Part shown: piece by piece, positions 1 to 64,000 of the stretch
Numbering within the stretch: position 1 is the stretch's first letter
How the letters are laid out: each line of letters opens with the position of its first letter
DNA from: a virus
Length of the DNA stretch: 64,000 bases
Reading direction: 5' to 3' (one strand)
IMG/VR virus record: IMGVR_UViG_3300042922_000850
Span: 32,001 to 96,000 of that record
Notes under the pieces: generated by a model
The model's input: the letters and a program-made list of their open reading frames with translations, nothing else
What the model was told of the DNA's origin: nothing
Databases searched by the model: none
Position numbers and translations under genes: made by a program

Positions 1-2
1 AG

Positions 3-173
3 CTAGTTCTCCTCCTCTCTGTGGTCTTCCCATTTTAGAAAATATAGTATAATACCTTCTTTTGGGCAAGGAACCTGATTTTGTTCCACTACAACAAAAT
101 CAGGATTATTTAGAATTGCCTCCACCGAAACTTCTTCACCGGGGAGTGTAAATACCTTTACACCTAGTTTCAT
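3..173 (-). CDS. small hypothetical protein (56 aa, MKLGVKVFTLPG...)
   Basis: ORF read manually; AGGCGGTG RBS directly downstream of the portal stop. Confidence 0.6.
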   Translation of the reverse strand: MKLGVKVFTLPGEEVSVEAILNNPDFVVVEQNQVPCPKEGIILYFLKWEDHREEEN

Positions 174-187
174 ATACAAACACCGCC

Positions 188-2158
188 TTATTTTAAACTG
201 TCTCTTCTTGGAGGCAATTTTTCTGGCATCTGCCTCATATCAATTTGAGATTTCTTTTTCATTTCTTCTGACTTTTCTAATTGTTGCATTGCGGTTCTCA
301 CTTGTTTTTGCATACTATTCGGGAGAGTGGAAATCGGTTTATCTCGATAAGCTTTAGGGAGCTTCATGATTTGAACCACGATATTCTTTACATCTGGGTT
401 GATGCTACTAAGTGGATCCTCTTCACTCTGCGCATTAGGCGGAGGAGCTGTATTCGCTTGGGCAGCTTCAGTTACGCCTGCTCCGGTTTGCACGTTTGGC
501 GGTTGTTGCTTAGGAGTAGCAATTGCTTCACCGTTTGGTGGTACACCTGGCTGTTGACCTTCTGGGGCCATCATAGCCGCTGGATCCACACCCATTTCTG
601 ACTGCACCATCTGCGAAGCGTTTGCCTGATGTGCTTGCAGTACACTGCTGATTTCTACCTGCTTTTGCTGTAATTTGAATTGAATATCCATCTCAGATAA
701 CTGCATTTCCATACGCTTAATATTTACTTTGCTTTCAAGTTCAACAGCGGCTAATGCTTCACGCTCAAGAGCATCCCTCATTTTATCCGGATCAATGCCT
801 ATTGTCTTCCACATATATTCGTTAGAGCATTTTCCGGCTCCGTTAAGCTGGATAATTAATTGCTTTTGTTGAACATCATCCTGCATCTTTAAATCCGTCA
901 TTTTGACAGATACTAGTTGTTCATCATCTTTTTCATTGATCCACTCACCACGAGCCTTTGCCATCCCTTTGACACCAAAGTTCTGCATAAAGTCTTTAAG
1001 TAGAACTCTGTAGGTTATAAATTGGTTTTCCAAAATCTTTAATGATATTGAACTTCCCGAGTAACTTACACCACCAAAAATAAACTCTCTTGGCACGTTC
1101 ATACCAGCAAGAATTTCTTCTTGGATTTGTTGAATTTCAGGAGTTAGGAGCAATGATTTGCCTTGACCGCCAACGCTCAATAAGTTAACCGGCACAGGGG
1201 AAACAACTTTGTAGTTGGGGTCTTTAACAGCTTTCATTAATTCCCCAGCAAAGTTCTTAGCGACAAGGTTCCAATCGGCCTCAGGATTAAATTCCTCTGT
1301 TCGCTGTAGGTAATAAACTCTCATAGGAACAATATGCTCTCTGGCAATTGCTTCTTGTGCTTGCCTTAAGGTATTACGATACATCAATAATTTTAAAACA
1401 TTCGCAACAATGGGTGTTCCCCATACATTGTTATCACCTAAAGAATCTGTGGCTCTGGCAAAATGATAAACATTCTTTGAATTCAAAATAACCATCTTGT
1501 TTTCTAAGACCGCTTTTTTGATAATGTCTGGGATTTTATTATACTCTGCCTTTGGCTTTTTGTTCTTTACAATTCTTGCAATGCTAAATGGAATCTCCCA
1601 TTTATAAACCTTTTCTTGAGTTGTTGGATTATAATCAATGGTCATTTTGGAAGGATCAAGCCTAACCATGTTTTTCCATTCTTTCAGACCCGTCATCTTG
1701 TTTACGGCCATTTCTCCAAAAACAAAACAATTACCATAAAGATGATAGTCGATACCAATCTCAATCAGTAACTTATGAATATTTATATTTTTATGAAATA
1801 CCCTGTCATAAGTTTTTAACCTATCACTGTCCCCGTTATTCGCCTTTTCCTTATCTTCAATATCTTCCAAATAAACTTCAGTGACCGGGAAAGCTGATAG
1901 CGCATTGATAGCTCCCGAAATTAATGGATCAAACATATAGAAGTATTTGCACCAACGGAAGATTTCTTGCGATGTCTCCGGTATTTTTGTATCTGAAAGA
2001 TTAAGAAAAGGTGAGGGATACGGGTCTTGCTCCATGCCTCTGAAATTAGCGATTTTAACCATCTCGACTGCTTTCTCACGTTCCTCTTTGAGTATCTTCT
2101 CTTTTTGAGTTGAAGCGATAGAAACTTGATTTGAATGGTCTTGTGTTTCTTCAGACAT
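188..2158 (-). CDS. phage portal protein
   Basis: 656 aa; N-terminal 'RWCKYFYMFDPLISGAINALSAFPV', 'YGNCFVF', 'WGTPIV' and 'ILAGMNVPREFIFGG' resemble large-phage portals; Q/P-rich C-tail; near terminase. Confidence 0.75.
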   Translation of the reverse strand: MSEETQDHSNQVSIASTQKEKILKEEREKAVEMVKIANFRGMEQDPYPSPFLNLSDTKIPETSQEIFRWCKYFYMFDPLISGAINALSAFPVTEVYLEDIEDKEKANNGDSDRLKTYDRVFHKNINIHKLLIEIGIDYHLYGNCFVFGEMAVNKMTGLKEWKNMVRLDPSKMTIDYNPTTQEKVYKWEIPFSIARIVKNKKPKAEYNKIPDIIKKAVLENKMVILNSKNVYHFARATDSLGDNNVWGTPIVANVLKLLMYRNTLRQAQEAIAREHIVPMRVYYLQRTEEFNPEADWNLVAKNFAGELMKAVKDPNYKVVSPVPVNLLSVGGQGKSLLLTPEIQQIQEEILAGMNVPREFIFGGVSYSGSSISLKILENQFITYRVLLKDFMQNFGVKGMAKARGEWINEKDDEQLVSVKMTDLKMQDDVQQKQLIIQLNGAGKCSNEYMWKTIGIDPDKMRDALEREALAAVELESKVNIKRMEMQLSEMDIQFKLQQKQVEISSVLQAHQANASQMVQSEMGVDPAAMMAPEGQQPGVPPNGEAIATPKQQPPNVQTGAGVTEAAQANTAPPPNAQSEEDPLSSINPDVKNIVVQIMKLPKAYRDKPISTLPNSMQKQVRTAMQQLEKSEEMKKKSQIDMRQMPEKLPPRRDSLK

Positions 2159-2184
2159 TATAATTCACCGCCTTATTAACAATT

Positions 2185-4122
2185 TTATTGATTGTGTAAT
2201 CCTAAATCGGTCAACATGCCGATTAATTCAAATTCCCTTTTGTCTAACACTGTATCAAGCACGACATTTTTGATTACTTGCCGAACAATAATCTCAGAAA
2301 TGTTTTTGTCTATGCCCGAATTTCCAAGAACAGCTCTTAAAAATTCTCCAAGGTTTGTATCCGGTGCTTTAGACAATTGCTCGTAAGCCGCATCCATCAA
2401 CTTTAACGATGTGTTAAAGATAAGTTCGTTCTCATTAATTATATCATTTTTTTCTTGCTCAGTACTAATTAATGCTGTGAAGCGCTTATTTAATTCTGAG
2501 AGCAAAGAATAGTTTAAAAGAGTGGCAAATTGTCGTTCTTCGTCCGTACCGGTAACATTTACTCCCCAGATGTAATTTTGCTTATCGGCCAAAGTTTTTA
2601 CTAAATAATCGTAGACCTCAGGCGAAAAATTATCATACACATTATCGTAAGGAGTTATTCTATTTATCGCATCAAGGCCAAAAACGAAATCTTCCAAATC
2701 CAAGTCCTGGGTCTCTCTTAAAAGAAAATTAACCGGTTTGCCGTTCATCGATCGAATTATTTTTTCAAAAGCATGAGGGCTCGTAAAAACCACATCACTG
2801 TTATTGGCTGCCTTAACAGACAATACCTTATTTAAAGCTATGTCTCCGATAGGCCTTGTTAAAGCAAAATCTTTTTCTATAATGCTTACTAAAGCATGAC
2901 CATCAAAATCAACCCATTCGTATCCATATTTTGCAGTCAGTAATAAAAAATAAACTGCTGGGTGGACATTGTTGTCAACAAAAATATCCTCAGCTTTTAA
3001 TTTTGTTGCGGCTGCTGTTTTTTCTTGCCCAATATTTTGAGAGGGAAATTTCTCGTTTAATCTAGCAATGCCTTTTCTGATTTCCTTTTTAAAGTAATCC
3101 TCAAAAAATGTTACATTTCTTTCTTGAAAATGTTCAAACCCTTCTTCGTTCATAGCCATTACAGATAGCGTTCCGACAAGTTTCCCATCTACAATAAAAA
3201 TTACTCTATCTGGGAAAAAGCCAATACGAACATTATTTTTAAGATAACTCGGGTTCAAATATTTGCCCTGAGCTGAAGATACTCTGTCTTCTTTATTAAT
3301 GAATGGGACCATTTTTAATACGTCTGTAATTGCACCGGCATATTTATCAAAGGGTCTCTCAAAGTTAGCTTCAGATAATACATACTCAATTTCATCATCC
3401 ATACTTTCAATAAGAATCTCGGCAACCTTATCTACAGCAGAGTTTTCTTTTTCAAAAAAATCTTCTGCTGACGAAGCATAGTGGAACAACTCAACATCGG
3501 TCAGATCTTCAAAATCTAAATCGTCAAATGCCTGTTTATTGATAGTTTTCCGTAAGTCCATCTGGTTTTCGACTATTCGTTTTGCAAACTCTTTTTCTGC
3601 AAAACGAATATCAGAATACATTTTATTTAACAAGAGATTTTTGTAATATTGATGGTCTTTGTTCTTCCAAGCTGCATACATATCTTCGTTCATCTCTTCA
3701 ATTTCAATTGTTTCTAATGGAATATCTCTCACCCCGTCTTTAACCACGTACACAGCGCTGATAGGGGTGAAAATAACTCTCATGTTCGAAGACAGATGAT
3801 TCATTTGGTCATAATAATTTTTGTGCTCGAAACCACTAGGCTGACGTCTTGTTGCTGATGGTTGGGCGGCATTTTGATTTAATGCCATTTTTGCGCTTTG
3901 TTTTTTTGCGATGGCGCCCCCAATAATAGCGCCTAAAATAGCGGCCGGTAAAGCTGTAATTCTAAACCCGCCGTTATCACGTTTATCTTCCTGTTCATTT
4001 ATAAGAGGAAAGTCATTGCTTTCCATCGGAATTGCTGCAGGCATCGGTCTGAGCATTGCATTTGGATTTGAAATTGTGCCGTTTGCCGCTTCTTTTGACA
4101 TATCTCGATCTTCTATTTTCAT
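2185..4122 (-). CDS. putative virion/head protein with K-x-A motifs and N-terminal glycine-zipper segment
   Basis: 645 aa; SKEAA, NKQAF, DKVAE, DKYAG, EKTAA; 'AAILGAIIGGAIA'; adjacent to portal. Confidence 0.5.
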   Translation of the reverse strand: MKIEDRDMSKEAANGTISNPNAMLRPMPAAIPMESNDFPLINEQEDKRDNGGFRITALPAAILGAIIGGAIAKKQSAKMALNQNAAQPSATRRQPSGFEHKNYYDQMNHLSSNMRVIFTPISAVYVVKDGVRDIPLETIEIEEMNEDMYAAWKNKDHQYYKNLLLNKMYSDIRFAEKEFAKRIVENQMDLRKTINKQAFDDLDFEDLTDVELFHYASSAEDFFEKENSAVDKVAEILIESMDDEIEYVLSEANFERPFDKYAGAITDVLKMVPFINKEDRVSSAQGKYLNPSYLKNNVRIGFFPDRVIFIVDGKLVGTLSVMAMNEEGFEHFQERNVTFFEDYFKKEIRKGIARLNEKFPSQNIGQEKTAAATKLKAEDIFVDNNVHPAVYFLLLTAKYGYEWVDFDGHALVSIIEKDFALTRPIGDIALNKVLSVKAANNSDVVFTSPHAFEKIIRSMNGKPVNFLLRETQDLDLEDFVFGLDAINRITPYDNVYDNFSPEVYDYLVKTLADKQNYIWGVNVTGTDEERQFATLLNYSLLSELNKRFTALISTEQEKNDIINENELIFNTSLKLMDAAYEQLSKAPDTNLGEFLRAVLGNSGIDKNISEIIVRQVIKNVVLDTVLDKREFELIGMLTDLGLHNQ

Positions 4123-4169
4123 AATAAGTAAGGCAGAGGCTTAAGCTTAAGCCCTGCCTTATTCACCTC

Positions 4170-4307
4170 CTACTCAGTGGTCTGTGCGGTTTCCTTATCT
4201 TTTTCCGGTTGCGGCTGCTGTGTTGTCACAGGCTGCTCTGGTGTTACCTGCTTTGCGCCAGATTGGATCCAATCTGGAGTACCTGGTATATCTCTCATTG
4301 TTGCCAT
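4170..4307 (-). CDS. small Q/P/T-rich protein (45 aa, MATMRDIPGTPDW...)
   Basis: manual ORF with GGAGGTG RBS and upstream TTTACA-N17-TAAAAT. Confidence 0.55.
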   Translation of the reverse strand: MATMRDIPGTPDWIQSGAKQVTPEQPVTTQQPQPEKDKETAQTTE

Positions 4308-4385
4308 AATAAAAACACCTCCATTAACTTGTTTATTTGTTTTGACATATTCATTTTATAGCAAAAAAACGCGCTTGTAAAGAAG

Positions 4386-4628
4386 TTATATTTTTATCGG
4401 CCATCTCGGAACAAAGTCCTTATCTGTCTCTCTTGCAGAGAGAATATTGTCAAGTTTGAAACAACGGATGCCTTTTTCCGTACCGCCAAAATATTGATCG
4501 CCTTTTATTTCATATGGCTCAGTATCTCTTTCCGAAATATCGTTTCCGGAAGATCGATATATAATGGTAACCATCTTCTTATCCCGCGCTGATTTAGAAA
4601 TAGTTTGTAAAATTGAATAGTCTGCCAT
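4386..4628 (-). CDS. stand-alone WYL-like domain protein
   Basis: 'VTIIYRSSGNDISERDTEPYEI...GIRCFKLDNILSA' matches the WYL pattern (Y..R.VEPY...R.F.LDRI). Confidence 0.65.
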   Translation of the reverse strand: MADYSILQTISKSARDKKMVTIIYRSSGNDISERDTEPYEIKGDQYFGGTEKGIRCFKLDNILSARETDKDFVPRWPIKI

Positions 4629-4633
4629 GTTAT

Positions 4634-6184
4634 TTATTCCTCCAAGCCAACCATGTGATATTGTTTTGACATTCCCGACTTTAATCCATCATAGTTGGTA
4701 AGGGTATCCTGTTTGTTTAGCTTTTTCTGCTCCAGCTTATCAATGTCGACATTGTTGACCTTTTCTTCTATGTCTTTTATCACACCCGACGCAATCTTAA
4801 ACAAATAGTCAAGCTCTTCTGAAGCTGTTTTGATTTCCGGCGCCTTTTTTGTTTCTATCGTAACCCTGGCAATTCCATCCGGAATAGGCTGACTTTTAGG
4901 GCTATCTTCCTTTTGTTCTAGCTTTTCAAGTCTGCCCTTAAGATTTCTTCCGGTCGTTGCAATAAAGAGGGCCGGGAAAATAGACCTTGATAAACCTTGC
5001 AATGCTTTCTTTGGCAATGTTTCTTTTGCCCACTCTCCCCAAGGTATGTTCCTTGGCTGTGGTATCTGACCTAGCTCAATACCTGCATCATAAGCCTGTT
5101 TTGATATGCTGCCGGTCGTTTTTCTTTTTCTTGGTTTATTCTGCTTTTGCAATGAAGATAACGGGAAGTCAACAACAACGCGCTCAACATTAGGGTCGAC
5201 AGCAGGATCAAAAATATTTTTGCCTGCAACAAATCCTGCAAGTGCAGGGGCGCCATAATATGGGATTGATTCTAATCCTGCTCGAAGAAAATCATCTCTT
5301 ACCATTTGCTTTGCTTTTGGCCGAACCTTTGAAATAGTATCTTGCACTTTGGATTGGATACTAGCAGATTTTTCAAAAACCTCATCAAGGACCACACTTG
5401 CTTGTTTCCCTGAATTATGAAGGGCATCATAAATATCTCCATCGCTATAGAGCAGACCACCCATATCTCTTCTCATGTTTGAGTGTTCCTGAGACAATTT
5501 CCTACTAACGTTCCTTGCGTTATTTATTTTTTCATTTCGAACATCCTTGGTTCCGTCTTTAACTACATCCATGACGGTCTTCATGGATTTGTTTTTCCCG
5601 AGAATTTTTCTAGGGAGTTTATGAACGAATTTATCCAGTCCCTTTTTCGCACTTTGAACCGGTGCCATTGGGTTCTTCTTCGCTAGCCCTTGGAGTAATC
5701 CGGCACCTAGCACAGCTCCTCCGGCAACAAGGTAAGGGTTAAACCCTTCATCATTGTCGTGGTAATTTTTCTCTTTGATTTCTACAAGGTTTATGGGCAT
5801 ACTCGGTTGTTGTGGTCGGTTTGACTGATAATTTCTGTTGGGACGACTATAATTGCTATTGCGGTTACCATAGGAATTGTTAGCCCTATTATTGTTATAA
5901 GGTCTGTTATTATAACTCTGGTTACGTGGTGCGGTAGCGTTACTGCCAGATGTTTCCTCAGCAGCTTTGCAAAGGAAATCAAGTTCTTCTGAAGCATTAC
6001 GGAATAAAGGGTTTGAGTTAACTGCATTAATCGTGCCGTCTCCAGAGGGTGCCTTTACTAATTTATTACCGAGGATGGCATCGTATTTACTTCCTGCTGC
6101 CATCTGAGCCTTTATATTCTGTTTCGTTTTCTTCCCGGTACCAATAATTTCGTTTCCAAGGAAAAAGGATGATATAGGATCCAT
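4634..6184 (-). CDS. putative virion protein with repeated ASEELDxLxKxA motifs and hydrophobic segments
   Basis: 516 aa; NASEELDFLCKAA, KQASVVLDEVFEKSAS, KTASEELDYLFKIAS; N/R-rich low-complexity tract. Confidence 0.5.
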   Translation of the reverse strand: MDPISSFFLGNEIIGTGKKTKQNIKAQMAAGSKYDAILGNKLVKAPSGDGTINAVNSNPLFRNASEELDFLCKAAEETSGSNATAPRNQSYNNRPYNNNRANNSYGNRNSNYSRPNRNYQSNRPQQPSMPINLVEIKEKNYHDNDEGFNPYLVAGGAVLGAGLLQGLAKKNPMAPVQSAKKGLDKFVHKLPRKILGKNKSMKTVMDVVKDGTKDVRNEKINNARNVSRKLSQEHSNMRRDMGGLLYSDGDIYDALHNSGKQASVVLDEVFEKSASIQSKVQDTISKVRPKAKQMVRDDFLRAGLESIPYYGAPALAGFVAGKNIFDPAVDPNVERVVVDFPLSSLQKQNKPRKRKTTGSISKQAYDAGIELGQIPQPRNIPWGEWAKETLPKKALQGLSRSIFPALFIATTGRNLKGRLEKLEQKEDSPKSQPIPDGIARVTIETKKAPEIKTASEELDYLFKIASGVIKDIEEKVNNVDIDKLEQKKLNKQDTLTNYDGLKSGMSKQYHMVGLEE

Positions 6185-6292
6185 AATAATCCCCCTTTCA
6201 TATTTTAATACTAAATCAAGGCATCCCCTATCATAGTTAAGGAATGCCTTGAGCCTTTAACAACTAAAGAGGACCCTTTAGTTCGTATTCAA

Positions 6293-6667
6293 TTATTCTT
6301 GAATATATCCGTACTGCTTAAATACTTTCAGAGCAGCTTCTTTGTAAGCGTTGGCATTTTGAAGTGCATTGTCTGCAGCTTTTTCAATTGCTTCAGCTTC
6401 TTGCCAAACAGCAGCGGCCTTCTCAATTGCTTCAGCAATTTCAGCAGCTTCTTTATCTTCTTCTTTTTCCTCTTCCTTTTCGTCTTCTTTTTTGGACGTA
6501 GCCTTTGCAATTACTGCTTGAGCTGCAGGAGAGATTGCAGGTTTTTCTGCAGGAGCAACCTCAGGAGTTTCTTCGTCCTCTTCTGCTACCTTTTCAAACA
6601 AATCGCCAGTTACGATTTCCTCAGCGAGCTTTTCTACAAATGCATCATATTCTTTTTGGTTTAACAT
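6293..6667 (-). CDS. acidic scaffold-like protein with multiple EKxA motifs
   Basis: 124 aa, E/K/A-rich; EKLAE, EKVAE, DKEAA, EKAAA, EKAAD, YKEAA; strong RBS and own promoter. Confidence 0.5.
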   Translation of the reverse strand: MLNQKEYDAFVEKLAEEIVTGDLFEKVAEEDEETPEVAPAEKPAISPAAQAVIAKATSKKEDEKEEEKEEDKEAAEIAEAIEKAAAVWQEAEAIEKAADNALQNANAYKEAALKVFKQYGYIQE

Positions 6668-6723
6668 GGTAATAAATCCTCCTTTATGAGAAACAATTTT
6701 ATAGTTTGATATAACCTTTTATT

Positions 6724-6753
6724 ATTATAACTCTATCTAACATTACTTTTCAA
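6724..6753 (-). promoter_or_regulatory. sigmaA-like promoter TTGAAA-N18-TATAAT
   Basis: hexamers read directly upstream of the 124-aa gene. Confidence 0.55.
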
Positions 6754-6770
6754 GTGAATGTTAGAATGGC

Positions 6771-8456
6771 TTAATAATACAGCGCTGTTCCGGTTCCTTG
6801 ATCTCTTTTTTTAGATTCTGCTATGCCTACACCGGCACCAGCGCCAACGAGAACAGCGCCTCTTGCTTTCTTCCTGGATGAAACTGCTTTGGTATACGCT
6901 TTCTCGGCATCTTCTACAGCTTTTTTCGCACCATCAATGTCTAACTCTTGTTCAAATCCATTCAGCTTTTTCTTAGCATTTGAGATTTCGCTGTCCAAGT
7001 CATTTTGTATTCTTCTTGACTGTTGCTTCGCCATGCTCTGAGCCTGATTTAATTCGGTCTTTCCATTCATGCGTTCCATATCAGCTTTGATCTTGGTCGG
7101 AGAAAGATACTTTGACGGGTTGAGAGGATGCTTTAAGGCGTTTTCATTAAGGACTTCGTCGGTTCTACGAGCAACGCCCTCATACTTGTCAAAAGCATCA
7201 CTAAGCATCCCGTTTGCACTTTCCATGCGAGGATGAATATCCAAGTTCTTCTTGGACTTTGCTAAGTTATCGAGAGTGCTTCGTGCACCCTTTATTCGGT
7301 CATCGTTAACTTTTGCAGACAGTACACTTGACGCATTATCTAAGTTTTTTTTTGCGTTTCTTGCAGTAGACCCAATTAATGCTTTGCCGAAAGCAGCAAA
7401 ACCTTTTCCGGCAGATGCGAGTTTTTCAGCTTGCTCTTCTGTGAGACCAGCGGATTTAATAAAATCACTTCTCTTCCCCATAGCAATTTTAGCTAACTGT
7501 GCATTAGAAGAAACGTTACTCATTTTCTCGGTAAGGCCACTAACATCTTTAATTGTAACTCCATTCGTCACCACAACCGGAAGCACCTGATTACTCTTGG
7601 TTGTAAAGGCAGCTTCTTTCATAAAAGAATATTGCTTCAATGAAAACTCACTAGCTTTCTTTGTGATGTCTGCAAACTCAATTTCCAATGAATAATCTTG
7701 TGGTAACTCGCGAGCTTCTTTCATTACTCCAATTTTTTGCTCTATTGTCTTTTTTACGAGTAATTGATCCTTGGGGTTACATTGAGCCATTTTACACATT
7801 TGATCAAATACCTCTTGAGTATTCACGCCATGTCTTGAATACTGAATGAGCGCATCTGCAATGATGTGTGAATTCTCCGCAACTTTATCCATGCATTTTT
7901 GAATTTCTGTGTCGACAGATGTTAATGCCGAAGCTGTTCTTTCGAGATCAATGTTTTCTTTTGTTCGTTCTAAATCCGTGGACATAGGCGCGAATTCATA
8001 AGGAACAAAATTGAACATGTTCAAATGGTCTCCGTTATCAGCGTCCCAACTAGCTTTTTTCTCTAAGCCGTTCCGGTCAGATAAGTTTGCCTGATGTTCG
8101 GCTTTTGAACCGATAACATTGTTTTTCTCACCGAGTTCGTCTTTTATTTGCTTTAAAGATGCCAGGTCAAACACAACGTCGCGGTCCGGGGAATTATTCA
8201 TCTGATTATATTTAATTAAATAAACCTGATTATTTACTTCCTCTACTATTCTTTGTATTTGGTCACTGTTTAGATTATCTTTTTTGGCAATTTTAGCGAT
8301 GGCTTTATTTAAATCAATATGAAACTTCATATATTCGTTCACAACAGCATCTTTGTATGGTCCTAGCTTGTGAGCGAAATCGCCAGTTGAAATTTTGGTT
8401 TCAGGAGCGCTGAAACCGCCCGATAGGGCGTCTAATAATGATGGCAAATAAATCAC
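6771..8456 (-). CDS. putative head/virion protein with K-x-A motifs and C-terminal basic/Gly-rich module
   Basis: 561 aa; EKKAS, DKVAE, KKASE, MKEAA, EKLAS; C-terminal GAVLVGAGAGVG. Confidence 0.5.
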   Translation of the reverse strand: MIYLPSLLDALSGGFSAPETKISTGDFAHKLGPYKDAVVNEYMKFHIDLNKAIAKIAKKDNLNSDQIQRIVEEVNNQVYLIKYNQMNNSPDRDVVFDLASLKQIKDELGEKNNVIGSKAEHQANLSDRNGLEKKASWDADNGDHLNMFNFVPYEFAPMSTDLERTKENIDLERTASALTSVDTEIQKCMDKVAENSHIIADALIQYSRHGVNTQEVFDQMCKMAQCNPKDQLLVKKTIEQKIGVMKEARELPQDYSLEIEFADITKKASEFSLKQYSFMKEAAFTTKSNQVLPVVVTNGVTIKDVSGLTEKMSNVSSNAQLAKIAMGKRSDFIKSAGLTEEQAEKLASAGKGFAAFGKALIGSTARNAKKNLDNASSVLSAKVNDDRIKGARSTLDNLAKSKKNLDIHPRMESANGMLSDAFDKYEGVARRTDEVLNENALKHPLNPSKYLSPTKIKADMERMNGKTELNQAQSMAKQQSRRIQNDLDSEISNAKKKLNGFEQELDIDGAKKAVEDAEKAYTKAVSSRKKARGAVLVGAGAGVGIAESKKRDQGTGTALYY

Positions 8457-8541
8457 CTCCTATTTCTTTCTAAACTTATTATATGTGTTTTGATAAGAAA
8501 AAACAAGTTCAGGAGCGCATTCAAAAACAAGGCTTTTTCTA

Positions 8542-8556
8542 GTATAAGAGATAAAA
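8542..8556 (+). promoter_or_regulatory. conserved phage promoter-like motif GTATAAGAGATAAAA (1 of 31 copies)
   Basis: repeated motif upstream of plus-strand units. Confidence 0.75.
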
Positions 8557-8591
8557 GGAATAATTGTAATAATAAAGGAGGATTTTAAAAT

Positions 8592-8771
8592 ATGGGATTG
8601 GCGAAAGCGATTGACATAGGAGCAAAAGGAATGAAAGTGGTAGTGAGTTTTGGATCGGGAATAGCGATAACAGCACTAGGAGTAAAAGCAAAAAAGATAG
8701 TAAAAGTAATTAGTAATACTCACATTGATAAGCAAGCAAAATGGATCAAAGATACATTTAATATTCATTAA
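8592..8771 (+). CDS. small hydrophobic cassette protein (59 aa, MGLAKAIDIG...)
   Basis: manual ORF; AAGGAGG RBS; purine-loaded codons. Confidence 0.65.
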   Translation: MGLAKAIDIGAKGMKVVVSFGSGIAITALGVKAKKIVKVISNTHIDKQAKWIKDTFNIH

Positions 8772-8791
8772 ATAAAAAGGAGGCTTTAATA

Positions 8792-9124
8792 ATGGAAGCA
8801 CAAGTAATAATTAGAGAGATTGGTAAAGAATTAGTAAAAGGAAGAACAGTAGCAACAGCATTAAAAATACTTACGGGAGTAGGAATTGGCGTAGTATCAG
8901 TAAAAGCAGGAGCAAAAAAGAAAGAAGAAGGAGAAATGTTTGGCGACAACACAGAAGTTAAAGATAACAAAAAAATCGCAATAATAGGTATAGGAATGGC
9001 AATTGGAGCAACAGTAATTGTAGCAGCAAAAAATGCAGTACCAAGAATAATAGCAGCAACAAAAGTAGCGGCGGAAGTATGGACAGAAACAACAGAGAAT
9101 GGAGTTGAAATAACACACTTTTAA
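8792..9124 (+). CDS. small membrane protein (two hydrophobic segments)
   Basis: 110 aa; AAGGAGG RBS; purine-loaded. Confidence 0.7.
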   Translation: MEAQVIIREIGKELVKGRTVATALKILTGVGIGVVSVKAGAKKKEEGEMFGDNTEVKDNKKIAIIGIGMAIGATVIVAAKNAVPRIIAATKVAAEVWTETTENGVEITHF

Positions 9125-9134
9125 TAAAATAAAC

Positions 9135-9152
9135 GGGCAGCGTAAGCTGCCC
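9135..9152. terminator. bidirectional terminator GGGCAGC-GTAA-GCTGCCC
   Basis: GNRA-capped hairpin between converging cassette and terL. Confidence 0.7.
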
Positions 9153-9160
9153 AAACTTTT

Positions 9161-10783
9161 TTAAATTGTTCCACCATAGGCACTGGAAAACTCAACTGCA
9201 GTTCCTCCGCCACCGCCTTTTCCATATAATTTAGCCGCTAGATATGCATACACGCACGAATGCAACCCATCGTCGGGTTGGCCTTCCGGGTGAGTATAGA
9301 ATAAATCCTCAGATTTTCCGCTTTGAGCTTTACGATACTCCGCAAGCTCAACTAAATGATGGTCATAAAGCCATGAATATTTTGATCTATCCGAACCTGG
9401 CCATAAAATTTCTTTTTTGTGAACAGCGGTAATATATTGTTGCATTACTTCTGTACGATTAACGACCCACATTGTTTTTTGTGGATTGTATTTTGCTTTC
9501 TGATTTTGGTTAAATGAGTAGTAGCACGCGGCTACCCGACTACCAAACAGAGCTCTTAATTTTTTATACTGAACAAATCCAAATCCCCAATCGACGATAG
9601 CATATGCAATACGAAATAAATTCATCAGGTTGCAAATATCTCTTAATTGCCAATCCGGGTCTAATTCTTCGCCCTTTTCATATCGTTTATTGAATATCAT
9701 CTGAAATCTTCCTGATGAATTATATGAATAAATAGTTACAACTGTAAATGACTTTTCACCAGTTCCCCAGTCTACACCCATGAAATTCTTAGTATTAGAG
9801 AATTCTCTTTCGGCTCTAGGATATAGCTTTAAGTCATTGGTGCTGATACCGGCAAGAACCAATGAAGTAAACGGTTTATCTGCATTTTCATAGCTACGAC
9901 CAAGCACCTCGTTGTGGAATTTATCCGAGGAATAAGTCGTATACTTTGCCCAAATATCGTCTGCCTGTATCCATGGCACCATAAGTTGAGAAATACGGAA
10001 TCCTTTTAACTTTCTATCCGGTTGTAACTCATACCAAAAGCCGTTAATGATACTGGCTTTTGGTAAATCTCGCTTACATTTTCGGCATACAAATCTGGTA
10101 GGTTCAAGGTTCTTGATACCCATGACCTGATGCGTATTACAATGCGGGCATTTAACAATCCATTCGTTTTGAGTAGACCGATCCCAATATTGTTGGATTG
10201 TATTACTGAAGGTCTTAGGAGTGCCAGTATACCAAGTTACCCTCATTCTGGCTCCGGCATCCAAAGCATGCGACTGGGTCTCCTTTATAACTGGAATGGC
10301 ATCAATGTGAATATCTTGAATTTCATCACCCCACACACCGTTTACAGTGATACCACGAATATTGTCTGCCATTCCAAAACAATGTTTAAAATAATTAATG
10401 GACCCATTATTAAATTCTTTAAATTGTACAGCCTGTGAATCCTGTTTCCCAATGAAATTGTTTTTTACAACTTGATCCTGACTATACTCATATATCTTGC
10501 CAATTCTTTCTTTTGAAAACTCACGCACTTGGGAAGTCAATGGCGCAAAATATAACGCTTTAAAATGTGGCTTCGTTAATGTTAAAGTACCTATCATTGT
10601 AGAATTTGTAGTAGATTTTTCTACTTGCCGGCCCGACATAATAATGCCTTCTTCGATGTCTGCATCATAGATGGGTTTTAAGTAGTGTCGGTCCGTTAAC
10701 CGAAACGGCCTACCATCTAATTGAAATGTGGCTTCTGCGAACACAGACGGCACTACCTGTATCTTATTTGCTATTTCGCTCAA
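9161..10783 (-). CDS. terL: terminase large subunit
   Basis: Walker A-like SGRQVEKST, Walker B VWGDEIQD, coupling motif YTGTP, CPHC...CRKC Zn finger, nuclease MGVDWG and PDDGLHSCVYA. Confidence 0.9.
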   Translation of the reverse strand: MSEIANKIQVVPSVFAEATFQLDGRPFRLTDRHYLKPIYDADIEEGIIMSGRQVEKSTTNSTMIGTLTLTKPHFKALYFAPLTSQVREFSKERIGKIYEYSQDQVVKNNFIGKQDSQAVQFKEFNNGSINYFKHCFGMADNIRGITVNGVWGDEIQDIHIDAIPVIKETQSHALDAGARMRVTWYTGTPKTFSNTIQQYWDRSTQNEWIVKCPHCNTHQVMGIKNLEPTRFVCRKCKRDLPKASIINGFWYELQPDRKLKGFRISQLMVPWIQADDIWAKYTTYSSDKFHNEVLGRSYENADKPFTSLVLAGISTNDLKLYPRAEREFSNTKNFMGVDWGTGEKSFTVVTIYSYNSSGRFQMIFNKRYEKGEELDPDWQLRDICNLMNLFRIAYAIVDWGFGFVQYKKLRALFGSRVAACYYSFNQNQKAKYNPQKTMWVVNRTEVMQQYITAVHKKEILWPGSDRSKYSWLYDHHLVELAEYRKAQSGKSEDLFYTHPEGQPDDGLHSCVYAYLAAKLYGKGGGGGTAVEFSSAYGGTI

Positions 10784-10809
10784 TAAATTTCACCGCCTTT
10801 ACATATTCG

Positions 10810-10839
10810 ATTATAACATAACCAGACAATTTTAGTAAA
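10810..10839 (-). promoter_or_regulatory. sigmaA-like promoter TTTACT-N18-TATAAT with extended -10 TG
   Basis: directly upstream of terL. Confidence 0.6.
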
Positions 10840-10880
10840 TCTCTCACAATTAACAAGCCTTAACTTGGGTGGATTTTCTC

Positions 10881-10895
10881 GTATAAGAAATAAAA
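10881..10895 (+). promoter_or_regulatory. conserved motif GTATAAGAAATAAAA
   Basis: repeat copy. Confidence 0.75.
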
Positions 10896-10921
10896 CAAAA
10901 AGAAAAGGAGACAAAATAATT

Positions 10922-11254
10922 ATGGCACACGCAATTTTATCAAAGAACGAAAGATATTCAGTAGATATTACGGTAGAGAACGTAGGAAGAATCGAGGATG
11001 GAAAATATAAAGAGGATGACAATCAGAATAGTGTTATCAAATATAAAAAAGAATATGAGAAAGACGATATATTAAAAATGGCAAAAGATTTAAAAAACAG
11101 TGAATTACACGGGGAATTAATAGTGTATGAAATATCAAGAGCTTACAGCATTGTAGACGAAGTTTACAAAAATAAAGATACAAAACAAGAAGAACATTAT
11201 AAAGCATTAAGATTGGTACCAAGCTATGAAAAGATAGATAAGTATAAATTTTAA
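10922..11254 (+). CDS. hypothetical cassette protein (110 aa, MAHAILSK...)
   Basis: ATG after AAGGAG RBS; purine-loaded. Confidence 0.7.
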   Translation: MAHAILSKNERYSVDITVENVGRIEDGKYKEDDNQNSVIKYKKEYEKDDILKMAKDLKNSELHGELIVYEISRAYSIVDEVYKNKDTKQEEHYKALRLVPSYEKIDKYKF

Positions 11255-11284
11255 AAAATCAGGGGCATTTGCCCCTGATTTTTT
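11253..11284. terminator. bidirectional terminator AAAAAATCAGGGGCA-TT-TGCCCCTGATTTTTT
   Basis: palindrome between converging genes. Confidence 0.75.
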
Positions 11285-11292
11285 TTCGCCTA

Positions 11293-12411
11293 TTAATGTT
11301 CCCTTTTCTTTTCAAAATTATACTGCGGATAAAAATCACCCTCTTGCGACTTGAGTTTACCTTTGGATTTATCTTCATGTGCTCTGTAACCTAGATATGC
11401 TCCTCCGCCAATAGCGCCATAAGAACCTACAGTCTTTGCAATTTCTTTACCATAGTTTAATTTCGCCTCACCGAGCATACTGTCCGTAACATTTTTTAAG
11501 CTATCGTTTGGCTTATCAAAAGCTGCTAACACATGGTTGATACTTTTTGAATGAGACTTAGCGCCATTTAAAATGCCTTTTGCGTTTTTTATATTTTTTC
11601 CAGTGAGAACATCACCAACGCCCTTTAATATACTTTGATTTGAAGCTATTCTCTCAAATCCATAAGAGATAATTTCATCAGCAATTTTATCTTCTTCAGA
11701 TTGAAAAGCGGCAATTTTCTCAAAAACTTCGTCAACAATTTCAGTGGCTTGCTTAAAATCTGTGTTACTTATTTTATTCTTCTTTGATTTTATAATGGTC
11801 TCGGGGGTCTGAGTAAGCTGCACGAAATCACCAACATCACCAACAGCTTTTAATGCTCCTCCTGCAGCTAATCCTCCGCCAATGACCTTTACTGCTTTCT
11901 TCTTATCGCCCCAACTGGTTTTCCCAATAACCTTGGGTACATTCTTAACGATATCAACCATGCTGTCAGCGAGCTTACCTTTATTCTTTAGCATCATGCC
12001 AAAATAGAGTGCACTCGGTATACCTTTTACAGCACTAAGCTTCGCATAATCCTTAACACTTGGGTTGCTCCCGAGCTCTTTGTTATGAAGCTTCTGCATC
12101 CTAACATTAGGGACTACTATATCTGATGCCACACCGCTAAGTGCGTAAACCGGAAGAGCATAATTTAACACTGCTTTTCTTAGCGTTCGATTTTTTTGCA
12201 AAGAATCCATAGCTTTCCACGACTGACCAGATAACCCCTTTTTCAGGCCATAGCCAAGCGCCAGAGCAGTACTACCTTTTACGACCGGACTGATTATAAA
12301 GCTATCTTTTGTTGTTGAAAGAACCCTGTCTTTAACTACGTCTTTGGCGGTATTAATGAACTGATCCTTTTTTGTTCCTATATTATTATTTCCTGCTTGA
12401 TTAACAGACAT
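11293..12411 (-). CDS. putative virion protein, basic Gly-rich/membrane segments with acidic KxA linker
   Basis: 372 aa; KQATEIVDEVFEKIAAFQSEEDKIADEIISYGFERIAS. Confidence 0.5.
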   Translation of the reverse strand: MSVNQAGNNNIGTKKDQFINTAKDVVKDRVLSTTKDSFIISPVVKGSTALALGYGLKKGLSGQSWKAMDSLQKNRTLRKAVLNYALPVYALSGVASDIVVPNVRMQKLHNKELGSNPSVKDYAKLSAVKGIPSALYFGMMLKNKGKLADSMVDIVKNVPKVIGKTSWGDKKKAVKVIGGGLAAGGALKAVGDVGDFVQLTQTPETIIKSKKNKISNTDFKQATEIVDEVFEKIAAFQSEEDKIADEIISYGFERIASNQSILKGVGDVLTGKNIKNAKGILNGAKSHSKSINHVLAAFDKPNDSLKNVTDSMLGEAKLNYGKEIAKTVGSYGAIGGGAYLGYRAHEDKSKGKLKSQEGDFYPQYNFEKKREH

Positions 12412-12482
12412 ACAAAAACCCCTTTCACACAGATATCGTTAAGTTAATAATATCACAGAAGGGGCCTTGTTTCCAATAAATT

Positions 12483-12887
12483 TTAATGCCTAAGTCCATT
12501 TGCCGAAGATTTATAGAGTTTTGCAATAACCTTAGAGTTGTAATCTTCGGTTTGATAATCTTGACCAAGATAGATCTGGCGATCTTCTCGAAGAGAGACA
12601 TCATGAATAATTACGTATTTTTGGATATCCTGTTTTGTGCCGTCTACGGTAACAAGATTTTTTATATCTGCTCCGTACGCAACAAGTATTCCTTTATGTA
12701 ATAAAAATTCTTTTTCCTCATCATTTTCTTTATAAATAATATAAGCTGCTACCAAATCTCCGTATTCGGCGGATTCAAACATTGCGTCATGGTGTTCAAA
12801 GAAAACATAGTTATTTAGATAGCTAGAGATTTCCTTTATTTCGGATAAAGCACTTCGTAATTGTGTTAGTATTTTATCAAAAAACAT
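12483..12887 (-). CDS. hypothetical protein
   Basis: 134 aa ORF with GGAGGG RBS. Confidence 0.6.
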   Translation of the reverse strand: MFFDKILTQLRSALSEIKEISSYLNNYVFFEHHDAMFESAEYGDLVAAYIIYKENDEEKEFLLHKGILVAYGADIKNLVTVDGTKQDIQKYVIIHDVSLREDRQIYLGQDYQTEDYNSKVIAKLYKSSANGLRH

Positions 12888-12902
12888 AATTAAACCCTCC
12901 TG

Positions 12903-13235
12903 TTATGAATTATATTTTTTTTGAAGATTAGTTTGAGTATCTACAAGTACATGGTTGTCGTGATAGTGAATACACGTGGTCCATTCACTTATCTCTGGAC
13001 TGCTCTCTTTATTAACGATATGAACTTTCTCGTTTTCTGCTACATTAAGCAATCTTATTCCCGATCCTCCTATAGATGCTAAGAAAAAGAGTTCGTCACA
13101 TTCGTCTGCCAGGGGCAACAAACTAACTAAATGCCTTACTGCATCCACACGATATTTACAACCCATCGATAACTGGAAATTATCTAATCTTTCAATCTGG
13201 TCATCATCTAATTCAATTATAAATTTTTGGCTCAT
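12903..13235 (-). CDS. hypothetical protein (possible N-terminal ribbon-helix-helix)
   Basis: start MSQK chosen from RBS; 'FIIELDDDQIERLDNF...RVDAVRHLV'. Confidence 0.55.
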   Translation of the reverse strand: MSQKFIIELDDDQIERLDNFQLSMGCKYRVDAVRHLVSLLPLADECDELFFLASIGGSGIRLLNVAENEKVHIVNKESSPEISEWTTCIHYHDNHVLVDTQTNLQKKYNS

Positions 13236-13355
13236 ACAATACACCCCTTTCTAGTATATACTATAACCCAATATATATATAAAATCAAGTGTTGAATTAT
13301 ATAGAGTATACGTGTATAATATATATCAAGAAGGGAGTGTATTGTATGAGCCAAA
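13226..13355. repeat. 27-bp inverted repeat (19 bp perfect) bounding a divergent promoter region
   Basis: TTTGGCTCATACAATACAC (13226-13244) vs GTGTATTGTATGAGCCAAA (13337-13355). Confidence 0.8.
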
Positions 13356-13651
13356 CAAAAACTTATTTTATTGCCAGAATGATGCAAGAGATATTAGCTT
13401 ATCACGGAGAAGACGTATCAGCATATCCGGTGGGTCAGATAGAGAAAGATATTTCTCTAATGCAGACGATAGAAAAAGTTACCGCGGAGGAATTCTATAA
13501 CGCAAAGAAAATGACAACCAGTATAAATTTCGATAAACTTCCGATATCCAGACGAGCGCAGATAGGTCTTGAGGTCCGCACATATTTGAGAGCGAGGGAC
13601 TTATATGAAGAAATTTCTCATTCTTTGCTTGATGAAACGGGGGCGGAGTAA
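13346..13651 (+). CDS. hypothetical protein (MSQTKTYF...)
   Basis: start chosen from AAGGGAG RBS. Confidence 0.6.
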   Translation: MSQTKTYFIARMMQEILAYHGEDVSAYPVGQIEKDISLMQTIEKVTAEEFYNAKKMTTSINFDKLPISRRAQIGLEVRTYLRARDLYEEISHSLLDETGAE

Positions 13652-14274
13652 TGCAGAATGAACAGCACACATTTGATTTTGATCATCTATCATCGGTAAT
13701 AGAAGAGAGATTATCGAAATTTAAGAATTCCGAGGAAAACTTTTTCATCTGTGATAGATTGCATGATAACAGTAGCTTCCTGTGTATTTACAAAGATTCA
13801 ATGTTCCACTATACGGACGGAGTACTACTTTCCGAAAGAGTGTATCTTGAAAAAGCAGTAAAATATGAAGACCAGGAAATCATAAAGTACACGAATGAAA
13901 ACAAAGCACTCTATGATGAGTTCCTGCACTTTACCGAAGAAGCTTCGAAAAATGAAAATATAGCTCAGGAAGAAGTTGCTCAAAAATTAAAAGAATATAC
14001 AGATAGGTTCGAGACAGAATCCTTGCCAAAAGAAAAAATAAAGTTACCATACATCCAACTACAAGATTCTGGTAAAAAAATATTGCTGACTAAAATTAAT
14101 GATATTTCAGGAGAGGCTCTCCAAGCAATGTCTAAGGTTATGGCCGAGCATATTATCTCATTTTACAGAACGATGTTTTTTGCCACGGAAAATGATTATG
14201 GTGTTATGTTAAGAAGCGTTGAGTCTAATGATTTTATTGATATTGTTGCTGTTATAATAAAAGAGGAGAGTTGA
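13651..14274 (+). CDS. hypothetical protein
   Basis: 207 aa; coupled to the upstream gene. Confidence 0.65.
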   Translation: MQNEQHTFDFDHLSSVIEERLSKFKNSEENFFICDRLHDNSSFLCIYKDSMFHYTDGVLLSERVYLEKAVKYEDQEIIKYTNENKALYDEFLHFTEEASKNENIAQEEVAQKLKEYTDRFETESLPKEKIKLPYIQLQDSGKKILLTKINDISGEALQAMSKVMAEHIISFYRTMFFATENDYGVMLRSVESNDFIDIVAVIIKEES

Positions 14275-14295
14275 TTAACTCTCCTCTTTTATTAT
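14254..14295. terminator. bidirectional terminator, 19-bp arms
   Basis: ATAATAAAAGAGGAGAGTT-GATT-AACTCTCCTCTTTTATTAT. Confidence 0.75.
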
Positions 14296-15573
14296 CTATT
14301 CTACTTCAGAGCTATCATCATGCATAATGATATTTGTTCCGAGTTCCTCGATGCCATCAATTTCATCCGGATTAATCATCGGATTGAGAATTCCTGCGTC
14401 TATGTCAGCGAGTTCACTATTTGCTCTCTTAATTTGTTCATCTGCAATATCTTCAATACGTCTTTTATATAATTCCATAATAACACTCTGGGAGTGTGTG
14501 TCACTAACTCCACCTTTTGCCGGGTCTACAGATTTAATCATTTCTACTTTATCATGAGCAAAAGCCATCATCTTTGCTGTTTTAACAAGAGGGTCAACAA
14601 CATCTCTGTCTTTATAACCATCTAGCTGAACAAAGCGGGTATATCCCCTTACAACGATATCAGAGAACATAGAAAGGAAATCATTTCGGTCTTCTGTTGC
14701 AGATCTGAACGCAAACTCCGAGTACATTGCGTTCAGAGTTTTAATATTATCGACAAGTTCATCAATGCGTGTTTGGCTTTGCTTTTTAATTAATAGCCGC
14801 TCTCCGAGATCCATGTCAGAATAATCGTCCAGAATATCAATATCTTTTAAAAGCTGTTCGAGAGAAACTTTTTCAGATTCTAGCGATTGAATTCTTTCTT
14901 CCACGGATTGAGTCTTGATATTGAAGAACGATTTCTTATAGCAAGCAATGTCATATCTGTTAATTTTTGTATCGAGTTTGGTCTTGAAATATTCTGCAAT
15001 TCTCATATCTGGAACGTTTTCTAAAATCATCTTATCGATTAAATATCGTTTTGGATGGAGCAGAATTTTATCAACCACTTTAAATGTGGTTGAGGAATCA
15101 AGAATTCTTTCTCCGTTTTCGTCCACAGGCAACCGCGTTGCATTGCCGTGATATTTATAAATTTCGTTAAGCCATAACTCTCCGACTTCAATATACTGAA
15201 TAAATTTACAGAATTTCACCTGCATATCTAAGTCGTTATCGATATGTAGTCGGTAATTTAAAATGTCTTTTGAGAAGTCTCCTCTGGAATTGCTTTCTCT
15301 AAGGAGTTTGTTTTTATAGTCGCTATATAATGGACTTACTCCGAACGCTTTTGTAATTGGATCAATAAGACACAGATAATAAGCGGCAAGATTTGGTTCA
15401 TGAGGTGCGGACAACCCCAACCGGTATAACTCTTTCTTGATCACAGTGGGAGAGTACCGTTTTGTTAATAAATATCTTATATATCTAACATGAGGCTTCG
15501 ATTCTATCGTCTTGATTGTACTTTTAAATTTAGGGTCAATTAAATCATAGTTTACCTCAAACATAATTATCAC
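14296..15573 (-). CDS. hypothetical protein with coiled coil
   Basis: 425 aa; own TTTACT-N17-TATAAT promoter (15592-15620). Confidence 0.65.
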   Translation of the reverse strand: MIIMFEVNYDLIDPKFKSTIKTIESKPHVRYIRYLLTKRYSPTVIKKELYRLGLSAPHEPNLAAYYLCLIDPITKAFGVSPLYSDYKNKLLRESNSRGDFSKDILNYRLHIDNDLDMQVKFCKFIQYIEVGELWLNEIYKYHGNATRLPVDENGERILDSSTTFKVVDKILLHPKRYLIDKMILENVPDMRIAEYFKTKLDTKINRYDIACYKKSFFNIKTQSVEERIQSLESEKVSLEQLLKDIDILDDYSDMDLGERLLIKKQSQTRIDELVDNIKTLNAMYSEFAFRSATEDRNDFLSMFSDIVVRGYTRFVQLDGYKDRDVVDPLVKTAKMMAFAHDKVEMIKSVDPAKGGVSDTHSQSVIMELYKRRIEDIADEQIKRANSELADIDAGILNPMINPDEIDGIEELGTNIIMHDDSSEVE

Positions 15574-15637
15574 TCCTTCCTTACAGACTTAATTATAATG
15601 GAATTGCGAAAATAAGTAAATAAATTAAAAACAGGCG

Positions 15638-15784
15638 TTATTTCTGCCTGTTTTTAATTGCTTCAGCATAGATTGCTTTCTCGTGCTTTTTTACTTTCTT
15701 TTCATTCTCTTTAATCCACATAAATGTCCCTGGGATTTTCTTCATCTTTTCAAGTTCTGCAGGAGAATATTTTAGAGACAGCAT
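15638..15784 (-). CDS. 48-aa peptide carrying a variant of the IYKEA tag
   Basis: manual ORF MLSLKYSP...KVKKHEKAIYAEAIKNRQK. Confidence 0.45.
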   Translation of the reverse strand: MLSLKYSPAELEKMKKIPGTFMWIKENEKKVKKHEKAIYAEAIKNRQK

Positions 15785-15795
15785 AATTAATTACC

Positions 15796-16590
15796 CTATG
15801 CTTCTATTGTCTCAGAAGCACCCTTTAATATTTTTGCTTTCTCGGCGCTTCTGATACCTTCATAAGCATCACGCGGGCCCTGATTTTTCATTTTACTTAA
15901 ATAGATCTTTCTGGTCTCGTCGTCCGTGTATTTCTCTGTGCCAAAATCACTATTTACTAATTTATATTGGTCATCGAGTTTTTTATTAGCAACTAATGTA
16001 CCGGGGATAAGTCCTATTATGGCACCGTTTTTTACAGCTGTCGGCATATGACCGCCTCTCAGTCCTCCTATGGTTGCTCCGACAAGCGCTCCGGCTCCAG
16101 CGCCCACAGCCATGCCGCTAGCATCTTTAAGTCGTTTTTTCATCGGATAGTTTTCCTTCAAATATTCATCGTACTCTTTGGTTGTCGCTTTGCGATTTTT
16201 CCTAAGTTCTTTTCTCTGCTCAAAACTTAACATAGCTTCTTTTTCAAGACTGGATAGGTTCTGTTCGAATCCTCCAAGAATATTCAGAGCCATTTTCTCA
16301 ACATACTCTTCCGCTGGCATTTCTTCTTCTGCCATCTTTGTGATCTCGTTGGTTAAAACTTCAGCAATTGCTTGACTAAAAAGATAGCCATCGTTAGCAA
16401 CTTTTACAAAAACAGCGTCCGCAAAGTCGCTAGAATACTCAGGATCGGTCTTAACAGAACTGCAGATATTTGCACTGTACTCTGCCACTTTCTCCATGCT
16501 GATATTTGAGGAAAATCCAGAATTAATTTCTTCCTCGGCTTTCTTCTCAAATATTTTATCTAATAGTTCCGATGCTTTTACTTCAATCAT
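15796..16590 (-). CDS. putative virion protein: acidic KxA-rich N half plus glycine-zipper C half
   Basis: 264 aa; EKKAE, EKVAE, VKVAN, TKMAE, EKMAL, EKEAM; GAGAGALVGATIGG. Confidence 0.55.
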   Translation of the reverse strand: MIEVKASELLDKIFEKKAEEEINSGFSSNISMEKVAEYSANICSSVKTDPEYSSDFADAVFVKVANDGYLFSQAIAEVLTNEITKMAEEEMPAEEYVEKMALNILGGFEQNLSSLEKEAMLSFEQRKELRKNRKATTKEYDEYLKENYPMKKRLKDASGMAVGAGAGALVGATIGGLRGGHMPTAVKNGAIIGLIPGTLVANKKLDDQYKLVNSDFGTEKYTDDETRKIYLSKMKNQGPRDAYEGIRSAEKAKILKGASETIEA

Positions 16591-16620
16591 TGATAATTAC
16601 TCCCTTCATTATTTGATAAA

Positions 16621-17145
16621 TTATGCGATATCAACAACATCGCCCAATTTATAGCTACGTGATACTTTGCTGCGCAGAGTACTATTCGGGTTTAAAACAT
16701 CACCTTTCACTCTCACTGGTTGAATTTTCTTAGGGGATAAGCCTGCCACAGTATTTGTTACACCTTTGTCTGCAATGCCTATGTTCGTAACCGGCCCGGT
16801 TATTTGTTTTGGTGGTTGTGCAATAACAGAGGATACATCTTTTGTAACATTCGATGCGGGCACCTTCGCTTTAATTGAGCTCCCTATCATGCCACCAACT
16901 AAAGCACCTTGCAACGCACCACTAAGTTTATTACTTTTTAAATTGCCATTTTCATCAGTTGACGGTTTTGCGGTTAAAGCCCCTCCGACTGCACCTAACC
17001 CAGCTCCGGTCAAAGCCTTTTTTGTGACTGACTTCGCAGCAAAACTTTTAACTGCATTCGCAAGAACAGCTCCGGCGACAGCAATCTTTTCTGTTTCCTC
17101 TGCCATTTTATAAATACAATCTTCGTAATACGCTATTTTATCCAT
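16621..17145 (-). CDS. MDKIA-tagged glycine-zipper protein
   Basis: N-terminus MDKIAYYEDCIYKMA; two GxxxG helices. Confidence 0.6.
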   Translation of the reverse strand: MDKIAYYEDCIYKMAEETEKIAVAGAVLANAVKSFAAKSVTKKALTGAGLGAVGGALTAKPSTDENGNLKSNKLSGALQGALVGGMIGSSIKAKVPASNVTKDVSSVIAQPPKQITGPVTNIGIADKGVTNTVAGLSPKKIQPVRVKGDVLNPNSTLRSKVSRSYKLGDVVDIA

Positions 17146-17224
17146 ATAAATCTCCTTTCCTATAAACCTATGCTATAACCATTATACTAGATGATTCTTT
17201 AAACATAAAGGATAATCTCGGACA

Positions 17225-17268
17225 AAAATAGTGCAGACGTGATTTTAAAATCACGTCTGCACTATTTT
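17225..17268. repeat. 44-bp perfect palindrome
   Basis: AAAATAGTGCAGACGTGATTTT|AAAATCACGTCTGCACTATTTT. Confidence 0.9.
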
Positions 17269-17407
17269 AAGGGAGAATATAAAATACGATGCAATCTTTG
17301 TTTTGTGGAAAGCAAAGACAAAGATTAACCCATATGTCAGTAATAGTTATTATATTATATACCAATAAATAGAAAAAATACCATTTTTGTACTTTTTCTA
17401 TTTATTG

Positions 17408-17422
17408 GTATAAGAAATAAAA
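17408..17422 (+). promoter_or_regulatory. conserved motif GTATAAGAAATAAAA, overlapping a 20-bp inverted repeat (17358-17412)
   Basis: repeat copy upstream of the sigma factor gene. Confidence 0.7.
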
Positions 17423-17544
17423 GGATATGATAAAAATTATATCGTGTAAATAACTAAAGAGGACAATGCTCCCTTGGTTATTTTATTTAAGTGTTGTGGA
17501 AATACAAAAATAAAACTATCCGAGCATGGGAAGGGGAAATAGCA

Positions 17545-18150
17545 ATGAGCGAAAAGGCAGATAGAAACAGGGATCTTATCATAAGGGCAAAGGAGGGTGA
17601 CGCGAAGGCACTGAATGAACTCTTCAGAATTAACGAAGGATTTAGCAGAAGCGTAGCAAAAAGATACTTAAACACTGGGATAGAATTTGAAGAACTGGTT
17701 AGCATGTGTAAATTAGGGATGGTAAAAGCCTACAATTCTTTTGATCTGGAGAAAAATATTTCATTTATAACTTATGCGTCACCCTGTATGATGAACGAAA
17801 TTAGAATGGTTCTTAGACAAAAATCAACTCATACCGTAGACGCATTATCCGTTTCCATAGAGGCAGAAATAGATACGAATTTAGACGGGCACCCCATAAG
17901 TTATAGCGATGTTTTAGCTGACGACAGGATTGAAAGTAACGTTTGTGATTTATGTGTTCAGAGACAAGAGATTTTAGATATGAAAAAAATTATAGCCGAA
18001 TTGCCAGAAAAGGAACGCCTAATTATTACGAACATATGGTTTTACGGTAAAAAACAGAGAGAGGTATCAAATATTTTAGGGATATCTCAACCGCAAATTT
18101 GCAGACTGGAAAAGAAGGCTCTTCAAAAAATAAAAAGAAAATTAGAATAA
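17545..18150 (+). CDS. RNA polymerase sigma-70 family factor, sporulation (SigF/G/K)-like
   Basis: region 2 'EELVSMCKLGMVKAYNSFDLEKNISFITYASPCMMNEI'; region 4 'KQREVSNILGISQPQICRLEKKALQKIK'. Confidence 0.88.
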   Translation: MSEKADRNRDLIIRAKEGDAKALNELFRINEGFSRSVAKRYLNTGIEFEELVSMCKLGMVKAYNSFDLEKNISFITYASPCMMNEIRMVLRQKSTHTVDALSVSIEAEIDTNLDGHPISYSDVLADDRIESNVCDLCVQRQEILDMKKIIAELPEKERLIITNIWFYGKKQREVSNILGISQPQICRLEKKALQKIKRKLE

Positions 18151-18218
18151 TATAATTGTACTTAATACATTTATAGCTCATACTTTTATCGTATAAGAAA
18201 GAAAAGGAGACGATTGAT

Positions 18219-18368
18219 ATGAAGGAAGAGAAGCAAACAAACATAGGGTATAAAAAAATCCTGGCAGAGAGAGGATTAGAACAAAATTCAAAGAACATTA
18301 TGAAAGTCATGGTGGAGAGAGCGATGGGGATACACAAATTTATAAAGAAAAATAAAACAGATAAATAA
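18219..18368 (+). CDS. small cassette protein (49 aa, MKEEKQTNIG...NKTDK)
   Basis: manual ORF after motif at 18191-18205 and AAGGAG RBS. Confidence 0.6.
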   Translation: MKEEKQTNIGYKKILAERGLEQNSKNIMKVMVERAMGIHKFIKKNKTDK

Positions 18369-18413
18369 AACACAGGGGCATATGCCCCTGTGTTTTATTT
18401 ATCTGTTTTATTT
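18350..18413. terminator. 64-bp perfect palindrome / bidirectional terminator (core GGGGCATATGCCCC)
   Basis: exact self-complementarity including the ends of both converging ORFs. Confidence 0.85.
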
Positions 18414-19258
18414 AATTCATTGATCGTATCTTTAAAGATTGGTCTATTCTCCTTCACTACCGATCTCTGGAGCTTATTCCCTAGGTTCTTATTGTAAACC
18501 CCGCTCTCTCCATAATTTAATCCAAGTTCCTTGTATCCATCAAGTTCTCCGGTGACACCCCTCATTTTTTTCATATATTCTTTTGTGGCTTTTGGCGCTA
18601 TTGCGGTATCAGCGGATTCATTTAAAATAACCTTTGGACTAATATGGGAGCTGGTGTCAGCCATAGGTACTCGCTGATCTTTATAAGCGATGGAAGACCT
18701 TTTACTTTTGAGGAGGTTTGATCCATGGTTTATCTCGTTTGCTTCGTGGCGATTGATAATTGCTTCCGTAAACTTTCTGTCAGTGGGGTTTTCAAAAGAC
18801 TTTAGATCGGCCCCCATTCCCTTTAATGTCTTCGTCAACTTATTAATGTCGCCCTTGTGAGCAAATCCACCACCATGTGCCCCAAGCATTGACTGAAAGC
18901 CTCCACCAGCTTCAAAAGCATCTTTCAGGTCTTGTCTATAGTCTTCTGGGTCTCCTCCAACCGATTTAATTTGATCCATAAAAAATTTCCTCGATTTTAC
19001 AGAACTAATAGCTCTATCAGCCATGTCATCAGGTGTAAACCCAGAAACGGATTTTGCACCCTTGCTCTTTAAGATATTTTCAGTCCCCTTGTTTAACCCG
19101 GCCAACTCTTTCTCATGATTTAAAACGCCACTACTCATTAGCCGATTAACCGATTTGTCGGAAAGACCGCCTACAACCTTTTTCCATGCTCTTGCCATGG
19201 CGCTTTTCTGCATTGCCTCTTTGTAAATTATGTCTTCGTAATATGCTACTTTATCCAT
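18395..19258 (-). CDS. MDKVA-tagged protein with HExxE motif (paralog of 62582-63547)
   Basis: MDKVAYYEDIIYKEA; RHEANE...HISPKVILNES. Confidence 0.6.
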   Translation of the reverse strand: MDKVAYYEDIIYKEAMQKSAMARAWKKVVGGLSDKSVNRLMSSGVLNHEKELAGLNKGTENILKSKGAKSVSGFTPDDMADRAISSVKSRKFFMDQIKSVGGDPEDYRQDLKDAFEAGGGFQSMLGAHGGGFAHKGDINKLTKTLKGMGADLKSFENPTDRKFTEAIINRHEANEINHGSNLLKSKRSSIAYKDQRVPMADTSSHISPKVILNESADTAIAPKATKEYMKKMRGVTGELDGYKELGLNYGESGVYNKNLGNKLQRSVVKENRPIFKDTINELNKTDK

Positions 19259-19271
19259 AGAACCTCCTGCT

Positions 19272-21920
19272 TTATTCTTTATCGTGAATATTTTTCGCTA
19301 TCACAGCTCCACCGGCAGCAACTCCACCAATACCAAGTAAGGATAATCCCATACCTTTGCCAAATCGCTTAGGATTATTTTTGATATAATCTAAAATTTC
19401 TTTGCCGCCTAACTTTTTGTAATTCTTACTATCTTTAAATACTTCTGGCCCAACGCTTCCTTCAAAGACAGCGGTATTTTTACGCCCAATATTATTATAA
19501 TTCATGCGATACAATGATTTAATATTATCTGCGTTGGGATCCAATTTCCTCACTTCGGACAAATATTCACTAAAATCTCTGGTTCCTCTTAGCTCCGGAT
19601 TATCTACTTCTTTGAGTTTCCATGAGGGAACAGATGCCTTTAACGTCTTTCTCTTTTTAGCCTCTTCTTGAATTTTTTTCGCTTGTTCAATCGGGTCAGA
19701 GAACACCCAACCAGCAGGGTTAGTTTTCATCGCTTCTCTTTGAGCGTAAACATTACCCACACTGTCTGCTACCATCTTTTTCCTACCAAAGTATACTTTA
19801 TTCGCCTGTTGCTCTTTGGATAGTCGTACTTGACTTGTAATATTATCCTCATCAAGAGCCTTAGAAGCATCGAGGCCGCGTTCTAAAATACTATCGACAT
19901 TGTTTCTGTGAGTGTTATGATACATCTTTTCTCTTCCTGTCAGATTTCCACGGTCAAGTTGATGCTTAGTTACTGCTGCACCCGTGATAGCGGTAGCGGC
20001 AGCCACAGCGTTCTCGTTATCATTATCTTCGTCTTTTTTTGCCGCTTTATAAATTCCCTCTTCATACATTGCGATTTTATCAATGTATGCTGCCGTCTTA
20101 TCAGCACCTCTTAACTCACTCTTAGATTTTTGTGCACCGCCAGTATAAGTTCCTTTATACACAGGAACTTCCTCCATTAACAACAGCTTAGATGCCTCCA
20201 TGCGGTGATGTCCATCAAAAAGAATTTTCTTCCCAGGAGTTTGAGGACGAATACCATTTAGTTGGTTAACTATAATGAACGGCTCCACTTTCCCCTTATC
20301 TTTTTGAATACCTTCAGCAATGCTAAGGACCTTCTCTTGCTTTATAGGCTTATTAATGCCCTGTAAGTTCTTAATTTTCTCCGTGGTCTTTTCCCACTTA
20401 TAATTCTTTGCCATAGCAAGAGCACCATCTACATTTGGCGTCTTATATTCATGAGAAGTTGCCATCATCGTAGCAACCTTGCGGGCGATGTCGTCAGAAA
20501 GAGCGGCTTCAATTGCGGGAATCTTACCATCCTTACCAACTTGGTCGTCTTCTCTGGCAGATGCAGCTTTTTCAAAGTTTGAAGATTTCTTACACTTTAA
20601 TTGTTCCATGATATGTCCTGGCGAAACCTTTTTTAAAGCTACGTCATAGTGCTTTGCCATATCTCTGAAGGTTTTAAAATGTTCTTCCGATATAATATCA
20701 ACATCCTTATCAGTGTAGTGTTCAATATCATTATCGTAACGAAGGGGTTTAAAACTTCCCTTTAATTTATACATAGAACACGGTTTATCCAAGTTTACCG
20801 CATCGGTATATTCCAGCCTAGTTCCCTTGTAATTACTTTCATCAGGGACATCTTTGTTACTGGTCTCTACCACAAACCTTGCGTTCCCATCGTTCCAACG
20901 AGCTCCAAACGCCGCCGCAAAAGAAGGATCCTTGGAGACAAAGATCACCTTACCCTTGTTGTTACCGGAAGTATCCTCAGATTTCCGAAACTTTTTAATA
21001 TCCTGAACTCTGGATGCGTGATACATAAATTGTTCTTCGGCTGTTTTAAGGATTTCTTCTTCATACATCTCAGCCTTCTTTAACCACGATTTAAAGCCTC
21101 TTACTTTTTCAGGGAGCGTACTTGCGTCCCCATCAAAATTAATGCCATTATCGTCAACGTAGGCGATTGCCGGAGGTTTTTTATCGGTAACATCATCGAC
21201 TTCGATATCATTCTCTTGCAGGTATTTTTTAATTGCATCAATCCCACCTGGTTCGGCGCAACGGGTGGACACGACGATAACCTTGTGGTCTTTGCGTAAG
21301 TCCTGAATAGCTTCTTTAATCCCCGGCACAGGTTCGTCAGGGATAATATTGTTACCCTCCCACCCGCTTTTATAAGAGTGGATAACGCCATCAAAGTCGA
21401 ATACGATGTTGGGCTTCTCTTCAGAAGCTTTCTTTTCCAAGTTATTTTTATAAATCTGACGCACCTCATTGATTACGTCATTCTCTAATCGCTCGGTCGA
21501 GCCTTTTGTTTTTGAGTAGTTCTCTTGGTAGTCCTTGGTATTCTTGGCAATATTATCGCCAATTTTGGATCCTACAGCCATTCCTGCAGTCATTCCGGCC
21601 ATAGGGAGAACAAAACCAAGACCTGCGCCGGGATATTTTTTCTTTGAAAGAAACATCGGGGTCATTCCAATGGCTGTTCCGGGGAGTAACCCAACAGCCA
21701 TCCCTTTAGTTTTTGCATCTTGCGTTTTAAGATTTAATTGCTTTTCTTTTTTGGAATTTGTATAATCTGGATGACTTTCAATTAATTCTTGGGCTTTATT
21801 GTACAGAGGATCATAATCATTCGGATCACCATCTGTCATATCATAAATTTCATTGTAAATTTTTCGACTGATTAATGCCTCTTTATAAATTTTTTGTTCA
21901 AGTTCCGTTGTCTTATCCAT
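19272..21920 (-). CDS. multi-domain tagged polyprotein: glycine zipper + HAD hydrolase + ART-like + ParB-like + ART-like/TM
   Basis: FDFDGVIH...VVSTR...KPPAIAYVDD; YHAS...IFVSKDPSFAAAFG; ILFDGHHRMEAS; YHNTHRNNVDSILERGL...VYFG; domains separated by tag copies or KxA sites. Confidence 0.65.
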   Translation of the reverse strand: MDKTTELEQKIYKEALISRKIYNEIYDMTDGDPNDYDPLYNKAQELIESHPDYTNSKKEKQLNLKTQDAKTKGMAVGLLPGTAIGMTPMFLSKKKYPGAGLGFVLPMAGMTAGMAVGSKIGDNIAKNTKDYQENYSKTKGSTERLENDVINEVRQIYKNNLEKKASEEKPNIVFDFDGVIHSYKSGWEGNNIIPDEPVPGIKEAIQDLRKDHKVIVVSTRCAEPGGIDAIKKYLQENDIEVDDVTDKKPPAIAYVDDNGINFDGDASTLPEKVRGFKSWLKKAEMYEEEILKTAEEQFMYHASRVQDIKKFRKSEDTSGNNKGKVIFVSKDPSFAAAFGARWNDGNARFVVETSNKDVPDESNYKGTRLEYTDAVNLDKPCSMYKLKGSFKPLRYDNDIEHYTDKDVDIISEEHFKTFRDMAKHYDVALKKVSPGHIMEQLKCKKSSNFEKAASAREDDQVGKDGKIPAIEAALSDDIARKVATMMATSHEYKTPNVDGALAMAKNYKWEKTTEKIKNLQGINKPIKQEKVLSIAEGIQKDKGKVEPFIIVNQLNGIRPQTPGKKILFDGHHRMEASKLLLMEEVPVYKGTYTGGAQKSKSELRGADKTAAYIDKIAMYEEGIYKAAKKDEDNDNENAVAAATAITGAAVTKHQLDRGNLTGREKMYHNTHRNNVDSILERGLDASKALDEDNITSQVRLSKEQQANKVYFGRKKMVADSVGNVYAQREAMKTNPAGWVFSDPIEQAKKIQEEAKKRKTLKASVPSWKLKEVDNPELRGTRDFSEYLSEVRKLDPNADNIKSLYRMNYNNIGRKNTAVFEGSVGPEVFKDSKNYKKLGGKEILDYIKNNPKRFGKGMGLSLLGIGGVAAGGAVIAKNIHDKE

Positions 21921-23751
21921 TTTTACCCTCCCGGCTTTTCTTTAATAAATCAAAGAGCAATTGATTTTGTTTGTCTTTGTGTTGAGCAACTTCATAAATA
22001 AATTCATCTGGCGTCCGGTATTGTGATTTAAAAATACCGAGTGTTTTTGGCATTGTAGCCATGTAGCGATTTACATTTACAGACCGGTCTTTAGGCTCCC
22101 TGTGGCTTAACCCACCACTACGAATACCTCGTGCCTCCATTTGTTTCATCTTCTCTGGATTAAAATGAGGGTCAAGAACACCTTCCCATGTGGTATCGTT
22201 TAAAGAAATACCTTCTCCGCCGGCGCCGCTAATCAGCATGACCTTCTTTGCCCTGTTGTTAAAATCAACAACATCCTTTTGGCGGCTCTCTTCAGTTACA
22301 CCTTTGTTACCTTTCCCAATAAACTTTCCATACTCAATCCCACGGTCTTTTAAACCCGCTTCAAGCGTATCTGTGCCGCCGTTAATTAAATGACTGAAAA
22401 GAAGTGCCTGACCGTCTGGAGTATTCTCTAAATGAGCCTCTAGGTCGTCTAAGAGTTTCTTGGTCTTAGGGGTAATCTTTGCGCTTTCTTCCAAAGAAAT
22501 ACCAGGATGAACTGAACCAACGCTGTTCATCAATTTTCTTTCCTCAATCATTTGATTATATGCTTTTGCAATTTCCTCATTTTTAAAGGTTTCCAGACGT
22601 TTTGCAACAATCATCTGCTTTATCTTGGGATTGTCAGAAAGCATATCTTTGTATATTTTAGCCTGCTTCTTACTAATTGGTACCTTTATGATATTGGTTT
22701 TCTTTTCAGGCATATTTGCGACATCTTTGATATCATCATTATCTAAATAATCAATATACTTGGATAATTTACTTGCCAATTCCTTCTTATAATTAAATCC
22801 AACGACAGGAATTCTCTTTTCATTTGTTCCTTGGTATTGCCTATCAGTACTTCGCTTCAGGTACCGTTTGGAAAACTCATCTTTGCTTTCTCCGAGATTA
22901 TGATTGCCATTTGATGCAACATCGACAAGAGGCAATACATCAGCAATTTCATTAGACACTACTGAACCGGTTAAGCCGATATAGTTTTTGTACAGTTTTC
23001 GGCTAGATTTCAATGTTTCCGTAGTAAGAGTATCTTCGTTTTTACCACGATGGCTCTCATCCGTTATGACTGTATCTGCTCCGCTTTCTTTTAAATATCG
23101 TTCAGGATCGCTACGAAACATTTCATAAGAAATAACATTATAATCAGAATTTGGGTCGACGTTGTGATGCGTTCCTTTTTTTATTTCGGTTTTGTTCCCG
23201 ATTACATTTACTGTGCTATCAGTAAATTTACTAACCCCTTGTTCTGCAAAGTTATTTCTAAGAGAAGCGGGGACAATTATAAGCGCTTTGTTTGCCTTCC
23301 CCTCTGCCTTTAGTTTCTCGAACCTAGCAATACCGGTAAGCGTTTTTCCACTACCAACGCCGTGCGCGTAGATTACACTGTCTCCTGGGCGATTAACAGA
23401 CTTTTCTTGATGCGGATATAATTTTACATCCGATTTCAGTGCAGCTTCTTTATAAATCATATCTTCATACATTGCTATCTTATCCATCTGAATACTCCAT
23501 TTCGGTTCATAGATTTGTTTGGTGGATTTAACACTGCGAAGGTTCTTTATTTTAAACCTACGGATGCCACCTTTTTCCGGATCGTATCCCCAGAAATCGC
23601 TACCATCTATTTTATAAGGTTCTACGTTCCGAAAAGAGATGTTGCCTTTTTTATCACAGTACTTTATCTGCACCATGTTCATATTATTGCCACCGAGTTT
23701 AAGTTTCTCTATGTGTTGTAAATCACGTTTTCCGAATTCTTTTTCCGGCAA
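21913..23751 (-). CDS. SNF2-type SF2 helicase with N-terminal WYL-like domain and internal MDKIA tag
   Basis: LYPHQ, GVGSGKT, DESH, LTGS, GGEGISL, QMEARGIR. Confidence 0.85.
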   Translation of the reverse strand: MPEKEFGKRDLQHIEKLKLGGNNMNMVQIKYCDKKGNISFRNVEPYKIDGSDFWGYDPEKGGIRRFKIKNLRSVKSTKQIYEPKWSIQMDKIAMYEDMIYKEAALKSDVKLYPHQEKSVNRPGDSVIYAHGVGSGKTLTGIARFEKLKAEGKANKALIIVPASLRNNFAEQGVSKFTDSTVNVIGNKTEIKKGTHHNVDPNSDYNVISYEMFRSDPERYLKESGADTVITDESHRGKNEDTLTTETLKSSRKLYKNYIGLTGSVVSNEIADVLPLVDVASNGNHNLGESKDEFSKRYLKRSTDRQYQGTNEKRIPVVGFNYKKELASKLSKYIDYLDNDDIKDVANMPEKKTNIIKVPISKKQAKIYKDMLSDNPKIKQMIVAKRLETFKNEEIAKAYNQMIEERKLMNSVGSVHPGISLEESAKITPKTKKLLDDLEAHLENTPDGQALLFSHLINGGTDTLEAGLKDRGIEYGKFIGKGNKGVTEESRQKDVVDFNNRAKKVMLISGAGGEGISLNDTTWEGVLDPHFNPEKMKQMEARGIRSGGLSHREPKDRSVNVNRYMATMPKTLGIFKSQYRTPDEFIYEVAQHKDKQNQLLFDLLKKSREGKNG

Positions 23752-23839
23752 ATATAATCACCCTCTTTCCGCGATATTTTTAGCTTACAGTATGATTATA
23801 AGCTAAAAATGGCAAAATATAAAGATTCTATTTTTTAAG

Positions 23840-23886
23840 GTATAAGTAATAAAAGGAAGAATCGTATTACTTCCTTTTATTACTTA
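23840..23886 (+). promoter_or_regulatory. conserved motif plus 17-bp inverted repeat leader
   Basis: TAAGTAATAAAAGGAAG-N10-CTTCCTTTTATTACTTA. Confidence 0.75.
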
Positions 23887-23902
23887 CGAAAGGAGAGTAC
23901 AT

Positions 23903-24265
23903 ATGTCGGAAGATCACAAAGCTGATCATTCCACGATTTGTTTTTGGTGTGGTACCGTGGTAGAAAAAAAGAAGATTATTAACACAGGCGATAAACACCC
24001 CCTAATGGTAATTGATTATGCGCCATGCGAGCAATGTATTGAGAAAAGAAGTAAAGGTGTAACATTTATCGAGTTCTCAGAAATCCCAAATGTTGTGGGA
24101 CAGGCGGAATTACAACCTGGTATATATCCGACAGGATCGTGGGCAGTTATGACTGAGGAAGCGGTAAGAAAATTTATGCGTCCAGAGGCGGCGCAAGATG
24201 CAATCCAAAAAAGTTTTTGTTTTTTGGACAAAGCTACTTGGAATTTATTAGGATTTAACTTATAA
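23903..24265 (+). CDS. hypothetical CxxC-containing protein
   Basis: 120 aa; RBS AAGGAG. Confidence 0.65.
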   Translation: MSEDHKADHSTICFWCGTVVEKKKIINTGDKHPLMVIDYAPCEQCIEKRSKGVTFIEFSEIPNVVGQAELQPGIYPTGSWAVMTEEAVRKFMRPEAAQDAIQKSFCFLDKATWNLLGFNL

Positions 24266-24285
24266 TAATAGGAGGACAAACTAAA

Positions 24286-24528
24286 ATGAAGAATACTGGA
24301 ATGGTAAGAAAATTGGATGACCTTGGTAGAGTTACTTTGCCAATGGAATTAAGAAGAACTATGGATATAGCAAAGCGCGATGCTCTGGAGATTTTTACAG
24401 AAGGGGAAAGTATTATTCTTCGTAAGTACGAATCAAAGAAATGCGTGTTCTGCGGAAAAACTAATGATATCGAGGAATTTAAAAATAAATTCGTATGCAG
24501 AGAATGCAAAGAAGGTTTGAAAAAGTAA
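24286..24528 (+). CDS. abrB: AbrB-family transition-state regulator
   Basis: MKNTGMVRKLDDLGRVTLPMELRRTMDI...CVFCG...CREC. Confidence 0.9.
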   Translation: MKNTGMVRKLDDLGRVTLPMELRRTMDIAKRDALEIFTEGESIILRKYESKKCVFCGKTNDIEEFKNKFVCRECKEGLKK

Positions 24529-24554
24529 CTTAATAATTGGGGGTGTAGTAACAA

Positions 24555-24842
24555 TTGAATCGCAATATTAACAAGCGGACCGATGAAATACACAGAAGAG
24601 CAATCGAAATAGCAGAATATGTTATCGAAACAGGATGCACCGTACGCCAAGCAGCAAAACGTTTTGGTGTGAGTAAAAGCACAATTCACAGAGATTTAAC
24701 AAAAACATTAATTGCAATGCATGAATATAGTCTTCATGATAATGCTGCCGTTATCATATCTGTGAATAAAGCGGAACGACATGTTCGTGGTGGTCAAGCA
24801 ACAAAGGCTCGTTGGAGAGATTTCTCAAAAGACGGCAAATAA
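24555..24842 (+). CDS. spoIIID: sporulation transcription regulator SpoIIID
   Basis: RAIEIAEYVIETGCTVRQAAKRFGVSKSTIHRDLT...NKAERHVRGGQATK. Confidence 0.9.
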   Translation: MNRNINKRTDEIHRRAIEIAEYVIETGCTVRQAAKRFGVSKSTIHRDLTKTLIAMHEYSLHDNAAVIISVNKAERHVRGGQATKARWRDFSKDGK

Positions 24843-24946
24843 ACCTTTTGTGGTAATGTCTACATAATTAAAACATCAAATAGATGCGCTGGTAATCAAC
24901 GTGTCTATTTTTTTATTTATCTTTTTTTAAAAGAAAGGAAGAAAAC

Positions 24947-25498
24947 ATGGGAAACATAGTTAATATTTATGCTGATGGAGCAAGAAGAGGAAAAGAGCCA
25001 AACTTTATCGGAGGATGGGGAACTATATTGGAAGCCCAAGGCCAAAGAAAAGAAATTTGGGGCGGACTAGTCGGAGCTTCTAATAACCAGATGGAGATGA
25101 CTGCAGTTCTCGAAGGTCTAAAAGCCATCAAAACAAACGAAGCTAGTATTAAGGTATTTTCTGACAGCGCCTACATAGTAAACTGCTTCAGAGACAAATG
25201 GTATGAAACTTGGTTAAAGAACGGATGGATGACCTCACAAAAGAAACCAGTAGAGAACAAACAAATGTGGCTTGAAATACTTAAACTGGTGTCCAAATTT
25301 ACATCGGTTACTTTCTTTCATATCGATGGACATATCAGTTTAAAGAAGCCGGATGAAGTGGCAGAGTTCCATAAGAAATTTAATCAAAAGAATAACGTAA
25401 AATTCTCACTAGAAGAATTTATTCACGTCGCAGAAAACAATGCGCGAGTAGATGTCTTAGCAGGGCAAGGCGCAGAAGATATTAAAAAATCCCTATAA
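24947..25498 (+). CDS. rnhA: ribonuclease HI
   Basis: IYADGA, GGWG, NNQMEMTA, SDSAY, PVENKQMW, NARVDVLA. Confidence 0.9.
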   Translation: MGNIVNIYADGARRGKEPNFIGGWGTILEAQGQRKEIWGGLVGASNNQMEMTAVLEGLKAIKTNEASIKVFSDSAYIVNCFRDKWYETWLKNGWMTSQKKPVENKQMWLEILKLVSKFTSVTFFHIDGHISLKKPDEVAEFHKKFNQKNNVKFSLEEFIHVAENNARVDVLAGQGAEDIKKSL

Positions 25499-25515
25499 TT
25501 TAAAGAGGTGATGAT

Positions 25516-26190
25516 ATGTCCCGTAATACATTGGTAAAACAAAATCAAAGTGCTATTGCTTCTCGTGACCATCGTGCCGAAGCAATAGCGTTCCTTGAAC
25601 AATTAATAATCGAAAAGAATAATTTCTCCGAGGAAAAACATCGTTATCATGTTGAAACAGCTAAAATGGTGTACGACGAAACATTACAATATACAACGGA
25701 AAAGGCGGGGCGTATACCTACTTTAAATGAAATCTTATCAAAAATGTATGAGTTTAACTACAAGATTTTATGGGAACTATCTACCTACGATCTGTTAAAT
25801 GGACTTGGGGAATATGGGTACAGCGACCAATTAAGTCCTGATGAACGTTATTTTTTATCAGAAAACGATTGCATTGAAGAGATATTTGAACATTGGGAAA
25901 ATTATTTGTCTATGGAATTATGTTTCAACCCACAAGAGTACCTCGGTGAATTATTATGTGAAAGTAATCTTAGCTACTATGATGATATGAATTTGCAATA
26001 CAGGCTATTAACTTTATATGATCATGCAGTGTGCGTTAATGACTGCCAAAATCTATTACTTCCCTCTTGGCATTATCAAAGTGCCGCAAGAGGGAGTGTG
26101 GCCGAAGACGCAGATTATATTATGCGTCTTCGGTTTTTAAGCGAAGAAATCAAAGAAATCAATTATGAGGAGGAAAATGATAATGAGTAA
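25516..26190 (+). CDS. hypothetical protein
   Basis: 224 aa; GAGGTG RBS. Confidence 0.65.
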   Translation: MSRNTLVKQNQSAIASRDHRAEAIAFLEQLIIEKNNFSEEKHRYHVETAKMVYDETLQYTTEKAGRIPTLNEILSKMYEFNYKILWELSTYDLLNGLGEYGYSDQLSPDERYFLSENDCIEEIFEHWENYLSMELCFNPQEYLGELLCESNLSYYDDMNLQYRLLTLYDHAVCVNDCQNLLLPSWHYQSAARGSVAEDADYIMRLRFLSEEIKEINYEEENDNE

Positions 26191-26908
26191 ATTTAAATGT
26201 CCATGTGGTCTAGAGTTTACAGAGGAGAACAACACAGAAAAGTTCTCCTCCAATGTGTTGATGAGCAGGGTGTACAAGGACGAGAAACAAGCGGCTAAGA
26301 ATTATGTTAATGCCACCTGCTTAGCATGTAAGATTGAGGGCAGAAGAACAATTGAAAGACCACGCTCCTTAATGGATATGACAACATTTAATGATGCAAG
26401 CGCAACAGATCTTATGTGCATCGCAACCAACAAAGAGTGGAAGGAACGAGAGACAGTAAAGGATTATGGAGACCAGTGCATGAATACAAAGCGTACACAA
26501 ACAATTGAAGTAATATTCCAAACGGACGATTACAGAAAAACAGTGTACAGTACATTTACAGGGAATTGCTCCATGTACGATTTAATAGAAAATGTCGTAG
26601 AAGATGTCTGGAATGCTCCAAGTGAAGCAGATAATTCACTATCCTTGCCAGCATTTTATTTCACGAACGAAGATGGTGAATGCGTGAATATTGAATTGGA
26701 ACGAGAATCAGAATTGTTCAATATGATCATCAGTGCTCGCGTCGTTGAGTTTAAGAACGAAATACTTAGCGCAGAGGAAGAAGAAAAGCAGATGGAAAAA
26801 CTCTTCGGCAGAACCGTCAAAGTACAAGATGCTAATTCTGACGAAGTAATATCGTCCGATGCAGATTATGATTTCGACGATATTGACGATGACGATGATG
26901 AAAACTAA
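26183..26908 (+). CDS. hypothetical protein, acidic C-terminus
   Basis: start MSKFKC after GAGGAGG. Confidence 0.65.
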   Translation: MSKFKCPCGLEFTEENNTEKFSSNVLMSRVYKDEKQAAKNYVNATCLACKIEGRRTIERPRSLMDMTTFNDASATDLMCIATNKEWKERETVKDYGDQCMNTKRTQTIEVIFQTDDYRKTVYSTFTGNCSMYDLIENVVEDVWNAPSEADNSLSLPAFYFTNEDGECVNIELERESELFNMIISARVVEFKNEILSAEEEEKQMEKLFGRTVKVQDANSDEVISSDADYDFDDIDDDDDEN

Positions 26909-26941
26909 TAAAAACACATATGAAAGACGAGAGGAAATAAT

Positions 26942-27529
26942 ATGAAGGTAACAATACTATTAGGAGAAAGCACACAGTATTCTATGGAGCTAGGCAATGA
27001 TAAAGCAACTGAAATGTATGCCGATTTAATAAAATACTTGCTAATGAAATCAATACAAATCATACCGGAACCAGAGCCGGAGTGTGTGCCCATAATACCA
27101 ATCTTTCACGCAGAGAATATGCAACAATCCGCAAAAGAAATTGTCTCTGTTCACGAATCTGCCGATGATGAGTCTATACCAAACCCTTTTGCAGGTATGA
27201 ATACTTTTAGCTATAAAAAGATAGTTGCATATCAATGTCCTGATTGCGGGCAAATCACAGTGAGGTTTATGGTATTGGGCGAAAGTAATATTGCTCATTG
27301 TCACTTCTGTAGAAAAGAAGGTATTGTAATCGAGACTGCAGAGATAGCTTCCTACATCTGTGAAGAATGCGCCGCTTCTGCGTATATTTGGGTTTGCAAT
27401 GGATTAAGGGAGGTTCATTGCAAAGACTGTAAAACTCCGATCAATCTATTCCGCGATAGTATGGATGAAAATAAATTAAAGTCAGCAGGCTTAATAAATA
27501 AGAGCGGACACAGTAAGAAAAGGAGATAG
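26942..27529 (+). CDS. multi-CxxC zinc-ribbon protein
   Basis: CPDC, CHFC, CEEC, CKDC; similar architecture to 33105-33794. Confidence 0.65.
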   Translation: MKVTILLGESTQYSMELGNDKATEMYADLIKYLLMKSIQIIPEPEPECVPIIPIFHAENMQQSAKEIVSVHESADDESIPNPFAGMNTFSYKKIVAYQCPDCGQITVRFMVLGESNIAHCHFCRKEGIVIETAEIASYICEECAASAYIWVCNGLREVHCKDCKTPINLFRDSMDENKLKSAGLINKSGHSKKRR

Positions 27530-27534
27530 CCTAT

Positions 27535-27765
27535 ATGCCAAGACAATTAGGAGAGCTACATCCTTGCAATGGAGGTTGTTGGTTCTGCCACAATGGATTT
27601 AGTGATCTAAAAGACAAAGCATTTTCTTATGAGTTTGATACTAATTTACATATCTCTTGCTTGTTAGATGAGTTAAGAGAAAACCCGAATAATGAAGAAG
27701 CAAAATTGATAGCAAAAGAATATGGCATCAAGTATAATAATAATGAGTTGAGCGGGGAGATATAA
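27535..27765 (+). CDS. hypothetical protein
   Basis: 76 aa; RBS AGGAG. Confidence 0.55.
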   Translation: MPRQLGELHPCNGGCWFCHNGFSDLKDKAFSYEFDTNLHISCLLDELRENPNNEEAKLIAKEYGIKYNNNELSGEI

Positions 27766-27768
27766 CAT

Positions 27769-28497
27769 ATGAGAAAAATAGTAATATTATTTTTGGTAAG
27801 TTTAGTTTTGACGGCTCCAGTTAAGGTAAAAGCTTTTGAGGAACCGGTTGCCGGCATAACTAAATCGCTAGAGAATTATCACTATGAGAAAAAAGAAAAC
27901 GTATTTTATGAACAGTCCATTGCCGGAATATCCCCGGCAATGGAAAACTATTATAACAATTACGAGGAACCGGCTGCTTATGAAGAATCTATTGCCGGAA
28001 TATCAGTATCTCTTGACGCCTATGAAAAAGATAGGCGTCACAGAAAATACGATATTCCTCTTTCTTCAGAATTACAGAGATACGTATACGATGTATGTAA
28101 AGAATATGATAATGTAAGACCTAAATTGGTATTTTCTGTACTGGATAAGGAAAGTGATTTTGATTTTGATGCGGTCGGATATAACGATAACGGAACAAAA
28201 GATGTGGGCGGTATGCAGATCAACTCATCCAATCATAAGTGGTTAACAAAAAAACTTGGTGTTACAGATTTTTTTGACCCTAAACAGAATATACTAAGTG
28301 GCGTATATATGCTATCGTTGTTTGGCGGGATGAAAGATTTACACCAAACATTAGTGTCTTATAACGCTGGTCCAGATAACTGGAAAGAATATGTATCAGA
28401 AGGGATCTATTCTACAAAATATAGTCGAGACGTTCTGAGAATAATGGATGAGATAGAAAATAAGAAAATAAATGAAAGAGGGATTATGCCATGGTAA
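27769..28497 (+). CDS. secreted lytic transglycosylase (SLT domain)
   Basis: signal peptide; KES catalytic motif, GGMQIN, SYNAG; three EExIAGI repeats. Confidence 0.85.
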   Translation: MRKIVILFLVSLVLTAPVKVKAFEEPVAGITKSLENYHYEKKENVFYEQSIAGISPAMENYYNNYEEPAAYEESIAGISVSLDAYEKDRRHRKYDIPLSSELQRYVYDVCKEYDNVRPKLVFSVLDKESDFDFDAVGYNDNGTKDVGGMQINSSNHKWLTKKLGVTDFFDPKQNILSGVYMLSLFGGMKDLHQTLVSYNAGPDNWKEYVSEGIYSTKYSRDVLRIMDEIENKKINERGIMPW

Positions 28498-28916
28498 GAG
28501 AGATTGTAAAGGACAAGGAGATTTTAAAACAGCCTTGCGAGAAAGTAGAAAAAGGAGAAGATGTTCTCTACATAATTCAAGATCTGATTGATACCGCAGA
28601 AATCTATAAAGATAAGTGTATCGGTCTTGCGGCTAATCAAATCGGCTATAATAAAAGAATCGTTTTAATTAAGAACGGGGCATCATGGGTTCACTTCATT
28701 AATCCGGTAATTTGCGAGAACCGAAAACACGGAAAATGTATCTCCGAAGAAGGATGTTTATCACTGGATGGTGTAAGAACTGTTCCTCGGTGGAACCGGG
28801 TTACACTAAGATATAGGGATGACAAAGGCGATATTAAGGTGTTAAAAGATTTACGTCGTCCTTACTCCATTGTTCTTCAGCACGAAGTGGACCATCTGAA
28901 TGGAATTCTAATCTAA
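28491..28916 (+). CDS. def: peptide deformylase
   Basis: GLAANQIG, EGCLS, QHEVDHLNG. Confidence 0.92.
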   Translation: MVREIVKDKEILKQPCEKVEKGEDVLYIIQDLIDTAEIYKDKCIGLAANQIGYNKRIVLIKNGASWVHFINPVICENRKHGKCISEEGCLSLDGVRTVPRWNRVTLRYRDDKGDIKVLKDLRRPYSIVLQHEVDHLNGILI

Positions 28917-28935
28917 GCAAAGGTGGGTAAATGAT

Positions 28936-29121
28936 ATGGGTATCCAAGAACTTAAACAGTTAGAAGCAGGTAATATTGTTAGAAGCAACCAAACAAATGA
29001 GGAATACCAAATACTTATGAAGTTTCAATATTCCGTTAACTGTTATCTTGGATCCGGAAAGTCAGGGCACAAGAGAATTGGCGAGACGAACATGAATGAA
29101 TTTGACTTAGTAAAAAGATAG
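28936..29121 (+). CDS. hypothetical protein
   Basis: 61 aa ORF in operon. Confidence 0.5.
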   Translation: MGIQELKQLEAGNIVRSNQTNEEYQILMKFQYSVNCYLGSGKSGHKRIGETNMNEFDLVKR

Positions 29122-29145
29122 CTGCGATATCGCAGCTATCTTTTT
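29112..29145. terminator. 34-bp perfect palindrome terminator
   Basis: AAAAAGATAGCTGCGAT|ATCGCAGCTATCTTTTT. Confidence 0.8.
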
Positions 29146-29167
29146 CGTGAAGAAAGGAAGGGATAAA

Positions 29168-29641
29168 ATGCGAATTAATCAATATACTGTTTTGCTAGAC
29201 GAAAATAAACTACCATTTTTGGTAAAAGAAAGGGGGTTAAATTACACTGATGAGGTTAAAGGTGTAGGTTCTCTCGTTCGCTTGTGCAACACTATTTTTA
29301 ATGCTAGTAAGCAAGCAGAAGAACATGTGTACCTTGTTTGTTGTACAACGAGCGGAAAAGTATGTGGGTTGTTTGATGTCTCTCATGGCACGGTTAATAA
29401 TTGCCTTATGGGGCCAAGAGAAATCCTCCAAAGAGCCTTGTTATGCGGGGCGGCAAAGATATCTATCGCACACAATCATCCAGGGGGAAGTATAAAACCA
29501 AGCGCAGAAGATATTCGTGCTACAAGACGAATTAAAGAGGCTGCAGAAATGATAGGCCTTCAGTTAGACGACCATATCATTATCGGTGATAATGATACAT
29601 ACTATAGTTTTGCACAAGAAAATTCGTTGAAGGAGAAATGA
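29168..29641 (+). CDS. radC: RadC-like JAB domain protein
   Basis: PREILQRALL, HNHPGG...PSAED, LDDHIIIG. Confidence 0.88.
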   Translation: MRINQYTVLLDENKLPFLVKERGLNYTDEVKGVGSLVRLCNTIFNASKQAEEHVYLVCCTTSGKVCGLFDVSHGTVNNCLMGPREILQRALLCGAAKISIAHNHPGGSIKPSAEDIRATRRIKEAAEMIGLQLDDHIIIGDNDTYYSFAQENSLKEK

Positions 29642-29642
29642 A

Positions 29643-29816
29643 ATGACGCGCTATTTTGATTTAATAGGAAAACGTGTGGTAGCAGATATTACAATTGACG
29701 ATGGAACGCCCGCTTGTACAGCGACCGCAGATAAATTCGAAAAATTGTTCCACTGCAGTATTAGAGAAGTAGATAAGGTAGAACGTGATAAATTGGTCAA
29801 GGAATACAGTGATTAG
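29643..29816 (+). CDS. small hypothetical protein (57 aa)
   Basis: manual ORF MTRYFDLIG..., AAGGAG RBS. Confidence 0.5.
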   Translation: MTRYFDLIGKRVVADITIDDGTPACTATADKFEKLFHCSIREVDKVERDKLVKEYSD

Positions 29817-29998
29817 GAGATAAGATATGAGATATAAAATTATGCTGTTCTTAGATAAATTATTGCAAATTTCTCACCACCGTTGCGTGTGGTGTGGTAG
29901 AATATTAACGGACATCGAAATTACCTATTACGAAAACAGTTGTAACAAGTGTGAAGAAAAAATAATGAAGAAGCTGAGATAAGCGGAGGTGCTTAAAA

Positions 29999-30556
29999 AT
30001 GAATTTGTACAATGCTACACATATCGTTCTGAAAAAAGAAGATGTTGACAAATATTTAACTCTGGGAGAAGTGGAAATACTTGCTAGACTCTGTGAAAAG
30101 ATTGTTAGCCGCAGGGGAAAAGAGGACAAGCCACACAATGAATATATTGTGTGCGATACGGATGAAACCTATGCCGAAGAAATCTTGAACACAATTCAAT
30201 GGCACGAAGAAAAGAAAGAAATGCGTACATACGGAGACATTATCCAATCATTAAAAGCTGGCGAGAAACCAGCTTATGAAGAAATTAGGCTGGCAGCTCT
30301 CATGGGCTCCAATTTACTTTTCTTCGCAAATAATGATATTAAGCGTCTCGCAGGTGAGCCGTCAAAAATTTTTACAAAAGAATGGTATCTGAGTGAGAGT
30401 TACACCAGATATCACAAAGCATTAAACACAACACCTTTTAAATGGCTTGGCAATGACCACCCAGATAACCCGCAATATAGAGAAAGATTTAATCTCAGTA
30501 ATAAGATATTAGATAAGGTACTTAATGGCATGGAATCTAAGGATAGTACAAACTAA
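29999..30556 (+). CDS. hypothetical protein
   Basis: 185 aa; GGAGGT RBS. Confidence 0.65.
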   Translation: MNLYNATHIVLKKEDVDKYLTLGEVEILARLCEKIVSRRGKEDKPHNEYIVCDTDETYAEEILNTIQWHEEKKEMRTYGDIIQSLKAGEKPAYEEIRLAALMGSNLLFFANNDIKRLAGEPSKIFTKEWYLSESYTRYHKALNTTPFKWLGNDHPDNPQYRERFNLSNKILDKVLNGMESKDSTN

Positions 30557-30588
30557 CATTACCATATATTCTCAGATAAAACGGTATG

Positions 30589-30631
30589 GTATAAGAAATA
30601 AAAGGAAATTGACTTTCCTTTTATTTCTTAT
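30589..30631 (+). promoter_or_regulatory. conserved motif plus 18-bp inverted repeat leader
   Basis: ATAAGAAATAAAAGGAAA-TTGAC-TTTCCTTTTATTTCTTAT. Confidence 0.75.
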
Positions 30632-30645
30632 TAAGGAGGTAATTT

Positions 30646-30939
30646 ATGTGCAATTGTGTCAAGGAAGCAGAAGATAAGTACAAAGAATTTTATTTAAAGC
30701 AACATCCTGAAAGTGCCCCTGAAAGCGTTAATGTATATTGCGACTGCATAGCGTTAATTTTCGGGAAGAACGGGGGTACGAGATTTTCAATACCGTTCTC
30801 AGTTACAGATACCACGAAGTCAGCAAGAAGGCCAAAAGTGAAAAAGATTAATGTTCTTCCCCAATATTGTCCGTTCTGCGGCGAAAAAAGAGAGGAGAGT
30901 GATCTCAATGAAGAAGGACACACAAGCGTTCTGCAATAA
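30646..30939 (+). CDS. hypothetical protein (MCxC...YCPFCG)
   Basis: 97 aa; AAGGAGGT RBS. Confidence 0.65.
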   Translation: MCNCVKEAEDKYKEFYLKQHPESAPESVNVYCDCIALIFGKNGGTRFSIPFSVTDTTKSARRPKVKKINVLPQYCPFCGEKREESDLNEEGHTSVLQ

Positions 30940-31243
30940 ATTTAATTGCGAAGATAACATTAAAGGAAAGTGCTCTTCGCAAAAAATAACCGGGAAAGAT
31001 GGCCGGTGCCTTTTTTACAACAGGAAGACCGTCGTTAAAGGGGGTAGCTAGTTTGCTTAAAGAAATGGAAGATAAACGTAAAGAGGCTATTCACAAACTA
31101 GCTACTTGTTCACTGTGTATCGTGTGTAGTAAGGGGTTTTCAGAAAAGGATTTGGAGGATGAGAACTTCCACCATATAGTGACTAAGCGTAGTACAGATT
31201 TATTTGCACATAAGCATTGTTTGGTGGATGGGCAATCAAATAA

Positions 31244-31618
31244 ATGAATTACAGGGAGGATATTATTATGAATGCCGTTGAAGTAATCTTCGACTTATTG
31301 GATGAGGAGCAGAAACCTTCTGTTTTCGTATTTGTAGTGACAAAGGAGACGAAAACAGACTATCTGGCAAAAAGAAAGTCAGAGGACAGGCCGAGCAGAA
31401 GGTTTTGTAAAGAGGGTCTTGATAAAATCATACGTCAAAAGCCATTATATTATGTTTATCGGTATCTGACAGAAGAAACCCCGGAGCAAATTAATACATC
31501 TGAAAAAATGAAAGATGTCGGCAAATTAATGATGAGCGAGATTGGCTACGACATTCAATCTTACAACCATCAATTAACAAAGCTATCGAATCACTTTGTT
31601 AATTTCATCACGCATTAA
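31244..31618 (+). CDS. hypothetical protein
   Basis: ORF in operon; start may be the second Met. Confidence 0.55.
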   Translation: MNYREDIIMNAVEVIFDLLDEEQKPSVFVFVVTKETKTDYLAKRKSEDRPSRRFCKEGLDKIIRQKPLYYVYRYLTEETPEQINTSEKMKDVGKLMMSEIGYDIQSYNHQLTKLSNHFVNFITH

Positions 31619-31629
31619 CGGGAGGGCTT

Positions 31630-31863
31630 ATGTGGAAAATAAGATTTATCTATGGTGACGGCGGTAAAATAACACTAACCAACAAGAGATCTGCCTTATC
31701 AGAAGAATTGTATGATAAGTATATGCTACTCTATGGCAGATTATCTGATAAGGCTTTATATCAGCAATATCCAAAAAAGAATTATAATGAAGTGGATTTA
31801 AAACAAAATCCGGACTTATCTTTTTTGGATAAAATGAAGCGCATAGAGAAAACTGGAAAATAG
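31630..31863 (+). CDS. hypothetical protein
   Basis: 77 aa; GGAGG RBS. Confidence 0.6.
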   Translation: MWKIRFIYGDGGKITLTNKRSALSEELYDKYMLLYGRLSDKALYQQYPKKNYNEVDLKQNPDLSFLDKMKRIEKTGK

Positions 31864-31884
31864 GAAAAGGAGTGTGGATTAACG

Positions 31885-32409
31885 ATGGTAGGATATTTTA
31901 CTGTAAGAAGCGGTCCTCTTTACGATAGATACTTGGCGCGTAAAGAGATGGCCGACAAAATAGACGAGGCTTTTAATGAGGTCCGTAGAGAGTTCGGGAT
32001 TAAAACCTCTGAATATGTTCAAGACAACGACCGTCTTGCTATTGTTCCAAGGAAAGAAGACGAAGAGATATTCAGAGATAAATTAAAGGCTTATAAGGGT
32101 AAATTAAAGGTATTTAAGGTAAAGAGTGATGTGCATATCAGGTGGATAAATCTGTGCAAAGAACGCAATTTAAGCGTTCCCATCCGTATGAGACTAATTG
32201 ATTATTTTCCTGTTAACAGAAGTGCGAAAAGCTCTATTGGTCCCATTGATGGAGTTCTGTTTTGTTATTATGAAACGGATGGTAACTTCTTTGCGGCGAA
32301 TAATTATAAACTTCCTGATGGATTTGAGGAAATTAAAGCGAGCGAGTATTGGAAAGCTATCGAGGATTATTATGAAAGATCAAACGAACCAATGCCTAAA
32401 GGAGTGTAG
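31885..32409 (+). CDS. hypothetical protein
   Basis: 174 aa; AAGGAG RBS. Confidence 0.65.
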   Translation: MVGYFTVRSGPLYDRYLARKEMADKIDEAFNEVRREFGIKTSEYVQDNDRLAIVPRKEDEEIFRDKLKAYKGKLKVFKVKSDVHIRWINLCKERNLSVPIRMRLIDYFPVNRSAKSSIGPIDGVLFCYYETDGNFFAANNYKLPDGFEEIKASEYWKAIEDYYERSNEPMPKGV

Positions 32410-32412
32410 ACC

Positions 32413-33090
32413 ATGACTGGACGAGAATTAATTAAGTATCTATTGGATGGGTTTCCGTTAGACCAAGAAACAGGAATAGATGGATTCTATTCGTTACCAA
32501 ATCAAGATCGTATATACCCAATGGCAAAGATAACTGGTAACACATCAGATGGTTATCATACATTTGATGAACTTTACGCACACCGTACGGTTTTGTTTGC
32601 TGTAATCTGCAATCAAAACCACGGCATCTCTTGGAGATCAAAACTTCACAATGACGGCACTATGTTTGAAGGTATGTTTATCGCCGGAATGGACTTGCCA
32701 TATTATGGTCAGGTGACATACCATTGCGAAGATAAGTATTGGGATTTATTTAATGGTAGTCAGATATTACTGCATGCTCCTGCATGGGATGGCCATCAGC
32801 CTAATGATGTAATTGAAAGAATGACCTCGTATAGAAATATAGAGGTCATGCGCAATAACCAAGAACTCGTTAACCATGTAGGTTTGGTAGCTGTTACGGA
32901 AATGGCTGCATTTTATTTTAATCAAGCTATTCAACAGCAGTACAAAGACCTTAATTTAAATGCCGATCTCCAGAAACAATATTTTGGAACGAAATTGCTG
33001 ACATTCTTCCCGGAAGATTTTAAACGTATTGATGAAAGATTCAGAATGTCCAGGGAATGGGTTAATGAAATACAAAAATACTTAAACTAA
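32413..33090 (+). CDS. phage protein with SDGYHTFDELY...WDGH domain
   Basis: recognisable conserved phage motif pair. Confidence 0.65.
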   Translation: MTGRELIKYLLDGFPLDQETGIDGFYSLPNQDRIYPMAKITGNTSDGYHTFDELYAHRTVLFAVICNQNHGISWRSKLHNDGTMFEGMFIAGMDLPYYGQVTYHCEDKYWDLFNGSQILLHAPAWDGHQPNDVIERMTSYRNIEVMRNNQELVNHVGLVAVTEMAAFYFNQAIQQQYKDLNLNADLQKQYFGTKLLTFFPEDFKRIDERFRMSREWVNEIQKYLN

Positions 33091-33104
33091 GTGGGGGGAC
33101 TATT

Positions 33105-33794
33105 ATGGATAACGACAAACAAAAAATTATTATTCACACAAAAGGTAAGAGATTTTCATTAGATCTAGAGCCTACAGAAGCAGATGACATGTTCTTTGCG
33201 CTTTTAAAAACAGTGGTGACAGCAAGTTCTGATGTGAACTCATCACCGATGTTAAAAGAACTATTCGAGCAGCACCGTAACTCTTCGATAGTTTCAACTA
33301 AGGCGATAGAAGAAGGAAGCGCCTCTGTAGAAGACTCCGAGGATGTTCCTTCTAATATAACAGAAGCTTGCGATGAAACCCAGAGTAGATTAGCTTTTGT
33401 TGACATCCCATATGAAATCAAAGACGAGATAAGAAACAGAGATACCGAAACGCAGACAGTTGCAGACAAGGTGATGGAACAAGCTCGTAATGCCGGAAAC
33501 CGAGGATACCGTGGATTTGTAATGATCCGATGTAAACATTGCGGAGCGGTAAAGGCCACTGCACTGAAAGATTATCTGACGACATTCAAATGTCGCGAAT
33601 GTGGGACCGAAACTGAGTTAGAAAATTTGAAAACGATGTACGTGAACTGTGAATGTGGCGGCAGATATAGATACCAAACAAATTTTACAGCCGATGACAC
33701 ACTGTTTGACGTAGATTGTCTCGGCTGTAATTCACCGGTTACTGTAAGATATAATAGTAACTCTGAAACATTTCAGTCATTAAATCGATATTAA
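33105..33794 (+). CDS. multi-CxxC zinc-ribbon protein
   Basis: CKHC, CREC, CECG, CLGC. Confidence 0.65.
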   Translation: MDNDKQKIIIHTKGKRFSLDLEPTEADDMFFALLKTVVTASSDVNSSPMLKELFEQHRNSSIVSTKAIEEGSASVEDSEDVPSNITEACDETQSRLAFVDIPYEIKDEIRNRDTETQTVADKVMEQARNAGNRGYRGFVMIRCKHCGAVKATALKDYLTTFKCRECGTETELENLKTMYVNCECGGRYRYQTNFTADDTLFDVDCLGCNSPVTVRYNSNSETFQSLNRY

Positions 33795-33816
33795 TAATCA
33801 AACGGAGGAATTAATT

Positions 33817-34149
33817 ATGAATGAATGTGATTTTGATATTCTTCTCCTTGAATTAATTAACAAGGGGATACTACAACTAGTAAAGAATATGGACGATTGT
33901 ACAATTTCTGATGTGCATCATAAAGACCTTGGACATTTTGTAATAAGAACGTCTGAGGAGGAAGTCTATTATCTATCTGTTAAAAAGTCGGCAGGAGCGA
34001 TAAGCAATAGACTTGTTATTAATACCAGAAATGTCATCGTTCCATCGGTGGCAGCCGATACCGGCTATAACGACGCAGCCACGACGACAGCTACCATAAC
34101 CACCACGGCCACGACTAAGAACAAAGCTTGTCAGCCACCAGTATTTTAA
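33817..34149 (+). CDS. hypothetical protein
   Basis: 110 aa; GGAGG RBS. Confidence 0.55.
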   Translation: MNECDFDILLLELINKGILQLVKNMDDCTISDVHHKDLGHFVIRTSEEEVYYLSVKKSAGAISNRLVINTRNVIVPSVAADTGYNDAATTTATITTTATTKNKACQPPVF

Positions 34150-34195
34150 AAATAAGAAGATTAACTGGGTTATAACCCAGTTAATCTTCTTATTT
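34150..34195. terminator. 46-bp perfect palindrome terminator
   Basis: AAATAAGAAGATTAACTGGGTTA|TAACCCAGTTAATCTTCTTATTT. Confidence 0.8.
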
Positions 34196-34205
34196 AAATT
34201 TTCTC

Positions 34206-34248
34206 GTATAAGTAAGAAAAGAGGGAATAATATTATTCCCTCTTTTCT
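34206..34248 (+). promoter_or_regulatory. conserved motif plus 34-bp perfect palindrome leader
   Basis: GTATAAGTAAGAAAA overlapping AGAAAAGAGGGAATAAT|ATTATTCCCTCTTTTCT. Confidence 0.75.
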
Positions 34249-34270
34249 AAATAATCATGGGAGGAATGTT

Positions 34271-34429
34271 ATGTATGTAGAAATGGAACGTAAAAGAAAG
34301 AGGCGCAAAAAAATACTGCGAATTACATTTAATATTATCGGTGTAACTGTCGTGTGTTTGTTTGTCGCTGTCGTCGTTGTTGGCGCAATTTATGTAGCGG
34401 ATATATTTACAAACCAAGGAGGATATTAG
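34271..34429 (+). CDS. small membrane protein (52 aa)
   Basis: manual ORF; basic stretch plus one TM helix; GGAGG RBS. Confidence 0.55.
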   Translation: MYVEMERKRKRRKKILRITFNIIGVTVVCLFVAVVVVGAIYVADIFTNQGGY

Positions 34430-34430
34430 G

Positions 34431-34748
34431 ATGGAAGGGCCGGAAGTTGCTCAAGTTTTTCGTAAAATCGCGAGTGCGCTAGAGAAAGGTGAAATGGTAT
34501 ACAAAATCAATATTACCAGTGATTTTGTATGGCCGGAGAATTGTGTTATCGTTGTGAACAAATCAGAAGATGTTCCTGGAATTGATATAACCTTTAAACA
34601 GATTGAACTATCAACAGAAAAGTATCTGGCAATGAAGCTTATCAGCGATAAAGTGATGCCACTTAATGGCGACACCAAAGTCTGTATTTCAGTCGAATCT
34701 GATGTGTTGCCAGTTGTGTCGGAATTATCAGAATTATTCAAAAATTAG
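34431..34748 (+). CDS. hypothetical protein
   Basis: 105 aa; AAGGAGG RBS. Confidence 0.6.
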   Translation: MEGPEVAQVFRKIASALEKGEMVYKINITSDFVWPENCVIVVNKSEDVPGIDITFKQIELSTEKYLAMKLISDKVMPLNGDTKVCISVESDVLPVVSELSELFKN

Positions 34749-34762
34749 GGAGGGTTATTAAA

Positions 34763-35776
34763 ATGAAATGTATTAAACCAAGCTTTGAGATTTCAATTCA
34801 ACCGGAGGATCCAAAGGGAGTTCTGCAACACATTGAGAAAGTTGCAAGGGTGTGTTATAAGTCCGAGGGGAATATTACAGAAGATGGCGAGAGCGCAAAG
34901 AAACTTTGCACCAATTTAATTAGTAGGGGCCACGAAGCTATGATCGAACACTCTTCTTACATACTTCGCATGAGTGACACATTTTATAAAATCTGCACAA
35001 ATTATATTACAAACTTCGAAGAACATGGCTATAATTTGTTTCTTCGACGTACGTCAGATGGCAATTCACGCCATATTGTTTCCGGAAACGTAAGAGCGTG
35101 GAGAGATTTTATGAGAGCCGCTATCAATATAACTGGTTCTATACCTCCGTGGCTTAGTGTGTTCTTTACTAATGATGTGGACAAAGTGAATTTGTTCGGA
35201 GATTTACCTTTTGTTCATAGTGGACCACAAGATGACGCATGTTGTGAAAAAGAGGTATATATCATTGGCAAAAACGATCTAGAGACCTTGGTAGAAAAAA
35301 GAGTTCATTATGATATCTCTGTAAAATTTATCGTCGACCGCGGCGTATCTCATGAATTAGTTCGCCACAGAGTTGCTAGTTTCGGACAAGAAAGTACAAG
35401 ATACTGCAACTACAGTAACGATAAATTCGGTAGTAGTATTACCGTAATTGATCTTTTCGGCGGCATTAAATTAGATGCCGCGATGGGGAAATTAACATTG
35501 AGCCAGGTTGCCAGTATTTTGGCTGAATGGGAAGCTGCAATGGAAGATGCGGAGAAACATTATCTCAAAATGATGGAACTCGGTGCAACCGCACAAATTT
35601 CTCGTTCCGTTCTTCCGAACTCAACAAAAACCGAAATTACATTTACATCTAATATAGGTGAGTGGCAACAATTCTTCTCTCTGAGATTACCTGCTACGGC
35701 ACATCCTCAAATGAGAGAGGTAACGAGTGGTTTACATAAGAATTTTGTGGAATTATTTCCAGATTCATTTCAATAA
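34763..35776 (+). CDS. thyX: FAD-dependent thymidylate synthase
   Basis: ARVCYKS, GHEAMIEH, RGVSHELVRHRVASFGQESTRY, RSVLPNS, AHPQMRE. Confidence 0.93.
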   Translation: MKCIKPSFEISIQPEDPKGVLQHIEKVARVCYKSEGNITEDGESAKKLCTNLISRGHEAMIEHSSYILRMSDTFYKICTNYITNFEEHGYNLFLRRTSDGNSRHIVSGNVRAWRDFMRAAINITGSIPPWLSVFFTNDVDKVNLFGDLPFVHSGPQDDACCEKEVYIIGKNDLETLVEKRVHYDISVKFIVDRGVSHELVRHRVASFGQESTRYCNYSNDKFGSSITVIDLFGGIKLDAAMGKLTLSQVASILAEWEAAMEDAEKHYLKMMELGATAQISRSVLPNSTKTEITFTSNIGEWQQFFSLRLPATAHPQMREVTSGLHKNFVELFPDSFQ

Positions 35777-35849
35777 CACTGCGCAATTATATTTCCAAGA
35801 ATGGCTGTGAGTTCGTTTCACAGCCATTCTATTTTAAAGGAGAATTGAC

Positions 35850-36047
35850 ATGAGGAAAGTAATAAAAGTAATCTTTGGTATTATCATCCTAAGTGTGTTT
35901 GGTTTGTTCTGCATTAATAATATTGCCAATACAGCAGACAAAAACTTACAGGCGGTTGCTCTCGGGCTTGCAATTGGGTTTGTGATTTTCATATATGCTT
36001 GGGTGTGCGAAATAATTGATATGATAAGTAAGTGTAGAAAGGGATAA
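35850..36047 (+). CDS. small two-TM membrane protein
   Basis: 65 aa hydrophobic. Confidence 0.6.
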   Translation: MRKVIKVIFGIIILSVFGLFCINNIANTADKNLQAVALGLAIGFVIFIYAWVCEIIDMISKCRKG

Positions 36048-36053
36048 GCTGCC

Positions 36054-36488
36054 ATGAATAAAAAGGAATACATCTTTTTGGTAAAAGATGTTGAGGCCGA
36101 GTACCAAAATCATGTTATACTCACAACTGATGTGGAGAAAGCTATGTTGAATTTCTGCCAAGAGATGCCGAATTATAGTTATGGCAGACAGCTCGAAGTG
36201 TGGTGCGACAACGAATGCATAATTCACCAATTAAAATATGTAGCGTCTCAAATTGGCAGGATATCAGAACTTCTAAGGACCACTTTGGAAGAAGATAGTC
36301 CTGAATTACTGGATATCATGTTAGGCTATCTTCTAAAGGAAAAGGCGCGTTACGAAGATAGCCAGCGATTAGCAAAAGAGGCGGAGGAACAGCGACAGCG
36401 AGAAATCGATTTAAGGCAGCTTGAGGCTCTAAAAGAAAAGTATCCTGATCAATTTCTTAGGCAAATAAGTAAACGGTTTAATTTCTAG
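36054..36488 (+). CDS. hypothetical protein
   Basis: 144 aa. Confidence 0.6.
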   Translation: MNKKEYIFLVKDVEAEYQNHVILTTDVEKAMLNFCQEMPNYSYGRQLEVWCDNECIIHQLKYVASQIGRISELLRTTLEEDSPELLDIMLGYLLKEKARYEDSQRLAKEAEEQRQREIDLRQLEALKEKYPDQFLRQISKRFNF

Positions 36489-36513
36489 GCTTCTACGCTG
36501 AAAAGGAGAGACA

Positions 36514-36855
36514 ATGGAAACAAGGCAAATAACAGAAGTAAGATTATGTATTTTGAAATTAAATATGATGAGAAACGAACATGTAGAAAATGTGGATATA
36601 GCTGCTATATCCACATCGCTCACAGCTCTGCAAAATTGGTATGAAAGTTTATTGGTACCAGTATATAAAGAGCCGGACGAAGGTATTTGCGGCCCGAGAA
36701 CACTTTGCAAAAGCTTTCGAAAAGGTAGTCCATTGGAATATTACAACCCGATAAGTTGGGGACACGGAGGAATATCATCACAATGGGTCCCTATAGATTC
36801 ATTAAGTGAGATACGGTCGCAATTTTATTTTGTTGAAGAAGGAGGGTTTAATTAA
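36514..36855 (+). CDS. hypothetical protein
   Basis: 113 aa; AAGGAG RBS. Confidence 0.6.
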   Translation: METRQITEVRLCILKLNMMRNEHVENVDIAAISTSLTALQNWYESLLVPVYKEPDEGICGPRTLCKSFRKGSPLEYYNPISWGHGGISSQWVPIDSLSEIRSQFYFVEEGGFN

Positions 36856-37106
36856 TGTTTGGGAGAAAGTTCTACTGGTATTATGTATTGACCGATGGCG
36901 ATGGAATTAGATGCGGTGTTGCAATTACAAAGAGCAACGCATTTCCACTTAGTGGCGTAGTTGAGTTATACAAAAACAACTTTGGGCGCACCCATAATGT
37001 CACCTTTTTTGCAAGAATTAGCAAAAAAGAAAGTGAGCAGATTAAAGATGAAAAGGAGACGGAATTCCTTTATGACGGGGCCAATGTTTCTGCGAAAGAA
37101 GGATGA
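36855..37106 (+). CDS. hypothetical protein
   Basis: 83 aa; coupled. Confidence 0.55.
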   Translation: MFGRKFYWYYVLTDGDGIRCGVAITKSNAFPLSGVVELYKNNFGRTHNVTFFARISKKESEQIKDEKETEFLYDGANVSAKEG

Positions 37107-37110
37107 AACT

Positions 37111-37452
37111 ATGAGTGTGATTGAAAAAGTGAAAGAGACTATTCAAGATATTGTAGAAAACACTGTTGCGTCAAAAGAAATGCAAGGATTTACGGCCACA
37201 GAGTTAATAGAACTACAAAATAAGTTAAGAAAGGTAGTATACCGGTCTCTCGGAAATGTACTTAGTCAGAGAGATGATATTTTTGCCATCCGTTTTGCCG
37301 TTGATATCGACGATACTATGTTGTCGGAATACAGACAACATAGTATCTTAATGACGAACCAGAGATTAGAGTTGCAGCAATTTGATCCCGTAGCAGAGGA
37401 TTGGATAAAATTAAGGGATATAAAAGGAGAAGATGATTATGAGCCAAGATAA
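37111..37452 (+). CDS. hypothetical protein (MSVIEK...)
   Basis: start chosen to avoid overlap. Confidence 0.55.
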   Translation: MSVIEKVKETIQDIVENTVASKEMQGFTATELIELQNKLRKVVYRSLGNVLSQRDDIFAIRFAVDIDDTMLSEYRQHSILMTNQRLELQQFDPVAEDWIKLRDIKGEDDYEPR

Positions 37453-38224
37453 TGAAAACAAATCAAATGAGACGTTAGAGTCTGCTGTTCTGCAAGCAAT
37501 TACCGTAGAGTTACAAAGCGATTTAATTCCCAATCTTGTAAAGAAATACCTGGAAAAAGGTATTTCTGATGTTCTTGCAGACTTAACTGGATACGGCGGG
37601 GATGTTAGAAAAGTATTGAAACAGAAACTCAGGGATACTATGGTTCCTTGCATTGAACAAAATGATTTTAATGTATACATGGTTAAGCTAGACACTGTGT
37701 TAACCGAAATTATCAACAAAACATCACTTATTGAGAATAAAGAGATCCTTGATAATTTCAAGGATCTGATGGCAGAGCCCGATAAAGGGTCAATCAAGCT
37801 CTCAGAAATCTTCGTAGAGTGGCAGAAACATGTAGCTGCTAATGTGAACACATCAGGATTAGATGCGAATTGTGAAGATGGGGAACCAAGCTACGAATTG
37901 GTTGAGGTTACCATGAGTGTTGATATCCAGAACAGAGGCAGCGGATATTATAAATCTAATTATGATGATGCAACAGTATTCTTTAAATGCGAGCACGACC
38001 CTGAAATGGACTTCGAATTTCGTCTTTATAAGCATAAGGACACGAAGGTATGGAAAAACATTGGTCTTAACGAATATTGCAACGTAAATGGGTTAAGACA
38101 TCTTGGTGATTTCCAAATCTTTTTGATGAAACTAAATCGAGCCTTTGTTGAGATTGAAATAGACGATCAGGAAGATAGTGCCGAAGTTGAACCAGATGCT
38201 AAACCGGAATGGGAATTAAACTGA
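37439..38224 (+). CDS. hypothetical phage protein
   Basis: about 261 aa ORF. Confidence 0.65.
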   Translation: MSQDNENKSNETLESAVLQAITVELQSDLIPNLVKKYLEKGISDVLADLTGYGGDVRKVLKQKLRDTMVPCIEQNDFNVYMVKLDTVLTEIINKTSLIENKEILDNFKDLMAEPDKGSIKLSEIFVEWQKHVAANVNTSGLDANCEDGEPSYELVEVTMSVDIQNRGSGYYKSNYDDATVFFKCEHDPEMDFEFRLYKHKDTKVWKNIGLNEYCNVNGLRHLGDFQIFLMKLNRAFVEIEIDDQEDSAEVEPDAKPEWELN

Positions 38225-38268
38225 CCCGAGGTTGATAAGAAAGATGCAGAGAAGGGAGACAATAACTA

Positions 38269-38781
38269 GTGGAGATTGAAAGAAAATGGCTGTTTGATGA
38301 TTTATTTTATAGAGACATAAAGGAAGATGTAAAGCGTGTTGGATATAATAGATATGGCCAAGCGTATTTGAGCATCTGTCCAGAAATACGAATACGCTGG
38401 AAACAGGGTCTTAATGGTGAGAAAAGCTATAAACTCTGTGTTAAGAGCAAGGGCAAAATTGAGCGCATTGAGGTAGAAAAAGATTTAACAGAAGATGAGT
38501 TTAATCAACTCATGATTGTAGGGAATTTAAAGGCCGAGGATTTTATCATAAAGGATACTTTGTTATTTGAGGATGCCGGCGGTAATATCCTGGCTGTTGG
38601 TAATACAGATATTTACCGTGACACAAGGTTTGTCTATGGAGAAATTGAATTCAAGTCTGTTGAAGAAGCTAACGCTTTCGTTACACCGGAATGGTTTGGC
38701 AAAGAAGTAACAGAAGATGATTATTATAAAATGGCGAACTATTGGAAGCGTACCAGAATTGATACTATTGAAGCGAGGTAA
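38269..38781 (+). CDS. CYTH-domain (triphosphate tunnel) protein
   Basis: MEIERKWL, EIRIR, RIEVE, GEIEF, PEWFGKEVTED. Confidence 0.88.
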   Translation: MEIERKWLFDDLFYRDIKEDVKRVGYNRYGQAYLSICPEIRIRWKQGLNGEKSYKLCVKSKGKIERIEVEKDLTEDEFNQLMIVGNLKAEDFIIKDTLLFEDAGGNILAVGNTDIYRDTRFVYGEIEFKSVEEANAFVTPEWFGKEVTEDDYYKMANYWKRTRIDTIEAR

Positions 38782-38786
38782 AGCGT

Positions 38787-39332
38787 ATGAAACTCAGAAT
38801 AGGTAATGCCTATTTACTTGATGATGATATTTTCTTAAAAGGGACTATTCAAAAGAAAGGGCTTCGAAAAATATTCGTTCCGGATACAGGCATTGGATGC
38901 GGATTTTCTTACCAAGTTATAACAAGAAAATCCATCGGGAAGAATTTGTTTTTTAGCCTAGAAGATATTAAATCAGATGAGCGTTTAAAGAATTTTGAAA
39001 TTGTAACCGCTGAGAATGTTCTTAAAAATAATGCCACGATCGGAGAGCTTGTTTATATTTATGAGCGCCCTCACGGAGGTTGTGAGCGTGAGGAAAACGC
39101 TCATGCAATGTATACCTATTTTAAAGAGAAGTCTAACGATAATACCGTAATGAAAGCATACTTCTCTTTAGAAACTTGGTTATACGGTGACGGGAAAGAC
39201 AAACCCCTTGAAATAAAGTCTGCAATGTTGTGGGGTGGGCTTATGGTAGCACATAAGCATGGAGATATTTCGTGGGACCAAATGAGAGAGATGTATGGTG
39301 AGTATATAAGCAAGGCAATGAATTTAAGATAA
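38787..39332 (+). CDS. hypothetical protein
   Basis: 181 aa. Confidence 0.6.
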   Translation: MKLRIGNAYLLDDDIFLKGTIQKKGLRKIFVPDTGIGCGFSYQVITRKSIGKNLFFSLEDIKSDERLKNFEIVTAENVLKNNATIGELVYIYERPHGGCEREENAHAMYTYFKEKSNDNTVMKAYFSLETWLYGDGKDKPLEIKSAMLWGGLMVAHKHGDISWDQMREMYGEYISKAMNLR

Positions 39333-39337
39333 ATCTG

Positions 39338-39385
39338 GTATAAGTAATAAAAGGAAGATATCGATATCTTCCTTTTATTACTTAT
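39338..39385 (+). promoter_or_regulatory. conserved motif overlapping a 46-bp perfect palindrome
   Basis: ATAAGTAATAAAAGGAAGATATC|GATATCTTCCTTTTATTACTTAT. Confidence 0.75.
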
Positions 39386-39402
39386 TTTAAGGAGGAAAGT
39401 TT

Positions 39403-39657
39403 ATGAGCGCATATGATAACAATGTAAATTCAACACAATCTGCAACAACCGGAATAGGAACTACATACACCTCGGCTGAACAGTCAGTAAGTAGTGCATT
39501 ATTGCCTACGAAGCATGGTTTTGAACAATTCGTAATTCTTCCGACCAAATTAAACACAGGTTGGGTTGGTATCAGTAACACCGCAATTGAAAACAACAAT
39601 CTTCAGCAAGCGCCATCATCTGCAGCTGAACGTGTGAGCCGATTATTTAGTATATAA
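39403..39657 (+). CDS. hypothetical protein
   Basis: 84 aa; AAGGAGG RBS. Confidence 0.6.
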   Translation: MSAYDNNVNSTQSATTGIGTTYTSAEQSVSSALLPTKHGFEQFVILPTKLNTGWVGISNTAIENNNLQQAPSSAAERVSRLFSI

Positions 39658-39670
39658 GAAAGGCAATGGT

Positions 39671-39922
39671 ATGAAAGAAAATTACTACGCCTTATTAATC
39701 TGTATTCTTCGACCAGTCTCAATCGAAAGAAGCTTGCAGATGATGGTTGATGAAGAATTTACAAGGCAAAGAGATGAAAATATCAATGATGAAGATATCG
39801 AAAGCATGATTAAGATGAAAAAGAGCGGCATGACTTATGGAAAAATCGGTGAGATTTTCGGCCTTGCAGAAAGCGCTACCTATAGGAGAATTAAAAGATA
39901 CAAAGAAAGGATGAAAAAGTAA
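39671..39922 (+). CDS. helix-turn-helix protein
   Basis: GMTYGKIGEIFGLAESATYRRIK. Confidence 0.7.
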   Translation: MKENYYALLICILRPVSIERSLQMMVDEEFTRQRDENINDEDIESMIKMKKSGMTYGKIGEIFGLAESATYRRIKRYKERMKK

Positions 39923-40021
39923 GATGCTATTACGAGTAACAAATCTGGGAGAGAACCGTATAACGTCCAGAGGTTATATGTGGTCGTTATCTTCTTCAAT
40001 AACAGCAAGGAGGAATAGAAT

Positions 40022-40507
40022 TTGGGGAAAGTAATTGGCGGCACCGGACATAGGCCTGATAAATTATATGGTTACGATATGAGCAACCCAAAGTATCGCA
40101 CTATGATAGATTGGGTTAAGAAGGAGCTGGTTAGCGAAGATTGCGATGAAGCGATATGCGGTATGGCGCTTGGCTTTGACCAGATTTTTGGTCTTGCTGT
40201 CATCGAATTAAAAGATGAAGGGTATGATATCAAATTGCATTGCGCCATACCTTGCCTGAACTATACTAAGAAGTGGTACAAACAATCTGATATTAACCGC
40301 TATAATTTCATCCTCTCAAGAGCTGATGTTATCAAAATAGTACATGAGGATGAATATAAACCATGGTATCTCGATGATCGCAATAAATATGTTGTGGACT
40401 TATCTGATAAAATGCTTGCTGCGTGGAACGGTAGCAAAGGTGGCACATATAATTGTGTGAAGTACGCGATGAAAAATAATAAACCAATCATTCAAATGGT
40501 ATTCTAA
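40022..40507 (+). CDS. SLOG/DUF1273 (YspA-like) protein
   Basis: TGHRPDKL, GMALGFDQ, RNKYVVDLSD, GGTYNCVKYA. Confidence 0.82.
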   Translation: MGKVIGGTGHRPDKLYGYDMSNPKYRTMIDWVKKELVSEDCDEAICGMALGFDQIFGLAVIELKDEGYDIKLHCAIPCLNYTKKWYKQSDINRYNFILSRADVIKIVHEDEYKPWYLDDRNKYVVDLSDKMLAAWNGSKGGTYNCVKYAMKNNKPIIQMVF

Positions 40508-40522
40508 GGAGGATTTATCGGT

Positions 40523-41458
40523 ATGGCAAAGAAACAAACTATCTTGATAACGGAAAGCAATATAAAACAAATTTATTCCAGGTTAGGCGCATTTTTCCGC
40601 TCATGCGAGCATTGTAAACAATATAAGTCAACATCTCCAAGCGGTGAAGCCATTGGAGATGTTTACCCCGTACATAGTAACCAAGCAAATGATTTAATGT
40701 TATCTGCAGACAAGCCCGCGATCCATTTATTTGCGTCTATCTCTGTAAGCATTTATCCAGGGGAACGTATTTATATCGACTCAAACAAGATTATTATCCA
40801 GAAAAAAAATAAAGAACTAGTGACGAAAACTAAAGGTAAAACCTTTGGTGAAAATTGTTGCTATATAATTTTCGAGAGGGATTATAAATATTATCGCTCG
40901 GTTCAGGTTGATGGTGTAAAATACAGAGTTCTCTACAATTTACTTGGTACCACCTTAAATAAATGTGTCCAGAAACTTATTGAATCTGATGAGAAGGGGG
41001 TTAAAGCTATGATAGAATTTAATGGCCATAGCTTTTATTCTGACACAGTAACATTAGATAGTGCTTATATGGAGATACAGGGTAAAACGTATTCGGAATT
41101 TGTTGCGGATCAGGAAACAGCGCTTGCGCGGTGGAATAAAGAAAGGGCAGAAGACGAAGCTCTTTTACCGGCTAGGATAGAAAGACTTAAAAAAGCCGGT
41201 AGGGAATTAATTCACAAAGAACTTTGGGAAGATTGGGATAAGATGGTTACGGTTAGAGCTAAAGATATATACAAGGGATTTGAAGTCGATAGCTCGTTGA
41301 AAATCATCAAAGTACTGACAGAGGACGAAGACATTGAAAGTGCTGTCAAAGTAATTAGATCACAAGGCCATTCAGGAATGTCTTACAGCCTCGTACGTGA
41401 GATTGTAAGACGGTTTGGGGTTAGAGGTGAAGAATTTGCCGAGGCTTGCGGAAAATGA
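40523..41458 (+). CDS. hypothetical protein
   Basis: 311 aa; C-terminal QGHSGMS motif. Confidence 0.65.
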   Translation: MAKKQTILITESNIKQIYSRLGAFFRSCEHCKQYKSTSPSGEAIGDVYPVHSNQANDLMLSADKPAIHLFASISVSIYPGERIYIDSNKIIIQKKNKELVTKTKGKTFGENCCYIIFERDYKYYRSVQVDGVKYRVLYNLLGTTLNKCVQKLIESDEKGVKAMIEFNGHSFYSDTVTLDSAYMEIQGKTYSEFVADQETALARWNKERAEDEALLPARIERLKKAGRELIHKELWEDWDKMVTVRAKDIYKGFEVDSSLKIIKVLTEDEDIESAVKVIRSQGHSGMSYSLVREIVRRFGVRGEEFAEACGK

Positions 41459-41642
41459 GTTTAATAGAGATTTGGGAGGATTAATTTATGTCGGTGCTTT
41501 GGTGTGAATTCTTAAATATGTGGTGTAGCGACATTGATGATGAGGATAGAAGCGAGATGTGCCCTCATGGTCCAGACAGTAAGTGTAAAGGATGTTGCGA
41601 TAGCATGGATATTCCTTCGTCTAAAGAAGAAATGAGGAGGCA

Positions 41643-41858
41643 GTGGGAATGATGAGGAAATGTCAGGGTTCTTATTATGTAAATAAAGTGTGGGCTGCAT
41701 TTGAGGATGGATTGTTCCATCCTTGGGGCTCAGACTATGAAGAGTTTGATAATGGTGCGGTTAACTTTACTGTGGCCATTGTTGAGTTACCTAATGGAGG
41801 AATAATAGAGGTCCTGCCAGAAAAATTACGATTTACAGATAAGGATGAACAGCTATGA
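41643..41858 (+). CDS. hypothetical phage protein
   Basis: FHPWG...TVAIVELPNG motif. Confidence 0.55.
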   Translation: MGMMRKCQGSYYVNKVWAAFEDGLFHPWGSDYEEFDNGAVNFTVAIVELPNGGIIEVLPEKLRFTDKDEQL

Positions 41859-42136
41859 GCGAAGAAGAAATGAAAGCAAAGCCACCGAGAGAGCGTATTC
41901 TGGAATACATCAGTGCATACATATTCGAGCATGGGTATTCTCCATGCATAAGAGAGATTGGCGCGGCAGTTGGCTTAAAATCAATGGCATCAGTTAGTTA
42001 TCATGTTAATACCATGTTGTCTATGGGAACGCTAGAGACCGATACAGAGCCAGGAACACCTAGAGCGCTTCGTGTTCCTGGCTTAATGGTTATACGGCGC
42101 GAAGAATTCAAGAAATACGAGAAAAAAGAGGTGTAA
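41855..42136 (+). CDS. LexA N-terminal DNA-binding domain protein (no peptidase domain)
   Basis: ILEYI...HGYSPCIREIGAAVGLKSMASVSYHV...PRALRV. Confidence 0.8.
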   Translation: MSEEEMKAKPPRERILEYISAYIFEHGYSPCIREIGAAVGLKSMASVSYHVNTMLSMGTLETDTEPGTPRALRVPGLMVIRREEFKKYEKKEV

Positions 42137-42137
42137 A

Positions 42138-42605
42138 ATGACAAAGCAGGAATATCTAGAAAGTATTTTATCAAAAAATCAGATTAAAGAAATTGAGAGA
42201 GCCATCAAAAATGGCTCTCCGGTATTTATTGGCGGTGAAAACCAAGCAACAGGGAAAAGTTCTTTGATGCAATTTCTAAGGATAGCTTATCGTGAGCATA
42301 ACCCTCAAGTATATGATCTTAGCGAAAAGAACATGCAAACGGTCATATATCTCAATCAACCATTAACTGAGCAGATACCCGATATCATTGGAAAAATTGA
42401 TGATATCACAACAAAAAAACCACAACCAAGATATGATGGAAAGTATAATGTCTTATCGCTCCCATCTAATCCGCGTGATTGTTGCCCAGAATATAAGTGC
42501 CCTGTGTGCGGTGAAAGATTTAATGGTTATCTAATAAATCATAATGACGCACATTGCCCAAATGCTGCATGCAATGTAAAACTGTGTGATCCGGGAAACT
42601 TCTAG
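42138..42605 (+). CDS. hypothetical protein (possible P-loop GKS plus Zn ribbon)
   Basis: GENQATGKS; CPVCG. Confidence 0.55.
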   Translation: MTKQEYLESILSKNQIKEIERAIKNGSPVFIGGENQATGKSSLMQFLRIAYREHNPQVYDLSEKNMQTVIYLNQPLTEQIPDIIGKIDDITTKKPQPRYDGKYNVLSLPSNPRDCCPEYKCPVCGERFNGYLINHNDAHCPNAACNVKLCDPGNF

Positions 42606-42610
42606 AAGAG

Positions 42611-42943
42611 GTGAAAGCGATGTTCGGCCGAGAAAAATTAAAAGATCAGATAGATAAGTTAACGCGGCAGTTAAGTCTAAAAGATAAGGAGATCACATAT
42701 CTGAATTCTCTTCTTAAAGAGAATTCTGTAGACCCTGAAAAAGGAAGATTTAAAGTGGTTCCTTTCAATCCGGTAACGGTTGATGGTGTTGAAAGGAAAG
42801 TTAAGAAAGTTTACATGGGCACAGGGGGCGGCAAGTCGGCAGAGTGCGACAAAATCCTTGATAAGATGACCGGAAGGTTTTACATAGTTGCTCGTCATAA
42901 AAAAGATGACGAGCAAAAAATAGAAAATACGGAGGAAGATTAA
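42611..42943 (+). CDS. hypothetical protein
   Basis: 110 aa. Confidence 0.55.
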   Translation: MKAMFGREKLKDQIDKLTRQLSLKDKEITYLNSLLKENSVDPEKGRFKVVPFNPVTVDGVERKVKKVYMGTGGGKSAECDKILDKMTGRFYIVARHKKDDEQKIENTEED

Positions 42944-42945
42944 TT

Positions 42946-43350
42946 ATGGATCCTAAGTTAAAGAAATGGGTTGGATTTAACTTTGACCTAAATAAAACAT
43001 TTGAGAAACCACCAAGAGAAGGAACCGATGAATCTGATGAAATGAAACAGTTCTTCAAAGATTTGAAGTCGGATATAAAAAAGGCTCTTGGTAGCAAGGG
43101 TATTAAAATAATTCGCATGAAGCCGAATTATTACAGCACAACAATTGTTGTTGGTGACGGAAAAGAAAAATATGCATATATTTCTTTTGGCGATATGCGA
43201 TGGAACGGACTGTGGAATAGCCAAATTCTAGTGCGAACGATGAAACACGATAAAGACTGGAGTGGTGGTCATAATAACTTTGTTAATTATGATGGTATTC
43301 CTGATAAAATATTGGAATTATGGGAAAGGTCAGCTTCAGAAAAAAGGTGA
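42946..43350 (+). CDS. hypothetical protein
   Basis: 134 aa; GGAGG RBS. Confidence 0.6.
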   Translation: MDPKLKKWVGFNFDLNKTFEKPPREGTDESDEMKQFFKDLKSDIKKALGSKGIKIIRMKPNYYSTTIVVGDGKEKYAYISFGDMRWNGLWNSQILVRTMKHDKDWSGGHNNFVNYDGIPDKILELWERSASEKR

Positions 43351-43357
43351 CGAGAAC

Positions 43358-43708
43358 ATGAGAATAGTTACATCAGTGTCAAGAAGAAGACTAAAGAATA
43401 TGCTCCGCTGGTTTAAAAACAAAGGTCAGGAAGTTAAAATCTCATACATCTATAATAATTCTAGGGGGCAGCACGAGGAGCGTTCTTACATAGGGATTAT
43501 AAAATCTTTTACTGTGGAGAAAGACGAAGAATACGGAGAATTTAAAATATCTGTACTCTTCACAGATGATTCTTCTATGAAAGAATGCTTAGACTCTTGG
43601 TGGGAATTTTATGACCTTGGAAAATTAAGAATGTGTAATAGTGGACCATATTGTTATTTCTCAATATGGTTTACAGAAAGAAATAAGGAGAAAAGTAATG
43701 GCGCTTAG
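43358..43708 (+). CDS. hypothetical protein (MRIVTS...)
   Basis: start chosen from AAGGTG RBS. Confidence 0.55.
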   Translation: MRIVTSVSRRRLKNMLRWFKNKGQEVKISYIYNNSRGQHEERSYIGIIKSFTVEKDEEYGEFKISVLFTDDSSMKECLDSWWEFYDLGKLRMCNSGPYCYFSIWFTERNKEKSNGA

Positions 43709-43895
43709 CTTGTGGAATTTCATAGTAATTGATGGTGATGGTAACAGTAGCGTTTACGTAGCAACCACTATCTCAAATGCAATTGACAGTATAGCCGATG
43801 CGTTTGAACCAACAGCAATATTAAGAACCACATTGTACAGTAATAACTGTAATGATTATGATAACGTAGTTACAGTTAATTATTCGGGTACGTAA
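43698..43895 (+). CDS. hypothetical protein (MALSLW...)
   Basis: AAGGAG RBS. Confidence 0.5.
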   Translation: MALSLWNFIVIDGDGNSSVYVATTISNAIDSIADAFEPTAILRTTLYSNNCNDYDNVVTVNYSGT

Positions 43896-43908
43896 TTAGG
43901 AGGATACA

Positions 43909-44121
43909 ATGGCAAAAGATAGTTCACTGCATTGCAAAATGGATGGCCGAGTGTTTCAAATGAGGGATGGGTCTTCTCACAGACCCATCCCTTTTTCGTC
44001 GGCAAAGCATAATTATACTAAAGGTGATATGGACCGATTGAAAGTTGGTCAAAGCGTTAGTTTTATGCCGATGTTTGGGAACGCAAACCCGGTGTACAGT
44101 AGTTTAGTGAGAATAAGATAG
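43909..44121 (+). CDS. hypothetical protein
   Basis: AGGAGG RBS. Confidence 0.55.
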   Translation: MAKDSSLHCKMDGRVFQMRDGSSHRPIPFSSAKHNYTKGDMDRLKVGQSVSFMPMFGNANPVYSSLVRIR

Positions 44122-44132
44122 AAGGAGTAAAT

Positions 44133-44714
44133 ATGAAAGCTTGGAAACATTTTAAGTTAATATCCCTGCATAAATGGTATGTGTTCAAAAATTGTTGCAG
44201 AGCAGGTATTTATCTACAAGGGATTACCCATGATGTATCGAAATATTCACCAACAGAATATTTCGAATCTATCAAATATTATACCGGAACAAGAAGTCCA
44301 ATAGAAGCCTGCAAAGAATTAAATGGTTACAGCATGGCTTGGTTCCATCATAGAGGACGTAATAAACACCATTGGGAATATTGGGTTGATAATTTTGAAC
44401 AAGGAATGACATACACTCTAATTCCTTATAAATATGCCGTAGAATTGCTATGCGATTGGATTGGCGCAGGTCAAGCTTACGAAAAAGAAAACTGGAGTTT
44501 TCAATCGCAGTATCGTTGGTGGAAGAAGAAAGTAAAGACAGCAAAATTACATCCAGTAATAGCTCATTTTATCGATACGATACTCGCTTTAATGTCGATA
44601 AATAATACTTATTTATATTTGAATAAGGAACATACCAGAGATATTTATGATACTATGGTGACTTTATATGGCCAAGGGATTTTAGAGGAGGCCTGTCCTT
44701 ACTACCCGGAATAA
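44133..44714 (+). CDS. HD-like DUF5662 family protein
   Basis: HKWYV, HDVSKYSP, AWFHHRGRNKHHWEYW, CDWIGAG. Confidence 0.75.
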   Translation: MKAWKHFKLISLHKWYVFKNCCRAGIYLQGITHDVSKYSPTEYFESIKYYTGTRSPIEACKELNGYSMAWFHHRGRNKHHWEYWVDNFEQGMTYTLIPYKYAVELLCDWIGAGQAYEKENWSFQSQYRWWKKKVKTAKLHPVIAHFIDTILALMSINNTYLYLNKEHTRDIYDTMVTLYGQGILEEACPYYPE

Positions 44715-44730
44715 AAGACAAGGAGGATTT

Positions 44731-44931
44731 ATGAAAATGGCTAGATCTATAATTGGAGCACTCATGATTATTGCTGGGGTAATAATCATATTTGTCCTGT
44801 CTGCAATTAATCCAGATATGACGGAATGGAGGTTATTTTTAACCTATTGGAAAGAGTATCTAGGCGTAGTAGTCTTGTTTATACTAGGTCAATACATTTT
44901 ATTAAGTGATGGAAGGAGAAAGAAAAAATGA
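44731..44931 (+). CDS. small two-TM membrane protein
   Basis: 66 aa hydrophobic. Confidence 0.6.
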   Translation: MKMARSIIGALMIIAGVIIIFVLSAINPDMTEWRLFLTYWKEYLGVVVLFILGQYILLSDGRRKKK

Positions 44932-45137
44932 TAGTAATTGGCCAAGACGAAAGAGAACACGAGACCCGTGAGGTAGAACAAAAAGGATTGAAGATTTATT
45001 GCATCCCAGGGAAAGATAGAAGAAAGAAAGAATTGGTTGGGGAATACAAGGATCTTATGCGAGCTTGCGAAGTATTTGCAAGTATTTATGTTGCGAATAA
45101 AGATAAGCAAGCTTCATTTACAATGCCAAAAGAGTAG
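44928..45137 (+). CDS. hypothetical protein
   Basis: 69 aa; coupled. Confidence 0.55.
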   Translation: MIVIGQDEREHETREVEQKGLKIYCIPGKDRRKKELVGEYKDLMRACEVFASIYVANKDKQASFTMPKE

Positions 45138-45219
45138 GTTTTAGAGGGGCAATTGCCCCTCTAAACTTTCCTCCCATTTCTTGTATAAGTAATAAAAGAA
45201 ATGGGAGGATAAAAATAAA

Positions 45220-45609
45220 ATGGCAATAAGTGATAAGGAAATAGCATTTGTAGCAATGAACGGAATAGCATTAACAGTAATGGGGCTGATAACAGCATAT
45301 ACAACAAAGAGGTTATCTGAAGAAAAGATAAAAAATATAAAGAAAGGGCAAGAAGTTGAGACACTGAAGACAAATCTTAATAAAATGGAAGATTTTATGG
45401 AATGGGAAATTAGTTACATGGAGGATAAAATAAATCTAAATATGATTCAGCTTAGATCAGTGGATATGTATCGATTTGCAGAAAGAGAATTGAAAGAAAT
45501 TAAAGGAGTAACAGAGGTATACGCAAAAGAAGAATTATTAGCAGGAATACGACAGAGAGTGAATACAATTAGAACATTATTAAATAGTGACGAGGAGGCA
45601 ACAAAATAA
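45220..45609 (+). CDS. single-TM coiled-coil cassette protein
   Basis: 129 aa; purine-loaded. Confidence 0.65.
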   Translation: MAISDKEIAFVAMNGIALTVMGLITAYTTKRLSEEKIKNIKKGQEVETLKTNLNKMEDFMEWEISYMEDKINLNMIQLRSVDMYRFAERELKEIKGVTEVYAKEELLAGIRQRVNTIRTLLNSDEEATK

Positions 45610-46184
45610 TGAAAATTAGAATGTCAGCAAAGGATTTAGAGAGATTGAGTAATTTAAAAGAGCAGTTAGACAGGGATGTGCATGAATTGGAAATAATAGA
45701 CAATATGGAAGAAAAAGCAGATTTACAAGATAGTATTGAACGCACAAAAAATGTAATCAAAGGAATAAAAGAAGAACCGATAAGAAATATAATTATTATC
45801 GCGGGCGTGGTAAGCGTTGTAATAGGAACAGGTATTATTGTGTCGGAAATATATAAGTTACACAAGAAAATTCGGAAGATAGATACGATGAAGGTGGCAG
45901 AGAACATTTTAGCAGAGAAGGCTAAATTAGAAACAGAACTGGAAGAAGTAATAGAGAATGAAATTGTAAGTGAAGAGATTGAAGAGATAATTGGAAATGA
46001 TGCGGAGGAAGAATTCGCAGTAAGCGAAGTAGTAGCAGAAGATATTAAACAGACGGAGCCAGATGTAAAAGAAGCATTTGAACAGGAGGTTATAAACGCA
46101 GAGGAGCAGAGAAGCAAGAAGTTAGGTGATTTCGGAGAAAGATTAGCTAAAAAGAGAGACAAAATGAAAGCAAAGAAAGCATAG
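45609..46184 (+). CDS. single-TM acidic coiled-coil cassette protein
   Basis: 191 aa; purine-loaded. Confidence 0.65.
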   Translation: MKIRMSAKDLERLSNLKEQLDRDVHELEIIDNMEEKADLQDSIERTKNVIKGIKEEPIRNIIIIAGVVSVVIGTGIIVSEIYKLHKKIRKIDTMKVAENILAEKAKLETELEEVIENEIVSEEIEEIIGNDAEEEFAVSEVVAEDIKQTEPDVKEAFEQEVINAEEQRSKKLGDFGERLAKKRDKMKAKKA

Positions 46185-46269
46185 ATTTAGAGGGGCAATT
46201 GCCCCTCTAAACTTCCCTTCCATTTCTTGTATAAGAGATAAAATATAAACAATAAAGGAGGAATTAGTT

Positions 46270-47112
46270 ATGAGAACAAAAATGAGATTAGTAATTTTAG
46301 CAATGGTAATGGTATTAACGGGGTTACAATCAACAACAGCATTTGCTGAGACAGTGATTTACGGAGAGCGTGTTGAAGAAACAATGTATGACATTGGACT
46401 ATGTGTGAGACTTAGTGAGACAGATATTACACTTAAATATCTTAACAGAAGTGGTCGAGAATTAGATCACATGTTGGAAAAAATGTTTGAACCAACAGGA
46501 ATTAGTAACATGAATATTGGCGTATCAGAAGAAATAGATTATTATACATTAAAGCTATGGCAAATGTCATGGGATGTCGAAACATATGACTATTATGACG
46601 GGTATTACACAGTCAATCTTTATCTGGAATACAGGGAAACAGCAGATGAAACAGCATTTGTAATTCAAAAAGTAAAAGAGTTTGTTCGAGCAAATAAGAA
46701 AAAAGTAGCCGGACTTTCAGATGCAGAGAAATACAGATGGATTTATGATCACCTTATTAACAATATGGATTATGATTATACAGAAGAAAATGATTCATGC
46801 TATGAGGCAATAACGTACGGAACAGGTACATGTGTAGCATACTCAGGATTATACTATCTGATTGCAGTAAATATGGGATTACCATGTAAAATAGTGTACG
46901 GCAAAGCAGGAGGCGGAGATCACGCATGGAATTTAGCAAGGTTAGATGGAAAATGGTATTACGTAGATGCAACGTGGGGCGATGATTATAGTGAGGAATA
47001 TTTCATGAGAGCAAAAAAGAATGTAACTACACATAAAATTAACGAAGAAGCAGCATCAAACAGTATTGATGAGAACGGAGTAATTGTATTTGCAAGGGAA
47101 GATTACAGATAA
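46270..47112 (+). CDS. secreted transglutaminase-like cysteine protease
   Basis: signal peptide; GTCVAYS, HAWN, YYVDATW triad motifs. Confidence 0.85.
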   Translation: MRTKMRLVILAMVMVLTGLQSTTAFAETVIYGERVEETMYDIGLCVRLSETDITLKYLNRSGRELDHMLEKMFEPTGISNMNIGVSEEIDYYTLKLWQMSWDVETYDYYDGYYTVNLYLEYRETADETAFVIQKVKEFVRANKKKVAGLSDAEKYRWIYDHLINNMDYDYTEENDSCYEAITYGTGTCVAYSGLYYLIAVNMGLPCKIVYGKAGGGDHAWNLARLDGKWYYVDATWGDDYSEEYFMRAKKNVTTHKINEEAASNSIDENGVIVFAREDYR

Positions 47113-47134
47113 AAATAGAGGGGCAATTGCCCCT

Positions 47135-47932
47135 CTAAACTTCTTTTTTATTGTATCGCTCTTGCATTTTTAAAATCTCTGTTTGTAGCCGGTTAACACT
47201 ATTGGCTATTAAGTCCAACTCCTCAGGACAATTCTTATTAAAATGTTCCTCTAATTTTTCTGGAATGCGTGAAGATGGCCATGTAGAAACACCATACTTT
47301 CTCAACACATCTAAAATAACGTTTAAGAGTTCAATTTGCTCTTTAGCATTGTATAGCTGGTCAATCTGCTTCTGCATCTCTTGCATATCTCTTGCCATCT
47401 TGGTTCCTAGTGATCTGCCGATATATTTTTTCTTACCTATGTCAGCGAGATAGCTTTCTGCAAACTCTTGCTTAGAACTGCAGAAGGGAATTCTATCACT
47501 ATCTAATTTGTTCATGATGATATACATAAGTAAATTCGGATCTAGTTCAATCTTTTTATATACCGCTTTTTTCACTGTGCGAATTGCACCAGTTACCGGA
47601 TCATAATATTTTAAACCAACACTTTCGGGAAGTTCCTCTTTCTTTACCATCCCTTTAGGCACAACAAAGTAAAATTCATGGCAATATGGAACATAACATT
47701 GCCATTTACCATCTTGTAAGAAATCACCTCGACTAACCTTTACTTCGTATATAGTGATATCAGGGTTTGACCAACTCTTAGCAATTGCAATTGCATCAAA
47801 TATCAATAACCCGTTGCCCACAGGGTTATAAGTCGGTCCATTTTTACACTCGGTGGCGAAGAAATCTTTAACATGATACTGTGCCAGCGCCCGCTTAATC
47901 ATCATAGATGTTACTTTTATGTTATCTGCCAT
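47135..47932 (-). CDS. MmcB-like PD-(D/E)XK nuclease-fold protein
   Basis: FDAIA...IYEVKVSRGDFLQDGKWQCY...FYFVVP. Confidence 0.75.
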   Translation of the reverse strand: MADNIKVTSMMIKRALAQYHVKDFFATECKNGPTYNPVGNGLLIFDAIAIAKSWSNPDITIYEVKVSRGDFLQDGKWQCYVPYCHEFYFVVPKGMVKKEELPESVGLKYYDPVTGAIRTVKKAVYKKIELDPNLLMYIIMNKLDSDRIPFCSSKQEFAESYLADIGKKKYIGRSLGTKMARDMQEMQKQIDQLYNAKEQIELLNVILDVLRKYGVSTWPSSRIPEKLEEHFNKNCPEELDLIANSVNRLQTEILKMQERYNKKEV

Positions 47933-47941
47933 AATGCACCT

Positions 47942-48388
47942 CTAAAAACGCGTTTTTTGAAATCCGTCATAAGGGGCGCTATAGCAAAACCCGTTCTCTT
48001 TGATCTCAAACTTAACTCCGCATGCCTCACTAATAATCGGAGCAATTTCATCAAACTCTTCTTTACTTAATAGTTCCAGATGACGGCTATAAAACTTCAT
48101 TGTAAGAAACTTTGATGCTCCGCCCATGATCGGCTTATTAGCGTTCCATTCACAGTCTTCATCGAACCCGCCGTGACCAAGTTCAACAATTTCTCCCGCC
48201 TTAGGATTAGGAATACTGACATAGAATTTATGTGGCCAACCATATTTCCAATCAGAACCAGACATTATAGCTTTACCTTCTTTAATTAATTCTGCAAGCT
48301 GTTTAGGATATAAGCTGCCGCAGTAGCCACAACATTCATATCCATCTCTTTCGTAACGCTCCGCTTCTTCACAACTTCTAGATAACAT
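47942..48388 (-). CDS. hypothetical protein
   Basis: 148 aa; CGYCGS; SDWKYGWPHKFY. Confidence 0.6.
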   Translation of the reverse strand: MLSRSCEEAERYERDGYECCGYCGSLYPKQLAELIKEGKAIMSGSDWKYGWPHKFYVSIPNPKAGEIVELGHGGFDEDCEWNANKPIMGGASKFLTMKFYSRHLELLSKEEFDEIAPIISEACGVKFEIKENGFCYSAPYDGFQKTRF

Positions 48389-48417
48389 AGTCTTCGCACT
48401 CCTTTTAAATTTTATTA

Positions 48418-48633
48418 TTATTTAACATTAAGATATGGCCCGTTGCAAGGGCAGTTCTTTTCTGGGCCATATAACATTTCGTCAGGATCATCATGACCGA
48501 TATACTCGGGAACACAATCGCAACAACCTCCACCATGGCACTCTTTTGGTCTTTTGTTTTTATATGATTGCCGATAAATACATTTTGCACATACACACCC
48601 ATTTTTATAGCATTCATTCGAGAAGCTAGACAT
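48418..48633 (-). CDS. small Cys-rich protein
   Basis: 71 aa; AAGGAGGT RBS. Confidence 0.6.
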   Translation of the reverse strand: MSSFSNECYKNGCVCAKCIYRQSYKNKRPKECHGGGCCDCVPEYIGHDDPDEMLYGPEKNCPCNGPYLNVK

Positions 48634-48902
48634 AGTTATCTACCTCCTTTTAGATTTTTTATTATTCTTTGCAGCATAGACCGGACACATATCTTTATCT
48701 TTACTAAAATCTTGCTTTAATTGTAAATGTCTTATCTCTGCGTCTATTTTGGATATATGCGTAAAACAATAGTTTTTTATCAAACAGGTTTCGCTATTAC
48801 AGAATATCATTACAACCACTCCTTTAATTATAAATTCCCTTGTAGAGGTATCTTTTATAAGTATAATACAAAAGAAAGCTTATGTAAATATCCTTGTGCT
48901 AT

Positions 48903-48938
48903 AAAAAAAGAGTTGGCAACATTGCCAACTCTTTTTTT
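48903..48938. terminator. terminator hairpin downstream of the 1173-aa gene
   Basis: AAAAAAAGAGTTGGCAA-CA-TTGCCAACTCTTTTTTT. Confidence 0.75.
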
Positions 48939-48951
48939 AGGCTGTAAATGA

Positions 48952-51900
48952 TTATTCTTCGAAAGACTGTGCGCTCTCTGAATAGATTTCACCACCAAGG
49001 TCGTGGGAAGGCGCTGACATTTCGGTTACATTGCTAATTTCTTTTGGGGTTATTCCACCAAGTGCACCACACTCCGGGCAATAGCCTAAGTTATCTGGTT
49101 GACCTTTGTAACTGCACACTTCACAATTAATGTCTTTTAATCCGGTTTTAGGATCAATTGTGGGTTCCTCAGGAACAACATTACTTTCTTTCTTTGCCTC
49201 TTCCTTTGTCGGAACATTCATCTCTGCCTCTTTAAACAGTTCATCAAGTTCTTCGGAAGCTAACTTCGAGACTTTTACATTTTTGACCGCATTTTTTATC
49301 GCTTTGACTCCGGCTCCTGCAAGTGCTCCAATTCCTACACCTGCAGCTCCTCCTGCGATAGCGTTGCTTGCAGCTTCACTACCATAATCAGATGGTAGTG
49401 CGGTTGGATTAACTTCTTTTGCTTGGTCAACCGACTTTTGATAAGCTGCTCCACTACCCATAAGACCGCCAATAGCTGCACCACTAAGTGCGCTAGCTTC
49501 TTTAGCGAGTTCATCGAGTTCTTCAGATGCATGCTTAACCGCTTTTGATTTTGCCACATCTTTTACAAGTGCCGGTAAAGATGTAACGATATTGCCAACT
49601 GCTCCCGCACTCGCACCCAATAAACCACCTTTTACCGCTCCTTTAAGAACAGCTTTGGGGTTCTCTTCACTTTCTTTTTTTTTACCTTCTATACCACCAA
49701 GAACTGTTCCTACTCCGGCACTAAATGGAATGAGGCCGGCACCTGCTTCTTTCTCCGCAGACTCATCGGTTGCTTCAAAAGATTGTTTTTCCACATGATT
49801 TTTAAATTCTTCTTGCATTTTTGCCTTAGCTGCTTCAAATTTCTGAGTCCCTTGCTCTGATGCTTTCTGAACCACCTTAGCGCCAAGTGCACTACTAGCC
49901 AAATTCGCGCCTAGCCCAATTCCGGCTCCAGCTAACGCACCTTTAGCAACGCCTTTTAAAGTTTTGTCACGATCGTTTTCTTTGGAAGTTTTAAGACCAC
50001 CAATTGCCCCGCCAACAATTGCACCAGGGAGAACAAACCCTGCTTCTTTCTCCATAATCTCCGTCATATCATATTTTGCCGAACAAACATCGTATGCGAC
50101 TTTATGAAGGTGATCGATTTGTTCAATAGCGGCTTGAATATAATTAGGGCTAACTACTTGGTTACGGTTTTTATACTGCATTACCTTTAATTGCATAAGG
50201 TCACAAGCAACTCTCTCTAATATATCACGATTTTCTATAATATCCTTAGATACTTCATAAATTCTCGGATAATTATGAGTTTCATTAGCTGTTGATGCAA
50301 CCTTTTCTGCGAAGAAGGATGATAAGCTCATAATCTTTGCTACTTCCAAAGCTGATTGCGATTCTCTTTCTAAAGCAATCTTCTCAAACACAGACGATAA
50401 TGTCTTACCCTCAGATGCAACGTTACCTAATTGTGCTGCGATGTCTTTAACTGCACTCGGTGCTCCGCTAAGTCCATCCGATAACATGCTTGCGATTACA
50501 GAAGTTGCAAGAACACCTGCAAGTTCTTTGGGTTTTACCATTGACTTTACGGTATTTTGTATCTTTTTACCTGCAAGAGATTGAACTCTTGCGCCTTGAA
50601 GTGCTTCGATATTCGGATTAGCAGGTAAAGCATAGGTCATTTGAGGATTGTTATTTACTTTGAAGATGATCTCTTGAAACTCCGCCTGATTAAATCCAAG
50701 GAGTTTAAGAACTAACTTTAAATCGTCTTTGGAAATTCTTGTATATGTCTTTACAAATCGTTTCAATATAGCTTTTTTTGTATCAACGTAATTAATTTCC
50801 ACATCGTATGCGCCGAGTTGCTTATCTCTGCATACGATTTTAATTTTATTCTTTTCTACTGCGGCAACCTTTTCAAAAGTATCTTCGTAGCTTTCTACGT
50901 AAGCAAGTTTATCGAGATCTTCTTTGTTCTGAAGATAATCTTTAATAATGCCCTTGATTAAGATTACTCTGGTTTCCGGATCCGTTGCAAGGACAAGGTT
51001 GGTTTCTGTCCTTGCGGGCCCCTGCGTTGCATAAGGGTTTTTATCAACTTTATGATAATTGATACAGATAGAACCTTTTGACATTAGGTTAGATAGCTTA
51101 AATTCGTCCATTGCAAGTTCTTTGGATTTCTTCGCAATGAAATCACCATAGGGCATTTCAAAGAACTTTGCCCCATCAAGAGTGCAAAGATTAACTCTGA
51201 TATTAACATTTAAGATATTCTGAGTTTCACTTGTTGTTAATAAGTTTGCGATTTCTGAGTTATCATAAATGGGCGATAACTCATAGCTTTTTGTTGAGAT
51301 ATCGTTTTTGCGGTCACCGCTACCATAAGTTCTTTCGTTTATCCAATTTACTTTTGAGGGGAATAAAGCTTTGTCTCCATCGAATGCCATGAAGATATCG
51401 CCTTCTTGCAATGTGGACAGGCTCTCCATCTTTATGGAAAATTTTGTCTCTGGCGCTTTTAAGCAAAGGAAACGTTCCGAGTTGCTGAGAATTTTCACAC
51501 GAGCATCGGCGGTGATGACTAATTTTACCTTCTTCGGAGCTTTGTCAGCAAAGGACATAAAATTATCGACAACAATGCCGTTAGTCATGGAAATCTCGTT
51601 ACCATTTTTCTCAGGAAAAGCAATGACTGTGCCGTTTGGTAATTTAATAGCATCGTCATATTGTAAGTTCTTCGCCTTTTCAAATAATTTAAGTTTCTCT
51701 TGGTCATCTGGGACGTTAATCTCAGCCGCCATTTTCTCCATTTCAAGTTTCACTTCTTCTGAAGCTTTTCTCTCAAACTCTTGATTAAGAACTTTCAGGT
51801 CAGCTTCAGTGAATTCTTTAATTGTTGCAGCCTTTTCAAGGAGTTCATCAATCTTCTCTGCAGCATAGATATAATTTTGGCCAGATGGACTACTATGCCC

Positions 51901-52473
51901 AACCGCTTGATCTCTAATTTGCAGAACGTTTCCAAGAAATCCTGTACTTGTAGCTGGGTTGTTCCTGGTATCAAGACCAACATAAGGGTCATCTGTATTA
52001 TTTTGGCGGTCTTTCTCCTGTAATTGCTGTATAGCGTAAACGACCTTTTTCATGTTTTCTCTAGAGTAAGGAACTCTGGTTCCTTCGGATTGAATAACAT
52101 CAAAAGGGATAAGTTCTCCATCAATAACCATAAACGGGAGTTCAATTACTTTGCCAAAATATTTGATTGCAACTACACCATTCGCATCTGAAACATAATC
52201 AGAATGTGCTTTATCCATCTCTTCGGGGTTTAGTTGTATAGCCACATTCGGTGTGCTTGGGAAGAAGGCTAATTCATTAAGCACGTACTTTCTAATAAAA
52301 GTCTCTATATTATCTGCTGTCGGCTGATAAATATCTATCCCTGCATATTTCTTAATAGCAAGATCCTCTTTGCTTAAAGAATAGTCTCTTGCTTCTTTCT
52401 CAAAGCCAAAAGACAAAGATGCTCCAAAGGCATTCGATATATTTCTCAATCTCTTATCCATAATAAGCTTCAC
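48952..52473 (-). CDS. large putative virion/head protein with >10 KxA sites, three C-terminal glycine-zipper modules and a Zn ribbon
   Basis: 1173 aa; EKEAR, EKAAT, EKMAA, EKVAA, EKEAG x2, ASEELDELAKEAS, ASEELDELFKEAE; CEVC...CPECG. Confidence 0.6.
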   Translation of the reverse strand: MKLIMDKRLRNISNAFGASLSFGFEKEARDYSLSKEDLAIKKYAGIDIYQPTADNIETFIRKYVLNELAFFPSTPNVAIQLNPEEMDKAHSDYVSDANGVVAIKYFGKVIELPFMVIDGELIPFDVIQSEGTRVPYSRENMKKVVYAIQQLQEKDRQNNTDDPYVGLDTRNNPATSTGFLGNVLQIRDQAVGHSSPSGQNYIYAAEKIDELLEKAATIKEFTEADLKVLNQEFERKASEEVKLEMEKMAAEINVPDDQEKLKLFEKAKNLQYDDAIKLPNGTVIAFPEKNGNEISMTNGIVVDNFMSFADKAPKKVKLVITADARVKILSNSERFLCLKAPETKFSIKMESLSTLQEGDIFMAFDGDKALFPSKVNWINERTYGSGDRKNDISTKSYELSPIYDNSEIANLLTTSETQNILNVNIRVNLCTLDGAKFFEMPYGDFIAKKSKELAMDEFKLSNLMSKGSICINYHKVDKNPYATQGPARTETNLVLATDPETRVILIKGIIKDYLQNKEDLDKLAYVESYEDTFEKVAAVEKNKIKIVCRDKQLGAYDVEINYVDTKKAILKRFVKTYTRISKDDLKLVLKLLGFNQAEFQEIIFKVNNNPQMTYALPANPNIEALQGARVQSLAGKKIQNTVKSMVKPKELAGVLATSVIASMLSDGLSGAPSAVKDIAAQLGNVASEGKTLSSVFEKIALERESQSALEVAKIMSLSSFFAEKVASTANETHNYPRIYEVSKDIIENRDILERVACDLMQLKVMQYKNRNQVVSPNYIQAAIEQIDHLHKVAYDVCSAKYDMTEIMEKEAGFVLPGAIVGGAIGGLKTSKENDRDKTLKGVAKGALAGAGIGLGANLASSALGAKVVQKASEQGTQKFEAAKAKMQEEFKNHVEKQSFEATDESAEKEAGAGLIPFSAGVGTVLGGIEGKKKESEENPKAVLKGAVKGGLLGASAGAVGNIVTSLPALVKDVAKSKAVKHASEELDELAKEASALSGAAIGGLMGSGAAYQKSVDQAKEVNPTALPSDYGSEAASNAIAGGAAGVGIGALAGAGVKAIKNAVKNVKVSKLASEELDELFKEAEMNVPTKEEAKKESNVVPEEPTIDPKTGLKDINCEVCSYKGQPDNLGYCPECGALGGITPKEISNVTEMSAPSHDLGGEIYSESAQSFEE

Positions 52474-52512
52474 CTCTCTTAATAATATTAAACGTTATAT
52501 CCGTCTGGAAAT

Positions 52513-52541
52513 ATTATAGCACAAATGAGTTCAATTTTAAA
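52513..52541 (-). promoter_or_regulatory. sigmaA-like promoter TTTAAA-N17-TATAAT (extended TG)
   Basis: upstream of the 1173-aa gene. Confidence 0.55.
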
Positions 52542-52550
52542 AGTCTATCT

Positions 52551-53100
52551 ATTATATGTCCATGGACATATAATTTGGACACGAAAAATTATATGTCCAG
52601 AAATAAATTACCCTCTGCTACAGTATTTAAAAAAATCCGTGGACATGTAATTTTATTGTAAAAATTTAGATGTCCATGATATTTCGTTGATATACAATGG
52701 TTTCGTCTTTTTTGGACATGAAAACGTGGACTTTTGAAAAACAAACCCCTCTCGGTAGAATTTTTTTTAATGATATTTATATCTTATGTCCATTTTTTGA
52801 AAAAAATTTTTTATTTAAGGTATATGTCTGCAAAAGAAAAGTCCATTAATTTGGTTTTACCATAGCTATCATTATTATTATTATTTATATATATATAATA
52901 GAATAGTTGATAATAAGCGCATACGTCATTTGGGACAAGCCAACAGTTTGGGAAATTATGTATGGGTATGGTAAAACACCGTGGACTTTGACATAGGTTT
53001 TCGTGGACTTTGACATGGACTTTGACATACCTAAATGGACATATGGGGTAAAAAATGGACTTTTGACGTCCAAATTATCATCAAGAAGAGGTCCAAATGG
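52551..53100. repeat. iteron-like TGGAC/GTCCA repeat field with AT-rich core (candidate origin or packaging/partition site)
   Basis: about 17 copies by hand; palindrome ATTATATGTCCATGGACATATAAT; GGACTTTGACAT x3. Confidence 0.7.
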
Positions 53101-53186
53101 CAAAACCCTTCATCTTTGACCTAGCATTTTAACTTTACCTCTTTTCCAGTATAAGAGATAAAACAAAACACAGGAGGAATAAAATT

Positions 53187-53381
53187 ATGAGACAAATAAG
53201 TAAAAAGACAATGGCAAAGTTAGACATTGTATCCGGAGTAATAGAAGTAACAGTGGGAGTTTTAGGAATGGTTACATTGGGAAAATCACCAAAGAGTTTG
53301 ATTGCAGCAGCATCATTGGTATTTGGAGCAGCAAATGTATGCTTTGGCATAGACGAAGCAGTGGAAGCAGCACAGGAATAA
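53187..53381 (+). CDS. small two-TM cassette protein
   Basis: 64 aa; AGGAGG RBS. Confidence 0.7.
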   Translation: MRQISKKTMAKLDIVSGVIEVTVGVLGMVTLGKSPKSLIAAASLVFGAANVCFGIDEAVEAAQE

Positions 53382-53527
53382 ACACAAGGATAGAGAAACA
53401 AAAGGACATATGTCCTTTTGTTTCCGTTTCAACCACGCCCACCACGTTGTTAATGATATCCGATGCCCAGCTTTATTCCTGCTGTTTTTCTAGTATAAGA
53501 GATAAAACAAAACACAGGAGGAATAAA

Positions 53528-53752
53528 ATGAAAACAATAAAAACAATAATCGCATTTTTAAAGATAATAGGAAAGGTATTATTTAGTACAAGAGAAGAAA
53601 AAGAAAATATGAAATCAGTATTGAAAGCATATAACGATGCAGTACAGTCATATATGAAAGAAAATAATGTGAGTAGGGAAGTAGCAGAAGATGAAATGAA
53701 TGCAAGACTTCAGCGAGAAGCAATGAAAATGGAAAACAAGACAAGAGCGTAA
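53528..53752 (+). CDS. small cassette protein (MKTIKTII...), family with 57802 and 59349
   Basis: AGGAGG RBS; shared Y..YM....V.R..AE motif. Confidence 0.7.
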   Translation: MKTIKTIIAFLKIIGKVLFSTREEKENMKSVLKAYNDAVQSYMKENNVSREVAEDEMNARLQREAMKMENKTRA

Positions 53753-53870
53753 GGCTCTTGTCTTTCGCTTCAACCACGCCCACCACGTTGTCAAGGACAT
53801 CAGGTGTCCAGTTTTATTCTCGTCGTTTTTCTAGTATAAGAGATAAAATAAACAAATGGAGGAATTAAAA

Positions 53871-54164
53871 ATGGGTATGAGTATGGCAGGAAGAATTGTT
53901 GTATTAACAGAAAACGGAGCATTTGCAGTAGAAGAAGTAAAAGTTAAGGTTATAGAAGAATCAAGACAGTTTATAGTAAAGGAATGGGATGATACATTAA
54001 GTAAAGTAACAGCGTATGTAAGAGAAGATGGTTATGTAGATATGATTTACGAAGACGGGGTATGTCACACAGTAAATAAGGTATATTTTGAATCAATAGC
54101 ATTTGAAGGTGAGCTTGAAAATCAGAAGCAGATGGCAATAGAAGCAAAATTAATCAAAGCATAA
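53871..54164 (+). CDS. hypothetical cassette protein (MGMSMAG...)
   Basis: GGAGG RBS. Confidence 0.7.
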   Translation: MGMSMAGRIVVLTENGAFAVEEVKVKVIEESRQFIVKEWDDTLSKVTAYVREDGYVDMIYEDGVCHTVNKVYFESIAFEGELENQKQMAIEAKLIKA

Positions 54165-54316
54165 ACAAAAGGGAGCGAAAGCTCCCTGTGTCTTTTTCCT
54201 TTACCCCGTCCACCTCGTGCACGAGGTTCTCTCGGACATGCCGTGTCCGTTTTATTCTCCATGTTTTTTTCCTATAAGAAAGAAAATAAAACAGAAAGAT
54301 AAAGAGGTAAGAGATT

Positions 54317-54535
54317 ATGAAAAAAGTAATGAAGGCAACAGTAATAGGATTAGGAATATTTATGATGGGAATGTATAGTTATGAAAGAGGAGTAAAGGAT
54401 ACAAAGGAAATATATGAAAAGGTATTAAGTAATCGAAACGAAGAATTAAATCAATTATTCAAAGAGGTATTGGATGAAAAGAATGAGAAAATTAGAGCAT
54501 TGAAAGCAGAAATATATAGGATGTCAGAGGCGTAA
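54317..54535 (+). CDS. single-TM coiled-coil cassette protein
   Basis: 72 aa; GAGGT RBS. Confidence 0.7.
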   Translation: MKKVMKATVIGLGIFMMGMYSYERGVKDTKEIYEKVLSNRNEELNQLFKEVLDEKNEKIRALKAEIYRMSEA

Positions 54536-54664
54536 GCCTCGCATCTTTTTCTTCCAATGCTCTAATTTTCTCCGCTCACCATGCTGACCGGACATCCCAT
54601 GTCCACTTTATTCTCCCTGTTTTTCTCCTATAAGAAAGAAAACAATATTAGGAGGTAACACAAA

Positions 54665-54952
54665 ATGAAATTAGAAGAGTTCGGAATACAGGCAGTATTG
54701 GAAGTAAAAAGAATTAGAGTAACACCATGTTATGAAAGTAAATGGGAAATTATGTTAAAGTTAGATGACAGTGAAAAGGTATATGGGGAAAATATAAAAA
54801 ATCACGGGTATGTAGAAATATATAAAGGAAAGGCAATCGTAGGGCTAACGAGGTTAGACACTGAAACACAGGAAAAAATGGAAGATTTGGTACATATGTG
54901 TAAAACGGTAAAAGAAGTATGTGATTTATATTTTGAGGTTTATTATGACTAA
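54665..54952 (+). CDS. hypothetical cassette protein
   Basis: 95 aa; AGGAGGT RBS. Confidence 0.7.
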   Translation: MKLEEFGIQAVLEVKRIRVTPCYESKWEIMLKLDDSEKVYGENIKNHGYVEIYKGKAIVGLTRLDTETQEKMEDLVHMCKTVKEVCDLYFEVYYD

Positions 54953-55031
54953 GGGCATTTGCCCTTAGTTTTATTTTCCCTATTTTCCACGTATAAGTAA
55001 GAAAATAAACAAAAGAAAGAAGGAATAAATT

Positions 55032-55541
55032 ATGAAATCAAGCATTAAGATAGTAGGAGCAACAACGGTAACAGCAACAGTGGCATTAGTAATTGGAATG
55101 ATGGCAAAGAGAAAAGTGAATCATCGAAGAAAAGAGAAAGAAGGATATTTATTAAAAGAATATTATGAGCACGGATATAGTGAAGGGCATAAGGACGGAT
55201 ACGAAGAGGGACAGCAGAAAATGGAGATTAAACCGGAGAAAACGGGAAGAAGTTATAGTTATGAGAAGTTCATGGACACTTTAAGAAGAAGTGAAGCAGG
55301 TGAGTTTGATTACACCGGATGGAAGATGGTAACATCGGAACAGTCAGGATTTGACAGAAATTATTACAACGGAAGAGTTGTATGGGGATATGATGGAGCA
55401 CCAGATGATGAGTTTTACTTCACAGTAGTAACAGAAGATGGGCACAACGCAAGGATAGTAAGCGTTATGAGAGCAGATGGAACAGAAATCAATTATGATG
55501 AATCATTTATTGTACAGTATTTTATACTGAGAACGTTTTAA
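55032..55541 (+). CDS. single-TM cassette protein with GYxxGxxDG repeats
   Basis: 169 aa. Confidence 0.7.
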   Translation: MKSSIKIVGATTVTATVALVIGMMAKRKVNHRRKEKEGYLLKEYYEHGYSEGHKDGYEEGQQKMEIKPEKTGRSYSYEKFMDTLRRSEAGEFDYTGWKMVTSEQSGFDRNYYNGRVVWGYDGAPDDEFYFTVVTEDGHNARIVSVMRADGTEINYDESFIVQYFILRTF

Positions 55542-55624
55542 ACAAGAGGGAGCGAAAGCTCCCTTAAACTTTTCTCTTTTTCTCCTATAAGTAAGAAAAC
55601 AACGAAAGAGAGGATTTAAAGATT

Positions 55625-55846
55625 ATGGACAACGATAAAGTAATTAAAGAATGTAACATTGAAAGACAAACAGGATTTGCGGCAGAAAACAAAGTAAACG
55701 TAGTTTACGAGGACGGAATGGCAGAGAAGATATTAAATTATTACCCGGATGAATTATCATTCAGCGAAGAAGAATTTATAGGATTAACGAAGCAGCAGGC
55801 GAAGGATTTATTCCATAAAAAAGACATAGCATATTTACAAAGCTAA
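55625..55846 (+). CDS. hypothetical cassette protein (YYPDELSF motif)
   Basis: 73 aa. Confidence 0.7.
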   Translation: MDNDKVIKECNIERQTGFAAENKVNVVYEDGMAEKILNYYPDELSFSEEEFIGLTKQQAKDLFHKKDIAYLQS

Positions 55847-55891
55847 ATAAATAAAAGGGAGCGAAAGCTCCCTGGACTTTTTCTTTTTGTA

Positions 55892-56809
55892 TCAGGCTTT
55901 TCTTGGAGATTTGTCAAAGAATATCGATCGCTTCGTATACGGGGTGACTTTGTGAACTCCGATATAATCTTGATTGGGATTTATAATTCTCTCTATTCTG
56001 TTCTTTTCTCCAAGTATCTCGGATTCTTTAATTGCTGCGGCAACATCATTATTTAACAACGGATAATGAGTCTCTTTATATCGCTGTAATTTATCATAAA
56101 TCTCCGGAGACCGCTTTGATCCTTGTTCTAAGTGTGTTAACTGTCTCTTTTTTGTTAAGTCCCCAGAAACTCCGTTATAACGAGAGATCCCACCCGACAT
56201 ATCAGTTATAAGATGGTTCCTTTTTGGGAATGCCAAGTTTTTCGGAAGGACATCTGATACTTTAATATTTTTTGGCAAATACTTACGAGAATGCTCATCT
56301 GTAATGCGGCGAATTTCTTTAATCTTCTTTTGATTTTTTGGTGTATCTCCAATTTCCTCAATCTCACCTACTATTCTATCAACAGTTCTCATCTCTTGTA
56401 GCTCTTTAATTTTACGCTCACCCTCATTAATAGGATGAGTGTGTAGATTTGAATAAGTGGAGTTATTGTTAATACGTGAATCCACTCTATGCTCTCTGAC
56501 CGGACCCGTTTTAATAGCCTTTACTTCACCTTTGTCTATCAGGGCAGCCAATTCTGTTTCACTTGGGAGTTTACGAGAAGTACTTTTTATTTTTTGATAT
56601 GCATTATTAGAAACATCTCCAAGCCCCATTTTTGCCTCAGCAAGCTCTCTTCCCGCTAACGCATTACCCTTTCTATCTCTTAGTTTGCGAAGTGCCCACT
56701 TCCAATTACCATCTGGGACTAAGCGAACCTTTTTTGCAATCTCATGGGCTTTACTTGCGGTTAAGGCCTCTTTATATATTTCGTTCTCATAATGAACCAC
56801 TTTATCCAC
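55892..56809 (-). CDS. tagged basic protein (MDKVVHYENEIYKEA...), HTHP motif
   Basis: GTG start at 56809 after AAGGAG and TGaTATAAT (56838-56846); NLHTHP. Confidence 0.65.
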   Translation of the reverse strand: MDKVVHYENEIYKEALTASKAHEIAKKVRLVPDGNWKWALRKLRDRKGNALAGRELAEAKMGLGDVSNNAYQKIKSTSRKLPSETELAALIDKGEVKAIKTGPVREHRVDSRINNNSTYSNLHTHPINEGERKIKELQEMRTVDRIVGEIEEIGDTPKNQKKIKEIRRITDEHSRKYLPKNIKVSDVLPKNLAFPKRNHLITDMSGGISRYNGVSGDLTKKRQLTHLEQGSKRSPEIYDKLQRYKETHYPLLNNDVAAAIKESEILGEKNRIERIINPNQDYIGVHKVTPYTKRSIFFDKSPRKA

Positions 56810-56953
56810 GCCAACCACGCTCCTTCCTTTTGTAGTAATTATATCACAAACCTGTCGACCACGCACACCACGTTTTTCTGGTATAAGTAATAAAAGGAGG
56901 ATGTTAATGCCTTCTTTTGTAATCGACACAATAACAGAAAGGAGGGGCAGTTA

Positions 56954-57109
56954 ATGAATACCTCAATCAAAATAACTATTAAAGTACTTGGTTTTGTACC
57001 ATCGGTGTTTTTGAATTTAGCTTTGATATCTGCGGGTACAGGGGTAGCGCTAAGTGCTGGGAAAAACTTGGTAACGATATGTTCTAATGTAATGAAGACA
57101 GAGTTATAG
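56954..57109 (+). CDS. small hydrophobic protein (51 aa)
   Basis: manual ORF; AAGGAGG RBS. Confidence 0.55.
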   Translation: MNTSIKITIKVLGFVPSVFLNLALISAGTGVALSAGKNLVTICSNVMKTEL

Positions 57110-57215
57110 CAGAGATATAGCAAGGAAGACAGAGTGGCAGTGCCACTCTGTCTTCACCATTATACCGCTTTTATCTGGTATAAGTAATAAAATAAAGAGA
57201 ATGGAGAATTTGATC

Positions 57216-57413
57216 ATGGAAGAGAAATTATACACAGAACAAGAAGTAATCGAGCATATGATAAGAGCAGTTAAGACTTATAAGGATGGGATAACCCTTG
57301 GCAGAAAAGAGGGAGCAGTAATAGGTATAGTAATTGGGGTGGTATTAGTAGCATCAATAGAAATTGGGAATGCGATTAGCCGAATGAAAGCTAAGAAGGA
57401 GGCAGAGGCGTAA
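57216..57413 (+). CDS. single-TM cassette protein
   Basis: GGAG RBS; GAVIGIVIGVVL. Confidence 0.65.
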   Translation: MEEKLYTEQEVIEHMIRAVKTYKDGITLGRKEGAVIGIVIGVVLVASIEIGNAISRMKAKKEAEA

Positions 57414-57485
57414 GCCTCTACTCTTTATTTTCTACTATTTTCTGGTACAAGAGATAAAATAAAGAGAATAGAGGAGAAATTAACT

Positions 57486-57632
57486 ATGGGAGCAAAAATC
57501 AGGATGGCAATAAGAACAATTGAAGCAATACAAGCAATGGGAGCAGTAATAGTAGTTGCGGCAGCAGCATATGGTGTAGGTTATAAACAAGGACACGAAG
57601 ACGGGCGGAGACAAGGCGTTAGATATAGATAA
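57486..57632 (+). CDS. single-TM cassette protein (48 aa) with GYKQGHEDG
   Basis: manual ORF; GAGGAG RBS. Confidence 0.65.
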   Translation: MGAKIRMAIRTIEAIQAMGAVIVVAAAAYGVGYKQGHEDGRRQGVRYR

Positions 57633-57801
57633 ATAGATGATTAACAGGGTGAGGAGCAATAGGCTCCTCCTGTTATTTGTCTGACCACGCCCACCACGTG
57701 CGCGATGTTTACAGCATGGTTATAAACTGCTATAAATTCTTGTATAAGTAATAAAAGAAGAACAACAATGTTCTTCCAAATATATTTTATGGAGGGTTTT
57801 C

Positions 57802-58050
57802 ATGAAAAAAACCGCATTTTATTTTAATGTAATACGTATAAGGTTATTTGGCACAAAAGAAGAGAGAGAAGACGAAAGAAGAGTGAGAAATCTTTATAAT
57901 AATATGATAATCGGATATATGGAAAAAGAAGGGCTGAAGAGCAAGCGAAAGGCAGAACGGCAATTAATTAACAGTCTAGAATTTTCTGCTCAAGAGGCAA
58001 GGAAAAAACGCGAAGAACAACGAAAATTGTGGAGGAAAGGTAATGTTTAA
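57802..58050 (+). CDS. small protein, family with 53528
   Basis: LFGTKEERE...YNN.I.GYMEK. Confidence 0.65.
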   Translation: MKKTAFYFNVIRIRLFGTKEEREDERRVRNLYNNMIIGYMEKEGLKSKRKAERQLINSLEFSAQEARKKREEQRKLWRKGNV

Positions 58051-58234
58051 AGTAAAGGTATTTCCAGTCCCGTTTCGCAATATCGGGCTCGGATGTTATA
58101 TTGACACCCTCCATATAGGTCTTATCCCATTTATTAATCTTATTACAATGGAAGACACCCCATCCAGGCACCGAATTGATATTGGTTGGCTGTGCTTTTC
58201 TATCTTAATCCTTACCGGAAAGCGCAATACCTAA
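58043..58234 (+). CDS. small hypothetical protein
   Basis: 63 aa; GGAGG RBS. Confidence 0.5.
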   Translation: MFKVKVFPVPFRNIGLGCYIDTLHIGLIPFINLITMEDTPSRHRIDIGWLCFSILILTGKRNT

Positions 58235-58247
58235 CCACGCCCACCAC

Positions 58248-58356
58248 GTGTGTCACACTACCTAGTAAATATATAAGGGGAGTGTGACACACAGTATGTT
58301 GTCAACCGCATATGATTGCAAACCAAGCTTGCAATCATATGCGGTTGACAACATAC
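58248..58356. repeat. tandem hairpins: 12-bp IR (58248-58292) and perfect 28-bp IR with 7-nt loop (58294-58356)
   Basis: GTATGTTGTCAACCGCATATGATTGCAA-ACCAAGC-TTGCAATCATATGCGGTTGACAACATAC. Confidence 0.9.
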
Positions 58357-58426
58357 ACTATACCGGTCTTTAATTCACGCCCTTTTCTGGTACAAGAAAT
58401 AAAACAAACAATAGGAGGAAGATAAA

Positions 58427-58624
58427 ATGAAAATCGGAACAGTAGTAGTAATCAGTACATTAACAGCAGCATTAGGATTTACAATAGGCATATTTGTAGG
58501 CGCAGTAGCAGGTGCAATAGCAGTATCAGAAATAATAACAGATAAGGAAGATGAAGACAGCAACGAAAGTGAAAGCAGTAATGAAAGTGAAAGCAGTAAA
58601 GACGTCTTCTCATTCCTTGTATAA
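58427..58624 (+). CDS. single-TM cassette protein, acidic tail
   Basis: 65 aa; stop codon lies inside the next promoter motif. Confidence 0.65.
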   Translation: MKIGTVVVISTLTAALGFTIGIFVGAVAGAIAVSEIITDKEDEDSNESESSNESESSKDVFSFLV

Positions 58625-58655
58625 GTAATAAAATAAAGAGAAAGGAGAGAGTATT

Positions 58656-58856
58656 ATGCAAAGCAGTATTACAATAGACGGCGGAGTTAATTTAGAAGCA
58701 CAAGAGATTAAAATAAGTAATATAGAAGGAAAGGCTGTCATTGAAATTGGAGCAATAAAAACAATTTTAGACGAAGGGGAATCTATTACAATCAAGTGTC
58801 AACAGGGGTTGCAATCATTAGAAATAGGGGATTTTGTCGTAGCATCAAAACAGTGA
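58656..58856 (+). CDS. hypothetical cassette protein
   Basis: 66 aa; AAGGAG RBS. Confidence 0.65.
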   Translation: MQSSITIDGGVNLEAQEIKISNIEGKAVIEIGAIKTILDEGESITIKCQQGLQSLEIGDFVVASKQ

Positions 58857-58932
58857 TAGTGAAGAGGGGTTAAACCCCCTCTTCTTTCCTCGTATAAGTA
58901 ATAAAATAAAGAACGCAGAGGAGGAAGAATAT

Positions 58933-59136
58933 ATGGATTTAACAGCAGTGATAGCAAGAGTAAGAGCAGATGGTCACACTATAAGAGAGACAGAAAGTAC
59001 ATATCAGTTTTATGCAAATGACGAGTATATTAAATCGTTAGAAGTAAGAGGATTATTAGTGAAGGGAGATTGTCATAAGATAAGGAATAGCACATTTAGG
59101 CTATACAAAGAAAAATGGTACAAAAGGGCAAAGTAA
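58933..59136 (+). CDS. hypothetical cassette protein
   Basis: 67 aa; GAGGAGG RBS. Confidence 0.65.
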   Translation: MDLTAVIARVRADGHTIRETESTYQFYANDEYIKSLEVRGLLVKGDCHKIRNSTFRLYKEKWYKRAK

Positions 59137-59217
59137 TTGCCCTTTTGTCTCTTCTCTCATAAAATCCTTTATCTTATTGTATAAGTAATAAAATAAGAGA
59201 AAGGAGGTAATTTATAT

Positions 59218-59346
59218 ATGAAAGATAAGATAAAGGATTTAAGTACGGCAATGATGATAGTCATTACAGTAGGAGCAGCAGTTATAGCTGGAGCAATTGT
59301 ATTAGTTATATCTCGAATTAGAGATGCGATTAAGGGGAGACTTTAA
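59218..59346 (+). CDS. single-TM peptide (42 aa)
   Basis: manual ORF; AAGGAGGT RBS. Confidence 0.6.
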   Translation: MKDKIKDLSTAMMIVITVGAAVIAGAIVLVISRIRDAIKGRL

Positions 59347-59348
59347 TT

Positions 59349-59549
59349 ATGATGGTATTGATCGGGAGGATATTTAAAAACGTATTTGGCAAGAAAATGC
59401 AAGTAGATGATGTACAAGTTTTAGTTGAGGACCATGATGAAATAGTCTATCAATATATGAAGACTAATAAAGTAGATAGAGCAGCCGCAGAGAAGGAAGT
59501 AAACAAAATGATATTGGACTTAAAGGTAGTGAGAGAAAAGAGAGGTTAA
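59349..59549 (+). CDS. small protein, family with 53528
   Basis: IVYQYMKTNKVDRAAAEKEVN. Confidence 0.6.
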   Translation: MMVLIGRIFKNVFGKKMQVDDVQVLVEDHDEIVYQYMKTNKVDRAAAEKEVNKMILDLKVVREKRG

Positions 59550-59628
59550 AACCTCTCTTTCACTATCATCTGGTATAAGTTATAAAACAAGAGAAGTCTT
59601 GTTATTTTATTTTTAAGGAGGTAAGGTT

Positions 59629-59847
59629 ATGTCCAACCCAATTAGGGACTGTGCAAATGCCCATAAGCGCACGGGAGAAATGTTAAATGATTTTCTTTAT
59701 GAAGATGGAAAACCATTATTGAAAGGAGGTAAACCGGGTGTGCGTAAGGACCATACAAAAGAAGAATTAGAACAGATGCTAGAAGGGATATTAATAAGTT
59801 CTTTTGAAAATTATAATGATATTGCGAATGAACTTGGCTGGGAATGA
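59629..59847 (+). CDS. hypothetical protein
   Basis: 72 aa; AAGGAGGT RBS. Confidence 0.6.
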   Translation: MSNPIRDCANAHKRTGEMLNDFLYEDGKPLLKGGKPGVRKDHTKEELEQMLEGILISSFENYNDIANELGWE

Positions 59848-59868
59848 TTTATATTAAGGAGGAGAAAG

Positions 59869-60201
59869 ATGAGCAACCAGAAGAAAAGATATTTTATCAT
59901 CACAATAATAGCACTTGTAGCTGTTATTGCAGGAGGCACTATTTTTAATAGCCGACTATTAGGTTCTATCGGATTAACAGCTTATGTAATAAATGCCACA
60001 ATAGACCTTGTACTTGCTTTTAAAAGAGATGAATTAATTTCACTAAGAGACCTGAGAATTTACAAAGAGTTTTTTGTGGACAATAAAGGCGTTTACATCT
60101 CGGCGGTTCTAATGTTTATAATAACATTACTGACCCCTGTAGTAATGTATGCTTTCTTTATAATCATCTGGATAAATACGATCAAAGAGTTTATAGGTTA
60201 A
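59869..60201 (+). CDS. multi-TM membrane protein
   Basis: 110 aa hydrophobic. Confidence 0.65.
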   Translation: MSNQKKRYFIITIIALVAVIAGGTIFNSRLLGSIGLTAYVINATIDLVLAFKRDELISLRDLRIYKEFFVDNKGVYISAVLMFIITLLTPVVMYAFFIIIWINTIKEFIG

Positions 60202-60213
60202 GGAGGAAAGATT

Positions 60214-61104
60214 ATGGATTTATATTCAGTTGGACTAATGATTACTAAGCGGTGTAATTTCCATTGCGGGCATTGTATGTTTTCATGCAACGCAAAGGGT
60301 GACAATATGTCTGATGAGGTAATTAAAGCTGCAGGCTATTTTATTAGAGAAAATAACGTTGACCATGTAGCCATCTACGGCGGAGAACCATTTTTAAACA
60401 TCCCGCTCTTTGATAAAGTGCTTGACGAAGTTTATGATAGGGATATAGGATTTTTTGTGTCTACAAATGGGAGTTTTATGGGATCCAAGGCAAAAAGAGA
60501 GTATGTGTATAAACTGTTGTGTCGGATGAAAAACAATAGCTCTGAATTTACGGGCATCAGGGTATCAAACACCGTTTTTCATAATGCGTGTCGAACAGAA
60601 AAACAAAAGGCGTCTATCAAACAATTAAAATGGTGGATTAGTGATCCATATTCTTGGGTCGAAGATAATTATGACAGCTACGAAGAATGCTATGACGAAA
60701 ACCCTTTTGACTTTCCAAGGGGAAGGGGGTCATTATACATTGACCCGGAGAACGCGAGTGAAAAAATGAATCCTAGTGGGCGAGCTTTAAAACATGCTGA
60801 TATTCATGATAAAGCATGTCATTGTTCAATGACATGCAATACAAATGAGATTTATGACGAGTTTGAAATGAATATCAGTACGAACGGGGATATTTCAGTA
60901 TGTTGTTATTGCGACGGATGCGTTGTAGGAAATATACTAGAGGAAAATATTTGTCCAAGCGTAATATTCGAACGTACAAAGAAGCTGAATGAGTTTTTTA
61001 AAGAGAAGTATGATGTTCATCAAAAGACGAAGATGGTAGATATCTGCCAAATATGTAAGAAATACCGGATTGGACCAGATGGCATAAGAAAATATAGGAG
61101 GTAG
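60214..61104 (+). CDS. radical SAM protein with C-terminal Cys cluster (SPASM/twitch-like)
   Basis: CNFHCGHC, GGEPF, STNG; GDISVCC...GNI...CQIC. Confidence 0.87.
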   Translation: MDLYSVGLMITKRCNFHCGHCMFSCNAKGDNMSDEVIKAAGYFIRENNVDHVAIYGGEPFLNIPLFDKVLDEVYDRDIGFFVSTNGSFMGSKAKREYVYKLLCRMKNNSSEFTGIRVSNTVFHNACRTEKQKASIKQLKWWISDPYSWVEDNYDSYEECYDENPFDFPRGRGSLYIDPENASEKMNPSGRALKHADIHDKACHCSMTCNTNEIYDEFEMNISTNGDISVCCYCDGCVVGNILEENICPSVIFERTKKLNEFFKEKYDVHQKTKMVDICQICKKYRIGPDGIRKYRR

Positions 61105-61110
61105 TACATA

Positions 61111-61383
61111 GTGGCGATATACGAAATAACGATCACAAGAACAATTGAAGAGAAGCAAAAAATTTATGTTGAAAGCAGCACTGGGGTAATTCATAAGGTC
61201 CTCAGTAAACAAAATAATATCGACCAGAGTTTGGAGAGTTATGTTAAGAACGTTGGGAGAGAAATTGAAATATTAGATAAAGAGAAACCTAAGGTAAGAA
61301 AGCTCACAATGGGTTCAATATCACATTGGTGCAAACGAATTGGTCCAGGACAATATATTTGGAATGATGCACCGGGGAGGTAA
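61111..61383 (+). CDS. hypothetical protein
   Basis: 90 aa; AGGAGGT RBS. Confidence 0.6.
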   Translation: MAIYEITITRTIEEKQKIYVESSTGVIHKVLSKQNNIDQSLESYVKNVGREIEILDKEKPKVRKLTMGSISHWCKRIGPGQYIWNDAPGR

Positions 61384-61384
61384 T

Positions 61385-61597
61385 ATGACAAGAAAAGAAA
61401 TGTTTGTTAATTGGGCGGTAACTACTTCGGGTGTCTATTTTATAAATGTTATGATGTTTTCATTTACGAATGATATGATGGCCTTCAGAGCGATCAATCC
61501 CACCGCTTATACAGCTGTAGGCATAGGACAAATAATTGCCGATGTTATTTTAATAATAGCTCTTTCTCGTTATCTTTTTAAACGAAAGAGTAAATAA
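61385..61597 (+). CDS. small two-TM protein (MTRKEMF...)
   Basis: GGAGGT RBS. Confidence 0.6.
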   Translation: MTRKEMFVNWAVTTSGVYFINVMMFSFTNDMMAFRAINPTAYTAVGIGQIIADVILIIALSRYLFKRKSK

Positions 61598-61639
61598 AAA
61601 TTTTAGGAATAAAAATATTCTGGTATAAGAAAGAAAAGG

Positions 61640-61711
61640 AAAGCAGTAGCTCAGATGGGAGAGCACCAGTATTAATACTGAGGGTGGCAGGTTCGATACC
61701 TGTCTGCTTTT
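61640..61711 (+). tRNA. tRNA-like RNA / pseudo-tRNA with non-canonical anticodon arm
   Basis: acceptor AAAGCAG/CTGCTTT, T8A9, D arm GCTC-AGATGGGA-GAGC, T arm GCAGG-TTCGATA-CCTGT; anticodon arm CAGTATTAATACTG has no 7-nt loop; no encoded CCA. Confidence 0.7.
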
Positions 61712-61783
61712 GTTTTCATTGTTTTTAAAAAACAATGTATTTCTAGTATAAGGAATAAAACAAAACAAAGGAGGTTCATAAGT

Positions 61784-61996
61784 ATGAACGAGGAAGTATA
61801 CGAGACAACAGAAGAGGTAACAGAGGCAGTAGCAGGTATGGATGACAATCGAATAAAGATTGCAGTAGTAGCAGTAGCGGGGGTTGTATTATTAGCAGGA
61901 GCAGGTTTTACATGGCTGAAGTTAAGAAAGAAAAAGAAATTGGCAGTATCAGATGCAGACATCGATTTAGATGAAGTTGCAGCAGACGAACAATAA
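61784..61996 (+). CDS. single-TM cassette protein
   Basis: 70 aa; GGAGGT RBS. Confidence 0.7.
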   Translation: MNEEVYETTEEVTEAVAGMDDNRIKIAVVAVAGVVLLAGAGFTWLKLRKKKKLAVSDADIDLDEVAADEQ

Positions 61997-62093
61997 GGTT
62001 TAAGAACCGGGGGCATATGCCCTTGGTTCTTTTCTGCTAATTGAGCGGATTTTATTGTATAAGAAATAAAACAAATGAAAGGAGAATTAAAGT

Positions 62094-62279
62094 ATGGACG
62101 CAACAACAGATAAGAAAGTAGGAGAGGTATTAGTACAGACAATTGTATTAACTTCAAAAGAAGGAACATTAAAAGGATTTATCGCAGGATGTATTGTAAC
62201 AGGGATAGCAATAGGTGGTATTTATATTGCAAACAAACATGGAATAGCAATTAAAAGCTTCATCAAAGAAAAGATTTAA
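62094..62279 (+). CDS. single-TM cassette protein
   Basis: 61 aa; AAGGAG RBS. Confidence 0.65.
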   Translation: MDATTDKKVGEVLVQTIVLTSKEGTLKGFIAGCIVTGIAIGGIYIANKHGIAIKSFIKEKI

Positions 62280-62360
62280 ATATATAGGAGGCGCTTGCCT
62301 CCTATATTCTTTCTTTTGATGTTGAATTTTCTTGTATAAGAAATAAAAGAATAATAGATA

Positions 62361-62552
62361 ATGGAGGATACGAGAATGAGAAAGTTGATAAGAAGAAAAA
62401 TCAAAGAGACAATGGTAAGCGTAGGATTTAAGTTAGTAACTACAGTTATGGCACTTGTAATGACGGCAAAAGAGTTGTGGAATATGAGAGAAACCAGGAA
62501 AGACATTAATAAAATGAAAAGAATGTGGAGCGAATGGGCAAACGAAAAATAA
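62361..62552 (+). CDS. small cassette protein
   Basis: 63 aa; true start may be the second Met after GGAGG. Confidence 0.6.
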   Translation: MEDTRMRKLIRRKIKETMVSVGFKLVTTVMALVMTAKELWNMRETRKDINKMKRMWSEWANEK

Positions 62553-62581
62553 AGAAAAGAGGAGGCGTTGCCTCCTCTAAG

Positions 62582-63547
62582 TCATTTTTTTATTCCAAAT
62601 AAGCTACTAACATAATCGGATACATTCTTGCTAGCGACTATAGGGGCTCTTTTTTTGAAATTTTCTTCTGCTACTTGCTTTTCCATTTGGTCAGCAAGTT
62701 TTTTATCATAAACACCGCTATCACCATATTTTAAACCATAAGTTTCATAAGTTTTACCCTTCTGAAACTTCTTAGCGCCAGGATACATTTTTAAATATTT
62801 AGGGTCTGCAGTTTCTCCTGAAGTGGCCCGAAGTGCTTTATAGAAATTTCTTGTGTGCAAAGGAGCAACTGCAACATTAGCAGATTCCCTTGCAATTACT
62901 TTGGGAGATACGTGAGCACTATTGCCGATTTGCTCTGGCCGAAAATCATGTTTAATCATGCCATTCTTCTTGTTTTTTAATTTCTTCTCAACCTGTTGAG
63001 TAGCTCTGTTTTCATCTACTTCATGTCTAAGACTAATCGCCTTATTCCATTTATCAAAATCTTTTTTTACCGGTTTACTCATGCTAAAAACATGTTCTTT
63101 CTGATAAACATTATCTGCAAACTCTTGGTCAATTTTTGATTTTGATGGTGCATAAGCTACCCTGCTCTTCGACACAGATCCGGCACCGTCTTTTACTCCG
63201 GATATACTCCGAGAAGCGGCTTCAAAATTTACCTTCAGCGCTTTTTCAGCAGGATTAATACCCTTGCTTTTAAATTTTTGTTCGGCTACATATTCTGCAT
63301 TAGGCTTATGGATATCCTTAAACAGTGCTTTTCCATAAGTTAGTGGATTGGATGTTGTCTTAACCTTATAATCTTTAGCGATTGCTTTCGTTCCCTTTTC
63401 CAATCCCTTTAGTTCCCTGTTGTAATTTAGGATATTCTTTTTTACTAACTCTCTACGAGCAAGATCAGATAAAGTACCGAGTTCTCGTTTCCATGCTCTA
63501 CTGGCTTCTTTATAAATTAGTTCTTCATATGCTGCGATTTTATCCAT
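62582..63547 (-). CDS. MDKIA-tagged protein with HExxE motif (paralog of 18395-19258)
   Basis: MDKIAAYEELIYKEA; RHEVDE...HVSPKVIARES; own TGaTATAAT at 63581-63589. Confidence 0.65.
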   Translation of the reverse strand: MDKIAAYEELIYKEASRAWKRELGTLSDLARRELVKKNILNYNRELKGLEKGTKAIAKDYKVKTTSNPLTYGKALFKDIHKPNAEYVAEQKFKSKGINPAEKALKVNFEAASRSISGVKDGAGSVSKSRVAYAPSKSKIDQEFADNVYQKEHVFSMSKPVKKDFDKWNKAISLRHEVDENRATQQVEKKLKNKKNGMIKHDFRPEQIGNSAHVSPKVIARESANVAVAPLHTRNFYKALRATSGETADPKYLKMYPGAKKFQKGKTYETYGLKYGDSGVYDKKLADQMEKQVAEENFKKRAPIVASKNVSDYVSSLFGIKK

Positions 63548-63689
63548 CTATACAAGTCTCCTTTGCTTGGGTTTAGAATAATTATATCACGACCTCGCCC
63601 ACAACGCACTTCACTGCATTTCACCGTACCCTTTATTCCATGCTCTTTTCTAGTATAAGAAATAAAACAATACATAGGAGGAAAATAGC

Positions 63690-64000: not shown

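Follow-up and report, generated by a model that had tools for sequence, protein, structure and literature searches.

T4 late promoters (TATAAATA) are read by gp55 and the middle promoters of SPO1 by gp28. In phage N4 and the crAss-like phage phi14:2, an injected RNA polymerase (RNAP) serves the early genes and the host sigma70-type enzyme the late ones (PMC4496689; bioRxiv 10.1101/2020.03.07.982082), and the early promoter of the AR9 virion RNAP is AAATATATATTAT-6N-G+1 (PMC5312081). Mass spectrometry of purified virions of Salmonella phage Arash ranked the RNAP beta subunit gp206 first and also detected beta' gp216 and sigma gp10; the authors consider carry-over of abundant proteins possible (PMC10585845). 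The mReC RNAP-encoding Caudovirales of Weinheimer and Aylward (2020; PMC7481178) were treated by phylogeny only, and the words 'promoter' and 'sigma' are absent from that paper. A T7-like RNAP acting with Mtf1 uses the yeast mitochondrial promoter ATATAAGTA(+1) (PMC4558008).

Here we describe a motif, STAYAAGWRAKAAAA, from an uncultured phage with a 166.8-kb genome, centred on a stretch of 64,000 nucleotides (the window); no published description of the motif was found in the literature. An earlier note on this DNA had counted 31 same-strand copies, and all were recovered (Table 1). The pattern gives 29 exact matches in the window, 29/29 on the + strand, against a mean of 0.02 in shuffles (0 of 100 reach 29), and a one-mismatch search with GTATAAGWRAKAAAA adds the copies at 59573 (GTATAAGTTATAAAA) and 61746 (GTATAAGGAATAAAA), also on the + strand. 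Over the whole genome, exact copies number 39 on + and 0 on −, and for the bare core GTATAAG the counts are 49 on + and four on − (37 versus 0 in intergenic DNA only). The copies have the placement of promoters: they are intergenic, co-oriented with the downstream gene and at a short, fixed distance from a ribosome-binding site or RNA gene, with 36–45 nt between motif start and start codon in most units; nine of the 11 divergent gaps carry the motif, facing the + gene. The genes downstream comprise some replication operons, the phage sigma gene, ThyX and further enzymes, one tRNA and roughly 30 cassettes of a single small gene each. Structural genes lack the motif, and some + strand replication genes have TGnTATAAT boxes in its place, a point against the reading given below.

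Table 1. Features in the window (positions in window numbering).
Feature	Position	Strand	Identified by
Conserved 56-aa ORF abutting RNAP gene start	3..173	-	
Portal gene, operon shared with RNAP	188..2158	-	
TATAAT -10 box before late-strand gene; TTGTTT 17 nt upstream	8478..8483	-	
Motif copy, divergent gap, facing small + gene	8542..8556	+	pattern match
Large terminase, strand block shared with portal and RNAP	9161..10783	-	
Motif copy, 41 nt ahead of start codon of 110-aa gene	10881..10895	+	pattern match
Motif copy upstream of phage sigma gene; TTGTAC 16 nt 5' of its TATAAG	17408..17422	+	
Phage sigma factor, 201 aa from ATG, regions 2 and 4, SigF/E/K-like	17545..18150	+	
Motif copy, 28 nt ahead of 49-aa gene	18191..18205	+	
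Motif copy at head of long + block (23903 onward)	23840..23854	+	
Hairpin, 5' arm = motif; -19.4 kcal/mol, -6 if RNA starts at predicted +1	23843..23886	+	
Motif copy	30589..30603	+	
Promoter-embedded hairpin, -18.9 vs -6.9 kcal/mol; arm co-varies with motif position W	30591..30631	+	
Motif copy	34206..34220	+	
Hairpin overlapping 3' part of motif	34215..34248	+	
Motif copy	39338..39352	+	
Promoter-embedded hairpin, -26.5 vs -10.7 kcal/mol	39340..39385	+	
Motif copy past terminator hairpin; start codon 37 nt on	45183..45197	+	
Motif copy ahead of transglutaminase-like gene	46229..46243	+	
TGCTATAAT box before 1169-aa late-strand gene	52513..52518	-	
Motif copy opening small-gene cassette array	53149..53163	+	
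Motif copy	53493..53507	+	
Motif copy; upstream terminator 53795-53809	53834..53848	+	
Motif copy, CTATAAG variant; terminator upstream	54272..54286	+	
Motif copy, CTATAAG variant; terminator upstream	54628..54642	+	
Motif copy; terminator upstream	54991..55005	+	
Motif copy, CTATAAG variant; terminator upstream	55585..55599	+	
TGATATAAT box before late-strand gene within cassette array	56838..56843	-	
Motif copy	56881..56895	+	
Motif copy	57178..57192	+	
Motif copy, GTACAAG variant; terminator upstream	57445..57459	+	
Motif copy	57742..57756	+	
Motif copy, GTACAAG variant	58390..58404	+	
Motif copy	58619..58633	+	
Motif copy; terminator upstream	58892..58906	+	
Motif copy; terminator upstream	59179..59193	+	
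Motif copy with one mismatch	59573..59587	+	mismatch search
Motif copy immediately 5' of tRNA	61623..61637	+	
tRNA-Ile, anticodon AAT	61639..61712	+	ARAGORN
Motif copy with one mismatch	61746..61760	+	mismatch search
Motif copy; terminator upstream	62057..62071	+	
Motif copy; terminator upstream	62334..62348	+	
TGATATAAT box before gene of tagged (MDKIAAYEELIYKEA) 321-aa protein	63581..63586	-	
Motif copy	63653..63667	+	

The copies have a conserved block of 15–25 bases, TTTTCTnGTATAAGWRAKAAAABRA, with conservation spanning −7 to +17 around the motif (TTTTCTn-GTATAAGWRAKAAAA-BRA). As the earlier note had stated, conservation continues downstream of TATAAG and no common −35 element occurs among the copies; the downstream conservation covers 11 further bases, and the −35 region holds no information beyond terminator U-tracts. 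TTTATT, put forward there as the −35 element of a subset, was rejected, since it belongs to the terminator before the motif as its U-tract; the 52.5–64 kb region has 28 terminator-like sites against 6.0 expected, at least 10 of them 20–45 nt upstream of a motif copy. Position −14 is variable in this genome, and the last base of TATAAG, at −7, is G in 39/39 copies. The tRNA-like RNA reported after one copy proved to be a tRNA-Ile that begins 2 nt past the motif, so that its transcript must start within the motif or at the motif end; tRNA gene starts in three genomes bound the start site at motif positions 16, 17 and 23 (first G = 0). All multi-copy variants among the relatives retain an A 6 nt past TATAAG, at motif position 13. 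The geometry is of the sigma type, with G at −13, TATAAG from −12 to −7 and a predicted start at A+1. GTATA was rejected as a −35 box: with the tRNA and start codons this near, transcription would begin inside the tRNA or coding sequence. Four leader hairpins pair with motif positions 2–14; such pairing, if it acts in the promoter's own RNA, would imply a start further upstream than the one placed here.

The search of the remaining genome for RNAP subunits that the earlier note had suggested found a fused beta–beta' RNAP of 2301 aa (genome positions 25094–31999, − strand), with its start codon 2 nt left of the window and the active site NADFDGD. It is the single bacterial-type RNAP in the genome, which has no alpha subunit; among the large unknown ORFs (1169, 882 and 822 aa), none matches an RNAP family of Pfam (a model of the 1169-aa protein is beta-rich, at low confidence). 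The gene lies in the terminase–portal operon, on the strand opposite to the motif, and from terminase through portal and small ORF to RNAP the gene order is kept across the clade, with gaps of only a few nt. The RNAP lacks a 15-aa N-terminal tag common to five other late-strand proteins, which also counts against that reading. A search for T7-like RNAP (PF00940), whose control was empty, gave no match in G000, G001 and G004; as no T7-like RNAP gene was detected, the motif was not taken as the promoter of such a single-subunit enzyme.

The motif is lineage-wide, and its core travels with the RNAP clade. Eight relatives, with RNAPs 41–72% identical, keep GTATAAG, always opposite the RNAP gene: L152 (72%), L063 (54%), L153 (52%), L154 and L155 (46%, single copies), G001 (44%, 8 copies), L062 (44%, two weak copies) and G002 (41%, 6 copies). 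The complete genome G004 (RNAP 46%) has a variant, GTATAAGAYATTAAA, whose copies, about 26, are all confined to a single strand. The bases 3' of the core drift by lineage, G at −7 is kept in all relatives, and TG in the −14 region, two bases upstream of the motif box, is confined to the G002 copies. At 78 loci of more distant RNAP phages (23–31% identity), the core occurs without strand bias (61 versus 66).

The ORF at 17545, previously called a sigma factor, is one of SigF/E/K type. G000, G004 and L063 each have a sigma gene in the orientation of the motif; none was found in G001, a genome only 67% complete. Among three clade members, sigma genes share just 29–34% identity, and the helix that reads −12/−13 in sigma70 differs between them (PCMMNEIRM, PMIMGEIRR and RIVQNEILM) while the GTATAAG core is invariant, a discrepancy that makes sigma less convincing as the reader. 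SigF/G/E/K −10 boxes begin xATA; T at −12 and A at −11 of the motif match them, but G at −13 and G at −7 do not. In L063 the sigma gene has an additional TGGTATAAT box after the motif, which is compatible with start-up by the host enzyme. As for the structural genes, described earlier as having sigmaA-like promoters, the TATAAT boxes stand, with 25 exact copies in gene sense versus 11 antisense upstream of minus-strand genes and several preceded by TGn, but the −35 boxes are weak.

We read the motif as marking promoters set aside for transcription by the phage's own machinery, with a probability of about 0.65. That it is a promoter is suggested with high confidence by its placement; scarcely less confidently, its reader would be something other than sigmaA, against which the invariant G at −7, the missing −35 element and the lack of enrichment of sigma70-type sites (46 versus 41.4 expected) argue; and the enzyme acting on it is probably the phage beta–beta' RNAP. 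The earlier proposal of a dedicated promoter for a phage-specific polymerase gains support from the fused RNAP and from a core kept at 41–72% RNAP identity. Two of the marks of a virion-RNAP early class are found here: the phage encodes its own RNAP, and the long motif is limited to non-structural genes and conserved in relatives. The promoter would consist of a T-rich tract, G at −13, TATAAG from −12 to −7, a 6-nt spacer and a start A near motif position 14; the leader after it is rich in purines and holds a Shine–Dalgarno site. Its reader would be the single-chain RNAP with a −10-reading specificity subunit, a role that could fall to the phage sigma or to a protein yet to be recognised. The position of the RNAP gene in the terminase–portal operon, opposite to the motif, suggests late synthesis of an enzyme that would then be packaged and delivered with the virion, a route modelled on the distant cultured phage Arash; the motif would be an early/middle class, and early if the RNAP is injected. 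Judged separately, injection with the virion falls somewhat short of an even chance, and the phage sigma as motif reader is a more tentative idea still. Late genes would use TATAAT-type promoters through the host sigmaA holoenzyme or possibly a phage sigma. The earlier note called this the reverse of the usual arrangement, a description that we correct: in N4 and crAss-like phages the early genes are served by an injected RNAP and later ones by the host enzyme, and phiKZ and AR9 likewise begin with a virion RNAP.

An alternative has the phage sigma steering host core RNAP towards the motif, in the manner of SPO1 gp28 at middle promoters. The host sigmaA enzyme would then make sigma first, sigma would activate all motif units including its own gene, and the phage RNAP would be left for another class or stage. 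The sigma-like geometry (−10-like box, 6-nt spacer, A start), a factor of a kind built for binding Firmicute core, its coding strand in G000, G004 and L063, the TTGTAC upstream of its motif copy here and the extra box in L063 are all consistent with this route. It is nevertheless unlikely, as a 2301-aa RNAP kept in every clade member would have no promoter class, the −12/−13-reading helix varies where the core does not, and the incomplete G001 yielded no sigma. Considerably less probable are ordinary strong early promoters for unmodified host holoenzyme, with sigmaA or a constitutive alternative host sigma. TATAAG equals TATAAT at 5/6 positions, the TG of the G002 copies resembles an extended −10 and the T-rich tract could serve as an UP element, but for housekeeping factors of the sigma70 family no base is more conserved than T at −7, which G replaces in every copy and all relatives. 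A housekeeping promoter is further contradicted by the lack of a −35 element and of a TGn extended −10 here, by the eleven conserved downstream bases and by true TATAAT boxes elsewhere in the same genome; to our knowledge, no Bacillus-type alternative sigma consensus matches the motif.

Least probable of all is a role other than that of a promoter, with the motif acting in RNA or DNA: in processing, in a leader or in translation, or as the 5' arm of terminators. It does form the 5' arm of a strong hairpin in four units, and would always lie in a 5' UTR if upstream transcripts read through. However, most copies lack a partner arm, tRNA as well as mRNAs follow the motif, and conservation peaks in a −10-like box whose spacing to an A is fixed. 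Since copies follow terminators, little read-through RNA would carry the motif, and in the divergent gaps no upstream same-strand transcript is expected.

The yeast mitochondrial promoter is nearly identical to motif positions 1–8, a likeness treated as chance between AT-rich signals, no such RNAP being detected here. T4 late and SPO1 middle promoters share a single-box or phage-specific −10-type element and a phage sigma-like subunit, but their factors redirect host core, and T4 late promoters drive structural genes, which the motif does not. As in N4 and phi14:2, the RNAP gene lies among virion genes; however, the N4 enzyme is a T7-like single-subunit RNAP with hairpin promoters, that of phi14:2 is a very divergent two-barrel protein, and neither uses a −10-like box. 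The mReC phages are likewise uncultured tailed phages with beta and beta' multisubunit RNAP genes. In Arash a bacterial-type phage RNAP gene also adjoins the portal gene, although that RNAP is only 27.5% identical, has separate subunits and has no described promoter. AR9 and phiKZ differ in having RNAPs of four to five very divergent chains, a second, non-virion RNAP and another consensus, whereas this phage has one RNAP of one chain with strong Pfam matches to beta/beta'. They share with it long, highly conserved AT-rich boxes without a −35 element, a start about 6 nt downstream (predicted here from sequence) and dozens of copies before early genes (presumed early here), which in their case are read by a virion multisubunit-type RNAP.

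Within the window the 15-nt putative promoter motif, with its core GTATAAG, has 29 exact matches, all on the + strand, where dinucleotide-preserving shuffles gave 0.02; together with two one-mismatch copies these are the 31 copies that the earlier note had listed, and its observation is confirmed. Across the contig (166,758 bp, 37.7% G+C, with a short overlap at the ends; the window is bases 32001-96000) there are 39 exact copies on the + strand and 0 on the - strand, and the core alone occurs in intergenic DNA 37 times on + and 0 times on -. Alignment of the 39 copies places the conserved span from 7 nt upstream of the motif to 3 nt downstream, TTTTCTn-GTATAAGWRAKAAAA-BRA, with no information at the -35 position. 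In most units the start codon lies 36-45 nt downstream of the motif start, and the interval holds a leader rich in purines and a strong Shine-Dalgarno site. The cassette array, a run of small-gene units with motif copies at about 52.5-64 kb, has more terminator-like hairpins than expected (28 against 6.0), and at least 10 of them lie 20-45 nt upstream of a copy; sigma70-type sites are not enriched there (46 against 41.4 expected). The TTTATT subset that had been offered as a possible -35 box was rejected, being the U-tract of these preceding terminators.

A tRNA-Ile begins 2 nt past the end of one motif copy and, because it would otherwise be truncated, transcription cannot begin later than motif position 16 (first G = 0). 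If the conserved A at position 13 is taken as the start, G falls at -13 and TATAAG at -12 to -7, followed by a 6-nt spacer, an arrangement that matches a sigma-type open complex. The idea that GTATA is a SigF-type -35 box was rejected, as the start would then land within the tRNA or past start codons. Position -7 is G in every copy, and G is not accepted there by housekeeping sigma factors. True TATAAT boxes, several with TGn, precede minus-strand genes of the same genome (25 in the gene's sense against 11 antisense) and, given the G at -7 in all motif copies, the two classes look mutually exclusive. On the motif strand, TGnTATAAT boxes stand in place of the motif before some genes of the replication module, which hints at dual control or at a third class of units, a middle one; in two divergent control regions such boxes adjoin arrays of ATGGACAT / ATGGACTTTGA repeats that look like regulator binding sites or an origin.

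The earlier note had proposed searching the rest of the genome for RNA polymerase (RNAP) subunits, and such a gene was found just outside the window. Its 2301-aa product carries Rpb2 domains 3, 4/5, 6 and 7 followed by Rpb1 domains 1-5 in one chain, and is therefore a fused beta-beta' RNAP of bacterial type; its NADFDGD site is the sole one in the genome. No alpha subunit was found in the genome, nor any match to the T7-like RNAP Pfam family, for which the control genomes of the same search were likewise empty. On the minus strand the RNAP gene comes last, almost without gaps, in a series of large terminase, three unknown genes, portal and conserved 56-aa ORF. The small flanking proteins, none with a Pfam family except the HU-like protein, may be accessory subunits. 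The ORF at 17545, which had been called a phage sigma, is indeed a sigma factor: it has regions 2 and 4 and most closely resembles SigF, SigE and SigK.

Coordinates of features discussed in the text (window positions unless stated; L001 and L002 are stretches of this genome outside the window, L063 and L145 belong to relatives)
Feature	Location	Strand	Remark
One-mismatch motif copies	59573, 61746	+	
RNAP gene	genome 25094-31999 (L002:10094-16999)	-	starts two bases left of the window
56-aa ORF directly upstream of RNAP	3-173	-	55-57% identical in L152 and L063
124-aa coiled-coil protein downstream of RNAP	L002:9598-9972	-	
HU-like DNA-binding protein downstream of RNAP	L002:9141-9446	-	
Sigma gene	17545-18150		preceded by a motif copy
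tRNA-Ile	61639-61712		anticodon AAT
Motif-arm hairpins	23843-23886, 30591-30631, 34215-34248, 39340-39385		
Tagged protein	16621-17145	-	
Tagged protein	18395-19258	-	
Tagged protein	19272-21920	-	tag internal
Tagged protein	21913-23484	-	tag at second in-frame start of 612-aa ORF
Tagged protein	62582-63547	-	
1169-aa protein	48952-52461	-	
331-aa protein	L001:13611-14606	+	
262-aa protein	L001:18208-18996	+	
Extended sigma of relative	L063:23095-24693	-	
Extended sigma of relative	L145:18338-19783	+	
TGnTATAAT before replication genes	genome 110159, 124402, 132584	+	
ATGGACAT / ATGGACTTTGA arrays	L001:12950-13610; 52470-53140		

The RNAP family comprises about 40 protein clusters (2250-2340 aa, 41-76% identity, contigs up to 170 kb) and is sharply bounded, the next matches being at 30% identity or less; all six relatives with a neighborhood that was read share the gene order terminase, portal, small ORF, RNAP. 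The motif core accompanies the RNAP within the clade, always on the strand opposite the RNAP gene. It is present in L152, L153 and L063 (RNAP identity 72%, 52% and 54%), in eight copies in G001 (44%), in six copies within 2 kb in G002 (41%), and in one copy each, GTATAAGTTAARTAG, in L154 and L155 (46%); L062 (44%, 48.6% G+C) has two weak copies, GTATAAGAATAATAG and one more degenerate. The complete 160.5-kb genome G004 (46%) has the variant GTATAAGAYATTAAA, with about 26 copies, all on the same strand. GTATAAG is thus fixed across the clade, and around more distant phage RNAPs (78 loci, 23-31% identity) its copies are spread evenly over the strands (61 versus 66). The eight bases after GTATAAG drift by lineage; all multi-copy variants retain the A that lies six bases past TATAAG. 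When IMG/VR was scanned with the full 20-nt pattern, most matches were single chance ones and only one contig (G001) had several, and megablast of 52-64 kb against GenBank phages gave no match. In three clade genomes a tRNA lies 2-9 nt past the motif. The tRNA-Ile is the only tRNA of the present genome; G004 has six tRNAs on its late strand, one also with anticodon AAT.

In four units the motif itself forms the 5' arm of a hairpin of 15-22 bp followed by U-rich sequence, as do some copies in G001, G004 and L063, and the 3' arm co-varies with the variable position of the motif (AAGT/ACTT versus AAGA/TCTT). These four hairpins fold at -19 to -26 kcal/mol, and at -6 to -15 kcal/mol if the RNA starts at position 13; most of the stem is lost from an RNA beginning at the predicted +1. 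We read them as terminators formed only in read-through RNA, although the hairpins would also fit a transcript start further upstream.

Together, these observations support in substance the earlier interpretation of a dedicated early/middle promoter served by a phage-specific RNAP, and we put the probability that the phage RNAP uses the motif as its promoter class at about 0.65. This class would drive about 30 small cassettes, the tRNA and sigma genes, the genes for ThyX, a transglutaminase-like protein, a transglycosylase and a radical-SAM protein, and some replication operons. As the RNAP gene sits within the head-morphogenesis operon in all parts of the clade, the enzyme is probably synthesized late and packaged into virions that carry it to the next infection. 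When purified virions of Arash, a distant phage in culture, were analyzed by mass spectrometry, RNAP beta ranked first among the proteins, and beta' and a sigma factor were also detected (PMC10585845). If a holoenzyme were injected, this would also account for how a sigma gene can lie behind a promoter of its own class. The RNAP does not, however, carry the N-terminal tag common to five late-strand proteins. This tag, (M)DK(I/V)AxYExxIYK, is N-terminal in four of the five and internal in one; one of them is a SNF2/DarB-like helicase.

The phage sigma is one possible reader of the -10-like box, and a doubtful one. The sigma genes of this genome, L063 and G004 are only 29-34% identical, and the helix that reads -12/-13 in sigma70 differs among them, with the motif core invariant; the L063 sigma gene has a TGGTATAAT box besides the motif. 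A predicted complex of the RNAP clamp region (residues 1100-1500) with sigma residues 1-125 scored 0.00 in a run without controls and weighs neither for nor against sigma. The reader may instead be a still unrecognised factor, with the products of the two small genes flanking the RNAP, the upstream 56-aa ORF and the downstream 124-aa coiled-coil protein, among the candidates. A bolder scheme would combine a single-chain bacterial-type RNAP packed in the virion with a -10 reader demanding G rather than T at -7, so that the phage could transcribe independently of host sigmaA, through an orthogonal channel, as soon as infection begins; some operons would use the promoter also as the 5' arm of a terminator whose hairpin forms in read-through RNA only, stopping upstream transcripts but not its own. 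As a whole, we consider this scheme doubtful.

Several further proteins were noted. Sigma factors of relatives bear a 250-300-aa C-terminal extension with repeated segments; the sigma here is short, and a separate 262-aa protein has several sigma-region-4/Myb-like HTH repeats. A 331-aa protein without a Pfam family contains DFDGDTM, a heptapeptide identical to the RNAP active-site loop, and its gene heads a + block with a strong TGATATAAT promoter. The 1169-aa late-strand protein is clade-conserved and of no known family; nothing supports it as a second RNAP (no Pfam, PHROG or usable Atlas match). The protein is beta-rich at its N-terminus and also has long helices, a stretch rich in Gly and Ala, and a CxxC...CxxC zinc ribbon at its C-terminus; its AlphaFold model, built from 8 sequences with a mean pLDDT of 49.5, is of low confidence and too poor for a fold search.

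If the main reading is true, a clade of about 145-170-kb phages, whose hosts are probably Firmicutes, would possess a compact transcription system: one polypeptide that unites the two large RNAP subunits, and a promoter that is short, sharply defined and distinguished from host promoters by individual bases, namely G at -7 and at -13. A change of flipped-base specificity by a -10 reader, alpha-independent function of a bacterial-type RNAP, and delivery of such an enzyme through a phage tail would all become testable. The motif is also a practical annotation key, flagging non-structural transcription units and their strand in an uncultured lineage.

The arrangement is not, as had been suggested, the reverse of the usual one: N4 and crAss-like phages share the strategy proposed here, using an injected RNAP for early genes and leaving late genes to a host-type enzyme. 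The geometry and style of the motif likewise resemble those of the AR9 and phiKZ virion-RNAP promoters, with a box, 6 nt and the start (PMC5312081). The paper on mReC, concerned with RNAP-encoding phages, makes no mention of promoters or sigma (PMC7481178), and a text search of the literature for the motif string matched only a yeast mitochondrial promoter. The present analysis contributes this genome, the motif variants of G004, L154/L155 and L062, a limit on the start site set by tRNA positions, the divergence of the sigma helix and the promoter-embedded hairpins. What is new relative to the known systems is the form of the enzyme, which is a single chain and close to the bacterial beta and beta' subunits, as well as the motif's consensus sequence and a near-sigmaA promoter design with G at -7.

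Follow-up and report, generated by a model that had tools for sequence, protein, structure and literature searches.

Leader hairpins and purine loading mark two classes of transcription unit behind one promoter motif in a phage genome

How can a single promoter motif head transcription units that differ both in the folding of their leaders and in the base composition of their genes? The question is raised by a 64-kb stretch of DNA (the window), part of a complete 166,758-bp phage genome with genes for a sigma factor and for an RNA polymerase whose beta and beta' subunits are fused. It had been proposed from the letters of this DNA that motif copies followed by a hairpin lead into genes of ordinary composition and that hairpin-less copies drive short purine-loaded genes, the two being mutually exclusive, and that the hairpin licenses read-through or stability (the original prediction). 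We derived a position weight matrix from the motif copies (consensus GTATAAGwAAkAAAA) and scanned it against both strands of the 166,758-bp genome, which gave 43 sites, all on the + strand, and 0 on the - strand at the same score. A pattern search found 22 matches in the window vs. 0.04 expected, and the copies number 31 in the window and 25 within 17408-61711, in agreement with the approximately 30 implied earlier. The motif is best read as the early promoter of the phage, heading two unit architectures (Table 1). It differs from the sigma-70 consensus in having no -35 element and an invariant G at the T of the -10 hexamer, and the late genes have a separate, TATAAT-type promoter and no wobble purine bias. 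At 61623 the start of a tRNA lies 16-17 nt past the first G of the motif, so that transcription would have to start at or before that point, and in one relative (G2, 46% GC) the Shine-Dalgarno starts at motif position 15; together these place the start at or before motif position 14-16, and transcription probably starts in the motif A-tract.

Genome-wide, class A comprises ~27 cassettes, each consisting of the promoter, a purine leader of 28-38 or 22-32 nt (purine runs in which AGGAGG lies near the 5' end), a strong Shine-Dalgarno, a single ORFan gene or, rarely, two, and an intrinsic terminator rich in GC; the genes have 35-190 codons, and many encode small single-pass membrane proteins. Class B comprises ~13 promoters, each followed by a hairpin ending in a T-rich tract, then a Shine-Dalgarno and 1-20 genes of ordinary composition. 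The foot of the hairpin's 5' arm is the promoter's own A-tract; stems start at motif positions 2-15 in 10 of the 13, with T-rich tracts after them, and at some promoters 19-49 nt separate hairpin and motif.

Table 1. Promoter motifs, leader hairpins, terminators and the units they accompany in the window. R3, third-position purine fraction; leader z scores are for folding begun at the motif A-tract.
Position	Strand	Feature	Unit or remark
8542..9124	+	Class A unit	Two small membrane-type ORFs, R3 0.72 and 0.80; within late gene block
10881..11254	+	Class A cassette	110 codons, R3 0.62
17408..17445	+	Motif and small stem	Heads sigma-70-like gene 17545-18150, preceded by 130-nt structured leader; z -2.2
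18191..18368	+	Class A cassette	49 codons, R3 0.78; amid - strand genes
23840..23886	+	Motif and palindromic hairpin, 17-nt arms, begun within motif	14-gene operon 23903-30556 (AbrB-like, SpoIIID, RNase H, SLT, deformylase, RadC)
24877-24912	+	Terminator-like hairpin and T-run	Between SpoIIID and RNase H genes; no motif after it
29112-29145	+	Perfect palindromic terminator	Next Shine-Dalgarno within ~10 nt
30589..30631	+	Motif and inverted repeat, 18-nt arms	7-gene unit 30646-34149
34150-34195		46-nt perfect palindromic terminator	Just upstream of 34206 motif
34206..34255	+	Motif and spacerless palindrome	11-gene unit 34271-39332, including ThyX
35798-35831	+	Terminator-like hairpin after thyX	Shine-Dalgarno directly next
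39338..39385	+	Motif and 46-nt perfect palindrome	16-gene unit 39403-45137
45183..47112	+	Two hairpin-less units; motifs 45183, 46229	45183: two genes, 129 and 191 codons, R3 0.72-0.76; 46229: 280-codon gene, R3 0.60, borderline
53149..55846	+	Seven class A cassettes; motifs 53149, 53493, 53834, 54272, 54628, 54991, 55585	Each with 28-38-nt purine leader, strong Shine-Dalgarno, GC-rich terminator and one ORFan (64-169 codons, R3 0.65-0.80)
56881..56920	+	Motif and marginal stem relying on G-U pairs	51-codon ORF 56954-57109; z -0.2
57178..57632	+	Two class A cassettes; motifs 57178, 57445	
57742..57776	+	Motif and 8-bp stem	ORF 57802-58050, purine-loaded (R3 0.675), an exception; z -1.4
58390..59549	+	Four class A cassettes; motifs 58390, 58619, 58892, 59179	
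59573..59603	+	Motif and 7-bp stem, then T-tract	5-gene unit 59629-61597 with radical-SAM gene; z -3.3
61623..61712	+	Motif leading directly into tRNA-Ile(AAU)	
61746..62552	+	Three class A cassettes; motifs 61746, 62057, 62334	
63653..64000	+	Class A cassette	Continues past window end

The long inverted repeats noted earlier were found in place (23843-23886, 30591-30631, 34208-34255 and 39340-39385, the last with perfect 23-nt arms and no spacer); the shorter stems are weaker, those at 59573 and 17408 folding more stably than that at 57742, and that at 56881 no better than chance. We found that, genome-wide, the folding energy (MFE) of the leader correlates with how purine-rich the first gene is (purine fraction, Spearman rho 0.75, p = 1.3e-8) and inversely with its C fraction (rho -0.74), as the original prediction requires. 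Under a strict single-hairpin definition, 10/13 hairpin promoters lead into ordinary-composition genes and 25/29 hairpin-less promoters into purine-loaded genes (Fisher p = 1.3e-4 genome-wide; p = 0.038 in the interval 17408-61711). The two-class pattern is real and unusual. The association is strong, but it is not the strict exclusion that had been claimed, with 3-4 exceptions each way, among them 56881 and 57742, which combine a stem with a purine-rich ORF, and 46229, which has neither; moreover, some of the exclusion follows from composition itself, as a hairpin requires a pyrimidine arm and class A bars pyrimidines from predicted start to stop. An unstructured leader is not an observation separate from a purine-rich ORF: both express one pyrimidine poverty that extends from the A-tract (the predicted start) to the stop codon. 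On the + strand, units of at least five genes all lie behind a hairpin or behind a small ORF and terminator; the statement that a hairpin precedes every long operon holds for 9/11 when the hairpin is strictly defined, the other two being 59573 and 98222.

The evidence supports purine loading in class A as working at the nucleotide level, with purines placed wherever the genetic code permits. At four-fold sites the share of purines is 85% in class A but only 56% for the remaining + strand genes and 50% for late genes (p = 4e-60), and in length-matched genes R3 is 0.69 in class A vs. 0.55. Class A genes prefer the codons AGR, TTR and AGY, and Pro and Cys are near absent (Pro, 0.6% vs. 3.1% of residues). 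The richness is limited to the stretch from leader through stop codon (leader 74%, CDS 67%, stop codon to next motif 38% purine), and class A folds less stably than class B (MFE of -10.2 vs. -16.5 per 100 nt). None of the 150-nt windows of class A has C>G (9.6% in class B, 16.5% in late genes), and on the class A antisense strand all of them do. The hand counts made earlier proved exact, both for 54317-54535 (11 C in 219 nt, CC/CT absent) and for 56954-57109 (20 C in 156 nt). NNY codons show no avoidance of C relative to T (0.314 vs. 0.319), and the strongest bias falls on the units least exposed to Rho, monocistrons of 150-600 nt.

The hairpins reported inside the long operons with no motif after them are real at all three sites (24877-24912, 29112-29145 and 35798-35831; Table 1). 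They leave no space for a promoter behind them, and a hairpin is conserved at the place of the first in the relative L029 (74% amino-acid identity), so read-through of terminators is structurally required. Control of immediate-early and delayed-early genes via terminators and antitermination is known from lambda N-nut and HK022 put, and the phage resembles these systems in having terminators after early promoters, regulators first and enzyme genes behind terminators, an order that needs read-through. It differs from them in that neither a conserved RNA of the boxA/boxB or put kind nor a recognisable antiterminator gene was found, and in that the hairpin lies at the very start of the transcript and resembles a terminator itself. 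Nothing shows that the hairpin licenses read-through: no loop, box, stem sequence or second stem is common to the class B hairpins, none of them matched an Rfam family, and neither a NusG-like gene, a NusG or KOW paralogue nor any other antiterminator candidate was found in the phage. The absence of a common loop or stem sequence fits a generic structure, not a protein-binding site. In their A-tract/stem/T-tract, perfect-palindrome style the class B hairpins match the clear terminators of the phage, which in any antitermination circuit would make them likelier a barrier than a licence.

Our best explanation, to which we assign a probability of roughly 0.4, is that the class B hairpins terminate or attenuate transcription close to the promoter and so divide immediate-early purine-loaded cassettes from read-through operons. 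Acting as + strand RNA, they would terminate or attenuate intrinsically and, once passed, would persist as 5'-terminal stem-loops. Together with the terminators after small first ORFs and those inside operons, they would split early transcription in two: an always-on part, formed by the class A cassettes and small ORFs as the immediate-early set, and a read-through part, formed by the replication and nucleotide-metabolism operons, with later or lower expression, the read-through being either a fixed leak or factor-dependent. Both the termination and the timing are predictions from sequence. In favour of this explanation are the T-rich tracts and terminator style of the hairpins, their lack of a common sequence, the internal terminators, the hairpins and small-ORF terminators of the relatives described below, and, subject to the bias of hairpin selection, the G-U pairs with which several stems fold only as + strand RNA. 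Purine loading would then be a trait of immediate-early units, whose mRNAs, pyrimidine-poor and almost structure-free, would be the target of no known Rho preference. When folding begins at the A-tract, however, the class B hairpins reach only -8.7 to -16 kcal/mol (z -1.4 to -3.3), which is weak and far below the class A cassette terminators in stability, and a consensus terminator scan of the + strand did not flag them. Several palindromes also pair motif positions 2-12, upstream of the predicted start, with pairing that covaries with variable motif positions, which RNA starting in the A-tract leaves unexplained; the long operons of G2 without any leader hairpin likewise count against this explanation, and a stem flush with the 5' end would equally fit a 5' stabiliser.

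Judged by sequence, the relatives show that the presence and position of the hairpin are conserved and that its sequence is not. The orthologous sigma and AbrB/SpoIIID promoters of L029 keep a hairpin at the A-tract with different sequence, the counterpart of the 17408 promoter carrying a 42-nt perfect palindrome. In orthologous operons of relatives a small ORF and terminator replace the hairpin: past the window end, at the hairpin promoter 86689, in G2 an ORF of 60 codons and then a canonical terminator stand between the promoter and the matching operon and leave no space for a second promoter, and the order promoter, ~60-codon membrane-protein ORF, terminator, operon recurs in G000, G1 and G2. 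Purine loading is weak in G1 and absent in G2, where hairpins stop short of the motif and the same promoter heads tight 7-11-gene operons (5 kb) with neither hairpin nor purine loading. Survival by one or the other, as had been proposed, is thus no rule of the promoter system.

The main rival, which we consider somewhat unlikely, is that the 5'-terminal stem-loops of class B shield long polycistronic mRNAs from 5'-end-dependent decay (RNase J1/RppH, in Firmicutes), and that class A mRNAs are protected by a ribosome on the strong Shine-Dalgarno within ~15 nt of the 5' end (polypurine/STAB-SD type). A stabilising stem must lie within a few nucleotides of the 5' end, and in ~10/13 the stems start 0-3 nt from the predicted start; the purine runs and 5'-proximal AGGAGG of class A leaders, and the conservation of hairpin presence and position but not sequence, also suit a stabiliser, as do the G-U pairs by which several stems fold only as + strand RNA, a feature biased by hairpin selection. 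However, the hairpins at 19-49 nt from the motif would leave a long free 5' end, G2 operons dispense with the hairpin, and a stabiliser explains neither the T-rich tracts past the stems, the perfect palindromy common to terminators and the pairing into motif positions 2-12, nor the replacement by a small ORF and terminator. Precedents in B. subtilis, cited in PMC3997798, are 5'-terminal stem-loops, STAB-SD and the polypurine stabiliser of phage SP82, one of these known cases coming from early RNA of a Bacillus phage. What they share with the phage leaders is either a stem right at the 5' end or, near that end, a strong Shine-Dalgarno rich in purines; those stabilisers concern the leader only, whereas the phage purine rule spans the whole CDS and reshapes amino-acid usage.

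The original prediction itself, that on all early units the same polymerase is vulnerable to Rho or RNase, from which class A escapes by purine loading and class B by its hairpin, we now regard as unlikely. In class B the leader hairpin would either produce a termination-resistant polymerase, like nut, put and LoaP leaders, or block RNase J. Its two classes, its nucleotide-level purine loading and its need for read-through at internal terminators stood, and the association of hairpin with composition (rho 0.75; Fisher p = 1.3e-4) and the C>G counts (0, 9.6% and 16.5%) speak for it; the hairpin as licence found no support. Since the late genes have another promoter type and unbiased wobble positions, the constraint could be specific to the motif promoter class. 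Purine bias as Rho protection is published for Firmicutes: in Bacilli it is ascribed to Rho avoidance under runaway transcription, in which the ribosome lags behind RNA polymerase (Dierksheide et al. 2026, PMC13323073). The phage shares with Bacilli a purine-rich sense strand, a pyrimidine-rich antisense strand and purine wobble in four-codon amino acids, although the Bacilli bias is genome-wide and mild (54% purine) and that of the phage is extreme (65-74%), confined to one class of short units in a genome otherwise without wobble purine bias, and the host of the phage may lack Rho. The shortest transcripts are the most biased; B. subtilis Rho requires >150 nt of pyrimidine-rich RNA, and both C and T count as Rho signals (PMC13323073). 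Against the prediction, too, even class B genes contain more purine (57-58%) than the genes of B. subtilis do (54%), C is not avoided relative to T, the hairpins have no common element, Rfam match or NusG/KOW partner, and the 5-kb operons of G2 have the same promoter and neither device.

Quite unlikely, in our view, is that the hairpins are insulators serving transcripts from outside the unit, a positional variant of T4-type PeSL cassettes. Together with the motif A-run, a U-run on the other strand, each hairpin would stop antisense or late transcription on the - strand as a canonical terminator. Where no terminator lies upstream, it would also terminate + strand transcripts reading through from the preceding operon or serve as a site for RNase III, for which arms of 17-23 bp are of sufficient length. 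Any stem begun by motif position 16 precedes a T-rich run on the - strand, the scan flagged 57777-57756 as a - strand terminator, and pairing of motif positions 2-12 makes sense only in RNAs crossing the promoter. The hairpins at 30589, 39338, 76374 and 92304 lie 5-32 nt past the previous gene with no upstream terminator; however, a strong upstream terminator is also present at 4/13 hairpin promoters, 23840 has no upstream + strand gene, the G-U pairs of several stems disfavour - strand RNA, and the restriction of hairpins to ordinary-composition units goes unexplained. PeSL stem-loops, at varied positions in or after the promoter, do act as terminators (PMC2839356). Highly improbable is a DNA-level element, with the palindromes as cruciforms or dimeric-regulator sites (e.g. 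AbrB-like/SpoIIID-like) that switch class B promoters: two spacerless perfect palindromes overlap the promoter core, the right arm covaries with variable motif positions, and the first class B operon opens with genes for AbrB-like and SpoIIID-like DNA-binding proteins, but the distance of the motif-like half-sites varies (37-42 bp), the inner arms are unrelated in sequence, spacerless perfect palindromes are the phage's general terminator style, several stems need G-T pairs, and G2 hairpins do not extend into the motif.

Among the closest known systems is the PeSL (promoter-early stem-loop) cassette of the T4-type phages RB49/phi1, in which a stem-loop that terminates or attenuates transcription may precede the promoter, lie within it or follow it closely (Arbiol et al. 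2010, PMC2839356). PeSL cassettes and the phage units are also alike in that small ORFans, in a plastic genome region, are bracketed by an early promoter that recurs, a terminating stem-loop and a Shine-Dalgarno. The promoter of this phage, unlike that of PeSL cassettes, is not of sigma-70 consensus, purine loading is not described for PeSL genes, and here the position of the stem-loop sorts with two compositional classes of gene.

A weight matrix built from the motif copies and run over the whole genome found 43 sites on the + strand and 0 on the - strand, with 31 copies in the window and 25 in the interval of the original prediction. The conserved core, GTATAAGwAAkAAAA, comprises the hexamer TATAAG followed by a conserved A-rich 9-mer and has an invariant G at the place where the -10 hexamer has T; no -35 element is conserved at the copies, and a scan with the sigma-70 consensus gave matches at shuffle level. 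The same motif, again on a single strand, occurs in two complete relatives (G1 and G2) and in L029, a closer 18-kb contig. Behind every copy come a Shine-Dalgarno sequence and a start codon, except at the one that stands directly before a tRNA-Ile carrying the anticodon AAU, which is unusual for bacteria. This tRNA, the only one in the genome (vs. 15 in G2 and 0 in G1), begins 16-17 nt after the first G of the motif, leaving almost no 5' leader for processing, and at one G2 copy the Shine-Dalgarno sequence begins at motif position 15; together these make motif position 14-16 the latest possible transcription start, and we infer that the start lies within the A-tract. At most - strand genes, in contrast, a TATAAT-type box stands 25-35 nt ahead of the start codon, so the motif marks a distinct early or middle promoter class, and the boxes suggest a second, late one. 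The cassette array on the + strand encloses two - strand genes with a near-identical box upstream, GTGATATAATTA.

The 166,758-bp phage genome is complete, with direct terminal repeats at its ends, and the window covers its bases 32001-96000. No near relative among cultured phages came up in megablast against phage records, and in tblastn with the phage polymerase the closest phage matches had just 24-33% identity; the helicase is 60-63% identical to those of G1 and G2, and amino-acid identity to L029 is 74%. Portal, terminase and tail genes form - strand blocks, and the fused RNA polymerase gene lies in this late/structural block, adjoining the portal gene. The + strand encodes a sigma-70-family protein, AbrB-like, SpoIIID, RNase H, ThyX, DNA polymerase III alpha and primase-like proteins, and many ORFans. 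The SpoIIID, AbrB-like and sigma genes point to a probable host among the low-GC, spore-forming Firmicutes.

Genes were called with a simple coding-potential and ribosome-binding-site model, and the promoters were tabulated one by one with the length and folding energy of the leader, the best hairpin and the composition of the downstream unit. Class A promoters, with all-purine leaders, have leaders of 28-38 nt with a folding energy of 0 kcal/mol, and the unit behind is one short gene (rarely two) closed by a GC-rich terminator; the cassette region holds 40 terminator-like sites vs. 11 expected. Hairpin-bearing leaders (class B) are 49-185 nt long, and all long operons stand behind these. The purine fraction of the first gene followed leader folding energy (rho = 0.75, p = 1.3e-8), as did its C fraction in the opposite sense (rho = -0.74), so the correlation that had been proposed from hand counts of C, which were themselves exact, holds on systematic computation. 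The classes had also been described as mutually exclusive; a strong association stands under a strict hairpin definition (10/3 vs. 4/25, Fisher p = 1.3e-4), but there are exceptions in both directions, and two of the stems originally listed, at 56881 and 57742, do not fold above chance. Synonymous codon choice is bimodal within one genome and one promoter class, and the split tracks transcription-unit architecture. Identical terminator hairpins recur at several cassette ends, consistent with cassette duplication or with recombination at shared promoter and terminator parts.

Base and residue composition by gene set (class A, n=29)
Measure	Class A	Other + strand genes	Late genes
Four-fold-site purine	85%	56%	50%
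Arg as AGR	85%	59%	63%
Leu as TTR	77%	51%	51%
Ser as AGY	58%	38%	37%
Pro share of residues	0.6%	3.1%	3.4%
Cys share of residues	0.6%	2.0%	0.6%
C/(C+T) in NNY codons	0.314	0.319	0.318

Class A genes avoid pyrimidines in general, with a preference for A, wherever a purine is permitted by the code, and do not avoid C as such; C-specific avoidance was rejected, because NNY codons carry no such signal. The gain at four-fold sites is borne by A-ending codons (71% vs. 39%), and the A:G ratio in Lys, Glu and Gln codons is unchanged. The third-position purine fraction (R3) is 0.69 in class A vs. 0.55 in length-matched class B genes, and the bias is limited to the transcribed stretch (74% in the leader and 67% in the CDS vs. 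38% in terminator and spacer), with pyrimidine-pyrimidine dinucleotides a further 13% below expectation. Folding energy per 100 nt is -10.2 in class A vs. -16.5 in class B; codon shuffles gave no sign of selection against RNA structure beyond composition (z = -0.2, not significant), so the low structure follows from composition alone. Many products are small single-pass membrane proteins, with Val, Ala, Ile and Gly replacing Leu and Phe in the helices. Neither G1 nor G2 has a homologue of any of the 29 genes, and one class A protein, searched among 5.8 billion proteins, matched only itself. Relaxed protein constraint in ORFans was rejected as the cause, since short class B genes, mostly without homologues too, have an R3 of 0.55, and it is also contradicted by the peak of the class A bias at four-fold sites. 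Translational selection for A-ending codons alone leaves unexplained the first-position purine fraction of 0.79, the AGR, TTR and AGY shifts and the loss of Pro and Cys. The purine loading of the immediate-early units may serve to avoid Rho or nucleases, to keep the mRNA structure-free and highly translated, or to economise on pyrimidine nucleotides. We found no description of gene-class-specific, code-deep purine loading tied to leader architecture in the literature searched.

The class B stem begins at motif positions 2-15 in 10 of 13 cases, with the promoter A-run as the foot of the 5' arm, so the 3' arm is T-rich; if transcription starts in the A-tract, about 10 of the 13 stems would be flush with the 5' end. 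Core stems span 5-11 bp and lead into T-rich runs (-8.7 to -16 kcal/mol when folded from the A-tract); they are weaker than the cassette terminators, and a consensus terminator scan flagged none of them on the + strand. Four of the stems are long palindromes, two of them perfect and spacer-free. Clear terminators of this phage are likewise spacer-free perfect palindromes with A- and T-tracts, so we rejected such palindromy as a special mark of the promoter hairpins and regard it as the general terminator style of the phage; that it commonly includes the loop centre hints at a palindrome-perfecting mutational process. One 64-nt example between convergent genes is probably a bidirectional terminator.

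Hairpin loops and inner stems share no sequence, the common part being the promoter-derived A-run and its complement. An Rfam scan matched no family to the hairpins, the tRNA being its sole match, and the genome encodes no NusG or KOW domain; proteins of the N or Q type may still be present, given their diversity and the lack of a Pfam match for most early genes. Several stems rely on G-U pairs, and the + strand RNA folds much better than the - strand RNA, a comparison biased by the hairpins having been picked on the + strand. Two leaders have a second predicted helix, in which the T-rich 3' arm pairs with the Shine-Dalgarno sequence instead; the arm could serve as an anti-Shine-Dalgarno segment if the 5' arm is untranscribed. 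That the hairpin replaces an absent upstream terminator is an insufficient account, as 4 of the 13 hairpin promoters have, in addition, a strong terminator upstream.

Positions of features (window coordinates unless stated)
Feature	Position	Strand	Remark
Fused RNA polymerase, 2301 aa	L002 (sequence handle):5094-11999; genome 25094-31999, immediately left of window	-	all bacterial beta and beta' Pfam domains in a single chain
Sigma-70-family gene	17545-18150	+
Perfect palindrome, 64 nt	18350-18413		between genes 18219-18368 (+) and 18395-19258 (-)
Other clear palindromic terminators	29112-29145; 34150-34195; repeated 45140/46186/47116 element
Leaders with alternative helix	30600-30645; 59584-59628
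ThyX homologue	34763-35776	+	337 aa
Identical terminator hairpins	45140-45165; 46186-46211; 47116-47137
Further identical terminator hairpins	54170-54187; 55547-55564; 55856-55873
Genes with near-identical upstream box	55892-56809; 62582-63547	-	box near 56850 and 63590
Inverted repeat	58294-58356		perfect 28-nt arms, 7-nt spacer
tRNA-Ile(AAU)	61639-61712	+	directly behind motif
Conserved small-ORF arrangement	L004 (sequence handle):14460-14700 (genome 130260-130500); G2 30068-30300 (reverse-complemented); G1 40818-41097
Structured RNA of G1	L022 (sequence handle):13237-13452 (G1 33237-33452)

The long operons had been noted to contain terminator-like hairpins with no motif behind them, and a second promoter at these places is now excluded as well: the internal terminators leave no space for one, and the TATAAT-type boxes of - strand genes are absent there. 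In L029, syntenic with window 12.4-30 kb, the sigma promoter and the AbrB/SpoIIID-operon promoter retain hairpins of different sequence whose start lies within or before the A-tract, and the terminator between SpoIIID and RNase H keeps its position with a different sequence. One hairpin promoter lies past the window, at window-scale 86689; ahead of the operon that it heads, G2 instead has a promoter and a 60-codon ORF, then a canonical terminator that leaves about 20 nt to the next Shine-Dalgarno sequence. The order promoter, ~60-codon single-pass membrane-protein ORF, terminator and operon is found at one orthologous operon in the present genome, G1 and G2, the ~60-aa proteins having no detectable mutual sequence similarity. 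Because promoter-proximal terminators recur before operons, read-through is a conserved need in this phage group, and the leader hairpin stands where the promoter-proximal terminator would be.

We therefore tentatively favour, at a probability of about 0.4, the reading that class B hairpins are promoter-proximal terminators or attenuators which divide an always-on immediate-early set from read-through operons. The class A cassettes and the small first ORFs would make up the always-on set, and the operons behind leader hairpins would be expressed through read-through of the hairpin. If so, a phage lineage that encodes its own fused beta-beta' RNA polymerase would have a lambda-like immediate-early/delayed-early switch. 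As with lambda nut, HK022 put and LoaP, downstream terminators need read-through (internally, and after the first ORF in all three genomes); unlike those systems, the leaders have no common RNA sequence or structure element.

The proposed hairpin roles are not mutually exclusive. That the hairpins are purely 5' stabilisers is rather doubtful: the flush stem position fits, as do known Bacillus elements, including the polypurine stabiliser of phage SP82 (cited in PMC3997798), but the terminator style of the hairpins and the "ORF plus terminator" equivalents in relatives do not. The original prediction, in which the hairpin licenses read-through or stability and hairpin-less units survive Rho by purine loading, is coherent with recent work tying purine bias to Rho and to transcription outpacing translation in Firmicutes (PMC13323073). 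We nevertheless judge it unlikely, since no common RNA element or factor was found and the strongest bias on the shortest transcripts is hard to reconcile with it; as a rule, moreover, "hairpin or purine loading" fails in G2 (46% GC), where hairpin-less promoters drive tight 7-11-gene operons and there is no purine-loaded class (4/194 genes with R3 >0.62 vs. 37/228 here). The leader/purine trend is weak in G1 (31% GC; rho = 0.39, p = 0.05). A related and also improbable reading would give early transcripts two alternative devices for immunity to host naked-RNA surveillance (Rho and/or 5'-dependent RNases), immediate-early mini-genes being kept nearly pyrimidine-free, with Pro and Cys dropped, and long operons receiving a generic 5' hairpin that would shield the polymerase or the RNA. 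The Rho-avoidance signature (purine at 85% of four-fold sites, no window with C>G and all antisense windows with C>G) is present in class A only. Were the immunity reading true, it would be the first gene-class-specific "purine code" combined with a sequence-independent leader device for antitermination or stabilisation, in one promoter regulon.

The long palindromes pair motif positions 2-12, and variable motif positions covary, a pairing unexplained by an RNA that begins in the A-tract; it could reflect RNAs crossing the promoter or palindrome-perfecting mutation. Hairpins as insulators or PeSL-like elements for RNAs arriving from outside the unit are quite improbable. The likeness to PeSLs lies in the many copies (43 here, on one strand) of one early promoter with stem-loop and Shine-Dalgarno sequence in intergenic gaps, with terminator hairpins upstream of the motif or hairpins downstream, and what bears here on the modular shuffling of ORFans by PeSLs is the absence of class A homologues in G1 and G2 and the reuse of terminator parts; the promoter here differs in lacking a sigma-70 consensus (no -35; TATAAG with invariant G). 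A DNA-level role is very improbable; a dimeric operator was rejected, as the spacing of the half-sites is not constant (37-42 bp) and the inner arms have unrelated sequences.

The component parts, PeSL-like early cassettes, 5' hairpins, terminators and purine bias, are all of known kinds. Bimodal purine use is a clean natural experiment on the purpose of purine bias, and reporter swaps could draw on matched promoters, ~27 naturally "recoded" genes and 13 hairpin leaders. Even if the pattern reflects expression level alone, it would be of practical use in designing small genes that are structure-free and highly expressed in low-GC hosts.

Three further features were observed. The ThyX homologue has an extra N-terminal region of ~150 aa with a second partial Thy1 match; duplication or extension of a flavin-dependent thymidylate synthase may have produced it. 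The gene-poor gap of 339 nt ahead of the 58390 promoter holds a long inverted repeat that, having no T-run, is not terminator-like. Finally, a candidate phage non-coding RNA lies behind a G1 motif promoter: ~200 nt without an ORF, highly structured and closed by a terminator just ahead of the next motif (MFE -83.6 for the 276 nt from the first motif up to the following gene).

Follow-up and report, generated by a model that had tools for sequence, protein, structure and literature searches.

The 882-residue product of gene P0001, from the 167 kb genome of an uncultured phage, is probably (we would put it at roughly 0.55) a phage "polyvalent protein" that is processed in trans by the prohead protease and not by a peptidase embedded in its own chain. 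It consists of five modules (A to E), four of them enzyme-like: a HAD phosphatase, a ParB-like domain and two ADP-ribosyltransferase (ART)-like domains. As we picture it, the protein would be a cargo precursor, with independent enzyme cassettes carried on a single polypeptide. A tag of 15 residues would bring this precursor, along with five other tagged proteins including an SNF2 helicase, into the prohead, where the protease would recognize a short K-x-A motif and separate the modules. The freed modules would then exit the capsid with the DNA, their targets being nucleic acids or proteins of the host, and the hydrophobic ones would go to the membrane. The first-pass annotation had already proposed a polyprotein of effectors processed in the head, and this interpretation is partly supported by our analysis.

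P0001 lies in a three-gene operon in the window (the whole stretch of DNA analysed, 64,000 nucleotides; Table 1); terminase, portal and capsid protein are all found in the genome. The open reading frame is intact, as annotated. Its ATG is preceded by the ribosome-binding site GGGAGGG, and its first 8 bp are shared with the end of the SNF2 gene. The SNF2 helicase is weakly matched by phrog_10089 ("DarB-like antirestriction"), and relatives have its gene joined to modules B, C and D.

Table 1. Features of gene P0001 and its operon (positions in the window; aa, residues of the P0001 protein).
Feature	Position	Strand	Basis or remark
Whole gene P0001, 882 aa, stop codon included in range	19272..21920	-	uninterrupted ORF
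Upstream gene, same operon: WYL-like domain, internal tag (23443-23487), then SNF2 helicase	21913..23751	-	
Downstream gene, same operon: tagged 287-aa protein, no family match	18395..19258	-	
Bidirectional terminator-like hairpin, 20 pairs, end of three-gene operon	18358..18405	.	
Promoter-like site (sigma-70-like match) upstream of operon	23795-23823	-	
Tag copy 1, aa 1-15, MDKTTELEQKIYKEA, degenerate copy of MDKIAxYEExIYKEA	21876..21920	-	
Gly-zipper-like hydrophobic pair, module A (aa 73-91, 98-116)	21573..21704	-	hydropathy
A/B junction motif LEKKASEE, aa 161-168	21417..21440	-	motif logo
Module B: predicted capless HAD phosphatase, aa 170-278	21087..21413	-	sequence
Tag copy 2, aa 280-294, LKKAEMYEEEILKTA, K-x-A at both ends	21039..21083	-	
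Module C: possible divergent ART-fold domain, aa 297-448	20577..21032	-	weak fold support
C/D junction motif FEKAASA, aa 449-455	20556..20576	-	model pLDDT 61-63
Module D: predicted ParB/sulfiredoxin-fold domain, aa 468-604	20109..20519	-	fold
D/E junction: DKTAA (aa 607-611), then tag copy 3 (aa 613-627, IDKIAMYEEGIYKAA)	20040..20105	-	pLDDT 42-50
Module E: predicted ART-fold domain, aa 655-852	19365..19958	-	fold
C-terminal Gly-rich hydrophobic helix, aa 857-875	19296..19352	-	hydropathy; kept in solo module-E homologues

All of the motifs quoted in the first-pass annotation are present in the translation (LEKKASEE at aa 161, FDFDG at 174, YHAS at 300, FEKAASA at 449, DGHHR at 569, DKTAA at 607, YHNT at 667, VYFG at 709, and the tag copies at 280-294 and 613-627), and the ranges it gave for the HAD, first ART-like and ParB domains, equivalent to aa 168-277, 296-450 and 454-605, agree with the modules that we delimit by homology and structural models. 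The domain calls stand up better than that annotation itself had claimed. The HAD call is supported by sequence. Module B has the DxD (FDFDG), S/T (VVSTR), K (KKPPA) and DD (YVDDN) motifs, the motif I-IV residues (D20, D22, S63, K93, D101 and D102) are invariant in alignment A3, and phrog_1238 is matched at 1.7e-18. P0001's own Pfam HAD score is under the gathering cut-off; among the homologues, 14 of 26 match HAD_SAK_2 and 4 of 26 match HAD_PNKP. We class module B as a HAD phosphatase without a cap domain, belonging to the PNKP / RNA-repair type, its phosphatase activity being predicted.

For the other enzyme-like modules we have had to turn to fold. The ParB/Srx call for module D is borne out by its model: the predicted alpha+beta fold with a conserved G-x-x-R nucleotide-binding motif places it in the ParB/sulfiredoxin superfamily. 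The DGHHR at aa 569-573 is invariant, and Pfam ParB_N is matched by a single one of 28 homologues, at 0.0059. The two ART-like calls fared differently. Module E is modelled as an ART fold, with conserved residues R663, H668, T670, Y710 and N774-P775-E776; H668 and Y710 fall within strands of the model, E776 is kept in at least 95% of sequences, and together these residues suggest a candidate H-Y-E type site. In module C (conserved residues H301, S303, F327, S329, Y384, E400 and E412/E413) the model weakly favors an ART-like fold. The second ART-like domain had also been described as flanked by hydrophobic helices; this is correct for the C-terminal one, but the segment ahead of the domain, at about aa 637-650, is no more than rich in Ala and Gly and stays under the hydropathy cut-off. 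Module A (aa 1-155; searched as aa 1-165) has no homologue among the shorter proteins searched.

Similarity searches with the complete gene found little. A megablast of P0001 against 50,697 phage records had no match, and with tblastn the HAD part was the only one to match. Nothing was returned by phmmer against PDB sequences or by NCBIfam and PADLOC, and no Pfam ART or ParB model scored above threshold. A profile of modules C and D gave noise only against PDB sequences, while an atlas fold search with the model of the same two modules gave ParB proteins throughout and was thus uninformative on module C. No peptidase family was found in P0001 by Pfam, PHROGs, NCBIfam or PADLOC, and the rest of the operon has no peptidase domain either.

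The junctions between these modules have a common sequence, [I/F/L]-[E/Y]-K-x-A-[S/A]-[E/D], and the 15-residue tag approximates two K-x-A motifs spaced 10 residues apart. P0001 has ten K-x-A triplets (aa 13, 163, 202, 281, 292, 451, 481, 608, 615 and 625). The claim that every junction carries the motif is right, and tags and junctions account for eight of the ten; the other two, at 202 and 481, are in helices inside modules B (HAD) and D (ParB), where the consensus around the triplet is missing. The form phi-[E/Y]-K-x-A occurs four times in the protein against 0.30 expected from shuffles. The AF2 models put the junction sites in low-confidence linkers or flanking helices, outside the domain cores; the refutation proposed in the first-pass annotation, K-x-A sites inside folded domains, did not come about. 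The tags and several of the linkers are helical in these models; tag copy 2, for instance, is a helix right ahead of module C strand 1 (model m40318b37e4a2). A reading of the linkers as T4-type L/I-x-E sites was rejected as it does not fit the aligned sites.

The same pattern extends to the 90 homologues of P0001, whose K-x-A flank sites give a clear logo. Their K-x-A density per residue is 0.0344 in the module flanks (taken as 25 aa) and 0.0063 in the cores, a 5.5-fold difference. The modules occur in these proteins solo, permuted (D-C-E, D-C, C-D, B-C-D and E-D) or fused to the neighboring SNF2 helicase; in the syntenic locus of one relative, C and D are joined to the SNF2 gene. The modules are portable between related phages, and this permutation, separation and fusion lends the polyprotein idea indirect support. 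There is, of course, the possibility of an assembly chimera or of a frame read-through uniting separate genes, as the internal tags do resemble gene starts (the copy at aa 613 approximates M-D-K-I-A with I for M), but we give it next to no credence, the frame being unbroken, with one ribosome-binding site and none ahead of the internal tags, and the B-C-D order recurring at 71-73% identity in P0002, P0003 and P0004, whose contigs were assembled independently from different samples.

The tag is found in six proteins of the genome, P0001 and five others including the SNF2 helicase. Its copies differ at synonymous sites, and selection thus acts on the tag peptide; for the same reason we have rejected the notion that the tags are DNA repeats merely driving recombination. 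The SNF2 protein has its copy internally, after the WYL-like domain, so that the tag, unlike the capsid-targeting sequence of T4, is not confined to N-termini, a point that weighs against our reading. The K-x-A enrichment is limited to the strand that carries the virion genes: K-x-A-[S/A] occurs there 56 times against 26 expected, and 12 times against 12.1 on the other strand; the corresponding figures for the full consensus are 33 against 5.6 and 11 against 4.6.

The motif is also found in the head proteins. The major capsid protein, which has more than 175 relatives in metagenomes, begins with MVSNYMLAIKTAAET, and 91 of 120 capsid-protein homologues have a K-x-A within their first 30 residues, mostly as x-IKTA[S/A]E. 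A second copy in the capsid protein, GLEKIALEK (aa 31-38), may have a structural role in the N-arm. An 822-residue protein (genome positions 10475-12943, minus strand) has an N-terminal domain of about 210 aa that is matched by the head-maturation protease family phrog_18299 (1e-9) and by gp19 of phage G (7e-36), with nothing among PDB sequences or NCBIfam; this protein has 17 K-x-A triplets and seven K-x-A-[S/A] sites against 0.94 expected, and the sites recur in its C-terminal extension. The motif is also abundant in acidic, scaffold-like proteins. It is this sharing of K-x-A by the capsid N-terminus, the scaffold-like proteins and the protease, and the enrichment on the virion-gene strand only, that indirectly link P0001 to head maturation. 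We found no published K-x-A cleavage site in the literature on phage G and SPN3US.

An uncleaved, membrane-anchored multi-enzyme that works as a whole would account for part of these observations. The tags and K-x-A sites would then be linkers in the form of amphipathic helices, or else motifs for docking (to scaffold, portal or a chaperone, for example), recurring because this phage clade reuses one linker at its gene fusions. One would hardly expect such a mere linker to open the capsid protein, at its very N-terminus and in the conserved form IKTA[S/A]E, or to occur repeatedly in the protease extension and the scaffold-like proteins, even if the second capsid copy, with its possible structural role, and the helices predicted for tags and several linkers fit well enough. 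Furthermore, the free permutation of the modules and their existence as solo genes argue against a need for covalent linkage. Processing, it should be said, is undemonstrated for many multidomain polyvalent proteins (PMC5512222); on the whole, we regard the uncleaved multi-enzyme as unlikely, at perhaps one chance in four.

Another alternative is that the three proteins of the operon never enter the virion and act within the infected cell, at the membrane, on phage or host nucleic acids, with the shared peptide signaling something else such as localization or timed degradation. The terminase gene is 8-12 kb away, genes on the plus strand (a sigma factor and others) lie in between, and the operon has its own terminator and a sigma-70-like promoter match upstream. 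The promoter scan, however, was at chance level in this AT-rich DNA (35 found, 33.2 expected), and the match itself is no better than chance. HAD / PNKP-type, ParB and SNF2 functions are found in non-virion phage proteins too, but the P1 SNF2 and ParB proteins (DarB and DdrB) are packaged in the capsid (PMC5512222). With the motif common to capsid protein, protease and scaffold-like proteins and enriched on their strand only, we consider a purely intracellular role improbable, more so than the uncleaved multi-enzyme.

If P0001 is indeed processed in trans, then polyvalent proteins can depend on the head-maturation protease, which would here replace the embedded peptidases of the classical ones. 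A broader version of this idea, which we advance tentatively and at somewhat less than even odds, is that a portable peptide code is in use throughout this clade of uncultured Bacillota phages, the tag with its two K-x-A motifs being the address and the single K-x-A linkers the cut marks, such that any enzyme cassette could be loaded into the capsid and freed as a separate effector by the prohead protease. Such a code would account for the ease with which cassettes change order, split and fuse from phage to phage. It would also provide a sequence-readable rule for finding injected protein cargo in a large, uncharacterized group of phages of anaerobic Bacillota (about 130-170 kb), and its tag and linkers would be a compact means of packing foreign proteins into capsids. 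As for the cargo, the PNKP-type phosphatase, the ParB/Srx domain and the two ART-fold domains, with the SNF2 helicase nearby, could plausibly be a counter-defence set directed against nucleic acids or NAD-dependent immunity.

With respect to known ART enzymes, the modules of P0001 have no sequence-level membership in the families of pertussis toxin S1, Tpt1/KptA, DarT or Arr. Tpt1/KptA aligns to module E in its C-terminal NAD lobe only (chain residues about 91-180); the RNA-binding N-terminal lobe with the R-H-R-R tetrad has no counterpart in module E, which has the tag and an Ala/Gly-rich helix upstream of it. Its setting, between this Ala/Gly-rich segment and a hydrophobic helix, also differs from that of the known enzymes. 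The comparison with T4 Alt, a member of the R-S-E clade of ARTs (PMC5512222), is an analogy only: strand 1 has a conserved His in P0001 (YHNT, YHAS) and not the Arg of the Alt/VIP2 clade, and the phage search gave no Alt-like match.

Another known parallel is the P1 Dar antirestriction system (DarB, SNF2/methylase; DdrB, ParB-like), in which an SNF2 helicase and a ParB-fold protein are likewise encoded together and DdrB is processed before packaging (PMC5512222). In contrast, the P0001 locus has no methylase and belongs to a different phage lineage with a Gram-positive-type host. A shared 15-residue tag is not known for P1, and the phage search detected no sequence similarity between P0001 and the P1 proteins.

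The polyvalent proteins of phages and conjugative elements, described by Iyer, Burroughs, Anand, de Souza and Aravind in 2017 (PMC5512222), resemble P0001 in many ways: several unrelated effector domains per polypeptide, in a phage with portal-terminase packaging; an overlapping repertoire (ART, ParB/Srx, and SNF2 adjacent or fused); a mosaic and rapidly shuffled domain order; and, as we propose for P0001, a role in which they would enter with the DNA and then be divided into separate units. An embedded peptidase (MPTase or similar) is frequent, though not universal, among them (PMC5512222), whereas P0001 has neither a zincin-like (MPTase) or other peptidase nor a MuF domain. In its case the prohead protease would do the separating in trans, at a short sequence motif common to the head proteins. 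Their ART residues are H-Y-D (Tox-ART-HYD2), the candidates in P0001 being H, Y or F, and E, and the Pfam ddrB-ParB and ART-PolyVal models have no sequence match to it. Polyvalent proteins as such are already known; what would probably be new here is trans processing by a head protease at a shared motif.

Finally, T4, phiKZ and SPN3US provide precedents for targeting by propeptides and for head-protease sites of the A-x-E / L-x-E kind (PMC10052503). The T4- and phiKZ-type proteases cut after sites such as A-x-E. As in our phage, a short N-terminal peptide is shared there by several non-structural head proteins and a short consensus recurs in capsid protein, protease and internal proteins; P0001 thus has the two hallmarks of a head-protease substrate, a shared short peptide and a recurring consensus that is also in the capsid protein and the protease. 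Many of the K-x-A sites also contain A-x-E, a further likeness to SPN3US (PMC10052503). Nevertheless, unlike in T4 and phiKZ, the consensus is centered on K-x-A and not on L-x-E or A-x-E, and the tags are also internal, between domains. The known substrates in those phages lose propeptides only, whereas the P0001 precursor would yield several enzymes.

The ORF at 19272-21920(-) is intact, encodes 882 aa and has a good ribosome-binding site, confirming the first-pass annotation. The module limits of its product, P0001, come from BLAST of homologue matches against it, which fall into independent blocks. Module A (aa 1-155) comprises a peptide tag and two Gly-rich hydrophobic segments, and is an orphan for which the search found no homologue. 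The HAD domain proposed earlier is clearly present as module B (aa 170-278; phrog_1238 at 1.7e-18), with all four HAD motifs invariant in 26 sequences; 14 of the 26 match HAD_SAK_2 and four HAD_PNKP, which places the module by sequence with the capless HAD phosphatases of the polynucleotide-end or RNA-repair type. Modules C (a putative, divergent ART fold) and D (ParB/Srx-fold) are followed by module E (aa 655-852), in which a second ART-like domain had been suspected. Its model (m323a9ba0b5be; pLDDT 83, >90 over the domain) has an ART fold, and the Foldseek list against the PDB is made up of ARTs (pertussis S1, KptA/Tpt1, DarT, cholera/LT, Rhs ARTs). BFVD yields a phage RNA 2'-phosphotransferase (6.9e-4), several phage G proteins, DarT and an ART-PolyVal protein, and the module E profile has weak sequence matches to Tpt1 and DarT. 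The residues conserved at ≥95% (R663, H668, T670, Y710, N774-P775-E776) suggest an H-Y-E type active site. The segment preceding module E is merely Ala/Gly-rich, and a third hydrophobic helix (aa 857-875) ends the protein.

Homologues carry the modules as D-C-E, D-C, C-D, B-C-D, D-E or E-D, with numerous solo modules, and add further cassettes, P-loop kinase, 5'-nucleotidase, DnaJ and WYL among them. In five metagenomic homologues (P0004, P0008, P0010, P0019, P0021), modules B-E are joined to P-loop kinase (AAA_33, AAA_18), NT5C, nucleoside deoxyribosyltransferase-like and DnaJ domains, whose common theme is nucleotide and RNA-end chemistry. At the syntenic locus of one related phage, C and D are fused to the SNF2 gene and an SH3_3 protein takes the place of P0001: the slot is conserved and its content variable.

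The SNF2 helicase gene lies upstream and its last 8 bp overlap the P0001 gene, which is followed by a tagged 287-aa gene and then a hairpin. Given this overlap and gene order, the terminator-like hairpin and a promoter-like match, the three genes look like one operon. The SNF2 protein consists of an N-terminal WYL-like domain (~88 aa), then an internal tag and the helicase; in relatives the WYL-like module is found at the C-terminus of other cargo proteins. Two related contigs (L006, L007) have a Sigma70_r2/r4 gene at the position equivalent to the sigma-70-family-like gene.

The tag (consensus MDKIAxYEExIYKEA) forms the N-terminus of four other window proteins (at 17145, 19258, 56809 and 63547) and, in degenerate form, that of P0001 (at 21920); internal copies stand ahead of the SNF2 domain (23443-23487) and twice within P0001. 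Synonymous positions differ among the copies, so it is the peptide that is conserved. The tag in essence consists of two K-x-A motifs spaced 10 residues apart, and eight of the ten K-x-A triplets of P0001 lie in tags or junctions. The structure models place the junctions in low-confidence linkers or flanking helices (pLDDT 61-63 at C/D, 42-50 at D/E) and not inside folded domains, so the idea of linker-separated modules survived this check. In 90 homologues that contain C, D or E, the 25-residue module flanks have 5.5 times the K-x-A density of module interiors, and the sites align as [I/F/L/M]-[E/Y]-K-x-A-[S/A/E]-[E/D]. Of these homologues, 53 have K-x-A within their first 30 residues, compared with 11 of 74 proteins that have HAD only.

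The window lies within one 166,758-bp contig (G+C 37.7%) that is from a tailed phage, since it encodes a terminase, portal, HK97-fold capsid protein and head-maturation-protease-like protein (see table). The N-terminus of the last also matches Bacillus phage G gp19 (7e-36) and a Rhodococcus phage E3 'prohead protease'. The capsid protein has >175 metagenomic relatives, on contigs of up to ~168 kb and including one record labelled Anaerovoracaceae MAG; few distant cultured relatives were found, Bacillus phage G among them. Its N-terminus reads MVSNYMLAIKTAAET, and 91 of 120 homologues carry K-x-A within residues 1-30, in almost every case as x-IKTA[S/A]E. K-x-A triplets number 17 in the protease protein (K-x-A-[S/A], 7 observed vs 0.94 expected), and two motif-dense acidic proteins (214 and 124 aa) look like scaffolding proteins. 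Against a composition-correcting shuffle, with strands counted separately, the minus strand, where the virion genes lie, has 33 occurrences of phi-[E/Y]-K-x-A vs 5.6 expected and the plus strand 11 vs 4.6; the figures for K-x-A-[S/A] are 56 vs 26 and 12 vs 12.1. The 1173-aa protein (6 phi-[E/Y]-K-x-A vs 0.48 expected) is possibly a further processed head or cargo protein, and the run of Gly/Ala-rich proteins, with Gly-zipper Pfam matches below cut-off, may supply ejection or membrane-channel proteins. Amid the virion genes lies a 2301-aa fusion of RNA polymerase beta (Rpb2 domains) and beta' (Rpb1 domains), in which the strict K-x-A patterns have zero copies.

Features of the phage contig (w, window coordinates; g, genome coordinates)
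Feature	Position	Strand	Remarks
Portal	w 188-2158	-	
Large terminase	w 9161-10783	-	phrog_675 at 7e-71
HK97-fold capsid protein	g 7208-8248	-	phrog_2522 at 5e-24; NF042927
822-aa protein	g 10475-12943	-	N-terminus matches head-maturation proteases; phrog_18299 at 1e-9
Small, very acidic proteins	w 6293-6667; g 9803-10447	-	packed with EK-x-A-[S/A]-E repeats
Proteins with Gly/Ala-rich hydrophobic segments	w 15796-17145, 11293-12411, 4634-6184, 6771-8456	-	with K-x-A
Fused RNA polymerase beta/beta'	L001:13094-19999 = g 25094-31999	-	directly downstream of portal gene
Sigma-70-family-like gene	w 17491-18150	+	opposite strand, within cargo block
Terminator-like hairpin	w 18358-18405		bidirectional, 20-pair
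Tagged protein, 287 aa	w 18395-19258	-	no family match
SNF2 helicase gene	w 21913-23751	-	TTG start codon
Promoter-like match	w 23795-23823		promoter scan as a whole at chance level
1173-aa protein	w 48952-52473	-	no family match
Tagged protein, 321 aa	w 62582-63547	-	no family match

The earlier interpretation of P0001 as an effector polyprotein is partly supported, and the protein fits the 'polyvalent protein' concept. Its functions can only be inferred: it could possibly heal the ends of cleaved RNA, interfere with NAD-dependent or nuclease-based defence, and form a membrane conduit. Polyvalent proteins, which phages and conjugative elements encode, are effectors built of several domains, with ART, ParB and SNF2 domains abundant among them, and are thought to be delivered along with the DNA and afterwards separated (Iyer et al. 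2017, PMC5512222). Unlike many of them, P0001 has no embedded peptidase, and its linkers instead bear the motif typical of the head proteins; the most economical reading (probability about 0.55) is therefore a polyvalent-type protein that the prohead protease would process in trans at the linker motifs. The main alternative, that P0001 stays whole and the motif acts as a helical element for docking or linkage, seems to us rather unlikely, and an intracellular, non-virion role less likely still. An assembly artefact is highly improbable, since the B-C-D arrangement is found again on independent contigs.

Many K-x-A sites of this phage also contain A-x-E, and so trans-processing could cut after its Glu. 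The distribution of the K-x-A motif is like that of the head-protease sites of T4 (L/I-x-E) and phiKZ/SPN3US (A-x-E), phages in which propeptides direct proteins into the prohead (PMC10052503).
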